From Azolla caroliniana (taxonomy: Eukaryota > Plantae > Polypodiophyta), in assembly GCA_043228905.1 (NCBI GenBank), contig JBHGNT010000006.1, positions 1,116,001 to 1,180,000 of the forward strand: a stretch of 64,000 nucleotides of DNA. The letters run 5' to 3'. Shown piece by piece: positions 1 to 64,000 of this stretch (within the stretch, counting starts at the first letter, position 1; the number at the start of each line of letters is the position of its first letter). Under the pieces are notes generated by a model. That model had not been told where the DNA came from. It searched no databases and saw only the letters and a list, made by a program, of their open reading frames with translations. The translations under genes were made by a program, and so were the position numbers.

Positions 1-973
1 CAACTTCGTTTTTGAACTTTTGGAAGTGTTTGAATACTTCACTCTTCTGCCACATGGGTAGATACAGGTGTTCCTAGAGAAGTCGTCGATGAAGGTCACG
101 TAGTATCGGCACCCACCAAATGTTGTCGTTTGGGCTGGTCCCCATACATCTGAATGTATTACATCCAGGATCCCTATGCTTACATTCCTCTCCTTTGGGA
201 ACGGTTGTCGGTGCTGTTTGTCGAATTGGCAAGCTTCGCACACGCCGGTACTCTCCTTTTCGGTAAAAGTCGAAAGTCCGATGATGACTCCATTCAACTG
301 CATTCCTTTGAGATTTTGGAGGTTAATGTGGCCAATTCTTTTGTGCCACAACTTTATGTCAGTGTCGGCCTTTTGGCCCTTGGCATACATTGCCGATTTC
401 ATCTCGCAAGAATCGAGGATGAACATTTGACCTTCTCTCCGACCACAAGCGATGAGTCGGCCTTATTTTTCGATGAAGCATTATCCATCGTTGAAGCAGA
501 CTTGCATGCCTTGTTAAACTATCTGGCCAACTGAGACCAGGTTCTTTGTTATTGTAGGAACATGTAGAACGTTCTTGATGTAGGTTTGGTTGCCTTCTTC
601 CCCAAATGGGACATTGCCGACATATTGAATGGGGTGAATTATGGCATCCCCAGTTTCCACATAGTCGGATCATTTGGCCATTTCATCGTCGTCAATGCTA
701 ACATTGATCGACCCGAGGGCATCACACAACTCCTTGATCTTCAGGGTGTAGTTGCCGATTGACATGTCCCTCTGTTGTATACCGTTCAACTCTTGACGGA
801 GTTGAAGCTTTCTTGTCATCGTGTTGGCTGCGATAATTTTCTTGAGGTTCCCCCATGCCTCCTTCAACGTTTTTTCCTGTTAGATGTAACCGAGCATGTG
901 ATCATGGATGCATGATGCAAGGTAATACAACACATGACTCGCCGCTTGCTCCCAACCTAGGTAGTCGACATGT

Positions 974-3900
974 TGTCATGAACACATGACTATTATGGCG
1001 TCACCCGGACTTGAACCTCGAACCTTGTAATCAATAATTGAAAACCTCAACCATTAAGATACTAGCTTATTGTCATATGAGAAGATAAAAGATAGACCAT
1101 TCTAGAACATTATAGAAATCTCTAAGTTATTCTATAGGAACCTATCAATAAGGGCATACATGTATTCTCAAATCAATTCGAATCAAACTGTCAGAACCAA
1201 GAAGAAAAGATAGAGTGATGGAAGAAGGATATAAGAATATAGTTCTACCAATGCACCATCTCCTTTTCATCAAATTTCAGCCATCACATTGCAACAATTG
1301 CGCCAAGTGGGAGGCAAGGAGGACCTTTTCTTATTTGTAGTATCAATGACACCTTCTAGTGCCACTCAAGGGAATTCAGACATGCAAATTCCCAAAAAAT
1401 ATCAAGATTATGTTGATGTTTTCGACAAAGTCAAAGCTAGTGTTCTTCCAAAGCATCGATCGTACGACTATCCTATTGATCTCCAACCAGGAAAAGCGCC
1501 ACCATGGGGTTCGATTTACAATTTATCACCCATTGAGCTTGAGGTGCTTCGAGAATACATCGAGGAAAATCTTGCACATGGGTTTATTTGACATTCAAAG
1601 TCTCCAACTGGTGCTCCTATCTTTTTTGTGAAGAAAAAGGACAACTCCCTTCGTTTGGTCGTGGACTATCGAGGCTTAAATAAAGTTACCATAAGGAATA
1701 GGTATGCTCTACCGCATTGGTGGGTTTTGTTGATCTAATGGGTGCATATAATCTTGTTCGAATTCGACCAGGAGATGAGTGGAAGGAGATGAGTGGAAAA
1801 CTGCATTTCGTACTCGGTATGGTCATTTCGAGTATATAGTCATGCCTTTCGGGCTCACAAATGCACCCGCAATATTTCAACATATGGCAAATGACATTTT
1901 CCCGGATTTCTTGAATATCTTTCTCATCATGATTGCAAACAAGTCGAATTTTTGGGATACACTATTTCATCCAAGGTTATTTTCATGGATCCAACAAATT
2001 TAATCCAAACGATATTGGAATGGAAACCCCCATGCTCAGTTCGGGACGTCCAGTGTTTCCTCGGATTTGCGAACTTCTATCGCAAATTCATACGTAAAGC
2101 ATTGTGTTGCCCCTCACCCAACTCACCAAATCAAGCTTTTTTTTGGAGTATCAAAGCGAACAAGGCTTTTATTCAGTTGAAAGAGGCATTCACATCAACA
2201 ACTATCCTAGCGCATATTGATCCCAAAAAGCCATTTACTATTGAGGCAGATGCATCAGACTTCGCATTGGGGAGTATCCTATCGCAACCAGGCGAGGACG
2301 GGTAGACTCATCCAGTCGCGTTTCACTCGAGAAAATTTACTGTTTCGGAGATAAACTATGAGGTGCATAACAAGTAGTTACTAGATGTGGTCGACTCATT
2401 CGAGCAATGGCGTCATTTTCTAGAAGGATTGCCTCATCAGATTATCATTATAGTGATCGCAAAAATCTCACATATTTTCAAACAACTCGCAAAAATCTCA
2501 CATATTTTTCGCCCTAGAAAACAACAAGGGAAAGCAGATGCGTTGTCTCGGCTTTCGTATCTAGATCTTCGACCTAGAGATGCGGCCTTTGACAATCAAA
2601 AGCAAATTCTCTCGGGCCATCAAAGCTACAGGCAACAACAATTTATGCCACACCACTTGATTCTACCCTTCTTGACACTATTTGGCAACAACTTCACTCT
2701 GATGATTTCGTTGAGGATGTCTTAGCCCACATTGGTTCAAGTCGTCCATCTTGCTCCACATTACAAGGGTCATATCAACATTATCAGGACTTGAAGTGGC
2801 AAGATGAATTACTCTTCTACAAGAATCTCCTTTACATCCCTGACGGATCACCCCGACTTCAAGTGTTAGAACATTGTCATGATGCCCCCATGGCCAGACA
2901 TTTTGGTATTGCCAAGACCATTGAGCTGGTGAAACATTTGTTTTGGTGGCCTCACTTGCAAAAATTTGTCGAAAATTACGTTCGCACATGTGACACCTGT
3001 TGTCGTGCCAAAATACCCAGGCATCATCCTTATGTCTTACAACAACCATTACCACCTCCCAGCAAGCCTTGGCAGTCTATTTCTATGGATTTCATTATGG
3101 ATCTGCCACCTTCCAAAGGCTTTGATAGTATTTTAATAGTAGTGGATCGGTTCACAAAGATGGCACATTTTTTACCGTGTGAAAAGACCATTAGTACTGA
3201 AGAAACTGCATATCTCATTATACGTGAGGTGTTTCGCCATCATGGTCTCCCAAATGATATTATTAGCAATCGAGGTCCTCAATTTATCTCACACTTTTGG
3301 AAGCACCTATGGGCAAGCCTCAAAATCTCCTACAAACTCTCTTCGGCTTATCATCCACAAACTGACGAACAAACAGAGCGCACAAATCCAACGCTCGAGC
3401 AGTGTCTTCGATGCTTCATCAGTTATCAACAAGATGATTGGAGTAATATTTTACATCTTGCCGAGTTTGCATACAATAACACGGTACACTCTTCTACCGA
3501 AGTTACACATCCTTTCTTTGCCTACACTGGCAACTACCCTCGATGGTGTATCCTGGATCTTCCTGAGGTGTCATGAAACCCTAGTGTGGCGCATCACCTC
3601 CACCGACTACAACAAATCCGGTTTGAGTTATCTTCACGTCTTCAAAAAGCGCAAGCACACCATAAGACTAATGTTGATCGGCATCATCTTAAGGTTGGTG
3701 ACCGAGTATGGTTGCTTCGTCGTCACATCAAGACTACCCGCCCATGTGCTAAGCTTGATTATCAACACTTAGGTCCTTTTGTCATCACAACGTGGATTAA
3801 TGATGCAACATTTTTTCTTAACCTTCTTGCACATATGCGGCGTCACCCAGTCTTTCATAGCTCTCTTTTGGAACCTTGCCGCACCTCTTTAATTCCTAAT

Positions 3901-4943
3901 CGTGTCGTACCACCACCACCTTCTGTCCAACTGGTTGATGACCCTGAATACGTAGCTCTCTTTTGGAACCTTGCCGCACCTCTTTAATTCCTAATCGTGT
4001 TGTACCACCACCACCTTCTGTCCAACTGGTTGATGACCCTGAATACGTAGCTCTCTTTTGGAACCTTGCCGTACCTCTTTAATTCCTAATCGTGTCGTAC
4101 CACCACCACCTTCTGTCCAACTGGTTGATGACCCTGAATACGTAGCTCTCTTTTGGAACCTTGCCGCACCTCTTTAATTCCTAATCGTGTCGTACCACCA
4201 CCACCTTCTGTCCAACTGGTTGATGACCCTGAATACGTAGCTCTCTTTTGGAACCTTGCCGCACCTCTTTAATTCCTAATCGTGTCGTACCACCACCACC
4301 TTCTGTCCAACTGGTTGATGACCCTGAATACGAGGTACCTACTATCTCGATTCTAAGATTGTGCGCAATAAGCTTTATTATCTAGTTGATTGGTTTGGCT
4401 ATGCTCTGAGTGATCGCACTTGGGAACCTGTCTATAACATTTGTAATGCTCAAGCTCTTATTGACGACTTCCATCGCCACTATCCAAACAAACCCAACCC
4501 TACAATGTTAACGAAGGAGGGATAGTGTCATGAACACATGACCATTATGGTGTCACCTGAACTTGAACCTCGAACCTTGTAATCCATAATTGAAAACCTC
4601 AACCATTAAGATAACTTATTGTCATATGAGAGGATTAAAACTACTTTTTGTATTACATTGATTATTGTAAAAACTCTAGATCATTCTAGAATGGACAGAA
4701 CATTCTAGAACATTATAGAAATCTTTAAGCTATTCTATAGGAACCTATAAATAAGGGCATACATGTATTCTCAAATCAATTCGAATCAACACTAGTCTTT
4801 AGCTCTCATTACATATCTTGTATCCATTCTCTTTCTTTCTTTATCTTAATACACCCATTCTTCTCTTAGCATTTCGTTCCTTTCTTCTCGTGTTCTCTTA
4901 TATCCTTCTTCCATCACTCTATCTTTTATTCTTGGTTCTGACA
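974..4943 (+). mobile_element. Degenerate Ty3/Gypsy chromovirus (Tcn1-like); gag/protease deleted, 5' LTR rearranged
   Basis: The 5' LTR starts TGTCATG at 974. The 3' LTR is 4526-4943 (TGTCA...TGACA), with PPT GAAGGAGGGATAG at 4513-4525. The TSD is CATGT (969-973)/CATGC (4944-4948). RT, RNaseH, integrase (2791-3576) and chromodomain remnants are frameshifted and homologous to the 24966-28538 pol. Confidence 0.92.
3858..4332 (+). repeat. Tandem repeat, 5 x 95 bp, within the integrase C-terminus/chromodomain linker
   Basis: The unit TAGCTCTCTTTTGGAACC...GACCCTGAATACG starts at 3858, 3953, 4048, 4143 and 4238; copies are nearly identical. Confidence 0.95.
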
Positions 4944-5281
4944 CATGCGTTGGGTTAGGTTGATTTTCGTTGGTTGTTTCGGCATAACTCCAATAGCCTT
5001 GGCGGACAAGGTATTGGTGCATCTTGTAAGTTCCCAAGATGCAAAGTTGTTTCTATCGAGCTTCTCGGTAGGAAGAGTGCTTCCCATCTAAGTGTTCATT
5101 GTCGAACTTCTTCTTCTTCTTCTCTTTGATACGAATTGTATAGATTGTTGCTACAACAATCAATCGGTTCTTTCTGAACGCAGGATTGGGCACAACACAC
5201 GCAAAGCCGATGGGCTTCGATCAAGCAACAACGCGCCCTGATACCATGTAGAGAATCAGATGGATTCTATGCAACAGAAGA

Positions 5282-5377
<96 letters not shown>

Positions 5378-6629
5378 TCACGATTACAAAAAATAGAAAA
5401 TTGTATTAGCATGGAGACAAGAATGACCAACATTTACAAAGAGAAGGAGAAGGGTGCTTATGTAGTCACCTTCTCTCTAAGTTCTCTCACTAGTATCGCC
5501 TCTTGGGAAAGAGGTCATGTCTTCACTACTTAAGGAATGTGTATCTATGAGCATATATTTAGTCACATACCGCTAGAAAGTTCCAGAACTAGAAGGTTCT
5601 AGAGGGTTCTAGAATATTCTAATGCATGTACTTTAGCTCACAATATAAATACTTATAACCTCATTGGTCCCTCTCAAAGGATTCAACACTAGCCATTGAT
5701 ACATCAATTTAGTATTAAATCATTTCATGCCATATTGTCTCCTTCTTCATATTTGTCTTCATGCGCTCGAGATAATCCTAGCTTCCTAAGTTCATAGTTT
5801 CATCACTCACAACTTCTAGAGTACCTAGCCTCGTCACTTCTAGTTCCACATTTGTGCCCTTATCGGTCGTAGCCTTGTCACCCGTGCTTCGTCCTAGAGT
5901 CCATGGTTGGTGTGTCCTTGACAGGTTGAATCCCTTCCATTGGAGGCATCACATAATCATTGTCAATATCCTTTCTTTTAAAGACATTGTCTCCACCGTC
6001 CTCGCTTTAGAGTTACCATCGTCATTGTCCTTGCTTCCAAAGTTACCATCATCAGCATCCTTAGTTTTATAGTTTGACATCATTGTCACAATCTTCGTTG
6101 CTTCTAGAGTCACCATAGTCAAAGTCATTCCTTCTAGAGACGCTTCCTCATCATCATTGTCTTCACTGCCTCGTCTTTGACATCATCATTTTTTAGTCCC
6201 TCTTGTTGTCTTCTTCAACACTACTTCGCCAAACCTTCATCTTCGTCAATACTACTTTTCTTGGTTGATCATTCTTTTCATCATTGTCATTGTCATAATC
6301 TAGAAGTATCATTTTGCATCACAATTTTGGTGAGGATTGGTTTCGATCACTCACTTTCCTAGTTCCAATGGGGGTTACAACCGCTCACTTTCCTAGTGGG
6401 AATTACATCATTTCTCTCTTGCACTCCATTTTCTTTGACGAGGGTCGATTTTGATCGCTCACGTTTTAGTTCCAATGGGGGCCACAACCACTCACTCTCT
6501 TGGTGGGGATCGCGCCGGTTTCTCGCTAGCGCTATCGTTTGTGCCTTGTTTTGGGTCAACCTCGATTATTTACCCTCTCATGATAGAAGAATTCAAGTCA
6601 GCTGTCTCACATGCACTCCTTCACCTATT

Positions 6630-7100
6630 GGTGTTCCAATTCCTGGTGAGGACGACATGGTCGCTCTCGCCCGATCGTGTTCTAGTTCCTAGTGAGGGCC
6701 GCACATGGTTGCTCACGCTCGTTGGTGTCCTGTTCCTAGTGAGGATCGCACATGGTCACTCATGCCCGTTGGTGTTCGTGTTCCTAGTGAGGACTGCACA
6801 TGTTTGCTCACGCTCATTTGTGTTAGTGTTCCCGGTGAGGACCGCACATGGTCGCTCACGCTTGTTGGTATTCTTGTTCCCGATGAGGACTTCTCATGGT
6901 CACTCATGCCAACGGTGTTTGAGTTCCCAATGAGGAACGCACATGGTCGCTCACACCTGTTGGTGTTCCCATCTCCGGTGAGGACAACACATGGTTGCTC
7001 ACGCCCGTTAGTGCTCCGATTCCTAGTGAGGACTACACATGGTCGCTCATGTTCACTCATGTTCCTATTTTTGGTGAGGACTACTTATGGTTGCTCACTC
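6630..7100 (+). repeat. Minisatellite, ~10 x 47-48 bp, inside the non-autonomous element just before the PPT
   Basis: The core xxTGAGG recurs at 6645, 6691, 6738, 6786, 6834, 6882, 6929, 6977, 7025 and 7073. Consensus is about TTCCTAGTGAGGACCGCACATGGTCGCTCACGCCCGTTGGTGTTCxxG. Confidence 0.9.
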
Positions 7101-7451
7101 ATTAATCTACTCCAGTTTTCTCTTTCAGCTCACCCCTTCACCATGCTCTCCAAAAGGTGGTTGTAAAGGGGAGGATAAAGTTACGATATAGTGACATAAA
7201 ATACATAGTTGGTGAGTATTGAACCTGCAACCTCACATCACATCAACAAGATGTCATGCTCAACCATCTTGATATGAACATGTATTTATATATGATATAC
7301 TTGATCTAGAAATACAATCTAGACACATACCTCTAGAAATATCTAGAACTAGAAGTTTCTAGAGGGTTCTAGACTATTCTCCAAAATATTCTAATGTATG
7401 TACTTTAGCTCACAATAGAAATACTTGTGACCTCCTTGGTCTCTTTCAAGC

Positions 7452-7956
7452 TGTTGAGACTCGTGTGTAGAAGATAGAGTGAGAGCGAGAGCGAGAGCGA
7501 GAGCGAAAGAGAGAGGGTGTGCGTGTGTGTGTGCGTGAGAGAGAGAGTGGGAGAGAGAGTGTGTGTGAGAGAGTGAGAGAGATAAGACTTGAAATAGAAA
7601 TGAGATTATATTATGATGAAACAAGATTACAATGAGTAGGCTAAGGGCTAAAGACTGGTGTTGAACCGAATGAGTTGAAACGAATGTATAGACAGTTATT
7701 TATAGGTCCTTATGGAGTAATCTAGAATGTTCTAGAATATTTTAGATTTTATGATAAGAAATATAATCATGAAATATTAAAGGATGTTCTAGAATAATCT
7801 AGAATGTTCTAGAATATTCTAATATCTTGTAATAATTAGAAACATAATTATTATAATCACACAACATATATGTTATTATAATGGTTAAGGGTTCAACACA
7901 TAGACCAAGAAGTTGTGGGTTCGGTTCTTGATAACCAAAATGTTGTCTTCATGACA
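7452..7956 (-). mobile_element. Solo LTR of the chromovirus-type family, inserted in the 3' LTR of the non-autonomous element
   Basis: Termini are TGTTG...TGACA. It shares GGCTAAG..AAGACTGG(T/C)GTTGAACC and the TATA/HSE layout with LTR 24514-24954. The host LTR resumes after 7956 (compare 5670-5700). The TSD is imperfect (CAAGC/AAAGG). Confidence 0.8.
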
Positions 7957-8974
7957 AAAGGGATTCAACACCAGTTATTGACACATCAATTTAGTATTAT
8001 CATTTCATGCCATATTGTCGCCTTCTTCATATTTGTCTTCATGCTCTCCAGTTAATCCTAGCTTCCTAAGTTCATAGTCTCATCACTCACATATTCTAGA
8101 GTTCCTAACCTCATCACTTCCAATTTCACGTTCGTAGCTTTATCGATCAAAGCCTCGTCATTCGTGCTTTGTCCTAGTCTATGGTTGGTGTGTCCGTGAC
8201 ACTTGGATAGACATAAACAATGAGTACCTCAATTTTGCAATCGAGGTACATCATATCTAACTAGTTCTTTCCATAGATAACATTGAACCAATAGGGATAA
8301 CGTTTGGTAGTTGATATGCATGGTCCTAGTTTTAGTAAACTACAACACCTCACTTTGTTTATCAATAGAGAAACTTGGTCATTTAGTTCTTTATCCTATT
8401 TTTACCAGAGAAACATAGGATGAGTGTTTCCTAGAAGCTTACAATCAATGAGTTACAAAGGCTTTGGGGAAATTTTGATATGGTGGATTTCTATAAACAA
8501 GGTAAGCAAATGCACATTGAAGTGCAAGCAATGCTAATGAGGATTGTGCATATTTTAGGAGCATAATTGTAACTGTAGTTGTGGGCTAATTCGTAAGGAA
8601 TCGAGGGTGAGGATTGAGTTATCTCAATCCCACAATGGGAGATAACTTTAGAGTGTTTTACAGTTGGTTGCTTTTTTTATAAAAAAAGGTGTGAAACATA
8701 CAAGGGCCCAAGCTTTGAGCTTATATTAAAAGCCTATCTACCTTCATGAGGGGGATCTCTTTTCTTTATTATTTTGACATAGTGGTAAAGCTCTAGCTTC
8801 AAACATGCGTGCCTCCTTCTTCAAACCCAAGGTGTGGTCCATATATGTACTTGGTGGTATGAGAGTGGGGACTTGGATCCGTCTCTCACCCTTGCTAAGA
8901 GGTGGTTGGATGATTGGCACCCTTTCTTCCTTATTTTCCTACTAAAATTTGCATAGCGTTAATATATTATGATA

Positions 8975-9158
8975 ACATGGTTATCTAGAATTTGTTTTCC
9001 TCTACTTTGGAGTACATATATTTGTTTCCTCAACCATTGTCTTACATAAGACGGGTTGGGAAAAAAATATTTTGTATGTTGTAGTTGTTATGACCTTTTT
9101 TTTAAACTAATGGAAGGATATTTTATTTTGAAAAAAAAACACATGGTTATCTAGAATT
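8975..9158 (+). mobile_element. Short A-tailed insertion with 18-bp direct repeats (truncated LINE 3' end or retroposed fragment)
   Basis: ACATGGTTATCTAGAATT at 8975-8992 and 9141-9158 flanks ~148 bp ending in an A9 run. Confidence 0.6.
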
Positions 9159-9812
9159 GGGAGAATGTTATCACTTTTAGTGAGGAAAAAAATGCATTTC
9201 ACACCTACTATAGTCATATGTTGTATAGTCACCAACCAATTAAAAAAGGTTGTGTATGATTCATTATTAGAATGACTTATTTATCCACCATCATCTTAAT
9301 CATATGCATATTTTTAAGAACATTGTATGCCCACTATGGTCATATACTCTGGAAACATGAGAGAAGAAGTGTACATTCAAAGTATCACAATTTGATATAA
9401 GCCTCTACATTCTACCACATTTGAGTTTGCTTTCCACACTTTTTCAATTTGAACCAATTCCTACACACATTCCACATATTCATTGCAATGTTTATTGATA
9501 AAATTCTTGAACATCAGAAGTCACAACTCAGTTCCACACATAGGCCATAATTGACTTTGGAAAACAATAATAAAGTCTCTATACATGTGTGCGTATGTGT
9601 GGTTTAATTTTATTAATTGCATGCAAAAAATCCTACACTAATACTATAGATAATTTAGTTTTAAGTTTAATGTGCACTCAGCTACTTCATCATGATAAGA
9701 GATTACTTGTCGGTTCATTATGTTGAGACTAAAGAGTGTGGTAATACGTTATTCTTTGTTGGGAGGGTGATAGGGTTTCAAACACTCTTGAGATTCCTAG
9801 TCGGTTCATTAT

Positions 9813-9849
<37 letters not shown>

Positions 9850-11642
9850 AGAGGAAGGACAAGAGAGACCAAGACTCTACTTTGTTATAGGCATAACCTT
9901 AAGAACCAATTGCAAAGCTAATTTTAATGAGTTATGGAGAGAATAGTTGGGAAACCAATTATCTTATGAACTAGGACAAACCCATAAGGACCTACATACA
10001 TGTGTCATGTGGTGCTCTAGGAACCTTAGGTGTTGGACTATATAAAGTGAATGAGTTACCCCCTCATTACGACATCTTGAGATGTTGTCAAGAATCTATT
10101 GGTGTGGCCAAGCTCCCTAATGTATTTTATGTTTGTCTCATGTCCTTCGCTTGGGTTGGTCGATGTGGTCAAGCATCCTTAGTCAATTCTTCTCCCTAAT
10201 CTCTATTTACTGTTCATCTTTAGTATGATCCATAATATACCCCAAACAAAATAAAGGAAAGAAGAAGCTAGAAAGAGCTTGATGCTTTTTTCCTTGCCTC
10301 TAAACTTGTCACTTTGGTAGTAACGCCAATGTAATATCTCTAAAAAGGCATGGGAAGTGTAGTGAATGGCAAGTAATCAACAAGTGTCGACACTACGTCG
10401 GTAATGTCACGTGTTGAAGCATCAAAAGATAACTCTAAGGGCACCAAGTTGCAAAGCCACTCACAACATTGCCTCCATATGTCTTAATTCACATGCCTTT
10501 AGCGTGATATGGGGGCAATGGTGAGGAGACTCTTTAGCTATGAAAATGTTCATGCTTCACACATTACAATACATATTTAAGCACTTTATATCTTTGAGAT
10601 GCCATTCACACCATTGCATCCATATGTCTTAATTCACATTCTCTTTGGTGTGAGGTGGGGGCAACTATAAGGATAAATATGCAAGGATTTGGCCCAAATG
10701 GCCAAATGGCCAAACAACACTTTATATCTCTGAGATGCCATTCACACCATTGCCTCCATGTGTCTTAATTCGCATTCTCTTTAGTGTGAGATGGGGGCAA
10801 CAATAAGGAGACTCATTAACTATGCAAGGATTTGGTCCAAATAAGGTTGCAGCTAACATTAACATACTCTCCTCCCATGAGCCATTTTTGTTCATACTTG
10901 AGTTTTCTTTCTCCGCATTACCAATCATGACTTATCCTTACACACATTTCTCTCCAAAGCACAAGATGCACTCTCAACTGTTAAGGTTAGTACCAAATGC
11001 ACACACAATACATGGAAATGTTTCAATTTGGTGCCACAGGTCAAGACTCATAAAAGCATTTCTAATATCATACATATATTGGCCCATTTGTGGAAACAAA
11101 TCTAGTTGAGATACTTAACACAATATCCCAAAGGTTAAATGGGGAGCAATACCAAGGCCTTAACACGATGGTGCCACCTCCACGATATTTTGTTGCTATA
11201 AGTTGAATAGTATGAACCATACATACCATATGCGTAAGAAAAACACCCTCAAAGAATGATAAATACATACTTTTGGATTAACTATTTATTATGAGGTAAA
11301 TAAGCCTAAAAAATGGGAAAAAAACAAAAAAAAAACACAAGAATGTTTGAATAACATTCACATTCGTTTTCCAACGTATTAAAACGAATGTTATGCTTGA
11401 CGAACTCGAATTTTACGTACTATATTAACCATCATAACCAATCTGAATGGCACTCACATTGATCAACGCTACTACTTATTGCCCATATAGACACCATGAA
11501 GTTAACAGAAGATCGATTTCATTACAACATGTTCCAGTAGGAGAAACTTGTCTGTATGGTGGCGGCAGACATATGTATTATATATGTGTGATGATGCTTT
11601 GGCGGCCAAATAGTGAGCACCTTCTATCTATCTTACACAACG

Positions 11643-11962
11643 ATGAAGCCCTAGGGTTAATTGCACCTTCCCCTTAATCACACTTCATTATTAAACAAAA
11701 CTAATCATGAAGGTCTAGGCTTAATTGCACCTTCCCCTTAATCACACTTCATTATTAAACGAAACTAATCATGAAGGCCTAGGCTTAATTGCATCTTCCC
11801 CTTAATCACACTTCATTATTAAACTAAACTAATCATGAAGACCTAGGCTTAATTGCATCTTCCCCTTAATCACACTTCATTATTAAACTAAACTAATCAT
11901 GAAGACCTAGGCTTAATTGCATCTTCCCCTTAATCACACTTCATTGTTAAACTAAACTAATC
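11643..11962 (+). repeat. Tandem repeat, 5 x 64 bp
   Basis: ATGAAG..CTAGGCTTAATTGCA(C/T)CTTCCCCTTAATCACACTTCATTATTAAAC.AAACTAATC starts at 11643, 11707, 11771, 11835 and 11899. Confidence 0.95.
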
Positions 11963-14900
11963 AGAGCGAGCGAGCTCGACCTTGTCGTTCTTCTGTCATC
12001 GATTGATTGATGGATAGTCAGTCGGCTGTCTTCTTATCGGGTGCACATTTTATTGAACCTTTTCCACTCCTCTTAATTTCCTTTTAATTCTCCTCCCATC
12101 TTTACCCATCTCTCTTCTCTGATCTTTTCCTCTGCGTGTGCAAGCGGTCTGTTCCTATTCCTCTTTTCCGTTTTAAGTTTTCTTTTTCGTTTCTCTTCTA
12201 AAGCTGTTTCCATTTCGGTGTGTCTGTTTCGGCTTTCTGTTTTGTCTTTCTATTCATGTTTCTGTTGAATCGGTTTCTTTTAAATTTTGGGTTTACTTTA
12301 CTTTTACATATTCACATAGCATGATTCCGCAACCAAGATATGAGAGAGATTCTAGGCATTCCCTCTCATATCATAGTAATGAAAAAAAGGTTGTTTGGAT
12401 TTACTGCTTGTTGAAACATCGTATTATCTGTTGCATACGAATCACGGAGAGGCCATGGACATGGTGCTCGTGATGGTAAAGGAAACTGCAAAATGTTTTG
12501 CAGGAAATTAGTCTTAGATATTTTGGCAAAGCAGAACAAAAAATGCCTAGTAAGTTTACGGTTTGGAAGAAGACTGTGGAAAATAAAGCAGCAAAAAGTG
12601 TTCCCACATGTTTTGGGCTGATCATTCTTTCTTCCTATTCTTGTGCTCTTCTCTCATGAAGCCATTTCGCAGATATCATAAATGCACCATGACTAATTGC
12701 AGGAACCGTTTAAGAACAAAAAAGCTATACATATTTGCATTTTAGACGAAGTTGTGGCCAGGATATAAAATAGTAATGAAGTTACTCGAACCAATAGAAC
12801 ACTATTGTTTCATCTATCAAATGAATGTGGATCTATTGGTTGATTTACTCCACATACTCAAAAGATCTAGTCTTACTTACGGTTCCATCCAACTGTCAAT
12901 AACTTTGCAGCTTTTCATTATTATGGAAGAGCAAGGGCTCTTAGATGAGGATTGGTATCATGTGATCTTACACATTACAATAGTCAATTTGTCTGTGTCA
13001 AGTTGCATCCAGGCCTCATTTGACATGATAGAAATACTTGTACCAAGTGGTGGTGCTCACAACAGGATGGTGTGGTAAACGAGGATACCATTCGAGGATT
13101 TATCTTAATGTGATATTCAAATAATCGTTGCTCCCATTGATCCCTTAAAACTAGAGGAGGAATATCCTTCAAGAAATTGTTTATGACTTCTGTTGTCCTG
13201 GCTCAGGAGAAGGGGAATCACAAGTCAGGAATTGACATCTAGGTTCCATGTGATGAAACTGGTAAACAAACCACTGGGTCCTGAATAATGTATTAGACAC
13301 CGAGATATCATGCAACACTTATTTCTGGTATTGCATTACTTAAACCTTAACCTCTCAAAAAAGGTGAACAATTAGGATATACTTGATTGGAAATTGGAGA
13401 GTACCTACAGATTGAGGCAATATGTCCCGTCCTAGTATTCCAGAAACCATTTGAATACAATCAGGGTAAAAGTTAGGAACCTCGTGGATTTACCAAATAT
13501 AAGTGTTTGTGTCATTTTATTGAGTAGAAAACCGTAGCATTATAGATTATTTTTAAAAATTTCCAAAAAATTAGTTTTTCTTATAGGATATTGTTTGTGA
13601 TTCCATATTTTGCTTTGTAAAATTTGTGAATCTTTTCAAAATTATGATCGTTAAAGTATAACCATAAAACTCCCAAAATCTGTGGAAACCAAGCTATTTG
13701 GCAATAAATAATTTCCAGATTGTTTCCTTGGATACAATACTTTTGTAACCCCAAGGACTGGCGTCCTTTCATACATTACCAAAATCAGGTGAGCACATGA
13801 TTAATAACAGTATACAATATTATTGGTCTTTTATTCTAAAGTTCGATTAGTGCCAAATAGGCAAGGATTGACTAGTTCAGAGAATGAATTAACATTGATG
13901 ACTGGTGCCTTATTGGGTGCAAAGCATTTATGTCTCCAATGCTATGGACAAACATCATCTTTCATGTCCAATCATAAAGGAGATATGATGGTTCAGTGCA
14001 TTTGAAAGAGCTGCTTCATAGATGTGTGACCAAATGTCATATCTAGTACTTTGTATTGACGAACTAGTATCTACTGTACTGTATAATATGCTGCAACCCA
14101 TTTACCAACAAAGGGAAAGACGAAAGAGAAGTTATTTCTGATGATGAGATTTTGTATCTAGGGTGTTACATACCATGTTGCATCTTATTCACTAAAACCC
14201 ATAGAACAAGAGAACCGAAACAGAGATTTCATCTGGTCTTCATGATGCAAATTTATATGTAATGTGTCCTATAACATGTGGCAGTTCCTTTTCAGAAAAA
14301 AAAACTCGTCAAAGAGAGAATTCTTGTGATGTCTTGATGATGGAATCATGTATCTGGTATGTTGTATAATAATATGCTGCAGCTTATTTTTAAAGATAGT
14401 TTCTACGGCATGTCAGCCTCCTCTCAGTTGTTTCAATTCTTTTCTTTGCATTGACGACATAGTTCCAACAGTTTGCATGACTTTTGATATGTGAGAATGA
14501 TAGTATCCGTATGATCCACTGAACTTCCACCCTGCTATAGGTTTAATCCACAATCTTGGAAATGCAATACTAAGTTTTTAACAGAACTCTTTTGATATGG
14601 TGGCTCTCTCTATTCCAGATAAGGTGATATTCATCTAACATTGCTTCTAGCACATGTGCAGTCTTCAATGTCTTGATGTGCCCAACTTTATCCATTTTGG
14701 CGCCTTTACTTGGAAGCTTTGTGTTTGTTCCTTCAGCGAAACAACCATTTACATCCTCATCTATATACAAAGCATAAATCCCCTTCATAAGGAAAAACAT
14801 CTCAAAACAAAAGAGAAATTTATATGGGTCTGTGGAACAATGTCCATTCGTCAGGGTTTTCAGTTTAATGCATTTGGACACAATGCTGATAAGCTTAATA

Positions 14901-16334
14901 CTCCTGGTGATATAATGGAATTCAACATTACTTATGGTTTTATACACTTTTTGTTCATTGATATTTTATTCATTCTACCCATGCATTGATGTTGGCTATA
15001 CGTCTTGTACAATGGACAATTACAAAAGCTGTGAATTTTAAGCAAACATGTTTTTGCATTGAGCCTCATTAATTGCTAGTTAAAGGTCAACCCATTTACC
15101 CCTCTACCAAGGAAAACAAAGGGGTAGGTAGGTCCTTAGATGCATGAACCACCTAACATAGAGTGGAAGAACATCCCCAACATCTAGATTTAACTAAACT
15201 AGTTATTCTTTGGGGATGAAAACTAAGGAGAACTCGAAATTGAGCAAGATCATTCTATCTTATATAAGGCTCACCTTAGACATATTGACAAGATAGGAAT
15301 ATTATTGGGGGAACAATTTATTTATTTATTTATTTATTTTTGTGGGGGGGGGTTGTGGGACGGGGCGGGGCGGGGTTCAAATTTTTGTTGGAGCTATAAT
15401 TTTGGCCAAAGAGAAGATGGCGCGGTGTCGGGACTTAGAATCAATCTTAGGAAGATTTTTCAATTTCTCATAGTTTTTTAGATGGGTACTCACGCATCCA
15501 ATCATGTGTCATTTTTTGGCTCAGTCAATACTTGAAACAAATCCTATGATATATTTTGAAAAGGTGAACATGTGGATTCTGGAATCTTTGTCTTTGAACT
15601 CCACATGAAGAAAGGCACGATTAACTAACCAACAAACGAGTAGCAGAAAAGACGTGTACAAGGAAACAACATTGTTCTTGGGAAACATTTGGATGTTGGT
15701 TAACAAATAGAAAATGGGAGTTTCTCATGTGGTTACATTAGTTCACCTTGTACCAAATTCCATGAGATACAAAATGAGAAAGTTGCAAAGTAGTACAAGG
15801 ACTACACCTTCATTGTAATAACATCACCATCCATCTTGAATTTGTGAGGTAAAGATAAGCAAATTAATCATGTGATCGTGACTCATGAGTAATGGATTGC
15901 TTATGAAAGATCATGACTTCAATTTTTCATTGCTCTTAATTATGCTTGTTAATGCATTTGTGGTTCAAGATGAGATATATCTAGTGTGAATCGTGATGTT
16001 GTAAACTAGCAAATCTAATTAAAATTTATTATTATTTAGTTTCTTTTAGTGACCAACCTTATGAGAATTCAAAAGTTTGAAATTTAAATGGAACAAACTC
16101 AATATCACAACTTACAAGACATTTTAGTGATTTAATCTAATGGTGACAATAATGGCAATAAAGTGGGAGCCGTGTTGATGAAAGTGGATATCTCCAACGA
16201 TGCAATGAAAATGCCATTAGAGATCATGATTGTGATCTATCAAGGCGGAACGTTACTCTAACTTGTAAAGTTCAAGAAGTCATAACCAAGAGATTGATTT
16301 ACAAGAATATGGTCTTCATATATACGTGTCTTTG

Positions 16335-16536
16335 AGCTACCAAAGGATGAACTTAATAATCTACTTTATTGGTTATTGAGCTGCCCTTTATGCTATGTTG
16401 ACCGCTTCTTAACTTATGGAATGGCCACCAAGACTAGCTACCAAAGGATGAACTTAATAATCTACTTTATTGGCTATTCAGCTGCCCTGTATGCTACATT
16501 GACCACTTCTTAGCTTATGGAATGGCCACCAAGACT
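16335..16536 (+). repeat. Tandem duplication, 2 x 101 bp
   Basis: AGCTACCAAAGGATGAACTTAATAATC...GGCCACCAAGACT starts at 16335 and 16436. Confidence 0.9.
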
Positions 16537-19173
16537 TTCTGCATGTTTTTGAAGAGCAAATCAGTTTCTTAGGTGGAAATGTCATCTTATTGCTTTTAAA
16601 ATGTGAATGATAAATTTACAATAAATTTTATTTTTGGTCAGCCATGAATTCATTATCATTCCTTCATATTTTGTATCATTATTTCTAGTAAATCTACACT
16701 ATTCTTATCAAAAGGGTCGGAATATATTATTCCCCATCAATTCCATAACCATTTGAGTATTGTGTTGACAATATATATATTAGACAATTGTAGCAATAAT
16801 GCATTTATAACAAGACATCGACACTTGGAGTACATGTGCACATTAAAATAATAAAACTTCCAATGACATGAAATTTCTTGTGATAGGTAAAACATCAATA
16901 TTTCTTCAATATATCATTTGATATCCTTACTCCCATATGAATTACCACGTTTTAAGAAAACATGATTAATATTATCTAGAGCATGGTATCTTGACAAGTT
17001 TAAAACCTTTTCATATTGACCAATATACATATGAAAATTTGGCTTACAACCCAATGTTGGTGGAATATTGTTGTCGATACAAAAAGACTTTGAATTTTTG
17101 CACTTGTGAAGGCTTTATAAGAGGCAAACATGGGGCTTTATATTTTACAAACCCTAAAACTAGAACTTTGCCAACAATACCAAGTTATTTACTCATATAT
17201 AATATATTACCAAATGGAGACTCTTAATCGCATTGTTAGCTCATGAAGCAAAATCTAAATCATGTAAACAACTTGGCGCATCTTAGAACAAATGTCGTAG
17301 GAAGGCAATTGCTTAACACCCGCTATAGAATGAAGAGAATGTGTTGTCTTGGTTTTATTAAAGGCTTTGTCTAATTAGTAAAAACTGTTGCTAAATATCT
17401 AAAGTTCAACAAAGAGTCTAATTCCTAAGAATAAAAATATTTCAGCTTAACTAAAAACAATGTGAAATATGTGCACTTCCATGCTCTTGGCACAAATTGA
17501 GTAAGAGGAAACTCTAGTGAACCATCTGCAAATTACAATTGTGTTTCAAATTGAAGAAAACAAGAAAGGAAACAAGACTATTTTTCGCAATTGATGCCAG
17601 ATGGTGTATAAAGGATATTGGTTTTTACATTTGGGCGAACACATTTTAAACTTACTTTAGGCCATAAATGCACCGTCTTGTTTGTGATTTGTAGTTGTTG
17701 TATGCTATCATCTCACACGAAGGTTCTCATTGGTAACATAAGTTAGTAATTACAAAATCTGTTGTCTTTAATGGAACCACCCAAATTATGGTCTCATGTG
17801 AATGTCTGTAAAATTTGAGTGGCAAAAAATGAGAATCGAGGATATTGATCTATGAATTCCTACTTTGGTATATGATAGGAAGAATATTAATAATGCGGTG
17901 ACTATTAGTTTCAAATAAATGAAATTATCATTTTTTTTGGAAAAAAAGTATCCTTCGATAATCGATTGGTGAAACTAAGATATTATTGAAGAGAGACCTT
18001 GGATCAATGAAACTAAGGTATTTCTCAAGAGAGTTATTGGAATTTATTGAGAGAGATTGAATACTAAATTTCATGAGATGGGTTAATCTTTATACTTTCC
18101 CAAAATTTACCTTTGTTTTCGAGGAAGCATGAAACCGCCCTCCCATGGGAATGTCTATAAAAGTTGAGGACGTGCGTGAAAAAGCAAGGGGACGTATTCC
18201 TTCTTTATGCAATTCTATAAGCAAGACAAGCCACTCTTGGAATTACGGGGGGCGTCAACCCAAAACCGTCAACGATTGTTTGTAAAGCTCGATGAAATTT
18301 GGATAAGCACAACGACACGATGGGTACTGCATCCAACATATAGACGTGTGCAGTCATTCGTGTATTAGGCTTATTTAGCTCAATTTTGCCCGTTCTTTCG
18401 GGGAACCATGTTCCCTAGTAGCAAGGGTCGTATGAATTTCTTTTTATTTTCAACCCGAATTTGTGTATGGGAAGGCATGTTTCTCACCGCTAAGGCTGCC
18501 GCACGGTTTGCGTGGGGGGGGGGGGGGGGGTTGGAGAGCCATCAATCGCGTGTGGGAACACACTCGATGAGAGAGAGTGTGTGTGTGTGTGTGTGAAGGC
18601 ATAGTGGAGCGAGTGGATAAGGTTGGGGTTGTCCGGGCGGACAAGTGTGAAAGTGGAATGGTCACGTGAAACACCCTCGTTGACGAAGACCTATTAAGGA
18701 AACGGATGAGGCGGGCGAAGTTTGAAAGGGAAGGGGGGTGGGAGGAGGCCAATGGGAAGCGGACACGTGGGCGGGGGACGCCAACGAGGGCCGTTTCAAA
18801 AGTCACAACAAAATCACAAGGCGGACAGAATAAAATTGAGAAAGAAAGAGAGATACTTCCACGTTTCCCATTACCCTTCTTCTTCTTCTTCTTCCTCCTC
18901 CCCTGTTCCCCCCTCCTCCTCTGTTTCTTAATCCTTCCAATTAAGGTCAGAGCTCCTTCCTAATCACCCTTCACTTATTAACACCTTCCTAATAACCTTC
19001 AAATTCTACACACTCCCCTTAATCCTCACACTTTATAAACTCCTTCACACACACACACACACACACACTCCTAGAGAGAGTGAGAGAGAGAGAAATATAT
19101 ACATATTATACACCACACACTCCTTCAATTTTGTGCCAATCTATCTATCTATATAGAGACAGAGATAGAGAGA

Positions 19174-21782
19174 ATGCCCCCCCTTCCTGACAACACTTCC
19201 TCAATTGCTGCACCTTTGTCACCTGACGTGGATTTCTCCTTCCCCATGGATATCCCAAGCCATGCCCCTGGAATTGCCTCCAAATTAGAGAAAGCACTGA
19301 GTAGATCCAAGTCGAGGAGTATAGCCGTTTCTCGAATAAACTCTAGAGCATTTACTTCGGACTACCTCGAAGCGCTTCACATCGACACCCCTCCTTTTGT
19401 GAGAACCCCCAGTGTCAAATCTATAGCTTCCCTACTGGATCAGGAAGAAACGACTCCAAGATCGCCGTCTTCCGATATCTTTACCTCACAGGTTCCATTT
19501 GAACCCAACCCGACCTTTTTCGATGCATGGGATTGCCTTCGCAAGTCGATCGTGACATTCGCTGGTGAGCCGGTCGGCACAATTGCTGCCTTAGATCCTT
19601 CAGAAGAAACCCTCAACTACAACCAGGTATCTCATTGTCGGAACTCGGACATCCCGTTAGAATGAGCTTCTGCAGGCAAGGTGGAGCACACCTAGCTCGG
19701 TGTGATTGGGAGTACTGATGGGTTGTTGGCCCCCCTCCTACCACATCTATTCGAGGTGTGTGGAACCTCCCATGCCGAAGCTCGAAATGTTAAACACTGT
19801 ACTGAAACATGGAGTGAATTGGGCTCCTTTCCATGGGAAATGCTAGGGCTCTTCCACATGTGGGCAAAGGGCATTATGAGCAAATGCCTATATGACTTTA
19901 ATGAAAATCATGCTAGGGCCCTTTGAAAGTTCTTCTTCTCTTAGAATTCACATACTGTGGTTCAAACATGTGTAGGGAGGGAGAGTAGAGGATTTCCCAC
20001 ATGTGAAAATTTTTAAGACTTCCTGTCAATATGTATATCCATGGGCAAATTACTTGCCTTTCCATCTTCTATATATAATCGCCTTCCTTGTTTTTGCAGG
20101 TTTTCGTACGTGATTTCGTTCCGAGCGCACTAGCGTTCCTCATGAACAATGAGACAGAGATTGTGAAGAACTTCTTATTGAAGGCGATCCGGCTTCAATC
20201 GAATTGGGAAAAGACAATTGACAATTTCACCCTCGGCAAAGGTGCAATGCCGGCCAGTTTCAAGGTGCACATCGATCCTCTACGCAACCAGGAAAAGATA
20301 ACTGCTGATTTCGGAGAGAGCGCAATCGGAAGGGTGGCTCCGGTGGATTCCGGATTCTGGTGGATAATTCTTTTACGAGCTTATTGCAAGTGTGTTGGGG
20401 ATTCCACTCTCGCGGAACGTCCCGATTGTCAGCAAGGCATGGGGCTCATCTTGAATCTCTGCCTTGCCGAAGGCTTCGATACATTCCCGACACTCCTTTG
20501 TGCTGACGGATGCTCCATGGTGGATCGGAGAATGGTGAGTTATTAACATGTTACATAACATACAAAGTATGTTGTTGTGGAAGGTTCGGTATGAATACAA
20601 ATCTCACATGGGTGACTTTTTACTTTATAAAATCATTGAAGGCCAACTAATTAGTTGTTGACATTGTATTCAATATATATACATATATATACAAACGTGT
20701 GGTACTTGTGCATCCACATTAAAATGAGACACAAGATTGGTCATCGCCATTACTAAACTCCTTTTGGCCATCGAATTCTTCTCCCAGGGCATTTATGGCT
20801 ATCCAATTGACATTCAATCTCTCTTTTATATGGCACTCAAATGCGCGAGATCGATGCTTAAACAAGACACTACTACGAAGGAGCTCATCGAAAGAATCGA
20901 TAAACGGCTACGAGCTTTAAGCTACCACATGCGATCATATTATTGGCTCGATTTCGAGCAACTCAATAAGGTGTACCGTTATAAGACGGAAGAGTACTCG
21001 CATACGGCTGTCAACAAGTTCAATGTCATTCCTGACTCCATCCCTGATTGGGTGTTCGACTTTGTCCCTACGAAAGGAGGTTATTTCATCGGGAACGTGA
21101 GCCCAGCAAGGATGGATTTCCGATGGTTTTGTTTGGGTAATTGCGTTGCGATCTTGTCATCGCTCGCAACCCCATCCCAAGAGGAAGGGATCATGGATTT
21201 ATTCGAGGAGCGATGGGAAGAGCTCATCGGAGAACTACCTCTTAAGATAACATATCCGGCATTGGAGAATCATGAATGGAGGATAGAAACAGGTTGTGAT
21301 CCCAAAAATACACGATGGAGCTACCACAATGGTGGTTCATGGCCAGGTAGATTTTGGTGATCTATCTAGTTTTCATGTCTCAAGATGTTCCTTTAGTCTA
21401 GAGTGTACATTTTGTATATTATAAAGTTCTATATTGCGGTGGTCAAGTGTAACCCATCTATTTATTGGTCCTTCTCTTTGCAGTGCTCGTATGGTTGTTC
21501 ACAGCTGCATGTATCAAAGCAGGTAGGCCTCACATGGCAGAGAAAGCTATTAAACTACTTGAAACTAGGCTCTCCAAGGATAGTTGGCCCGAGTATTATG
21601 ATGGGAAACTTGGCCGGTATATCGGAAAGCAAGCTCGAAAGTACCAAACGTGGTCGATAGCGGGATATTTGGTGGCCAAGATGATGTTGGAAGACCCATC
21701 TAATTTGGGTCTCATCACATTAGACGGAGACGCAAAGAAGGCCAACAATGGCATGCCAAGATCGGCCTCATGGACCGTATGA
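19174..21782 (+). CDS. CINV: Cytosolic alkaline/neutral invertase (GH100), ~581 aa; exons 19174-19626, 20100-20534, 20788-21346, 21484-21782
   Basis: Motifs include PVGTIAA.D..LNYNQ|[66 protein letters not shown] and [12 protein letters not shown] introns join in frame (1746 nt). The four-exon layout and lack of an obvious transit peptide match the cytosolic group. Confidence 0.95.
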
Positions 21783-22101
21783 AAGCGTTCCGATATATGT
21801 GTTGTGTATATTACATTATACATGGGGCTACCACCATTCATTATTCAGTTTTCTTTACATGTATTGATCAAATCCCATGCCCCCAACACATTTCTAAAGA
21901 GGGGCAACAAAATCCAAATCTATTGTTTCATAAATGTCACATTCCTCTTTTTACTTTTGAGAAACGTTGTCCCATTTGACTTGTATCCATAGAAACCCAA
22001 TCAATCCAAATCTAGATTTCTTTATGGTGTGGGGCAAACATTAGGTCCCATCAATGTTATTAGAAATAGTCTTTATGATAGACAATCATTGACCACGACA
22101 C

Positions 22102-22188
<87 letters not shown>

Positions 22189-23927
22189 TTGAGTCTTGAG
22201 TCTTGACCTCTATATTTTGCGCTTTTTGCATATCAAAGGTCACGCTAGCCACAATATCTAGATGTCCTTATGGTATACAATTTTATGACTAAGCCAAATT
22301 GAACATTGTCACATGTTCAATTTGGCTTATTGTCATTTGTTGCGACTTAAATTTTTTGTCGAGTGTTTTGTTCATGTAAATCCTCTATATCGCACATGTT
22401 CGAGGTCCACTTGATGAAGGGATAGTTAATTGTAAACTTCCATGAAATAAATATGCATTTAGAAAGGATGATACATTAATCAATATGTCACTATACCCGT
22501 CTCTTGTATATGTAACCAAACTCATATGTATATATTCATACAAACATATATTTATAGTCTTCACATAGGAATATTGAAACCAACATCTTGGCCATTCAAG
22601 GCCAAGTATACCTTGATATTGTCACAACTTTGCATGAAGGCAATGGATAATTGTTGTGGTGTATCAGATTCCCATTTGTGTATCCTTATCTAGATTTATG
22701 AATAAGTTTGCATTAAAATTTAGATTTTGAAAAATAAGTGAACTTCAAGATTACATATACATAATCATAATTATGCGCAAATTTATCAAGACGACCTAGG
22801 GGAAGAAATTGTAGGATTTATAATCCATAAATTGTCTCTTAGAGGAAATAATAAATTTTGAGCTCTAACATTTATAACTATTGAAGACTACAATATTTTC
22901 AAAGGAGTTTTAATCGTGATTAAGCAATTCTATAATTTCTCATACCTATATGAACCATTTTACAAACTAACACTTGTAATATGAAAGCTTCTCTCTCTTA
23001 CCCATTGATTTGAACAAATCGTTGATTAAATACCCCAATTTGTGTGATTATGTGGATTAATTTATTATTTTAAGTGTTTCATAAGCCTTCTACCCTACTT
23101 TCAATATGTTGATATGCCGTAGTAGATTCCCTTGCACAAATATTCCTCTTGCAATGGTCTTTTGATTGCACCTAAAAACTTGTATTGGAACATATGAAAA
23201 AAAATACCTATGACATACCCACATGCTCAACTAGTATTTGTTATTCTTCCAAATAAAGTTAACTTTACTAATGCTAACCAAATTTAAGAGACATTTTAGA
23301 AGCCAAACACTTGTTATCATACATTTTACAAGCAAGACTCCTCTTCATTGCATAATCCTTCACTACATTCTTTGTTCTTTGAAATTTAGCAATGGCTTAT
23401 ATTTGATACCACAAAAGAAAGATTAATGAAGATATTAGTCTTTAGTTAAGAGGGGGATTATCAATAACCATGTGTATCAAGAAGATATTAAAGATGGGGT
23501 TGGAATAGAATAAATGATAGTTCTAATGACAAACAACAAGATGAGCGTTAATTACATGCATTGAAGTGTGCAGTTTATTTGTTAAGCGAAGAATTTGGTT
23601 TTGTAGTAAATGCAACTTATGTCGTATATTGTATGAAGCATGAGCCTCCTTAATTTCCCCATGTCTTGATACACTGGTATTGGAAAAAATGCGCCATTCA
23701 CAAAGGAATCTATCGATGCATCATGAAGCAAGTACATCTCATCTTCCAAACCATTTTTCCATATGTTGCATCAAATGGGAACATAAAACTTTTGGTTTTA
23801 TGTGTCTTTTGGATCTCTTCCCTTGTTTCCCATGTAGTTCTAGAAGGTCAAGTAAGGGACTTTTTTGAAACATAAGCATACAGTGGTGTTGCTCGTGGGT
23901 TGTAATATTACTCACACATGAGCCCAA

Positions 23928-24021
23928 ATGGATTTAGCTCAGTTGGTAAGGTTGATTCATGTATGTATACCAGAAGGTCATGTTCAATCCTTACATTTAA
24001 TGGTGGCACCTAAAAAAAAAA
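23928..24021 (+). pseudogene. Degenerate tRNA-derived sequence or SINE-like fragment
   Basis: A-box TAGCTCAGTTGG (23935-23946), B-box-like TGTTCAATCC (23981-23990) and an A10 tail at 24012-24021; no intact cloverleaf. Confidence 0.5.
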
Positions 24022-24965
24022 GAGGTACAATAGTTGAAACTTGAACCAAGACCTTGAAGTTTGTAGTGTACAGAAAAGTGAAAGAGATAGATACTTAATG
24101 GAACTATTTCACTTTAAATTCCATTTTGTTGATGTCTTTAACATTTGGTTTCCTCATGACATGAAGTGCTATCATGTTATTTTAGACAAGCACCATAATC
24201 TAGTAGAGAGCATTGTAATTCTTTGCAAAAATACTTACTTGTGTCCCCTAGATTATTATTTTGGCTCAGAAAGAGTTATTGAACTCTAGGTTTAATTGTT
24301 TGTTTTATTTAGGAGTCAATTAAGAGGTGGGAGATGTCGTTGACACTCAATCTCAAAGAATTTTTGAGTTTGTTGAAACATAATAACTATTAAGCATCCG
24401 CCTATTTATGGGTTAAGTTGGCAATACATAAAGAATATGACATTAATGTAAGGTCCTTTACCTGTACAAACTGAAGGGTAACCATGGGTTGATTTGTGTT
24501 TATGGGGGGTATATGTCAGGAATAGCACTAAAATAGAGATGGAATTAGTATTAAGAACAACAGTACTATTAGTACTAAGATGACGGGATTGCGTAAGATT
24601 CCCGAGAGAGGAAGTGAGAAGAGGAGAGAGAGAGAGATAGCGAGAATGAGAGAGAGAGAGAGAGATGATGACAGCAGCTATATATTATGTGAAAAGATAA
24701 GTACAAGCGGCTAAGAGGCTTAAGACTGGCGTTGAACCAATTTGGTTCAAAACAATGCCTTGTGCCTCCTTTTATAGTGTTTTTAGGAATAATCCTGAAG
24801 CTTCTAGAATGCTCCAGAAAGATCTGGAATATACATCAATTTTCTATGATAAAGTATAAATGAAAATAGTATCCTACAAAATACAATTCATAATCTAATG
24901 GTAAGAGCTCGACCCATGTAGCATAAAGTCATGGGTTCGAGTCTTGCCATGACACTATCTCCCCC

Positions 24966-27900
24966 TTAAAGACGACGAGTGGAACGAGTCGGCGCTAATT
25001 GCGGACCGGGTTTGTCCGGATACTTTCGGTGGAAATCAGCAAGAAGATCTTGTGCATTGGCAACATTCTTGACGGGTTCCCAAGTACGTTCGCTCGGACT
25101 ATAACCGAGCCAATCGACCAAGTAATAAAGTTTGTTGCGAACAAGTTTGGAATCGAGGATGGCAGCAACTTCATACTCCGGGCCGGCGTCCAACTCCAAC
25201 GGGGGCGGCGGTGGTGTCACACGATCGGGAATGGTGTTTGCTTTATAAGGTTCAAGAAGAGAACAATGGAAAACCGGATGAATCTGAAGCTGCGGAGGGA
25301 GATCCAGACGGAAGGTGACATCATTAATCTTCCCCGTAATACGGAAAGGACCGAGTCGTCGATAATCCAACTTGTCGCACGGTCGAGTAGTCTTGATGTG
25401 ACGACGTAAGAGCCATACTCGATCTCCGATGGCAAAAGAGGAGGGAATCCGATGACGATCCGCATAAGTCTTCTGTGTGTGTTGAGCATGACGAAGGTGA
25501 GTAGAGAGATCCATCTGGATCTTGCGTAGCCTCTCCAAATGGTCCTCGGCACGAGGGTTGGTAGGTAGCTCCGGAGTGTCGATCACCGACCAGCGAGGAT
25601 GGAAACCGGTATAAGCGAGAAATGGGGAGACCTGAGTCGAGGAGTGAATAACATTATTATACGCAAACTCCGCAAAGTGGAGAATCTCGGCCCAATCGTC
25701 CTGTTGATAACTCAGGAAACACCGGAGATATTGCTCCAACGTTTGGTTTGTTCGTTCCGCCTGTCCGTCAGTTTGAGGATGGTAGCCGGAGGAGAGGTTG
25801 CAGGAGACCTTGAGCATCCTGAAGAGATGCTGCCAAAATTTGGAGACAAATTGCGGGCCTCGGTCACTGATAATACTGTCTGGTAGGCCATGATGCCGAA
25901 ATACCTCACGCATAACAAGAGCGGCGGTTTCCTCGCTAGTGATGGCTTTAGTACATGGCACAAAATGTGCCATCTTCGTATATCGATCGACAACGGTTAG
26001 GATAGCATCGAACCCCTTCGAGACTGGCAGATCTGTAATAAAATCAAGACAAATAGACTGCCATGGCTTACTTGGAATTGGTAAAGGTTCCAACAAGCCA
26101 TATGGATGGTGTCGTGGCATCTTTGCTCGGCAGCAAGCATCACAGGTCCGAACGTAGTCGTCGACAAAACGGCGCATGTGGGGCCACCAAAAAGATCGCT
26201 GCACTAACTCCAATGTCTTGGTACTACCGAAATGTCCCGCCGTATGGGTGTCGTGACAATGTTGGACGATTTGAAGGCGACAGGAGCAATCGGGGACATA
26301 TACGCGCTTTTTAAAGAATAACAAACCATCATGATATTCGAATTGTCGGTAGTCAATACCTGGTTGTTGAGACTGAGAACAGGATGCCCGAGAAGTATCA
26401 ATGTGCGCCAGGATGTCTTGAGCAAAACTATCCGTCTTCAAGGTTGCACGTATGTCATCGGTAATCCGTGAATCCATCGGGGTGTGAAAAATCCGCGTCG
26501 TGTGCAATCGTGTTGGTCCCAAGATTACTTGCTTTTGATTATCAAATGTTGCGTCACCAGGACGAGGTGCAAGATATGAACGCCGTGATAGTGCATCTGC
26601 TTTTCCTTGCTGCTTCCCCGGTCGATATGTGATTTCGAAGTTGAAACGCGTGAGGAATTGCGCCCACCGAGCTTGCCGTCGATTTAGTACGCGAGCGTTC
26701 TGAAAATAAGCAAGATTTTTATGATCGCTAAAGACAATGACCTGATGTGGAGAGCCCTCTAAGAAATGCCGCCATTGTACAAAGGAATCCACGATGGCTA
26801 ATAACTCCTTGTCATGTATTTCGTAGTTGATTTCTGCGACATTGAATTTGCGCGAATGGAAAGCCACCGGATGCAACTCTTCTTTATCGCCTTGTTGAGA
26901 AAGGATGCTACCGAGGGCGAAATCTGATGCGTCGGCCTCCATGATGAATGGTTTGCTTGTATCCACATGAGCTAGAATCGGTGCTGATGTAAAGGCTTTC
27001 TTAAGATGCCGAAAAGCCATATCTGCTTCGATGGACCAAAGAAATGCTTGGCCCTTCTTCGTAAGTTGTGTGAGAGGTAAAATAATCTTCGAGTAATCCT
27101 GTATAAACTTACAGTAGAAGTTAGCAAAGCCTAGAAAACATTGTACATCTCGTACCGACCGTGGAATTTGCCACTCTAGTACAGTTTGGATTTTAGCTGG
27201 ATCCATGGCGATGCCCTTTGAGGAGATGACGTAGCCTAGAAATTCCACTTGCTTGCAGTCAAAGCTACATTTCTCTAGCTTGGCAAAAAGACCATTCTCG
27301 CGGAGTCGCTTTAGTACTAATAGTACATGAGAATCGTGCTCTTCCTGGGTCTTCGAATAAATCAACAGATCATCCAGATAAATGATCAAACAGATATCCA
27401 AGAGGTCTCTGAATATATCATTTGCCATGTGTTGGAAGACTGCGGGTGCATTGGTTAGGCCAAACGGCATAACAGTATACTCGAAATGCCCATACCGCGT
27501 GCGAAAAGCGGTCTTCCACTCATCTCCCGGTCGGATCCGCACGAGATTATACGCTCCTCGTAGGTCGATTTTAGTAAAAAACTTGGCACCATTAACTCGC
27601 TCTAAAAGACTTGATATAAGAGGAAGTGCATACCTATTCCGGATGGTGACTTTATTCAATCCGCGGTAATCAACGACAAGACGAAGTGAGCCATCTTTCT
27701 TCTTGACAAAGAAGATGGGTGCACCGGCCGGAGATTTCGAATGACGGATGAACCCGCTTGCCAAGTTCTCCTCTATGTAGGCTCGAAGGACTTCTAACTC
27801 GGTGGGTGACAAGTTGTAAATTGGTCCCCATGGTGGCTCGGTTCCTGGTTGTAAATCGATGGGACAGTCATAGGGACGGTGATGAGGAAGGGTACCGGCT

Positions 27901-28547
27901 TTTACCTTGTCAAATACATCGGCATAAGGATGATATTTTGCCGGAAGTTGTATTGAGGAGTCCTTCTTAATAGTGCTAGAAGGATGTACTGATATGGCAA
28001 ATAGGAACATTGCCTCCTTGGGTCCTTCTTCGCGTAGTTGATGGAGTGAAATGGTCGAAACTCGGTGAGTTGATTCTTGGGGTGGTCGATATCGGACTTC
28101 TCTTGTTCTCCAATCTATGGCTGGATTATGTAATTCAAGCCAAGGTAATCCTAGGACAATGGGATGCTCTGGACTACTAATTATATTAAATGATATTATA
28201 CACACAAAACTACCTAGGACAACTTGAATGGGTTCTGATTCTTCTACAATATTCCCGGAAGCAATGGGACGACCATCAATGACCACCACAGATGCGGGAC
28301 AAGGAAGTTTTCTTAAGGATATCTGAGAAGCTTGGGCAAAATTTCGATCCATGAAACAGGAATTAGCTCCGGAATCTAAAAGTGCTAGGACGGGTACTGG
28401 GGGAGTACTTTTAGTACTAACAATGACTTGGGCTAGGAACACATTGCTAACTTGCTTGAAAGGAATGGAACCACTAATGGGCTGTACAGATCTAGGGCTG
28501 CTGTCCAACCAAATGGCTCCTATTTTGGCTGGACTCAATCGTTTAAC
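24966..28547 (-). CDS. pol: Pol: protease-RT-RNaseH-integrase-chromodomain, in the -1 frame relative to gag
   Basis: Motifs: LLDSGA (protease), YLDD (RT), EADASD (RNaseH), HHCC and DDE integrase, GPF motif, and a group-I chromodomain EYEVAAILDS..YYLVDWLGYSPSERTWEP. Confidence 0.95.
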   Translation of the reverse strand, partial: VKRLSPAKIGAIWLDSSPRSVQPISGSIPFKQVSNVFLAQVIVSTKSTPPVPVLALLDSGANSCFMDRNFAQASQISLRKLPCPASVVVIDGRPIASGNIVEESEPIQVVLGSFVCIISFNIISSPEHPIVLGLPWLELHNPAIDWRTREVRYRPPQESTHRVSTISLHQLREEGPKEAMFLFAISVHPSSTIKKDSSIQLPAKYHPYADVFDKVKAGTLPHHRPYDCPIDLQPGTEPPWGPIYNLSPTELEVLRAYIEENLASGFIRHSKSPAGAPIFFVKKKDGSLRLVVDYRGLNKVTIRNRYALPLISSLLERVNGAKFFTKIDLRGAYNLVRIRPGDEWKTAFRTRYGHFEYTVMPFGLTNAPAVFQHMANDIFRDLLDICLIIYLDDLLIYSKTQEEHDSHVLLVLKRLRENGLFAKLEKCSFDCKQVEFLGYVISSKGIAMDPAKIQTVLEWQIPRSVRDVQCFLGFANFYCKFIQDYSKIILPLTQLTKKGQAFLWSIEADMAFRHLKKAFTSAPILAHVDTSKPFIMEADASDFALGSILSQQGDKEELHPVAFHSRKFNVAEINYEIHDKELLAIVDSFVQWRHFLEGSPHQVIVFSDHKNLAYFQNARVLNRRQARWAQFLTRFNFEITYRPGKQQGKADALSRRSYLAPRPGDATFDNQKQVILGPTRLHTTRIFHTPMDSRITDDIRATLKTDSFAQDILAHIDTSRASCSQSQQPGIDYRQFEYHDGLLFFKKRVYVPDCSCRLQIVQHCHDTHTAGHFGSTKTLELVQRSFWWPHMRRFVDDYVRTCDACCRAKMPRHHPYGLLEPLPIPSKPWQSICLDFITDLPVSKGFDAILTVVDRYTKMAHFVPCTKAITSEETAALVMREVFRHHGLPDSIISDRGPQFVSKFWQHLFRMLKVSCNLSSGYHPQTDGQAERTNQTLEQYLRCFLSYQQDDWAEILHFAEFAYNNVIHSSTQVSPFLAYTGFHPRWSVIDTPELPTNPRAEDHLERLRKIQMDLSTHLRHAQHTQKTYADRHRIPSSFAIGDRVWLLRRHIKTTRPCDKLDYRRLGPFRITGKINDVTFRLDLPPQLQIHPVFHCSLLEPYKANTIPDRVTPPPPPLELDAGPEYEVAAILDSKLVRNKLYYLVDWLGYSPSERTWEPVKNVANAQDLLADFHRKYPDKPGPQLAPTRSTRRL

Positions 28548-29692
28548 TCTTCATCTAATTGACTAAGGATTTCAAATTTATTTGAGATACTTGGGCTATT
28601 AGTACTATGAATACTATCTGACACTCTATTAGTACTATTAATACTATCAGACACTCCGAAGGGAAGAATTGACTCGGGTTTAGTACAGGCGACGATTTGA
28701 TTTACCTGTCTTCTTGGCCTATGGGGACAATTGATGGCGATATGTCCTGGTCCACCGCAATAAAGACATAATCGATTGGCACGTCGTCGTTGCTTTTCTT
28801 CTTCCGATAATGGGCCGCGTCGACGCATGGTATCGATCTCCATCGGTGTCGAAGTATTTGCTTGAGGTATGTCTCGTGCAAACGGTTTAGCCGCGACTGC
28901 GGCGTAAGTGGGCTCTGGCCTAGAGCGTGGTATCTGTAATTGACGTTCTGAACGCCGTTCAAAAAGGCGGTTGTCACATCGAACTGCTCGACTGATTGCC
29001 TCCGTAAGAGACTTTGGTTCTTCGGGGAAAGTTAGAAGTAGATCTTTGACATCGTTTCGCAAGCCATAGCGAAACTGCTCCATTAGTGCTTGATCATCCC
29101 AGGGTATATCTGAAGCAAGTAGGCGGAAATCCGCCGCGTAGGCAGAGGCTGGACGATCGCCTTGACGCAATCGCCGGATCTTGTTGATCGCCGTCCTGAT
29201 GCTGTCGGTGTCTCCAAAGCAGGCTTTAAACTCACCAATAAAATCTTCAAAGTTATTAAGTAAGGGTGATTGTTTTTCTAGAAGTGGAGCAAACCATGCC
29301 AAGGCTGAGCCGCTAAGTAGCGTGCCTATTAGGCCGACTCGAGATGCATCAGTGGGATATCGGGAAGGATGCATCTGGATGACTAAGCGTACCTGATTAA
29401 GGAATCCCCGGAATTGCGAACGCGTTCCATCAAATTTCACAGGAAGTCCAATCTTGGGCTCTTTATGAAATCCTTGGGGACTGGATCCTTGTTGTTGCAA
29501 CGCTGCTTCGAGTTGTTGTACCCGTAACGCTAACTCCCCATGTTGTTGTTGCGTTTGTTGTTTTTCTAGAGCGATTTGTTGCAGATCCCCTATCAGCCGT
29601 TGGTTTTCTTGTTCCAGGGCAACAAATTTTTCTTTTAGGCACTGTAGCTCGGAGAAAACGGATTGGTATTCTTGGGCGCTAACAGTAGCCAT
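28535..29692 (-). CDS. gag: Gag (coiled coil, retrotransposon capsid domain, CCHC zinc knuckle CLYCGGPGHIAINC)
   Basis: 385-aa ORF with EPKIGLPVKFDG, LRQGDRPASAYAADF, TPMEID and a CX2CX4HX4C knuckle; PEG10/sushi-type Gag architecture. Confidence 0.93.
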   Translation of the reverse strand: MATVSAQEYQSVFSELQCLKEKFVALEQENQRLIGDLQQIALEKQQTQQQHGELALRVQQLEAALQQQGSSPQGFHKEPKIGLPVKFDGTRSQFRGFLNQVRLVIQMHPSRYPTDASRVGLIGTLLSGSALAWFAPLLEKQSPLLNNFEDFIGEFKACFGDTDSIRTAINKIRRLRQGDRPASAYAADFRLLASDIPWDDQALMEQFRYGLRNDVKDLLLTFPEEPKSLTEAISRAVRCDNRLFERRSERQLQIPRSRPEPTYAAVAAKPFARDIPQANTSTPMEIDTMRRRGPLSEEEKQRRRANRLCLYCGGPGHIAINCPHRPRRQVNQIVACTKPESILPFGVSDSINSTNRVSDSIHSTNSPSISNKFEILSQLDEELND

Positions 29693-30015
29693 AGTATAGG
29701 GAAAAGGGTAGGAGGATGAGGGAGAGTGACAAGTAGGCTAGAGGAACAAATTGGTTCAAACTGTCAGGAATAGCACTAAAACAGAGATGGAATTAGTATT
29801 AAGAACAACAGTACTATTAGTACTAAGATGACGGGATTGCGTAAGATTCCCGAGAGAGGAAGTGAGAAGAGGAGAGAGAGAGAGATAGCGAGAATGAGAG
29901 AGAGAGAGAGATGATGACAGCAGCTATATATTATGTGAAAAGATAAGTACAAGCGGCTAAGAGGCTTAAGACTGGCGTTGAACCAATTTGGTTCAAAACA
30001 ATGCCTTGTGCCTCC

Positions 30016-30080
30016 TTTTATAGTGTTTTTAGGAATAATCCTGAAGCTTCTAGAATGCTCCAGAAAGATCTGGAATATAC
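30016..30080 (-). promoter_or_regulatory. LTR promoter: TATA box plus heat-shock-element array
   Basis: TATAAAA on - at 30016-30022. GAA at an exact 10-bp period (30033, 30043, 30053, 30063, 30073), interleaved with ATC/TTC/CTC/ATC. Confidence 0.75.
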
Positions 30081-30136
30081 ATCAATTTTCTATGATAAAG
30101 TATAAATGAAAATAGTATCCTACAAAATACAATTCA

Positions 30137-30200
30137 TAATCTAATGGTAAGAGCTCGACCCATGTAGCATAAAGTCATGGGTTCGAGTCTTGCCATGACA
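30137..30200 (+). promoter_or_regulatory. tRNA-like Pol III internal promoter (A/B boxes) at the U3 tip of the 5' LTR, antisense to the element; identical copy at 24891-24954
   Basis: A-box-like TAATCTAATGG (30137-30147) and B-box GGTTCGAGTCT (30180-30190), 43 nt start-to-start as in tRNA genes. Confidence 0.65.
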
Positions 30201-30795
30201 GTATACACCATTTTTTTACTAATGATTATTAATCTCAATACCATTGATCTATTGATCCTCTTTTCAAGGTTATCATTTAAGGCTGAATAACAAGCAAAAT
30301 TCAATAACTTTTAATTATAGATGCTAGGATATCTTGAAAACAAAGTTGGAATTCTAAATTGCCACTTTTAATGAAGGTTTTCATTTGGCGGGTATTAATT
30401 GGGGGGTTTACCATTGAGGCTAGTTCTAAAGAGACATAATCTAACAACATGTATTTGGTTATTTTGAATTATTTAAGTGAAAGATAGCTCCTGGGATTCG
30501 GGGTTACATCTCTTAGTTTTGACATATATTATTTGATATCAAGATATTGAGTGATTGCACAATTCACACAAGTCGACCCAAAATTAGATATGGAGATTGT
30601 TTTCCTATTCTAAAATATTGGGAATTATACCATAATTGGGAAATCCGCAACATTTTTGTATTTGATAGTAGATATGGGTTTAGAGCATATATACAAAAGT
30701 TAAAGTGTTGATGTGAAAGTTTTGTTTTAATTGGGTGAAGTCAAAATTCTAACCTCAATCATAGTGTTTGTATGGCTTGTTAGTGTTTCAACATA

Positions 30796-31653
30796 TTCCA
30801 CTACTTGTGTCGTAGTGATTAGGAATCGACAATAGTTCGGTTTTGGCTTAATTGGTTTAGGAGTTTTTAAACGTGAACGACACCGAAGTGATCCCGAAAT
30901 TGTTTTCGCAAGGCCAAAGCTGAATTGAACCGAGCTCAAACCAGTTAAAGGAAACTCAAGCCTGAACCAAGCTGAGTTGAACCGCTAAAATGTTTAAAAC
31001 TGGTTTAACAGCTTGGTTCTAGCTTGCATTGAGCCATTGTCACTACTAGGAGCACTTGCCCATTGCCCAATCATGTCCAGCTTTCCACTACTTGTGTAGT
31101 AGTGACTAGGAATCGACAATAGTTCGGTTTCGACTTAAATGGTTTAGGAGTTTTTAAACGTGAACGACACCGAAGTGATCCTGAAATTGTTTTCGCAAGG
31201 CCAAAGCTGAATTGAACCGAGCTCAAACCAGTTAAAGGAAACTCAAGCCTGAACTAGTTGAACCGCTAAAATGTTTAAAACTGGTTTAACGGCTTGGTTC
31301 TAGCTTGCATTGAGCCATTGTCACTACAAGGAGCGCTTGCCCATTGCCCAATCATGTCCAACTTTCCACTACTTGTGTAGTAGTGACTAGGAATCGACAA
31401 TAGTTCAGTTTCGACTTAATTGGTTTAGGAGTTTTTAAACGTGAATGACACCGAAGTGATCCCTAAACTGTTTTCGCAAGGCTAAAGCTGAATTAAACCG
31501 AGCTCAAACCAGTTAAAGGAAACTCCAGCCTGAACCAAGCTGAGTTGAACCGCCAAAATGTTTAAAACTGGTTCAACGGCTTGGTTCTAGCTTGCATTGA
31601 GCCATTGTCACTACTTGGAGCGCTTGCCTATTGCCCATTCAACATGTCCAACT
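30796..31653. repeat. Tandem triplication (~281-287 bp) of a MITE-like unit with its flanks
   Basis: Units start at 30796, 31083 and 31364. Each contains an inverted terminal pair GTAGTGA...TCACTAC and many internal AACC(G/A)/GGTT motifs. Confidence 0.85.
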
Positions 31654-32479
31654 ACCCATTCAGATTTGGGGAAGGTCAAGGTCAAGGTCAAGGTCAAGGT
31701 TAGCTCCATATTTGAGGCGTTTTGACATCATGTGAATGCATTGAGCATGTGAAATTCACTGAAATTCTGAGCGGGACTAGAGGCAGCAAGATTTGTCTGT
31801 TGATACTTCTTATTTCCAATACACAAAATAGTAGGTTAATGAAGGATGGCTCTGTCATCTTCTTCTACCTAGTACAAGTAGAGGAAACAAATCATAGAAG
31901 ATTTAAAGGACATCAATTGATTTACCGGAAGCTTGGAAGGAGTGGGTTGTCCAAACTTTGTCACTCAAAATACTTTACTTGAATCGTTTATTAGCTACTC
32001 TACTTGAATCAAAGTGTAGGTGGAAATGCTTGATTTTCCCAGAAACTTGAATCTTTTATTAGCTACAATTGTAGGTGGAATAGGGATAGTGGTTTGCCCC
32101 CCCCCCCCCCCCCCACCAAACACAAATGGAAAAGAGAAGTCTTGCATACAACTGCTAAATCAAGGATGCATGATATGAAGCAGAGTTCTGATGTACAGAG
32201 GAAGTTCGAGGAAAGATGGAAAAGATTAAATTAAAAAATTTAGAAGCCAAACACTAGATATGATTAGGAACCTCTTCATAGGATAATGCTTCAACACTCT
32301 CTCCGGTGTTTGAAGCTTAGCAATGGCTCGTATGTGGATGTTCAAAAAGAAAGATTAATGAAGATATCGATCTTCAGGCATATATTAATGGAGGTGATGT
32401 CAATATACAGCCAGATTAGTGTTTTGCATTATTGCATATGTTACACTATGTTTATCACGCATACAAAATCAATATATCA

Positions 32480-32830
32480 ACAATGCTTATCATTTAACCC
32501 GAATGAATGGAAACCATTTTGGAACTACATTATCTCCTCACAAGCAGATGTAGTTTATGTTCAGGAACAAATGAAAACTGAATTCAGCTAGTGTCTGGGT
32601 GACCCATTAGCAGGTTTTGACATCTTCTATGCAGGTCAAGGTACAAAATCAGTACTCTTGTTCATAAAATATGAGTTACATCCAACGGTTGCAGATCATG
32701 GGAACTTGATGGTTGTGCAATGCATGATAAATGGAGAGATTTAAGAATTTATTGGAATATATGGCCCAAAGGCATCAATGGAAGAGCTCTGTTATGGCAA
32801 GCCATATCTGCTTAAATAGAAGATGTTTCA
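32480..32830 (+). mobile_element. Highly decayed LINE endonuclease (APE) remnant
   Basis: Fragments translate to IISSQADVVYVQE and MVVQCMINGE..FIGIYGP...LW, resembling L1 ORF2 endonuclease motifs; many stops and frameshifts. Confidence 0.4.
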
Positions 32831-35800
32831 CCCATCAATTCATGGGCTTACCTATCAATATATCATCAACTCTCCATACTCTGTAGGGTTTTGCAGATGG
32901 TGAATTGCATACCAATAAATAAGAAAATTTTCCATGTAAAATGCATACAACCATGCTTTGAAACTTTTATATAAATCTCGCAGTTGGCTTTTGGGAATTT
33001 TTAACAACTAAGTGAGACAAGTGTTCTTCAAGGGAATGGTCTATGATATAATGCCTCCTCTTTGCATGGAAAGTGATATGAAGGGAAAGAGAATGTGTTG
33101 AACAAGCAAAACTACTTGTCGAGCCCTAATGGAGGTGCATCCATTTTACCTTACAAGAATGCATTATGTATGGTCAAGCACATATTGATGCCACTAAATC
33201 AGAAAAGTGGCAAGTGAGGTGCTACCAATCTCATATCTTCCAGACCATAGTTGTGTTTTGATATAAATACAGATACATTGACAGTTGAGCCCGAATATTA
33301 TATCTATCAAGAAGGTAGATGATTATTAACTTCCAATTGTTAGACAAATGAATGTCTATATTGGAGAGAGGGGCGAGTGATTTATGGTCCCAATCGTGAA
33401 ATTTTGGCATGGTGCCGCATCACCCTTGAGGATTCCAATCCCTCGCTGCTACGGTTCAATATCAAATACTAAACCGTAGGTTCCAAATTTGAAGGTAGGC
33501 ATGGTGCCGAAACACCATTGAGGCATAGTACAATATAGAACATTAAGCCACAAAAATATGGAGAGGCCTATGCGTGATTGGAATGGTTGTTGCATATTCA
33601 GCTGCCACACTGTTTTCTTGAACTACCATAATTGGTGGAGGAAGTTAGGTGACCCGTGATTGTCAGATCTTTTCAAGCAATCCTTTAAGCAACCTCTCTG
33701 TATTTACAAACTTCAAACTTACATTCTTTACTCTGCTTGTTCCTGAGTCCTAATCATTTTAGTGTCTAATCGACACTTACAACAATCTTTGTGGGTTTTC
33801 ATCTCACGTCAAGGTTTCTCACTACTAATATGTATAAGCATTACAAAAATAAAAAGCATGCGTAAACGGTAAGAAGTGAAGGCTCTACAATGTGTACCAT
33901 TGTGAGTAGTGTGAGCGTGCATTATGCATGTGAGGTCTTCAACCCAAAGAGAATCGAAGTAAGAAATGGATGGTGGAGAAAGGTGCAGCATTTACATATT
34001 CACGAATGGAATTGATACATTACAACTTTTTAGGTGGAACAAGAATGAGAAAGACTTCATTATGTCATGGAACATTGATAATGAAAGACACAATTTGAGG
34101 CTCCTTTTCTTCGTCTATCTAACAAGTGTCATCTCCCAAACTCATTTCCCTCCTTTTTTATGGGTTACATTTTGCTCAATTGGAACAGTACAGGTTATAG
34201 CATTTGAAAACTTAGGTCTTAGTGTTCATTTATTCATATATGCCTTGTTTATATTATGTGATTACTAAGATGTGCTTCAGTTTTGTCGTGTGACTTATGA
34301 GGAGACTCTTCGCTAGTTGAGAGTTTAGTATTGAACCATACCTATATTATTGTTGCTGCAATTTAAACAAATGATAGATGTTTAAAAAAGATCTATAATC
34401 ACTTTTTTTATGGTCAAATTTTTTGAAATATCTACATTCATATAACCATTGAGGGCCTCCATTTTGACATTTTGTCCACTTTGTTTTGGATATAAAGTTT
34501 TTTAGGATTACACGTGCCTAGTAACTTTTGTTTGAGCATAATAGTGTTGTAGTACATATAGATGCAAAATAATTGAAATGTGGACAATAGAAATGCATAT
34601 TAGTCCATATTTATATTTTGACAGTCATAAAATCAATTTAGAGAATAACATGTGATATGAAAGTTGGACCATTACAATCTCCGCACATATTATTGTGGTA
34701 TGATTGATACCATTGATATGGTAACATATATCATGTCACTTTCAAGGTGGATTCTTCAAATGAATAATGTAGGTATTATGGTGGATTTCATTGACAAAGA
34801 AGGATCCTTCAAAGGAATCATATAGCGCACTATGAACAAACAAACCATGTGGCCTTGGGGGCGTCAATTTCGTAGCATCATAATCTTCATTCCATGTCAA
34901 CCTAAGGCGCAACCTAAGGCAAATGAAATAAGATGGAAAAGTGAGGGAAGTTATAATGAGATGGTTTATCAATGCATTATCTTGATAATGTGAAAGACCA
35001 CATTCTCGACGGATAACAATACTAGGATCTCTCTTAGAGTAGGGTAGAATAGGGCATTCTTTTGGTTTTTTCTTAAAGGTGTAAATTAATTACAATACAT
35101 AAAAACTATTCTTAGGTTGGGTTTAATGTGTTTCATCATGTAGAAAATATTTTGGGCAAAACCAATCCCCTTTTAGATAACCTCCACTTTTAGATAACCT
35201 CCACTTTTAGATAACCTCCACTTTATAAATTAGCATCAAGTTTGAGTATCCTTAAAGTTTAAAGTAGGTTTAGGTATCTAACAAAGGTTAACTCTACTAT
35301 ACTAGGAGCGTTGTTACAATGTTACAAACTTACAAGTTTGATTGTATGATTTTGCCTTCGGTGGAACTTGTAAAGACTTGATCATATTGCAATTCATGTT
35401 TTTCATAGAATTCAATGTTGGCACTTTTGAATTTCTTCATGGAGGCAATCTTCCTTATACTCGATCATCTTTGCAAATAGCTCCGAAGTAAAAGTGTGTC
35501 AGTATTGTGTTTCATACACTTTGACATTAATAACTTTGGACGAAGGAGAAAAGAGGCATAGAAATGAATTTTCTTTATGTTTTCATACCATACTTTGCCA
35601 TTAGTTATGGTATCATATTGTGCATCAATTTTACATGTAATAACTATAGTTATCTCACATTATTTGAGGATGGAATCTATTTGGCCAATATATTGTAACA
35701 TAATTATATTTTGTGAAATCTCTATGGTTTGTTATGTGTAGAATTGAGCCGGAAACATCCACAAGGAAGATACATTGTGATATCATGTTCTGAGTGATGC

Positions 35801-36249
35801 ATTGGATTAAGTTATGACTAAGCCTTGTGATAAAAAAATGTCAACTAAGCTTTGAGTTCAAATGTTATGGGACACACATTTTCATATTCTATATATCATC
35901 CAAGATTTCGTCTCGATTCTAGATTCAATTGTTTGGCTAAAATAAAGAGATGTATTTTCAGTAACACTTTATAGTACTTTGTGGGGCACATCGAGGTGGG
36001 GTAAAAACTCACAAAAAGAAAATTTATTTACTAACACAATGTTGTACTCAAAATCACCCAAAGAAGATTTGAAAGTTGTCTAAGGGATATATCATAGAGC
36101 CAAAGACAATCATGCAATGATTGGCTAAGAGACCATGTGAAGAAGACAAAGAAGAAAACGCATCTACAACATAGAACAAGCTGATTGAAGACCATGTGTC
36201 ACTGGTTACATACTATCCATATGGTTGATAATCCCCAAAATCTAAACCG

Positions 36250-36780
36250 ATTGAAAAAAAATTGAATAAATTCTGCACCAACATTGGGAATGAAATCATA
36301 TTCCCAAAAGTTCTTTCCAGAACGAAGACTTGGGAAACAATTGGATGTGTACTGCCCCTTCCACGAAATGCTTACTTTTGGGGCAATACTAGAGACAAGA
36401 ACTTAATCGATTCTAAACCAAATCCACATCTCTTGCATCTTGTTGAGTTTTTGTTACAGCTTTTATCCCAACAAGTAAAACCCCAAATAAATTGCGCCTG
36501 TAGAATAATATGATGCATCCATAGTTGATCACTTAGTTGTTTTATCAATGAAGTGATAAGAAGCAACTACCAATATGCAATGTTAATTGTATATGTATGT
36601 ACTCATTGGTAAATATTTGAGCCAATAACCAAGTTCCAATCTTGTAACTTGTAAACGGTTTTGTGTCTCTATCGATGGGAAATGTTCTTAATGATGGACC
36701 AAATCCTCTATTTTGTGCAAAATCTCTCTTCGCAAGAGACACCTTTTTTGTAAAAAAACTATTCATGGATGAGGCTTAGT
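36250..36780 (-). mobile_element. Decayed LINE ORF2 3' remnant (zf-RVT-like)
   Basis: The fragments KIGTWLLAQ and RCKRCGFGLESIKFL resemble the K.K.F.W.L...C.RC....ES..HL zinc-binding region. Confidence 0.35.
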
Positions 36781-37322
36781 TTGAAGTGAAGTGATGTTGC
36801 ACCAATTCAACCGCCTACCACATAGAAATCTCCCAAATCACAACTTCCGAGACATCGACGAGAATGTTGTCTAGCACGGTGATTCACAATACTTGTGCAT
36901 TCGCCCAGAGTTCCCCACAACAAGAGGTCCAATTTGCAACTCTCTGTCTCTCCCTTATATAACAGATGGGAAAAATCTTGGATGAGTTTTTTTCCAGAAA
37001 AATCTTAGTTGGATGGGAAATTTTCTGAGACATTTGGGCTAAAAAATTTAATTCCTTATATTTTTTGCTCGTTTCTTCTAGCTAGAAATCTAACCTAAAA
37101 CCAATTGTTTTATTTCCATTTAATTATTTCAAATTATATGTCTATGTACATACATATTTAATCTACTATTTGTCTTTATTTATTACCCACAAAGATATAC
37201 ATACATACATACATACATACATATTACATATATATATTATGAGAGGGAGGAACAGTGGAAAAGTAAAACTGTGAAAAGTGAAGAGAGCGAGAAGAGTAGT
37301 ACAAAAGAGAGAGGGAGAGACA

Positions 37323-37379
37323 ATGCCCTGTTTCATTGAGAGAAAAAGGAGAGACACAGACAGAGAGGGAGAGGGAGAG

Positions 37380-37448
<69 letters not shown>

Positions 37449-38954
37449 GACATGGACATGGACATGGACATGGAGGTGTGCTTAGGGAGGAGCTTGGTAA
37501 TGACATCAACACGGGTACTAGCCATGGCCATGGCCATGGTGATGGTGATGGTGGGTGGTGCTGAGGGTGGAAGCATTGGTGTGAACTATGGTCGAGTGGC
37601 TAACAACCTCCCTTCACCCCAAGAGGTAGTCACCCTCATCAAGCAGCTAGGCGTTCAAAAGGTGAAGCTCTACGATGCCGACCCATCGGTCGTCGCCTCC
37701 TTCGCGGGTTCCGGCATCGACCTAGTCATCGCCATACCCAACCAGGACCTTCCTCGGGTGGCGTCCAGCCAACACGAGTCCGACACATGGCTTTCATCGT
37801 ATGTGGTCCCGCACCTCCCGGCCACACGCATTGTCGCCATTGCGGTCGGCAACGAGGTCCTCTCATCCCCGCGGCCCGACGTCCGCTCCCTTGCACCCTC
37901 TCTCCTCCCCGCCATCCGCAACATACACTCCTCCCTCTCCAAGCTCGGCCTCCACTCACATATCAAGGTCTCCACCCCTCACACCCTCTCTATCCTCGCC
38001 TCCTCTTTCCCTCCTTCCATGGCCGCATTTAACCCTTCCATTGCCACTCCTTTCATGAAACCTCTGCTGGATTTCCTGGCCTCCATTAACTCCGTCGTTA
38101 TGATCAATGTCTACCCCTTCTTCGCCTACGAATCCCAACCCAGCACCATCTCACTCAACTATGCACTCTTCCAAGGATCATCGTCACATGGTGTAAATGA
38201 CCCCCACAGTGGGCTCTTCTACACCAACCTATTCGACGCCCAGCTCGATGCTTTCTTCGTGGCCATGGCGGCCCTTGGACACCCCGACATGCCCGTCGTG
38301 GTGACCGAGACCGGGTGGCCATCCAAAGGCGAAGAAGCCGAGGTTGGAGCCACACCTAAGAATGCTGAGACATACATCACCAACCTTATCAAACATATAA
38401 CTTCCAATGTTGGCACACCAAGAAAGCCTAATGCGTCAATAGATGCCTACATCTTTGCTCTCTTCAACGAGAATATGAAGGATGGCCCCGAATCAGAGAG
38501 GAACTATGGACTATTCTATCCCAACCAACGACGGGTATACGAGTTAGACCTTGTGTCCACGCGAGCATCGAGCTCTGGGTCAGGGCCGAGAGAGAGGGAC
38601 GAGGAAAATAAGCACAATTCACATTCACATTCTTATCACTCTCGGTACAGAAACCGAAACCAATGGGGATCCGGTGCGGGTGCAGAAACGTCGTGGTGGT
38701 GCGTGGCAAATGGCAGTGCGGACATCCCCGCGTTACAAGCAGCGATGGATTACGCGTGTGGGCCGGGCAGGGCGGATTGCTCATTGATCCAACCGGACCA
38801 GCCTTGCTTCTATCCCAATACACTTGTGGCCCACGCTTCATTTGCGTTCAATAGCTACTACCAACTCAACAAACAATGGGGTGGAACATGTAGCTTTCAA
38901 GGGGCTTCACAACTAACCAAACAAGACCCAAGTGAGTTCCATCCCCTCCCCTCT

Positions 38955-38989
<35 letters not shown>

Positions 38990-39777
38990 TGAGTCTCTCA
39001 ACGAGATCTCAACAACAACATACGTGCACATATATATATCTAGCTTTACATATATGTACATGTGCGTTGTATATCCAAATACAATTGGGGGGAATAGCCC
39101 ACTTCCTATCATGCATCACACCTAGCAATGGTATGGCCTATGGGATACCTCACCACGAGTATAAACTGTGGTCCCACTGTTGGAACTTGGAATTATAGTG
39201 TGAATACGTCCAATACTCCTTTTGATATATATATACATCATGAGGTATATGGGGTCTTAAGACTTCTTATACATCTTGGTACGTAGAGCCTTCCCTATAT
39301 ATCCTCATGATGTTTGGCCCCCCTGTTGGAAGTGAAGTGGGGAAACGTCAAAGACAGTCTTCTCATACATATAAATCACAGGGTATGTGGACCTCTTAAG
39401 CAGACTTGTGGTTGGAAAATATATGGAAGTTCTTTTCGCATACATACATATTGCCGAGTATGTGGAGTCTCGCCTATAAAGGCTCGTAATACTTGTCCGT
39501 AATGATGGAGAGAGGTGGGACAATGTGCAAAACGTGACAATGATATCTACCGACTATGCACATTAAGGGAAACATAGTAAAGCTCATTAGGTGAATGCCA
39601 AGTTTTCTATCCATTTAACTAAAAGTAGGTCATATATGCAGATGTATGCATATGCTTGTTTATATTTTATTGTCTATAACATTGCCTTTTGTTGTTTATA
39701 TTTTATTTTTAATTCATTTTGTTCTTTCCATTGTAATTGTAGGTTATCATGGTTGCAAATACATTGGAAGCGTTTGA
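37323..39777 (+). CDS. Glucan endo-1,3-beta-glucosidase (GH17) with C-terminal X8/CBM43 domain; exons 37323-38931 and 39743-39777; true start codon uncertain
   Basis: Motifs: IGVNYGRVANNLPSP, IAVGNE, VVTETGWPSKG, YIFALFNEN.K.GPESERNYGLF, and X8 WCVA...DYACG..RADC..IQP..PCF.PNT...HASFAFNSYYQ. The GT-AG intron after QDP joins to S-YHGCKYIGSV*. Confidence 0.92.
37380..37475 (+). repeat. Hexamer microsatellite (ATGGGC)11(ATGGAC)4, in frame with the glucanase
   Basis: Encodes (MG)11(MD)4ME. Confidence 0.95.
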
Positions 39778-41569
39778 AAACCCCTTCCTATAGATGTCTA
39801 ATGCACTCACTCTCACACACACTCATTTGGCTTCTTCATCCGTTCAAACTCTATTATGAAGTTAGAGCTTTCAGAACTAGTATGTTTATAGCATACAATG
39901 TAGAACAATGATAATGAATAGTTACCTCTAATTGAGGACAAGGGTGTTTGCGTGTTTTGATTGTGGTTCTTATATGGTGTCTATCTTTTTGTCCCATGCT
40001 ACTGTTCATTTTTAATTAAGAATAGTCTCTTTCTTCTTACTATAGTTTTTCAATAAAAGAAAATCAGATAGGATTTCTGTTTAGTGTTTAAAAATATCTA
40101 CACAATTGTTAGTGCGGTTGTGTTTTTCATTATATAACTATTAGGCATAGAGAATATGGCCTTCAATGTGCATTAAGATTTAGATAGATAATTTGAAGCA
40201 ACTAGGCTTTTCTATTATGTATTTATACATATGCAACTTTATTGTAGTCTTGGGAGGTCAAATATATATCTATCAGCGGAGGACCCAAAATAGAGCTTTT
40301 AAATAGGGTCCCAACGCATGTAACAAATTCTCATTGTAGGGAATAAATAGATCTAAAATGAAAAGGAAAAAATGGATTTTTTTCCTTTTGTGAATCTACT
40401 TGTTGATCTTGATCATATTAGAGCTTGCCATCTCTCTCACATCTGCATTATGAACTCTTCCTTGTAAAAAATTCTTCTGCATGAGGGTCACTTACCCCTC
40501 ACAATCTACTCGAAATAGGTTTTTACTCATACCTTCGAGTATGACAATAGAATCTATCTACCGATCCCAGCATTTCTATTTTTCTGCTGCAAGTGCTTTT
40601 GTTCTCTGTTTGTTGATAGCTTGAGTGAACACTAGCAAATCCAACTTCCAAGAGTTTTGCTTTGGCTTTCATCCTCATTCTGCTTTTAATTATTACTTAT
40701 TTAACATGCGTTCTTTGGTTCTTGCACTCCTTACGGTGCTGCCAAGGGCCAAGAGACACACAAACAAACATCTTTGGGAAAGCACAAGAGGTATGATATA
40801 ATGTACTGTAACTACAACAGTTGCAGATCCCTCCACAATGAATACATTCTCAGCCACTAACCATGTCATGTTGAATAATTCATACTGAGCATTGCCTCTG
40901 GCAATTTGTTTATCAAGTGTTCAGAAACAGATCATCATAACTAACAGACCTATATCGAAGTTACAAACACTCTTCCTTTAATTATTTCTAGTTACATCAA
41001 CGGTCATATGTCAGCAAAATAAACGAGTGGTGCTTGCAAAATGAAATGCCATTAATAGTAAATAAGCTGGTTATCATACAACTATGTATTTTGTACATGG
41101 TTGAACCAGAAATGATTAGCGTCAACTATCAGTATGACAATTCAAACAATACCTTGTGTAAATCAATTAAAATCATGGTGGTTTAGGGTTTGACAAATTG
41201 CCTATTGGAAGTTAAGGACCTAGAATTCAGTTGCTATGTGGATTTTTTAACAATTTCTCACATCGCTGACTAATTCCAACAGACCTCAAACTAGAAAGAA
41301 CTTACAATCTCCAAACCATACAACCTTACGGAGAGCATAGTGCACTTTACACATCTGATTAATCTAGTTCTAATATCATCCCTTGCAAAACGAATGAAAC
41401 TTTTCTTCTCTGACAAAACTAATCACACTATTGTTACAAAGGGCATTCATTTCTCACGTTACAAAGAACTCACTGAATCTACGACCATGCATCTTATATA
41501 CAAAAACTGTCTGATCTTTTGCAGACTCAACTATGTGAAAGAAAACGTGACCTCAATGCTGATTCAAAA

Positions 41570-43844
41570 CTAAGAACATGGCTTGACCAAACCAAGATTC
41601 GAGGAGAAACGTTCCCATTGTGTCTTGATCAAATTCCCAAAAGAAAATCCAGGTTTCCCCATATTGTCTTCACTATAGGACCTTCCAAGCTTCGGTATAT
41701 CTTTCACATGCAGTATTTGTTGACCCATCTCATTACGTATAGCTTCGATTCTCTTCATATCCACTGGACCACCTGAGGAATCAGTGACATAAAAAGTATT
41801 CACTGCTTTCTTGCCTTGTGTTGTCACATCAGCTCTCGCCACAGACAAGCCATTCTCTCTGAAGATTCGTGTTATATCAGAAAGTAATCCTACTCTATCA
41901 CTCGTGCATAGCTCAAGCCTAATACCCTAGAAATCAACATGAACAAAAAAGGCATTCAACCTGTTGAAAAGCAATCCAAGGAATATTATCATTACTAGCA
42001 ACAGTAGAGGGTTTTTTCACTATAAAATCAATCCAAGGAAACTATAATCATCAATCATTGTAGGTAGCAAATAACACTATATACGTCAAACAAACACAAC
42101 CACTAACTACAGAAATTTTTGTTTACCTGTGATACTCTTCGTTCTATTGCTGCTTCAAGGCACTTGATGACCCTCTGTTTCTCGCCTTCAGTATCCAGTG
42201 TGCACCCATCCATATGACGGATATAATATTCCTATTTGTTGAAATAATCACAAAAGAGATTAAATCTCTTCCTATAGTGGGTAAAGACCAACTAGGTGAA
42301 TAAGTAAAAAACGTATTGTTCAATAGCATTACCTGAACAGCATTAGGTCCATCTGAATCTATAGTGGCATGGAAGACAACATATTGCATGTCTGTAAGGG
42401 TACAAACAGTATCAAACAGGAGTTTGGAACGATCCTTGCAACAAATGGTCACTACTGAGTAGCCTTTCTCGAGGCAATTCTCTATAGAGATGTGTGGTCT
42501 ATCTACATAGCTAGTACTTGACCCCTCATAGTCTCGATCAGCAAACATCATTTGATGCAATCTCCTCTCTGTGTGCGTCAAACCAACAGAGAAGTCGGTC
42601 TTCGCTCCTTTCCGGTCATCTCTTGCCTTCAAGACATTAGAAAGCTGTTCTTTCATAAAGTTTAGCTTTTGAGGTTCTTCAATGGGGCCACCAGAGTTTT
42701 CATCAGTGACATAAACAACACAAGCAACTCTTGTATTATGTGTCCAAACCTCAGCAGCCACAACGTTACACTTTAAGTTGGTAAGGACTGCAGAGATTTC
42801 AGATAGAAGCCCTGGTCGGTCTGTGCCGATCATTTCTATTGCTGTATGCTCAGCTATAGCTTGCATACCCACAATTCGTCCCAAGCATGTCCTTACTTCA
42901 GGGGTAGTGACAATCCTTTTTGCACCCAACGACTGCCAAAAACATAGAGAGCATGTATTGATAACATTGCCATCACTGAAAATGACACCCATGTCAATTA
43001 TGCAGACATACAAGAAGAAAACTTTTTTTGGGAGGGTTCACAAGTGTACAATATTACATTTAACTCAAATATCAAAGTCATACATGTTTTTCAAAAGGTT
43101 CGGGATAGGATAATAAAGCAAACCTGTTGGATAAATTCTATTAACTTTTCATCAATAAGCTTGTTACCAAGTTGATCAGTGACATGGAACACTGTCAAAC
43201 CAGAAATTACATCTGGTCAGATCACAGAAGGAATTCATTTTCCTCGAAGTAAAAGGATAATAAAAATGCAATCCTATCAAATGTAAGACAAAATAAAGCA
43301 ACGAAGACCAAGACATATGATGTACACCAGAGACGCATACCATCCATGAACCAACCACCATCAGACGAAATATATGCTTTGGAAATGACAAGGTCAAGAT
43401 CGGTGAGGACCTGAACAACTTCCAAGAGACTTCCATGCTTATTTGCACTGTCAACCTGATATTCAGATAGATAAGCTTAAGTCTCTTAATTACCATAGTT
43501 ATCATCACCAAAGTCTGAAAAAACATCTCACCTTAACTAAGGTGTAATCCTTACATGCTTTATTATCAACTACAACCCTGTAAGCAGGTGTCGAGCAAAC
43601 TTATTAAGAGACAGATATGCATGGACTAAGACCCAACCACATACCACAAAAACAGTTTTATCTTATTTGATTCAGCTTTTGGAAATCTATCATCGTGTTT
43701 TGAATAATATCTTATAGAAATTATCCTGGTTTTTTCATTTTCTACCGTTTTTCTTATCTTTTAGTTGGCATACCTTGGAGGATTTATTCGTTGGCTCAGC
43801 GTTTCGTACTCTGGATCAAAGTACGGCCAACAGATTGGCTCCAT
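41570..43844 (-). CDS. ACR: ACT domain repeat protein (plant ACR family), ~453 aa; exons 43844-43774, 43577-43532, 43455-43341, 43191-43124, 42932-42333, 42231-42127, 41926-41570
   Basis: Motifs: [16 protein letters not shown]|[86 protein letters not shown] and [20 protein letters not shown]. All introns are GT-AG and sum to 1362 nt in frame. Confidence 0.93.
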
Positions 43845-44153
43845 CTCTCTGCAACAGCATGCAAACAGTGATTCTAATAAATCTCTCTCTCTCTCTCTCT
43901 GTTTTATATACATACGTATATAAATACACATACGTGTGTATTGGTGTGTGCATATCGACATACCACCACGAGAAAGCTCTCTTTATTTCTAAGTCTCTTA
44001 TGTAAAATGTGATTATGTCAACAAAATTACGGAGAGAGAGCTCTCTATGATCTGTGTATGCATAATATACATACACATTCGCATAAGCTTAGACATATGC
44101 ATACCCATACACATAAGCAGATGCATAATATATACATATATAACATATCAGAA

Positions 44154-44189
<36 letters not shown>

Positions 44190-45064
44190 AGTATACATTA
44201 TATATGAATCACCAAAACGAAGGATCTTTCTATAAAGAGATATCGTGAAAGAAATCCATCCGTCTCTTTCATCTTTGCATTCATATATGAATACAAGTCA
44301 CCAAGAAAACACGATCTCTATATCTGTTTCTGCATTATATACGAACACATATATGTACAAATATGTGTACGCATACACATGCACATCAAGAAAAGCCGAA
44401 AGCAAGGTATATATGTCGGATGAAATGAATAACACACCAGAAAGGAAGCTTGCGTTCTTCAGTCCAAAGACGGAGAGAATCAGAGAGATAGGAAGGGAAT
44501 CAGGCGTTAAACGAAGAAGGAAGATATGAAACGGAACAAGAAGAAGAAGGAACAGCGAATGAAACGATCAGGCGGACGTGTTTATCGTCCAGGGGAGCAA
44601 CAGACCACATTCTAGGCATGTCTGAGCGGATGATCAAGAATGGAGTGAGAGAAAGGAAACGGCGATGGCGATGGCGATGGCGATGGCGACGGTGACGAGG
44701 GGGGGGGGGGGGGGGGGGGGGATGAAGAAGGGGAGGAGGACTGCGTTCTATTTCTTTTTGCCTTTTTCCTTTTTCCTTTTTCCTTTTAGTTTTGGGTGGT
44801 TTTCTCTTATTAGTTTTTATTTTTTTCCCCCTCGTTTTTTATTTGCTTTGTTTTGGTGGTGGGGGGTAACAAGAAGAAGAAATAAATAGTTCAGTTCGTT
44901 GGGGGTTCCCCAATCCAATCCAATCCATTGCTCCCTTGGGGGGTTTTATTTTTTTGGGTGGGGGAGGGGGTCCTCCCGCACTCCTCTTTCTTTATCTACA
45001 ATTTTTCCTACTTGATTGTGTCCCAATGTTGGGGCTCAACTCAACCATGCAATTCCCAACACCC

Positions 45065-45098
<34 letters not shown>

Positions 45099-48004
45099 TC
45101 ATCCTCCTCCTCATTATTATTAGTATTATTATAATTGTTCCATGTTTTGCGGTCTCCCCTCTCGGGTTTGTGGTTTATATCATAGCATCGAAAGTCATAC
45201 AATTGAGAGAACCCAAGTTCTATCCTTGCCATGGGCTAGAGGCATGTCGTCTAATATCAATCTTCCATCAACTTTAAAAACATCTCTCTCGCTCTCTCCA
45301 AACCCCCCACTCACCCACCCACCCACCCACCCACTCACCCATACGTACTGGTTTCGACCTAACATTTTCAGTTGCATCGGTCTGATGTGTTGATGTGACT
45401 GAACATCACCAAATTCCCAGTTGTGCCAATTGTCATTGCAAGTTGGCCTCGTCCTTTGTTCTAGATGCCATTTTGCACACTATTATTCTTGGTTTGTCAT
45501 GACTCATCTTGGTTAAAGTCATTGTATCATTATCACAAGTTGGTTTGCTTTTTGAGAAGGGGAGTAATTTTTGGCGAAAATAAACCAATATGTATCTTCT
45601 TTTATTTTGATTTCATATAAAAAATTTAGTGTCTTTTTTGTTTCTTTTTCTTATTGCTTAGTTATCGTTAACATCGTAGCACTTTGTGGTTGTCCTTACC
45701 ATTTCAACCATTGCGGTCTTTTCTATTGTCATTGATAGTTGCCCCTCGCCCTAATCGTCAATATTGCTACTTGGTTGTTGTCATGTAATGCAATTTCTGG
45801 CCATTAGGCTTTTAACATTAGGTTGTTCCTAGCTATTAGTTGTCACTATTTGTTTGTCTCAAGAAGTGTGGGCCATGCGCCTAACATTATTAGGTGGTTG
45901 TGAGCTAGTGTGACCATTGCCTTTTGGGCATATCAAGTCGTGCGCCCATTGCTCATAAGAGTGATGTTTAGTTGACATAGTTTCTAGTGAGTATTGTTGC
46001 TTTGGTTTACGGTCCTCATAATACTTGTGGATTAAGACACAAAGTTTTCGTTGTCAACCACCTTTGACCATTTGCTTTGTACTTATACTTTCTCTATATT
46101 TAGTAACAGTTCATGACCTTCTTTGATTGCATCTTATGAAACCAATTAAAGGCAACAAGGCAATTAATGATTTGTAAGAGTGACAAATGTTTCTTGGGTT
46201 AGTGGAATATTACCACAAGTTTGTCAATGATTATGCTAAGATACATAGTTATGGAATGAGAGGCATTTTCTTTAAATTGGCTGATTAATAAACATTTTGT
46301 GTTGGAAACTAACGTTTGGGATTTTGCAATGTGTCACTTGTATTACTCAAAAACAAGAATCTATTGTATTCAAAAGAAAAAATGTTGAATAACGCCGAAC
46401 AAGTAGTTCCGAGTTGTGACTCATGAGTGAGAGTTAACGGGTATTGTCAAAGGATGCCATTATTGGTATGCAACTAAAAACTTTGTATGACCACAAAAGT
46501 ATTAAGTTGTTTGTAATTCATATGGTTATGAACAATAGAAAGGCTCATTGGACAAAAAATATTCACAAGTTTAATTGTACATTAAGATATTAGCAATTCT
46601 AATATATAATAATGAGAGAAGTCCTTATTTGATTATCAATTACTATACTTTATTGTTTATCAACATAACAAACAACTTTTTGGATGGGTTGCATGGGTGA
46701 TGGGATAATGATTCTACACATAAGACAATGTTGTAAGTCGTATGCAATATCCCACTGGTGTCATGTATATAGCTCATTTACATGTGTCTAGAGTAGAACT
46801 ATCGAGTTTCTAAATTAGAAAGATATATAGTCTCAAAATGTTCGCAATGGATATTAACTAGGCACATATCTCAAATCTATTTTAAAGGTGAATGGAAAAG
46901 CACATAATCGGACAAGAAGAAGTTGTAAGAGGATGATTATCACCAAAGGTGGCTTAAACCACCTTATAATTTAGTAGCCCCTGTTTAAAACAAAAGGTAT
47001 ACACCTCGATTAGTAAAGGGTATACACCGCACATATAATAGGAAGACATGGTTAGGGTTTATCTATGTAGCACTTAACACTAATTACCCAACTTACAACA
47101 AGTGTGTGGAGAAAGAAAGATCTCTTGCTTGCATTAAAAAGGAGGCTCAAGTCTAAAGTTCAAGAAGAAGATCTAAAAGGTTGTTCCCTTTTACATTCAG
47201 GTGACCATTTGGGCTAGTGCTTTAGAACAAATTTTTTTTCTCTTAGTCTCATAATCAGTTCAATGTGCATCTCAATGCCAATGTCTGCATGGATTGTGCT
47301 AGGTATTCAACACAAAATTATCCCAAGTTTTGAGCACATTCTTTGCATATGAAGCTCATGCCATGAAGCGATATCTTTCCCATCTAATGCACTAGCAATG
47401 TAGTCAATACTTGTACCATCAAGCTTGGCTCAAAATTCCAGGCATGCCATATAGCAAACACTTGAGTTGTGGTAAAATCTTGTATGGGTAAAGTGTTTAA
47501 TTAATTGTGTGTACACGATTAAGTTGAAGAGTGTGTTTAGAGATACCTTTAATAGTTAGTATAACGCAAGTAGCTCAAGGATGACTAAAACTCACCCTCA
47601 TTCGTCTTGCCAACAAAGGGTAGATTGTAGTACACCCTCGAACATTGACCTCGAGGTCATTCTTGCGAATAGTCAGCATTAGTCTTCACATTTCTCTAGT
47701 TTCAATCTTTTCTCCCATTGGTTAATCTCAAGTAGTGGTTAATCATTTGTATACCCATTTTACCTATTTTAAGTCGAAACACATCCACAATTTAGCATTG
47801 CTATGTAGTTAAGAGTAATACTTATGGTCTCTTCCAAAGATGATCTACCAGTGGGAAAAATTACAAATATAATCAAGACGCTCAAGTAAATTTGAAAGAT
47901 TTCACATGAAATATCTTTAAGCTTAAGCACATGTTGTATCATTTGACTCTTGGGTCAATTTAGAAACATTTTGAAATACTTTTGTTCTTTCCTTTTTTAT
48001 CAAA

Positions 48005-48088
48005 GTTCAGATGGTCAAGCGGTCTAAGGCGCCATACTCAAGTTCTGGCTCTCGTGAGAGAGCATGGGTTCAAATCCTACTCTTGACA
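48005..48088 (+). pseudogene. tRNA-Leu(CAA), best-preserved copy (probably a pseudogene)
   Basis: GTTCAGATGGTCAAGCGGTCTAAGGCGCCATACTCAAGTTCTGGCTCTCGTGAGAGAGCATGGGTTCAAATCCTACTCTTGACA matches the plant tRNA-Leu(CAA) pattern with a long variable arm. There are mismatches in the acceptor and anticodon stems. Confidence 0.85.
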
Positions 48089-48175
48089 AGTTCCTTGTTG
48101 TTTCAATCTAGTTATTGGGACATTAAGCCAAAATATTGAAATATTTTTGTTTAAGAAAATGTTTATTAACTTGAG

Positions 48176-48259
48176 ACCAAGATGGCCAGGTGGTCAAAGG
48201 CACCAAACTCAAGTTCTAGTTCTCGTTAGTGAGCGTCGGTTCAAATCCCACTCTTCGCA
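48176..48259 (+). pseudogene. tRNA-Leu(CAA) pseudogene, copy 2
   Basis: ACCAAGATGGCCAGGTGGTCAAAGGCACCAAACTCAAGTTCTAG...GGTTCAAATCCCACTCTTCGCA. Confidence 0.8.
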
Positions 48260-48451
48260 AGTTGCTTATTGTTTGAATCCCATTGTTGGGACGTTAAGCC
48301 ATTTTTATATTTATTTTATATTTGATGATTGGGTATACATCCTGTTGTAACATTTGTATCATGGGTCAATTTGGAAAAATGTTGGAATATTTTTGTTCCT
48401 AGTTGTTTTTTAGCCAATTTAGAAAAATATTTAAATGTTTCTTTATCCAAA

Positions 48452-48538
48452 GTCATGGTTGAGCGGTCTGAGGCACCAAACTCAAGATCTAGTTCTAGTT
48501 CTTGTGAGCGAGTGTGGGTTCAATTTACACTCTTGACA
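48452..48538 (+). pseudogene. tRNA-Leu(CAA) pseudogene, copy 3
   Basis: GTCATGGTTGAGCGGTCTGAGGCACCAAACTCAAG...GGGTTCAATTTACACTCTTGACA, with indels. Confidence 0.75.
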
Positions 48539-48674
48539 AGTTACTTGTTGTCTTGAATCCCATTATTAGGGCTTTAAACCATTTTTATTTTTATTTTATT
48601 TTCGATGATTGGGATACATCTTGGTGTATCATTTGTCTCATGGGTCAATTTAGAAAGACGTTAAATTTTTGTTT

Positions 48675-48738
48675 TAAGGACGCATACTCAAGTTCTAGTT
48701 CTTGTGAGAGAGTGTGGGTTCAAATGCCACTCTTGACA
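48675..48738 (+). pseudogene. tRNA-Leu(CAA) pseudogene, copy 4 (5'-truncated)
   Basis: TAAGGACGCATACTCAAGTTCTAG...GGGTTCAAATGCCACTCTTGACA. Confidence 0.75.
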
Positions 48739-48895
48739 AGTTCCTTCTTGTTTCAATCCCATGATTGGGACGTTACGCCATTTTTATTTTATTTTTGATG
48801 ATTGGGTATTTACATCCGGTTGTATCCTTTGTCTCATGGTTCAATTTAGAAAAAGTTGAAATATTTTTGTTTCTAAATACTTTTTATTATCTAAA

Positions 48896-48979
48896 GTCAA
48901 GATAATTGAGAGGTCTAAAGCACTAGACGCAAGTTTTGGTTCTCGTATGAGAGCGTGGGTTCAAATCCCATTTTTGGTA
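48896..48979 (+). pseudogene. tRNA-Leu(CAA) pseudogene, copy 5
   Basis: GTCAAGATAATTGAGAGGTCTAAAGCACTAGACGCAAGTTTTGG...GCGTGGGTTCAAATCCCA. Confidence 0.75.
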
Positions 48980-49105
48980 CTTTAAGCCATTTTTATTTTT
49001 ATTTTTATTTTTTATGATTGGGTATACATCCTGTTGTATCATTTGTCTCATGGGTCAATTTAGAAAGATGTTAATATTTTTCTTCCTTTGTTTGTTGATA
49101 ATAAG

Positions 49106-52100
49106 TGTTGAGAATCAAACTCAACTTTCCATAGATAGGTTTCACACTAGCTCATGGACATTCTAGGCTAGTTTTGTAAATAGTAGAAAGGGCGCTTGCC
49201 CTAGCTTAGTTGGTATATAAACCAACTCATTGTAACTTAGTTAATGTTGGATGTATTTCGTTTCATTAATAGTATATACACTTTTGTCTATCTCTCTCTC
49301 TCTCTCTCTCTGCTGGTACACATACACACACTTACGTTCACCTTCCGCTACATAGCAATCACCACAGACTCCATTTCCTAACATGGTATTAGAGCGTGTG
49401 GTTACCTGATCAAGCATTCTCGACTGTGTTGTGCTGCACTCCGATGATCAACAGAACCGGCCCATCAACAGAGAAGAAATCATCATGAATACTCAAATGG
49501 GAAGCGCTCTTCCTACCGAGAAGCTCGACAAAACGAACTTCGCATCTTGGGAATACAAGATGCATCAATATCTTGTTGGACAAGGCTACTGGAGCTACAT
49601 CGAAGGAGCTCACGAATCACACCCCAACCCAACACACGCCGACTATCCCGCTTGGGAGTAGGTCGCAAGCCGTGTGTTGTATTGTCTAGCATCATGTGTT
49701 CATGATCATATTCTTGGTTACATTCGAGAGGCAAAAACGCCGAAGCAGGCGTGGGAAAATCTCAAAAAGATTTTCACAGCCAACACGGCCGCACGCAAGC
49801 TCCAGCTTCGTCAGGAGCTGAATAGCATCCAACAGAGGGACATGTCAATCTCAAGCTATACTTTGAAGATCAAGGAGCTATGTGACGCCATTGGATTGAT
49901 CAACGTTGTCATTGATGATGACGGACTGGTGCAGATATGCCTTGGAGGCTTAGCACTGCATTTCAACGCGATTAGATCAACCATTCTTGCAAGGGAGAAC
50001 CCTCCCTCCTTCTTCGACCTTCAATCGATATTGTTGGTCGAAGAGATTCACGCCCGACAGAGGAGCAACGCATCAGATGGTCATCTGCTCTACTCCCATT
50101 CGAATAATAGAAGAGATTTCAGCCGTGGAAACAGAGGTCGTTTCGGACAAGGCCATAATGATCGGCGGAATCAAGGGTATAACTCCCACCAGTGGCAAGC
50201 GGACAGGAATGAGCCCAGAGAGCTTGGCGGAAGGGGGAGTCATAATGCTGGACCAAGCAATCGCCGAAACCCAATCGAGTGCGGGTACTACGGAAAACCC
50301 GAGCACTACGAAGAAGAGTGCCAGATGAAGAAACGTGAGGCAGGCCGACAACTCATGAACTACGCCACGAACTCCGACTATGGCGACCGTGGCGGAATGT
50401 TCATAATGAAGCACAAAGCACACTCGATGTCTGCATTTGCGACAACCAACGCCTTGACTCCTAATAGTGTATGGTTTGTCGATTCGGGAGCTTCCAATCA
50501 CATGACTTCCCATGAAGATTGGTTCCGGGAATTACGGAAGCCCGAACGTCCCGGATATGTCGAAACAGGTGATGATACGACTCATCCAATACAGCAGATC
50601 GGGAATGTCCCATTCGGAAACGACGACGAACAGACCTACCTCAAGAATGTACTGCATGTTCCCACCATCACGAAAAATCTGGTCTCGGTCGGCCAGATTG
50701 TAGAACAAGGAATGCAAGTACGCTTCAACAATGATGGGTGCTTCATTGAAAAAGGCGATCAAATCGTAGCTCACGGCAGACGAGAATGTCGTATGTTCAT
50801 CCTTGAGTCGAGTGAAGTAAAGTCGGCTATGTACGCAAAAGGCTAGAAAGTCGAAACCGACTTAAAATTGTGGCACAAGTGAATCGGCCACATCAATCTT
50901 CAGAAGCTTCAGAACATGAAGACAAAAGGAATTGTAATCAGACTCTCGAACTTTACGGCAAAGGAGATCATGGGCGTGTGCGAAGCATGCCAATTTTGAA
51001 AACAACGCCGCCATCCATTCCCAAAAGAGCGGAATGTAAGCAAAGGGATCCTGGATGTCATACATTCAGATGTGTGGGGACCAGCCCAAACAGCTACTTT
51101 CGGCGGATGCCGTTACTATGTCACGTGCATTGACGACTTCTCTAGAAATACCTGGATTTTTCTGATGAAGCAAAAGAGTGAAGTGTTCAGCCACTTCCAG
51201 AAGTTCAAAGCTGAAGTGGAAAAAGCCATGGGCCGGCATGTACGCTGCCTTCGATTAGATGGAGGCAAAGAATATTTTTCGGATGAGTTCTCGGCGTATC
51301 TCCGCAATGAAGGAATCCGATGAGAGTTCTCGTGTCGACATACACCTCAGCAAAACGGCGTAGCTGAGCGTAAAAACCGCCACATAGTAGAAGTCGCACG
51401 AGCCATGATGAATGAGAAGAACCTGCTGAAATCGTACTGGGCAAAAGCGGTGAACATGGCCGTATATCTCATGAATAAGTGCACCACTTCAGGAGTACAC
51501 GACATAACTCCTCATGAGAAGTTCTTTGGAAAGAAGCCGGACTTATCGCATGTCCGCATTTTTGGCTCTATCGCCTACGTATATATTCTCGACGATACGC
51601 GACAAAAGCTCAATCCGAAGTCGGAGAAATGTATCCTCGTAGGATACTCACTCGAACAAAAGGGGTACAAATGCTACAACCCATCTACCTGAAAAGTTCG
51701 CATTAGTCGAGACGTAGTCTTCGATGAGTCCGCATCCTGGTAAGCACCAGAGAATACTTCGACTCCGCTCAACATGGATGACACCGAAATAAGAATAGAA
51801 GCCGAAGATCGTCTCACGCATATGCACGAAGAAAGTCCAATTTCGACATGGCTAAGCGGACCACAAGAGCCCCCAAGTGATCAAAGCACATCTCGGCCAA
51901 GTTCATTGCTAGACAAAGGCAAGGCAAAAATGCAGGAGTATGAAGATTATTTCGAACTCGACAGTGAGTTCGATGGCCTTGATATCCACACGGACGGTGT
52001 GAAGAAACCCCTAGAATTCGCAAATGACAAGCCACGCCGATCCATGCACCAGAAGAACCCCGTAAACCGCTACAGCTATGACGAGTACATGGCGTATCAT

Positions 52101-53136
52101 TACGCATTCATGATGAAGGTAGCGTCAGTACGGGAACCGGAAACGCTTTCTGAAGCCGCAAAGGATCCACGATGGGTCAACGCGATGAATGAGGAGATGG
52201 AAGCGTTATGCAGGAACGAGACATGGGATCTCGTTCCTCACCCCCCAAACAAGAAACCAATTGGTTGCAAGTAGATTTACAAGGTGAAGCACAATGCCGA
52301 TGGTTCTGTAAATCGCTTCAAAGCACGGCTCATTGCAAAAGGCTACGCACAGACACACAATGTAGACTACGAAGAAACCTTTGCCCTGGTGGCAAAGATG
52401 ACGACAGTATGGACCGTAATCACGCTAGCAGCAGCAAAAGGGTGGCACCTCCATCAGATGGACGTGAAAAACGCTTTTCTCCAAGGAGAGCCAGAAGAAG
52501 AGGTGTATATGACACAACCACGCGGATTCGAATCGTGTAATCATCCGCACGCCGTATGCCGACTCAAGAAGCCACTCTACGGCCTCAAACAAGCACCGCA
52601 TGCTTGGCACTCGAAGATCCCGCAGTATCTTCACCAAGTTGGATTTTGGATGTCAAAATCTGATACATCTCTATACATCAGAAATGAGTCGGATAGCCTG
52701 ATAGTCATCATTCTATACGTAGATGACTTAGTTATCGGAGGAAAGAATCTCACCGAGATTAACGAAGTTAAATCACTTCTTTCCGGCAGATTCGAAATGA
52801 AGGACCTGCACGAACTTCATTAATTTCTAGGTATTGAAGTAATTTGGACACCAGTCGGGATCATGATCTCACAACGGCACTACATTCTCAACTTACTCTA
52901 CAAGTTCGGAATGAGAGAGTGCAAACCTATGACTATCCGTCTTGAACGTAATTTCAAGATCGATGCCAGCTCTGGCATGACCGCGAGCGAGTCATCTCAG
53001 TATCGTCAACTAATCGGCAGTCTAATCTACCTAACCATTACGCGACCCGACCTCAGTTATTTGGTCGACCTACTCAGCCAATTCATGCAGAACCCAAGAA
53101 ACCTTCACCTCGTTTGCGCTAAGAGGATACTACGGT
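49106..53136 (+). mobile_element. Degenerate Ty1/Copia element B (5' LTR 49106-49383, gag-PR-INT-RT), interrupted in late RT by element C
   Basis: LTR TGTTG...TAACA and PBS TGGTATTAGAGC (49384-49395). ORF fragments contain WFVDSGASNHM, integrase [13 protein letters not shown] and LYVDD, with many premature stops. Confidence 0.92.
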
Positions 53137-53847
53137 TGTAAACGTAAGTGTTTGCGGAAGCGTAAAACAGAGAACAACACAGATAGAAGTACCATGTACT
53201 TCAATGCTCACACGAGCATCTAACACTTACTACGAGACTATAGCTACCTAGTAGTCTATCCTATACTAGGCTTCCGATTGGACTTCCGGTTACAGATTGC
53301 ACCCGGCCTCCACTGCTTGCCGGTTCGGTTGCTCACCATCATACCGATTCGTCTCGCTTACCGGCTCCGGCTTATTCAGCCGATTCGGCTCCGGTTGAGC
53401 TTGCCGCTCAACACTCCCCCTCAAGCTCAACCTGAGGTGGGGTCGTAGTGTCGACCTCTGTGGCAGTCGGTTCTTCCAACCGACTTCTCCTGGCGTCACT
53501 TCGCCTTGCTCGCGCTCCTCGTCCGGTCCGGTCCCGTTTGCCGCGACCCCTTTGGTTCTGCGCGCCTCGACCCTCTTGGTCGGCATGTCTGCTCAATAGG
53601 CCCATCTCAGCACTCACGTTGTTGTGACTCCGGCGCTTGCCGATCCGTCGGTTCTCCCACGATGGCATTGACTTCCGCTGTGTCCGTGTCCCCATGGCCT
53701 TCAGTCGATCCGACTCATCCGGATCCATCTGTTGATCCGAGTGAGTTGTCTCCGACTCGTTCCAGCTCTTGTCCGAATCGGTACACTCCGATTCGACTTC
53801 CGGCTTCAGGCCTCTCACCACATCGGACCACTTCCGAGTCTTGGCCT

Positions 53848-53939
53848 TGTTGTAGACAGAGGTCGTCAATGCAGAAGATCAAATAGCATTCGATTAGGGT
53901 TGAGTACCTGCGTATGACAGTTTCAAGGTCGTGCACAGA

Positions 53940-53970
<31 letters not shown>

Positions 53971-56900
53971 GCACAAAAGACTTTCTATTCAATAGAAACA
54001 ATAATACAACCCAACCTTACAAAAAAGGTTACAAGGTCACTATATATAGTGACCGACTTAGGGCAACTACCATTTATGCTAATTACACAAATGGCCCAAA
54101 CTTGATCTATACAAAGGGATAGTGTGAATACGTCCATTATACACTTGTATTCGACACTCCCCCGTAATGGGCGTATACATGGGTTATCTAAGATTACAGG
54201 TATAAACTTAGGTTCTTGGACATATCAGTTTTGTTCGAGTCGGCAGGGTCCGAAGGCAGAAGACCGGACTGGTCGGGTCGGAAGAGTTGAAGCCGATCAT
54301 TACGGAACTGATGTCGGTTGTCTGAAACCATCCTGCGCTGTGTCCGGCTCTAACCGGACTGGTTTGTCGTTACGCCCATCTGATGCCGAAGGGACCGAAA
54401 GCGGTCTGCCGAAAGACATTTGGTCATTCCATCTGCGACATTGTCGGTTGTGGATATTTTCTCTAGACCGATTTTCCCTGAAATGACGCAGTCCCGAACG
54501 AAGTGATATCGAACGTCGATATGTTTGGAGGCGTTGTGGTGAACCGGATTTTTCGACAAGGCAACAGCACCTTGACTGTCGCTATAGACAACTGGAGTCG
54601 AGTCGTGGTCGACTTGCCAAAACGTGTGCGCCAGCCGGCCGAGCCACAGAGCTTCTTTTGCGGCATCGGACGCAGCTACATATTCTGCTTCGGTCGTTGA
54701 GGTCGCTGTGCACTCCTGAAGTTTCGACTTCCACGAGATTGCTCCATTGCCGAATTTGAAGCAGTATCCGGTTGTTGATTTCCGACTGTCTATACAGCCG
54801 GCGAAGTCCGAGTCGGTGTAACCGACTACGCCTGAGGTTGAGTTCGGACCGAAAAGAATGCCGTGGTCTTTTGTGCCAGCCAGATATCTGAACACATGCT
54901 TGACTGCGTTCCAATGCGATCGGCCAGGATTGTGCATAAATCTGCTAACGACTCCTACGGCATGAGAGATATCAGGCCGTGTCGCGACCATCAGGTACAT
55001 AAGGGAGCCGACTGCCGGTGCATACGGTACCGACTTCATATCTTCCCCCTCCGGACCGGATGTCGGGCAGTCTCGCTGAGAGAGCCGAAGATTCATGGGG
55101 AGCGGGGTTGAAGCAGATTTGGCTGATTGCATGTTGAAGCGTTCCAAGACACGTCCGATATAGTCGGTCTGAGACAAAAAAAGATGTCGTTTATCGCGAT
55201 GCCGACTAATCTTCATGCCAAGTATGTGTCGTGCCGGACCGAGGTCCTTCATGGCAAACTTCAACCGCAGTTGCCGAATGAGATCGGCAAGTTCGCCCGC
55301 GTGGCGTCCAGAAATTAGCATGTCGTCCACGTAGATGATGAGGAAGATGGGTGATCCATCTTGAGCTGTGTTGGTGAAAAGACAATGGTCCTCATCGCTT
55401 TTTGAGAAGCCGATCGATTGGATGAAGTCGTCGAACTTCTTGTACCATTGTCGCGGTGCCTGTTTGAGGCCGTATAGACTCTTCCTGAGTCGGCAGACTA
55501 GATGTTCTTGGCCAGTTGCCATGAAGCCTTTTGGCTGCTCCATATAAATTTCCTCGTCAAGATCACCATGGAGGAAGGCTGTTTTGACATCTAGCTGAAT
55601 CAGCTCCAAGTTGTCGGCTGCCACTACGCCGAGTAGGAAACGAAGGGTTGTCATTTTCACCACTGGTGAAAAAATCTCGTCGAAGTCGACGCCATATTCT
55701 TGTCGGAAGCCCTTCGCAACTAGTCTGGCCTTGTACTTTGGGGTGGTCGAGTCAGACGTCTCTTTTAGTCGATAAACCCACTTGCAAGGAAGAGCACGTC
55801 GATTCTTAGGTAATTCGACCAGATCCCAAGTCTTGTTTGCCCGAATGGAGTGCATTTCCGACTCCATCGCCAGATGCCAGGTGGCTGAATCGACAGATGT
55901 CGATGCTTCTTCGTAAGACGTCGGTTCGCCGGCGTCGGTGAAGAAAATTCCAGGAGAATACCTCTCCGGAGGTTGCGACAGTCTTTCGGATCGTCGAGGT
56001 ATGATTGGACTGGTCGCATCGGGTATCGGGGTCGGATGGTCCGAAAGCGAATTATTCTGCTGTGCCGAGTCGGTAGTGTAGGGTTCAGCTACCCGTGAAG
56101 CTGACCGTGTGTTAAGAGCGGGGCCTTCTTGAAGGGTCGGCACATCGGAAAACGTTACCCTTCGAACTTCGATCGGTTTTTCGACTGATGGATTCATAGC
56201 CGACTCGTTGAACACAACGTCCGAACTTCGAACGATTTTTCTGCGTTCGGGGTCCCAGAGTCGGTATCCCATTTCGCCATCTGATCCATATCCAAGGAAA
56301 ATGCATTTCTTGGACCGAGGTGCAAGTTTTCGGCGATCATCTTTCGGAATAAGGGCGTACGCCTCGCATCCGAAGATCCTCAGCTTGTCGTAATTCGGCT
56401 TACTGCCGATCCATAGTTCCTGAGGAATTTGAAGTCCTAGAGGTCTACTTGGCGACATATTGATTATGTGTACTGCCGTGAGTAGAGCCTCTGCCCAGAA
56501 GCCATCCGACAGTCTGGAGTGTTGGAGCATGGAAACTATCCGTTCTTGGATTGTCTGATTCATGCGTTCTGCAATCCCGTTTTGCTCCGGACTGTGTGGT
56601 GCCGTAAATTCACGTCGGATGCCGCGTTGTCGGCAGAATTTGACAAATTCTTCTGATTTGAACTCTCCCCCATTGTCGGTCCGAAAGCATTTCAGTTTTC
56701 GGTCAGTTTGATTTTCTACCATAGCGAGCCAATCGGAGAAGATCGAGAAGACACGATCTTTGGTGCGAATTGGATAAGCCCACACCTTTTGAGTTGAATC
56801 GTCAATAAAACTGACGAAGTAAGAGGCACTGCCAAGAGACTGATGTGGCATTGGGCCACAGACGTCCGAGTGGACTAAATCGAGGGGTCTCGTTTCTCTT

Positions 56901-58076
56901 GGTGCTGATGTCGGGTGTGATGCGGCTGCTTGTTTGCCATACTGGCAATGTTCGCAGAATTGATGGCCCGAGAAGGAGAGTTTAGGGATGTATCCGGCTC
57001 TAGATAGGTGCGTAATGCCGGCCTTGCTGAGGTGTCCTAATCTTCTGTGCCATAGTGATGACACAGGAATATCCACCAAAAACAGGTTACCCTCCCTGAG
57101 CGTAACATGTAACGGATACAGGGAGTGTATCTTGGGTCCTCTAGCAAGCAGGAGGTTCTTCATTTTCGATGGGATCGATTTGCCCCTTGACTATGAGATA
57201 GTCCTGCATTTGCTCCTTCCAGAAGTTGAAGTTCGAACCATCGAACTTTCGTAGACTCATTTCTGACGAGCCGGATGTTGATGCCATCAAATTTGGTTTC
57301 GGTTAACGAAGCTCGGTTCGGAGTTGACTACGAACCTTGTTGGAGTGCAGCCGGTTGGCTCACCCGATATCGTTCTAGTCGGATTTGGACCCGAGTCGGT
57401 TCGGCTTCGGATATATGTATTGTTGAACTTGCTCGAATTGACTCCGGTAACTTGAGGGACAGAACCGACTGGTCTTCCCGAATGTTTCCGAGTCGTAGTG
57501 AGCCCGGTTCGCTTCCGAATATATATGCCGAATACCGATTATTGAAACCGATTATCTGAACCGATTCTGCTTCAGTTGACTGCAGCGACGAGAGAGACGG
57601 ATCCAACTGATCCTCCCGAATGTCGATCAGCCGGATGAAGCACGAATTTGGGTTGTTTTCTTGAGACCGATTTGCACCGAGTGGTTACAATGAGCGGCGA
57701 GCAGCGTTTGATGACCTCTTCGAATGCCGTTTAACCGAGTGGAGCACGATCGTGTCAATGTTGCACAAGGGGATTTCACCTCGAGCGGTTACGATCACAA
57801 GGAACAGAGTACAACCTGCTGGCTTACTCCAAGCAAAGATGATCTAACGCGATGAGATGCAAGCCTCGTTTTTCTTCTTCTTCTCTCTTCTTCGAATGAC
57901 GCAAGAAACCGAATGCTGTGCAGGCTGAGACGACGGCCGACAGCGGGATGAAGGACCGAATACTGTGCAGGCTCTGATACTAGATGTTGTAGACAGAGGT
58001 CGTCAATGTGGAAGATCAAATAGCATTCGATTAGGGTTGAGTACCTGCGTATGACAGTTTCAAGGTCGTGCACAGA

Positions 58077-58109
<33 letters not shown>

Positions 58110-58295
58110 GCACAAAAGACTTTCTATTCAATAGAAACAATAATACAACCCAACCTTACAAAAAAGGTTACAAGGTCACTATATATAGTGACCGACTTAG
58201 GGCAACTACCATTTATGCTAATTACACAAATGGCCCAAACTTGATCTATACAAAGGGATAGTGTGAATACGTCCATTATACACTTGTATTCGACA
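53848..58295 (-). mobile_element. Young Ty1/Copia element D with an internal gag/protease deletion
   Basis: The LTRs 53848-54156 and 57985-58295 differ by 2 substitutions and 1 GA unit. Perfect TSD GGCCT, PBS TAGTATCAGAGC (57971-57982) and PPT at 54157-54168. Confidence 0.95.
54350..57163 (-). CDS. pol: Copia integrase-RT-RNaseH ORF (937 aa) of element D
   Basis: GAG-pre-integrase LWHRRLGH, HSDVCGP/RTDNGGEF, QLDVKTAFLHGDL, IYVDD, and RNaseH YSDSQ..SKHIDVRYHF. Confidence 0.93.
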   Translation of the reverse strand: MKNLLLARGPKIHSLYPLHVTLREGNLFLVDIPVSSLWHRRLGHLSKAGITHLSRAGYIPKLSFSGHQFCEHCQYGKQAAASHPTSAPRETRPLDLVHSDVCGPMPHQSLGSASYFVSFIDDSTQKVWAYPIRTKDRVFSIFSDWLAMVENQTDRKLKCFRTDNGGEFKSEEFVKFCRQRGIRREFTAPHSPEQNGIAERMNQTIQERIVSMLQHSRLSDGFWAEALLTAVHIINMSPSRPLGLQIPQELWIGSKPNYDKLRIFGCEAYALIPKDDRRKLAPRSKKCIFLGYGSDGEMGYRLWDPERRKIVRSSDVVFNESAMNPSVEKPIEVRRVTFSDVPTLQEGPALNTRSASRVAEPYTTDSAQQNNSLSDHPTPIPDATSPIIPRRSERLSQPPERYSPGIFFTDAGEPTSYEEASTSVDSATWHLAMESEMHSIRANKTWDLVELPKNRRALPCKWVYRLKETSDSTTPKYKARLVAKGFRQEYGVDFDEIFSPVVKMTTLRFLLGVVAADNLELIQLDVKTAFLHGDLDEEIYMEQPKGFMATGQEHLVCRLRKSLYGLKQAPRQWYKKFDDFIQSIGFSKSDEDHCLFTNTAQDGSPIFLIIYVDDMLISGRHAGELADLIRQLRLKFAMKDLGPARHILGMKISRHRDKRHLFLSQTDYIGRVLERFNMQSAKSASTPLPMNLRLSQRDCPTSGPEGEDMKSVPYAPAVGSLMYLMVATRPDISHAVGVVSRFMHNPGRSHWNAVKHVFRYLAGTKDHGILFGPNSTSGVVGYTDSDFAGCIDSRKSTTGYCFKFGNGAISWKSKLQECTATSTTEAEYVAASDAAKEALWLGRLAHTFWQVDHDSTPVVYSDSQGAVALSKNPVHHNASKHIDVRYHFVRDCVISGKIGLEKISTTDNVADGMTKCLSADRFRSLRHQMGVTTNQSG

Positions 58296-60640
58296 GGCCT
58301 TCTCCATGCTTCCCTCGGCTTCTTCAGCCGGTGAACCGAAATCGAATTCTTCATTCAACTCCGCATCATGGTCAGTACCGTCGTGATGACCTCCGCACAA
58401 CATGCACTTCTCTTCCTGAGTGCACAACTCTTCTTCACAACCGCTTGCTCCGACCTGTTCGGATGTGTCGACTTCCTTCGTCGACTCAGCTTCCTTCATC
58501 TTCTTGTCTCCTCTTCTTCTGGCTCTCCTCTTACCGACGGGTTCAACAGTTTTTTTGCCTTTGCTTGTTTCGATAGGGACTTTGCCCTTGCTTCTCCCCC
58601 TCAAGTGCGGCACGTCGAGATGCTGAATACCAAGCATGTCGGTAAAGTGTTGCAACTTATCCGATCCGAGCGGCTTGGTGAAGATGTCGGCAACTTGCCG
58701 ATCCGTATGAACATACCGTAGGTCAATTTCACCGCTTAGGACCCGCTCACGCACGAAGTGGTAGTGCACCTCGATGTGCTTTGTGCGAGCATGGAACACA
58801 GGGTTCCTGGCGAGCTGCAGGCTGCTCATGTTATCGCAGTAAATCGGGATCGGGGTCGGTACCTCGATCCGCAAGTCTCGCAGCAGTCGCCGAAGCTAGA
58901 TGGCTTAACAAGTGGCAACGGCAGCGGCCCGATACTCAGCCTCAGTGCTTGACAAAGCCACTGTGGGCTGCTTCTTGTTGCTCTACGCAACGACCGCGCT
59001 ACCTATGGAGAACATGTATCCGGAAGTGGAGCGGCGATCAGACGCATCGCCGGCCCAGTCAGCATCTGTGTAACCGACAAGCTCTTGGGTATACCTCGCC
59101 GGTATAGCAGTCCCCGGTCCTTAGTGCCGCTGACATACCGTAATATTCGTTGCGCGCACTGAAGGTGCTCCACGGTCGGCTTCTGCATGAACTGACTTAC
59201 CATGCCGACCGGATAGCTGATGTCGGGTCGGGTGATGGTTAAGTAGATTAGGCTTCCCACAACTTGTCAGAACCGTTTCTCATTGCAGGCCGGTCCGGAG
59301 TTGGGACGGAGCTTCTGGTTCCGGTCCAGGGGTGTGGAGACAGGTCGGCAATCCGTCATGCCGAACTTATACAGCATATCCAACATGTAATGTCGTTGTG
59401 AGAGCAATATGCCGTCGGGGGTCCGGATCACTTCGATCCCAAGAAAATAATGAAGGTCCCCCAGGTCCTTCATTTCGAATGCGTCCGACAACTGGGACTT
59501 GACGCGGTTGATTTCGGGAAGACCCGGTCCGGTGATGACTAAATCATCCACATACAAGAGTATACATACTGGACCGTCAGAGCCTTGCCGGATGAACAAC
59601 GAAGAGTCCGACTTAGAGACAACAAACCCCAGCTTACGCAACCGGTGCGTGATCTTCGCGTTCCAGGCTCGGCGGGCTTGCTTCAAGCCGTAAAGCGACT
59701 TCTTCAGTCGGCATACCGCCGACTCGTTCATCTCTGATTGAAATCCGGGGGGCTAAGTCATAAAGACTTCTTCTTCAAGCTCTCCTTGAAGGAAGGCGTT
59801 CTTCACATCCATCTGGTGAAGATGCCACCCCCTTGCCGCAACAACCGCCAGTACCACACGAACCGTCGTCATCTTCGCCACAGGAGCGAAGGTCTCGTCG
59901 TAGTCGATTCCGTGGGTCTGTGCGTATCCCTTCGCCACTAACCGGGCTTTGTACCGGTTAACAGAACCGTCGACGTTGTACTTGACCTTGTACACCCACT
60001 TGCATACGATCGGTTTACAGTGACGGGGAGGATCAACTAGGTCCCAGGTTTCGTTGGCATCGAGTGCCCACATTTCTTCGTCCATAGCGGCACGCCAATT
60101 TGCGTTGTCGTGCCTTTCGGCTCCGGATCGTTGCGTGAGTCGGGTGGGAACCACAGAGGTCTTGGACTAGGCGGAAGAAGTTCGTGAGATAGAGATTAAT
60201 TATGAGTAAATAGCAAAGAGAAAGATAAGAAACTCGTGAATCACACGAGTATACTATATTAATTGGTACTTAGGGTGTTAAGAGAGAAGTAGATATATAA
60301 ATCGTGAATCCCACGAATAATTTTTGTATTGATTCATACTTAATCCAAATAATCAACAACCCTTTATATATTTCTCTCCTCCTTATATAAGGAAGGAAGA
60401 GCTAAGCATGGCTTCATGCTTTTTTTACAAAAAGTGTTCATGTCCACTAAATGTGCATGTGATGCTTTTTTATTTCCTAAGTATAGGGCTCATGCACGCT
60501 AGATGTGCATGAGTTATTTTTAGTGTCTCGTGTTTTTTCTTTTTCATATATTAAAAAAATACACGATTTACCTTTTAATAAAGGTATGCATAAATAAAGG
60601 TCTTATACGTATTAAATCTATATTTAAAACACTTAAGATA

Positions 60641-60733
60641 AGTTAATGTAATGGTACGGTTGCGGTTTGTCAACGTGGAGGTGTAGAGTTCGAATCACAC
60701 CCTGCGCAGTAGTGAGTATTTCCTTTTTTTTTT
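60641..60733 (+). promoter_or_regulatory. tRNA-like Pol III cassette in U3 of the element E LTR, antisense, followed by an oligo-T terminator
   Basis: A-box-like TAATGTAATGG (60644-60654), TTGTCA at the anticodon position (Asp-like), B-box AGTTCGAATCA (60687) and a T10 run at 60724-60733. Confidence 0.6.
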
Positions 60734-60888
60734 ACATTTATGTCTCTTTATCTTGCCGGTATGCCGTTTTCTTCCTTGCCGGTATGCCGTTTTCCTCCTT
60801 GCCGGTATGCCGTTTTCTTCCGGTTCTCACCGAGCACTCCATTCTCTATCCGGAGGGACAAAAATATAATTTCCACATAGTGTGCAAC

Positions 60889-63800
60889 CTACACTACGAC
60901 ACTCGCCCCCTCCAAACCCGCACATCCTCTGGTATGTGCCGAAGTTCTTGATTCTTCGTATCCGTCTTCATCCGAAGCTTCCTCCAATTCTCCCCTTATG
61001 TCGACTATGAGTTGTAATCCACTTTCTTCGCTTCCCGCATCATTGTGGTCTTCGTCCGATTGCTCCTCATTGTCGGCCTCGACTTGGATCACATAAGGTT
61101 TGTCGTCGGTCCGCTTCTTGAAAATCTTCACCCGCTTCCCGGCTATAGGCACTCGTAGTATTGTTCCATCCAACTCGGACAGTCGGTACGTCCCGTTGTC
61201 GAAGACCTTCCGAACCTCGTACGGCCCGAACCACCTTTTCGCGAATTTCCGCATCGTTGTATGTTGATGGTCCAAGCTACTATCATAGACGATCACCCAA
61301 TCTCCTTCTTCAATCCTCCTCGGTCGTAGTCGGTGCTTTGTGTCGAACCGGCTTTTGTTCCGGAACCGTGCTTCTTGTTGTCGGCGTGACGCTTCCGCTA
61401 CATCTTTCGGTCTTCCCTCCAGTTGTCGTATCCGGACCGCTAGTAGTTCTTCCCGGCTCATCTCTTCCTTCCACGGTAGTATTGTCCATGTCGCGATTGC
61501 GGTTTCCGTTGGCATTACCGGTGCTTGTCCGGTCATGAGTTCTGCCGGCATGTAACCGGTCACGGAGCTATGCGTCGTCCGATCCGCCCATAGTGCATAC
61601 GGAAGCATTTGTGGCCAATCCTTCACCCTTCCGTCGCATGCCTTCGCAAGTGCTTTCACGATCGGACTATGTCCTCGTTCGATCTTCCCGTTGGCCTCCG
61701 GATTGTAGGCCGTTGTCAACGTTAACCGAACTCCATGTTTGGCGAAGAATCCCCTAGCTTTGTCCGAGTCGAGTTCTCCCCGGTCCGCAATCACTTGTCC
61801 TACGCAGCCGTACCTATAAAACACTTCTTCCAAAAGAAATTGGCACACCGCGGCACACGTTTTCCTCCGAAGCGCTCGACCTTCAACTTGGTTTGTGAGA
61901 TCTTCTCGAGCTAACACCAAGTATTTCTTTTGTCCAATCCCGGTCGGCATAGCTACAATGTCGACCATCCACTTGAAGTTGATTGTCGGTGAGAATGTCG
62001 GATGCAGCTCATCTCGGTGTCGGACCCCGGAGTAGACTTGACATTTCTCGCAGCTTTCTGTGAACTCCGCGACATCTTTATACATGTTCTTCCACCAATA
62101 TCTTTGCTTGATTTTCACAAAAGTTGCCCATGTTCCTCGATGTCCAGCCCAATCGGATTCGTGGAACTCGGACATTATCCGATTTCGTTGCTCTTTCGTC
62201 CCGACTACTCGAAGTGGTATCCCATCCGGTCTTTTCGGCGTCCTCCATATTAAACCGTTTTCCAAGAAGAACTTTTGGACTTGCCTCTTCTTCCTTCGGA
62301 TCTCGGCTCTCCTTTCTTTATCATTGGTTGAATCCTCGACCTCTTGTAGCATCTTCCCGATCATCAAGGTTTCCCCCTCGTATTCTTCTTCCCGGAATTC
62401 TCGGATCACGTTCACTCGGCATATGTGTTCTGACGTGAAGTAGTCTTCGGAAACTTCTTCATTATCTGATTCGGTTATGTCGTCTTCAAACTGCGCCCTC
62501 GATAACATGTCCGCTACCGCGTTGTCCTTCCCCGAGATGTGTCGAACCTCCGGATTAAGTGACTTGACATATGCAATCCACCTTAGCATAGCCACATCCG
62601 GTATCGTACAACACCGCATCATCCCGAGTATCGGAAGACAATCCGTCTCGACCACCACTTCAGCTCCGATCAAATAATCCCGATCCGATTTTATCGCCGA
62701 CACGACTCCCCACAGTTCTCTTTTGACTTGTGCATATCCGCGTTGTCTTTCGTTGAGGACCTTTGCTCCAAATCGGATCGGATACCGCGAACCATCCGAG
62801 TCGGCTTGATTGATGACCCACCCGATACCGGTTGGACTTGTATCAACCGTTACTATGATTGGCCGCTCGTAGCTTGGCTTCTTAAGTGATTCCGCCCTCC
62901 ATAGTGTCTTCTTGAGCTTCCTCATGGCTTTAGTGTGTTCCGGTTTCCACTCGAATTTCTTACCTTTCCGCAACAAGTGATAGAGCGGGTCCGCTATATG
63001 TGCATAGTGCGGAATCCATATGTGATAGAATGCACACGCACCCAGAAACCTTCGGACTTCCGATGTTGACTCACATACTTCCTTCATAGCTTGAATCGCA
63101 TCGATCTTTGTTGGTGACGGTCTTCGGCCGTAGGGTCCACATAGATGTCCGACCACCAATATTTCTTCTTGCCCGAATGCCGATTTCTCCCCGGAAAGTG
63201 TTAGGTGCACATCTTCTAGCTTTCGCAACACTTTCTCGCAATCATGAATATGGTCGACCACGAACTTTCGGCATCCCCGATCATCCATAGTCTCATCTTT
63301 TTCTTCCACCGCGCATCCTTTCATCGGAATGTCATCTAGAAACGGCATCGTTATCTCCGGGATGCAATCTCGAAGCACCTTGTTCATCGCGTTCATCATA
63401 TGTGCAACCGAGTTTGTCGCTCCTTGTGGTAGTGTGCACATTCGAACTAGTCCTATCGGTGTCCGCATGGTAGTGATGTCTCGGCTCTCCACGGCTAGTT
63501 GGAATTGGTCATACCCCGAGTATAGGTCCCCGATGGAGTATATCGCACGTCCGGCAAAAGCTTCCGCGAATTTGTCCACTATCGGACCGACTCCCGAGTT
63601 CCGGATCGTGACCTTGTTCACCGGTTGCAAGTCTTGGATGAATCGGAGTGACCCATTCTTCTTCGGAACCGTAAACCATTGATTTGAGTACGGAGCACTT
63701 GATGGCTCTAGAATCCCCATCGCCACCTTCTCCTTGAGCAAGTCGATGACTTTCGGAATATGCGCCCGTGGCACCGGAATCGGCTTCAGGTTCCACGGTA

Positions 63801-64000
63801 CATGATCAATCGTGAAAATCACCATCGGCTCCACTATCTTTGGATCAATGCATCCGATCTCCCTCGATGTGAACGCGAATGCTTTGCCATGTTGCTCCAA
63901 CATCTCTCGAAACCGTTTTTCTTCTTCTTGTAAGAGGAACCCACCTCCACCGATCCGAAGTTTCTTCCGGGTTTCATCTGTGAAGGCATGTCCGATATCC
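60889..64000 (-). CDS. pol: Gypsy pol (RT-RNaseH-integrase, no chromodomain), 5' end outside the window
   Basis: LPQGATNS, FLDD, TVDTS (RNaseH), HHCC, ADRGE..ANGKIERG and a GPY motif; 1004+ aa open. Confidence 0.92.
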   Translation of the reverse strand, partial: DIGHAFTDETRKKLRIGGGGFLLQEEEKRFREMLEQHGKAFAFTSREIGCIDPKIVEPMVIFTIDHVPWNLKPIPVPRAHIPKVIDLLKEKVAMGILEPSSAPYSNQWFTVPKKNGSLRFIQDLQPVNKVTIRNSGVGPIVDKFAEAFAGRAIYSIGDLYSGYDQFQLAVESRDITTMRTPIGLVRMCTLPQGATNSVAHMMNAMNKVLRDCIPEITMPFLDDIPMKGCAVEEKDETMDDRGCRKFVVDHIHDCEKVLRKLEDVHLTLSGEKSAFGQEEILVVGHLCGPYGRRPSPTKIDAIQAMKEVCESTSEVRRFLGACAFYHIWIPHYAHIADPLYHLLRKGKKFEWKPEHTKAMRKLKKTLWRAESLKKPSYERPIIVTVDTSPTGIGWVINQADSDGSRYPIRFGAKVLNERQRGYAQVKRELWGVVSAIKSDRDYLIGAEVVVETDCLPILGMMRCCTIPDVAMLRWIAYVKSLNPEVRHISGKDNAVADMLSRAQFEDDITESDNEEVSEDYFTSEHICRVNVIREFREEEYEGETLMIGKMLQEVEDSTNDKERRAEIRRKKRQVQKFFLENGLIWRTPKRPDGIPLRVVGTKEQRNRIMSEFHESDWAGHRGTWATFVKIKQRYWWKNMYKDVAEFTESCEKCQVYSGVRHRDELHPTFSPTINFKWMVDIVAMPTGIGQKKYLVLAREDLTNQVEGRALRRKTCAAVCQFLLEEVFYRYGCVGQVIADRGELDSDKARGFFAKHGVRLTLTTAYNPEANGKIERGHSPIVKALAKACDGRVKDWPQMLPYALWADRTTHSSVTGYMPAELMTGQAPVMPTETAIATWTILPWKEEMSREELLAVRIRQLEGRPKDVAEASRRQQEARFRNKSRFDTKHRLRPRRIEEGDWVIVYDSSLDHQHTTMRKFAKRWFGPYEVRKVFDNGTYRLSELDGTILRVPIAGKRVKIFKKRTDDKPYVIQVEADNEEQSDEDHNDAGSEESGLQLIVDIRGELEEASDEDGYEESRTSAHTRGCAGLEGASVVV

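Follow-up and report, generated by a model that had tools for sequence, protein, structure and literature searches.

An antisense tRNA-promoter-like module at the outer U3 edge of LTR retrotransposons from two Gypsy lineages

LTR retrotransposons of two Gypsy lineages carry, antisense to the element and on the outer U3 edge, a module that keeps two blocks of a tRNA gene promoter and their spacing, whereas the sequence between the blocks has diverged and no conserved RNA fold is present. The explanation we favour, with a probability of roughly 45%, is that the module is a selected, TFIIIC/Pol III-promoter-like bipartite DNA element that remains from a tRNA gene or a SINE head.

Location of the modules and their carriers

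The window is the whole stretch of 64,000 nucleotides that was analysed. A first-pass annotation had described in it A-box/B-box pairs that are antisense to their elements, lie in U3 and point out of the LTR. All seven pairs were recovered with unchanged coordinates, strands and spacings, and the described arrangement holds for each of them: the modules read outward within the first ~25-95 nt of U3, right behind the polypurine tract (PPT). The two boxes start 43-44 nt apart in the window copies and 49 nt apart in module 2.

Element 1 is a plus-strand chromovirus (974-4945) that is internally deleted. Its modules lie on the minus strand, at 999..1066 in the 5' LTR (module 1, A block TATCTTAATGG, B block GGTTCAAGTCC) and at 4551..4618 in the 3' LTR (module 1b; LTR 4526-4945). 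The PPT before module 1b (4510-4525, AACGAAGGAGGGATAG) abuts TGTCATG at 4526. Module 2 (7207..7279, minus strand) is located in the 3' LTR (7192-8201) of the only non-autonomous element among the window carriers. It is marginal and diverged, with five extra nucleotides between the blocks and a G18-to-G53 spacing of 41 nt, and it is seen only once because the copy in the 5' LTR of this element is truncated. Nested inside the LTR of element 2 is the solo LTR of element 3 (7452-7956, element orientation minus), which holds module 3 on the plus strand (7872..7934).

Element 4 (24514..30200, minus strand) is an intact Tcn1/Tf1-Sushi-like chromovirus of 5.7 kb with gag and PR-RT-RH-IN-chromodomain; its pol contains the Pfam domains Chromo, SH3_Tf2-1, rve, RT and RNase H, its LTRs are 98% identical and its TSD is TATAC. 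Both of its LTRs contain the module, upstream of the TATA box and each time on the plus strand: at 24889..24952 in the 3' LTR (module 4; LTR 24954 down to 24514), behind the PPT TTTAAGGGGGAGATAG, and at 30135..30198 in the 5' LTR (module 4b; LTR 30200 down to 29762). Hence the module does occur in an autonomous gag-pol element, as had been proposed. The PBS of element 4 (29747..29761, minus strand, GTTTGAACCAATTTG) is complementary to the R start (CAAATTGGTTCAAC, e. g. 24744-24731), therefore no tRNA primer is used. PBS and R start covary among the window element and the external loci L001, L004, L085 and L088. The carriers fit the Tcn1 / Tf1-Sushi chromoviruses, as their integrase has a chromodomain and their PBS is self-priming, being complementary to the R start.

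Element 5, called Gypsy E, has its pol on the minus strand (63903-60889) without a chromodomain; its 5' LTR is outside the window. Module 5 (60642..60705, plus strand) lies in its 3' LTR region. In the carrier LTRs, the remainder of U3 is dense with Pol II elements: arrays of the heat-shock element TTCTAGAA and a TATA box. Targeting of integration to the modules, which was considered as well, found no support in the few insertions of this window.

Specificity of the module matches

The loose A/B-box consensus is noisy and does not discriminate by itself. At the stringency of the first-pass annotation it gives 43 pairs in the window, and at a spacing of 43-49 nt it gives 25 pairs compared to 11.0±3.5 in 200 dinucleotide shuffles. 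Our profile R1 is based on sequence only and was trained only on related elements from other public contigs. It recovers six window copies at 16-34 bits: modules 1, 3 and 4 reach 28-34 bits (module 1, 28.5; module 1b, 33.3; module 3, 30.5; modules 4 and 4b, 34 each) and module 5 reaches 16.1 bits (E 9e-4). Every other R1 match in the window stays at or below 9 bits, and no copy was found outside the LTRs of the window. Pure chance is rejected by the independently trained profile, not by the loose consensus. For module 2 the box pair itself was confirmed; its R1 score is just 6.6 bits over 7219-7249 (E 0.9) and its pairwise similarity has p=0.06.

Distribution in related elements

Families 1, 3 and 4 form one self-priming Tcn1-like chromovirus clade, family 2 probably belongs to it, and Gypsy E is a separate lineage. 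What had been annotated as five different families thus represents two lineages and not five independent cases, with family 2 being marginal. Since families 1, 3 and 4 fall into one clade and share the LTR start TGTCATG, their module is inherited. The same antisense module was found behind PPT|TGTCATG in 12 further chromovirus loci on other public contigs (57-93% identity in the integrase region). In another 81 loci (293 kb), R1 matched only three training-family repeat contigs and L089, a 75%-identical relative of Gypsy E with a homologous antisense module (13.2 bits). About 65 more distant Tcn1-like loci from JGI metagenomes (integrase identity <=56%) are without the module, and Gypsy E relatives at 65-68% identity have none in the stretch covered. 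Relatives of Gypsy E are also present in Riccia liverworts (~65%). The window further contains a GH17 glucanase, for which the best named match (56% identity) is from a fern. The carrier family is highly repeated in contigs of four sequencing runs that are probably DNA.

Conservation of the blocks and the spacer

The blocks are better conserved than the spacer (1.2-1.4 vs. 0.4 bits per column), which bears out the earlier impression that the boxes are kept at their distance although the intervening sequence has diverged. For 17 modules, the information content per column is 1.17 bits in the A block, 1.41 in AGGTY and 1.34 in the B block, compared to 0.40 in the spacer and 0.48 downstream, a contrast that may be inflated since the MAFFT alignment anchors on the conserved blocks. 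Between families the blocks are 60-63% identical and the spacer 30%, i. e. the random level, and within family groups the values are 81-84% and 66%; as the external loci may share one species, this is conservation between families and not demonstrably between species.

The distance from G18 to G53 is 35-36 nt in 16 of the 17 modules, as in a tRNA, whereas the tail from the module to the LTR end varies tenfold, from 4 to 47 nt. Indels therefore do accumulate beside the blocks of fixed spacing. The best-kept columns are universal tRNA and internal-promoter positions (A14, G18, G19, G53, T54, T55, C56, A58 and C61), and over the remainder of these LTRs no alignment between families is possible. 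Preserved blocks at a preserved distance, with diverged sequence in between, are what would be expected if a two-part DNA site, for example an A box plus a B box, were under selection.

Absence of a tRNA fold

RF00005, for which the gathering score is 29 bits, was searched against the full window, against segments of 116-121 nt that surround modules 1 and 4 and against 12 external loci, and gave zero matches at E<=10. ARAGORN called no tRNA at thresholds of 85% or above; at 75-80% only L007 and L003 were called in register, which is noise level. Pairing in the D and T stems (63.3% of cells) is at the level of shuffles (62.4±2.5%), the stem covariation score is 0.222 vs. 0.239 in shuffles, and RNAalifold predicted 0 pairs on both strands. 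A strong hairpin is found in the module 4/L001 family only (z -6.9 and -3.9) and is lineage-specific. By these results a genuine tRNA or a foldable tRNA-like RNA is rejected, in line with the earlier remark that the modules form no clean cloverleaf. The lack of a conserved RNA fold on either strand fits a site at the DNA level.

Pol III promoter features

In the window copies the B box (GGTTCGANNCC) is matched at 7-8 of its 9 specified positions. All 17 modules have GTTC, and almost all have A58 and C61. The A blocks match only 6-8 of the 9 positions of the canonical TRGCNNAGTGG, with 6-7 given for the window copies: T8, A14, G18 and G19 are kept, and in place of G10-C11 there is usually TC or AT (G10 usually being T or A). 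The canonical AGTGG is present in some external families (L007, L008, L085). The spacing from A to B is that of tRNA genes, as in a type-2 Pol III promoter. A run of four or more T follows 21-88 nt downstream in 10 of 20 copies; the remaining 10 have such a run only beyond 230 nt or have none within ~400 nt. This inconsistency of the terminator argues against a defined small-RNA product. Moreover, AGGTY is best conserved yet lies outside the classical promoter, and selection may therefore act on something besides A/B-box recognition. The conservation of just the two promoter-like blocks and their spacing suggests that these elements may recruit Pol III factors.

A possible role at the LTR edge

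A possible history of the module is that the decayed remains of a tRNA gene, or of the head of a tRNA-derived SINE, became fixed in antisense orientation at the outer (5') U3 edge in an ancestor of one self-priming Tcn1-like chromovirus clade. Gypsy E, an unrelated lineage in this genome, has the module too. The part that was kept would be a bipartite DNA motif rather than a foldable RNA. One half would be the D-arm/A-box block (TAYCYTAATGGTTAAG), the other half the variable-loop plus T-arm/B-box block (AAGGTY..GGGTTCRARTC), with 35-36 nt from G18 to G53 between the halves. We infer that this motif would serve as a type-2 Pol III promoter-like site and bring TFIIIC, and perhaps TFIIIB and Pol III as well, to the edge of the LTR. 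The predicted site lies upstream of the heat-shock-element cluster and the TATA box of the Pol II promoter, and a complex bound there could act as a chromatin boundary or opener. Its beneficiaries would be elements that are put into heterochromatin by their chromodomain integrase. An outward antisense Pol III transcript, if there is any, would be a by-product and not the selected product. The full proposal is more tentative, and we regard it as less likely than not: that autonomous LTR elements of a non-seed plant (the Tcn1-like clade and, independently or via LTR exchange, an unrelated Gypsy) carry a TFIIIC/Pol III recruitment site on the outer edge of each LTR, as a portable boundary or opener which keeps a heat-inducible Pol II promoter usable in heterochromatin.

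It is rather unlikely, though to be taken seriously, that the tRNA or SINE relic was retained for a cis function outside Pol III, the blocks being Pol II enhancer or transcription factor sites that can be read from either strand, a signal close to the PPT/U3 junction or a signal in the 3' UTR of the genomic RNA. The position of the top-conserved AGGTY (1.41 bits) outside the A and B boxes, the deviation of the A blocks from the consensus, the inconsistent terminator and a U3 crowded with heat-shock-element arrays and a TATA box would all agree with this. However, such a function would not be expected to keep both the tRNA-promoter positions and their spacing of 35-36 nt, no other motif could be recognised, and the element-sense strand is without RNA structure. 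A role in replication or RNA pairing, in which the U3 segment would pair with a tRNA or tRNA fragment, be a second primer site or be targeted by a tRNA-derived small RNA, is improbable. The element-sense strand in family 1 and L002/L005 does read TGGCGTCACCCGGACTTGAACC or TGGCTTCACCTGGGCTTGAACCC, resembling an extended PBS, but the acceptor-like TGG... stretch is missing from most families, and self-priming chromoviruses have no tRNA primer to contact. Furthermore, only universal tRNA positions are kept, blocks of 8-11 nt are too short for specific pairing, and a target of host small RNAs would be selected against in the element instead of being kept. An actual extended PBS (read-through of a tRNA primer) or primer-tRNA site was rejected, since both LTRs contain the module, since it occupies the beginning of U3 instead of following U5, and since the elements self-prime. 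Piekna-Przybylska et al. in 2010 reportedly found that a tRNA-Lys3-complementary U3-R segment aids minus-strand transfer of HIV-1. This segment, too, is a tRNA-complementary stretch inside a retroelement U3; however, it works via the tRNA primer, whereas the elements described here self-prime and their modules keep generic tRNA positions only.

Least probable, and disfavoured, is a neutral origin, i. e. an old tRNA or SINE insertion in decay, whose box conservation stems from motif-anchored alignment and picking by eye. It would account for the ~11 loose-consensus pairs per shuffled window, for the failure of RF00005 and ARAGORN to recognise the modules and for module 2, which is not significant by itself. 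Against it, the independently trained R1 finds six copies at 16-34 bits over a noise of <=9, the spacing is fixed next to a tail that varies tenfold, and families with spacers at the random 30% and otherwise unalignable LTRs still share 60-63% identity in the blocks. The selected Pol III-promoter-like DNA element remains the reading that we prefer.

Comparison with known systems

tDNA, SINE and extra-TFIIIC (ETC/COC) sites are chromatin boundaries in yeasts and mammals. By analogy, the B-box DNA of the modules could recruit TFIIIC without a functional RNA, and it sits between the flanking chromatin and a Pol II promoter; unlike at those sites, the predicted binding site would be carried by the mobile element itself. 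We know of no demonstration of tDNA or TFIIIC boundary function in plants. If TFIIIC binds, the modules would offer a tractable system for studying it there, and their carriers would be the first LTR retrotransposons with a built-in site for Pol III factors as a chromatin device. To our knowledge, LTR promoter modules derived from small-RNA genes have been found in miniature non-autonomous elements only, with transcription of the element as their supposed role. In the present case such a module occurs in the opposite orientation in autonomous, Pol II-driven elements, which apparently belong to two unrelated Gypsy lineages within a single genome. Cassandra and Helenus are proposed to transcribe themselves in this way; if the full proposal above is correct, the LTR elements described here would put Pol III promoter elements to a different use.

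Cassandra and Helenus, the cases in the literature, are non-autonomous TRIMs, in agreement with the first-pass annotation, and their small-RNA segment is in sense orientation (PMC10886601). Kojima 2024 (PMC10886601) unites the tRNA-like Helenus and the 5S-like Cassandra/Ajax under the name 'TRIMp3' and states that 'not a few LTRs' in Repbase hold similarity to parts of tRNAs. As in Helenus and Cassandra, the segment described here goes back to a gene for a small RNA and lies within the LTR, conservation centres on the A and B boxes, and no functional tRNA is encoded (PMC10886601). However, TRIMp3 elements are non-autonomous and 311-1263 bp long, and the role proposed for their sense module is to have the element itself transcribed by Pol III (PMC10886601). 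The carriers here include a 5.7-kb gag-pol chromovirus, and the modules are antisense at the outer edge of U3, leading out of the LTR, with a Pol II TATA box downstream in U3. They thus show neither the short non-coding element (<=1.3 kb) nor the sense small-RNA-like promoter that characterise Helenus and TRIMp3.

The chromodomain integrase and self-priming PBS of elements 1 and 4 and of the external loci are shared with the Tcn1 / Tf1-Sushi chromoviruses of non-seed plants (Neumann et al. 2019, PMC6317226; Novikova et al. 2010, PMC2864245). Self-priming of the Tcn1 clade is described in the former (PMC6317226), and the searched passages of the two papers make no mention of a tRNA-like U3 module. 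Like the heads of tRNA-derived SINEs, the modules are decayed tRNA-like sequences in which only the promoter blocks and their spacing are retained; in contrast to SINEs, they have no LINE-like tail, are not free-standing retroposons and have a fixed position and orientation in LTRs. Even if the module has another function, its bipartite conservation marks a cis-element that current LTR annotation ignores, and tRNA or SINE finders may mis-call it.

Carrier elements and position of the module

The seven A-box/B-box pairs reported in the first-pass annotation lie exactly at the positions it gave, with start-to-start spacings of 43-49 nt. When the elements were rebuilt, the anatomy described there also proved correct: each module is antisense, located in U3 and outward-reading. 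In all cases the strand that reads as the tRNA is antisense to its element, and the module occupies approximately nt 25-95 of U3, with the TATA box downstream, and reads to the outer LTR end.

Element 1 (974-4945, +) is a chromovirus that sits within a copia fragment. An internal deletion joins its 5' LTR directly to pol, and its 3' LTR (4526-4945) is preceded by the PPT AACGAAGGAGGGATAG. Element 4 (30200-24514, -) is an intact chromovirus with the TSD TATAC, gag, PR-RT-RH-IN-chromodomain and LTRs that are 98% identical. Element 3 (7452-7956) is a solo LTR inside the 3' LTR (7192-8201) of the non-autonomous element 2, whose module is seen only once because its 5' LTR copy is truncated. Element 5 (Gypsy E) has its pol on the - strand and carries no chromodomain. 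Neither the copia element at 53848-58295 (311-bp LTRs, 98.7% identical) nor the other copia fragments of the window matched the module profile; within the window the module is restricted to Gypsy-type LTRs.

Chromovirus 1 has a 95-nt tandem array (3763-4427; ~6 copies, 98-100% identical) close to the 3' end of its internal region, and a 48/95-nt array (6620-7145) lies within element 2. In Gypsy E, three ~20-nt tandem copies (GAAAACGGCATACCGGCAAG-like; 60770-60840, -) separate the pol stop from an A10GGAAA purine tract. Relatives of Gypsy E have GGAGGGGG../TGTCGT in place of this tract, and the PPT/LTR junction of the E copy itself is not sharply placed.

The module compared with chance

Scanning the window for canonical boxes at the stringency of the first-pass annotation (A box at least 6 of 9, B box at least 7 of 9) gave 43 pairs at 40-52 nt. 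Of these, 25 were spaced 43-49 nt, versus 11.0±3.5 in 200 dinucleotide shuffles; thus one loose-consensus pair is no proof of anything. To test the module without bias, public contigs were searched for relatives of the chromovirus integrase. All 12 external loci, with 57-93% identity to element 4 in the integrase region, have the same antisense module directly after the PPT/TGTCATG junction.

A sequence-only covariance model (R1) was trained on these external loci alone, and the window was searched with filters off. With E-values that are to be taken as rough, modules 4 and 4b scored 34 bits (E 2e-9), module 1b 33.3 bits (3e-9), module 3 30.5 bits (2.3e-8), module 1 28.5 bits (1e-7) and module 5 of Gypsy E 16.1 bits (9e-4), and the top remaining match in the window reached 9 bits (0.15). 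Module 2 scored 6.6 bits (0.9); five extra bases separate its blocks, and its pairwise similarity gave p=0.06. From its sequence it is plausibly a diverged copy, and a marginal one.

Conservation of blocks and spacing

In an alignment of 17 modules, information per column was 1.17 bits in the A block, 1.41 bits in a variable-loop-like AGGTY block and 1.34 bits in the B block, versus 0.40 bits in the spacer and 0.48 bits 3' of the B block, a contrast between blocks and spacer that MAFFT anchoring may exaggerate. Identity between families was 60-63% in the blocks versus 30% in the spacer, and within family groups 81-84% versus 66%. By both measures, therefore, the boxes outlast the spacer, as had been claimed; a spacer conserved at least as well as the boxes, the outcome named beforehand as speaking against the claim, was not found. 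The most conserved columns are A14, G18, G19, G53, T54, T55, C56, A58 and C61. The distance from G18 to G53 is 35-36 nt, the tRNA value, in 16 of the 17 modules, and the adjoining stretch, up to the end of the LTR, is anywhere from 4 to 47 nt long. On sequence comparison, this conservation is one between families and not necessarily between species.

No module matched RF00005 at E<=10, whether in the whole window, in 116-121-nt pieces or in the 12 external loci. ARAGORN called two modules only at thresholds of 75-80%, which is noise level, RNAalifold predicted zero pairs on both strands, and the cloverleaf D and T stems were 63% paired versus 62% in shuffles. Half of the copies have a T4 terminator within 21-88 nt; the rest have one only >230 nt away or lack one over ~400 nt. 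Without a fold or an RF00005 match, and with such erratic terminators, it is unlikely that selection maintains the module for the sake of a structured RNA or a defined small transcript. What is constrained is primary sequence and spacing.

The module of the element 4/L001 family (24889-24952 and 30135-30198; external locus L001, 4989-5053) contains a strong 11-bp hairpin, CTCGA(A)CCCATG...CATGGGTCGAG, with MFE z-scores of -6.9 and -3.9. This hairpin is absent from other families.

Clade membership and self-priming

Together with the external loci, elements 1, 3 and 4 form one Tcn1/Tf1-Sushi-like, self-priming clade; common to its members are the LTR start TGTCATG, a chromodomain integrase and, in U3, arrays of TTCTAGAA heat-shock elements. 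The PBS GTTTGAACCAATTTG (29747-29761, -), which follows the 5' LTR, is complementary to the R start CAAATTGGTTCAAC (24731-24744 and the equivalent 5' LTR site) just 3' of the TATA box, and these chromoviruses have no tRNA PBS. The pair covaries in loci L001, L004, L085 and L088 (CCAATTT/AAATTGG, CCGATTT/AAATCGG, CCGGAAT/ATTCCGG). For the Tcn1 clade of plants, self-priming of the Tf1 type had been predicted before (PMC6317226). The module was absent from ~65 Tcn1-like loci at greater distance.

Gypsy E represents a separate lineage that is not chromoviral. In locus L089, which is 75% identical to E, the LTR contains a homologous module, likewise antisense (13.2 bits); relatives at 65-68%, one of them from Riccia, have no module in the sequence covered. 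Of the five families originally proposed, what stands is thus one clade with an inherited module and one independent lineage, E, while element 2 is only a marginal case.

The U3 arrays of TTCTAGAAnnTTCTAGAA, alternating GAA/TTC units resembling heat-shock elements, lie between the module and the TATA box (window 1095-1125, 4680-4720, 7335-7375, 7720-7815 and 24800-24830; external L002 4390-4480, L086 4900-5020 and L087 150-260). Judging from these arrays, the chromoviruses that carry them may be heat-inducible. Being palindromic, the arrays also produce spurious miRNA-family matches in Rfam.

Possible role of the module

Our preferred reading, held tentatively at a probability of about 0.45, is that the module is a tRNA- or SINE-derived relic kept as a type-2 Pol III promoter-like DNA site, for which we infer both binding and function. 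TFIIIC, perhaps joined by TFIIIB and Pol III, would be recruited to the edge of the LTR, upstream of the heat-shock-element cluster and the TATA box. There the module could form a boundary, or open the chromatin, for chromoviruses that target heterochromatin.

The conserved blocks could instead have some other function in cis. The position of the AGGTY block outside the classical boxes and the imperfect A boxes favor this explanation, though we consider it rather unlikely overall. Pairing with a tRNA or tRNA fragment is improbable, since the carriers are self-priming and generic tRNA positions alone are conserved. That the module is a neutral relic or an artefact seems very improbable.

LTRs with small-RNA-derived promoters are already known from Cassandra, Helenus and Ajax (PMC10886601). 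In contrast to the module, however, their promoters are sense-oriented and the carriers are non-autonomous TRIMs. Kojima remarks in passing on tRNA-part similarity in many Repbase LTRs (PMC10886601). Our literature search found no account of an antisense module at the U3 edge conserved in autonomous elements, and this form is apparently new.

Other features of the window

Host genes between the elements encode an alkaline/neutral invertase fragment (20737-21360), a GH17 beta-1,3-glucanase with an X8 domain (37278-39125) and an ACT-repeat (ACR-like) protein (42144-43013). The top named match of the GH17 protein, from a fern, is merely 56% identical, so the host lineage is thinly sampled in the protein collection. 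At 47950-49100 (+), repeated units of 170-280 nt contain a cluster of five tRNA-Leu(CAA)-like copies. With its default thresholds ARAGORN calls two of them, at 90% it calls five, and their RF00005 scores of 23.9-27.6 bits are slightly below the 29-bit gathering score. The cluster probably represents a degenerate array of tandem tDNAs or a repeat derived from a tRNA.
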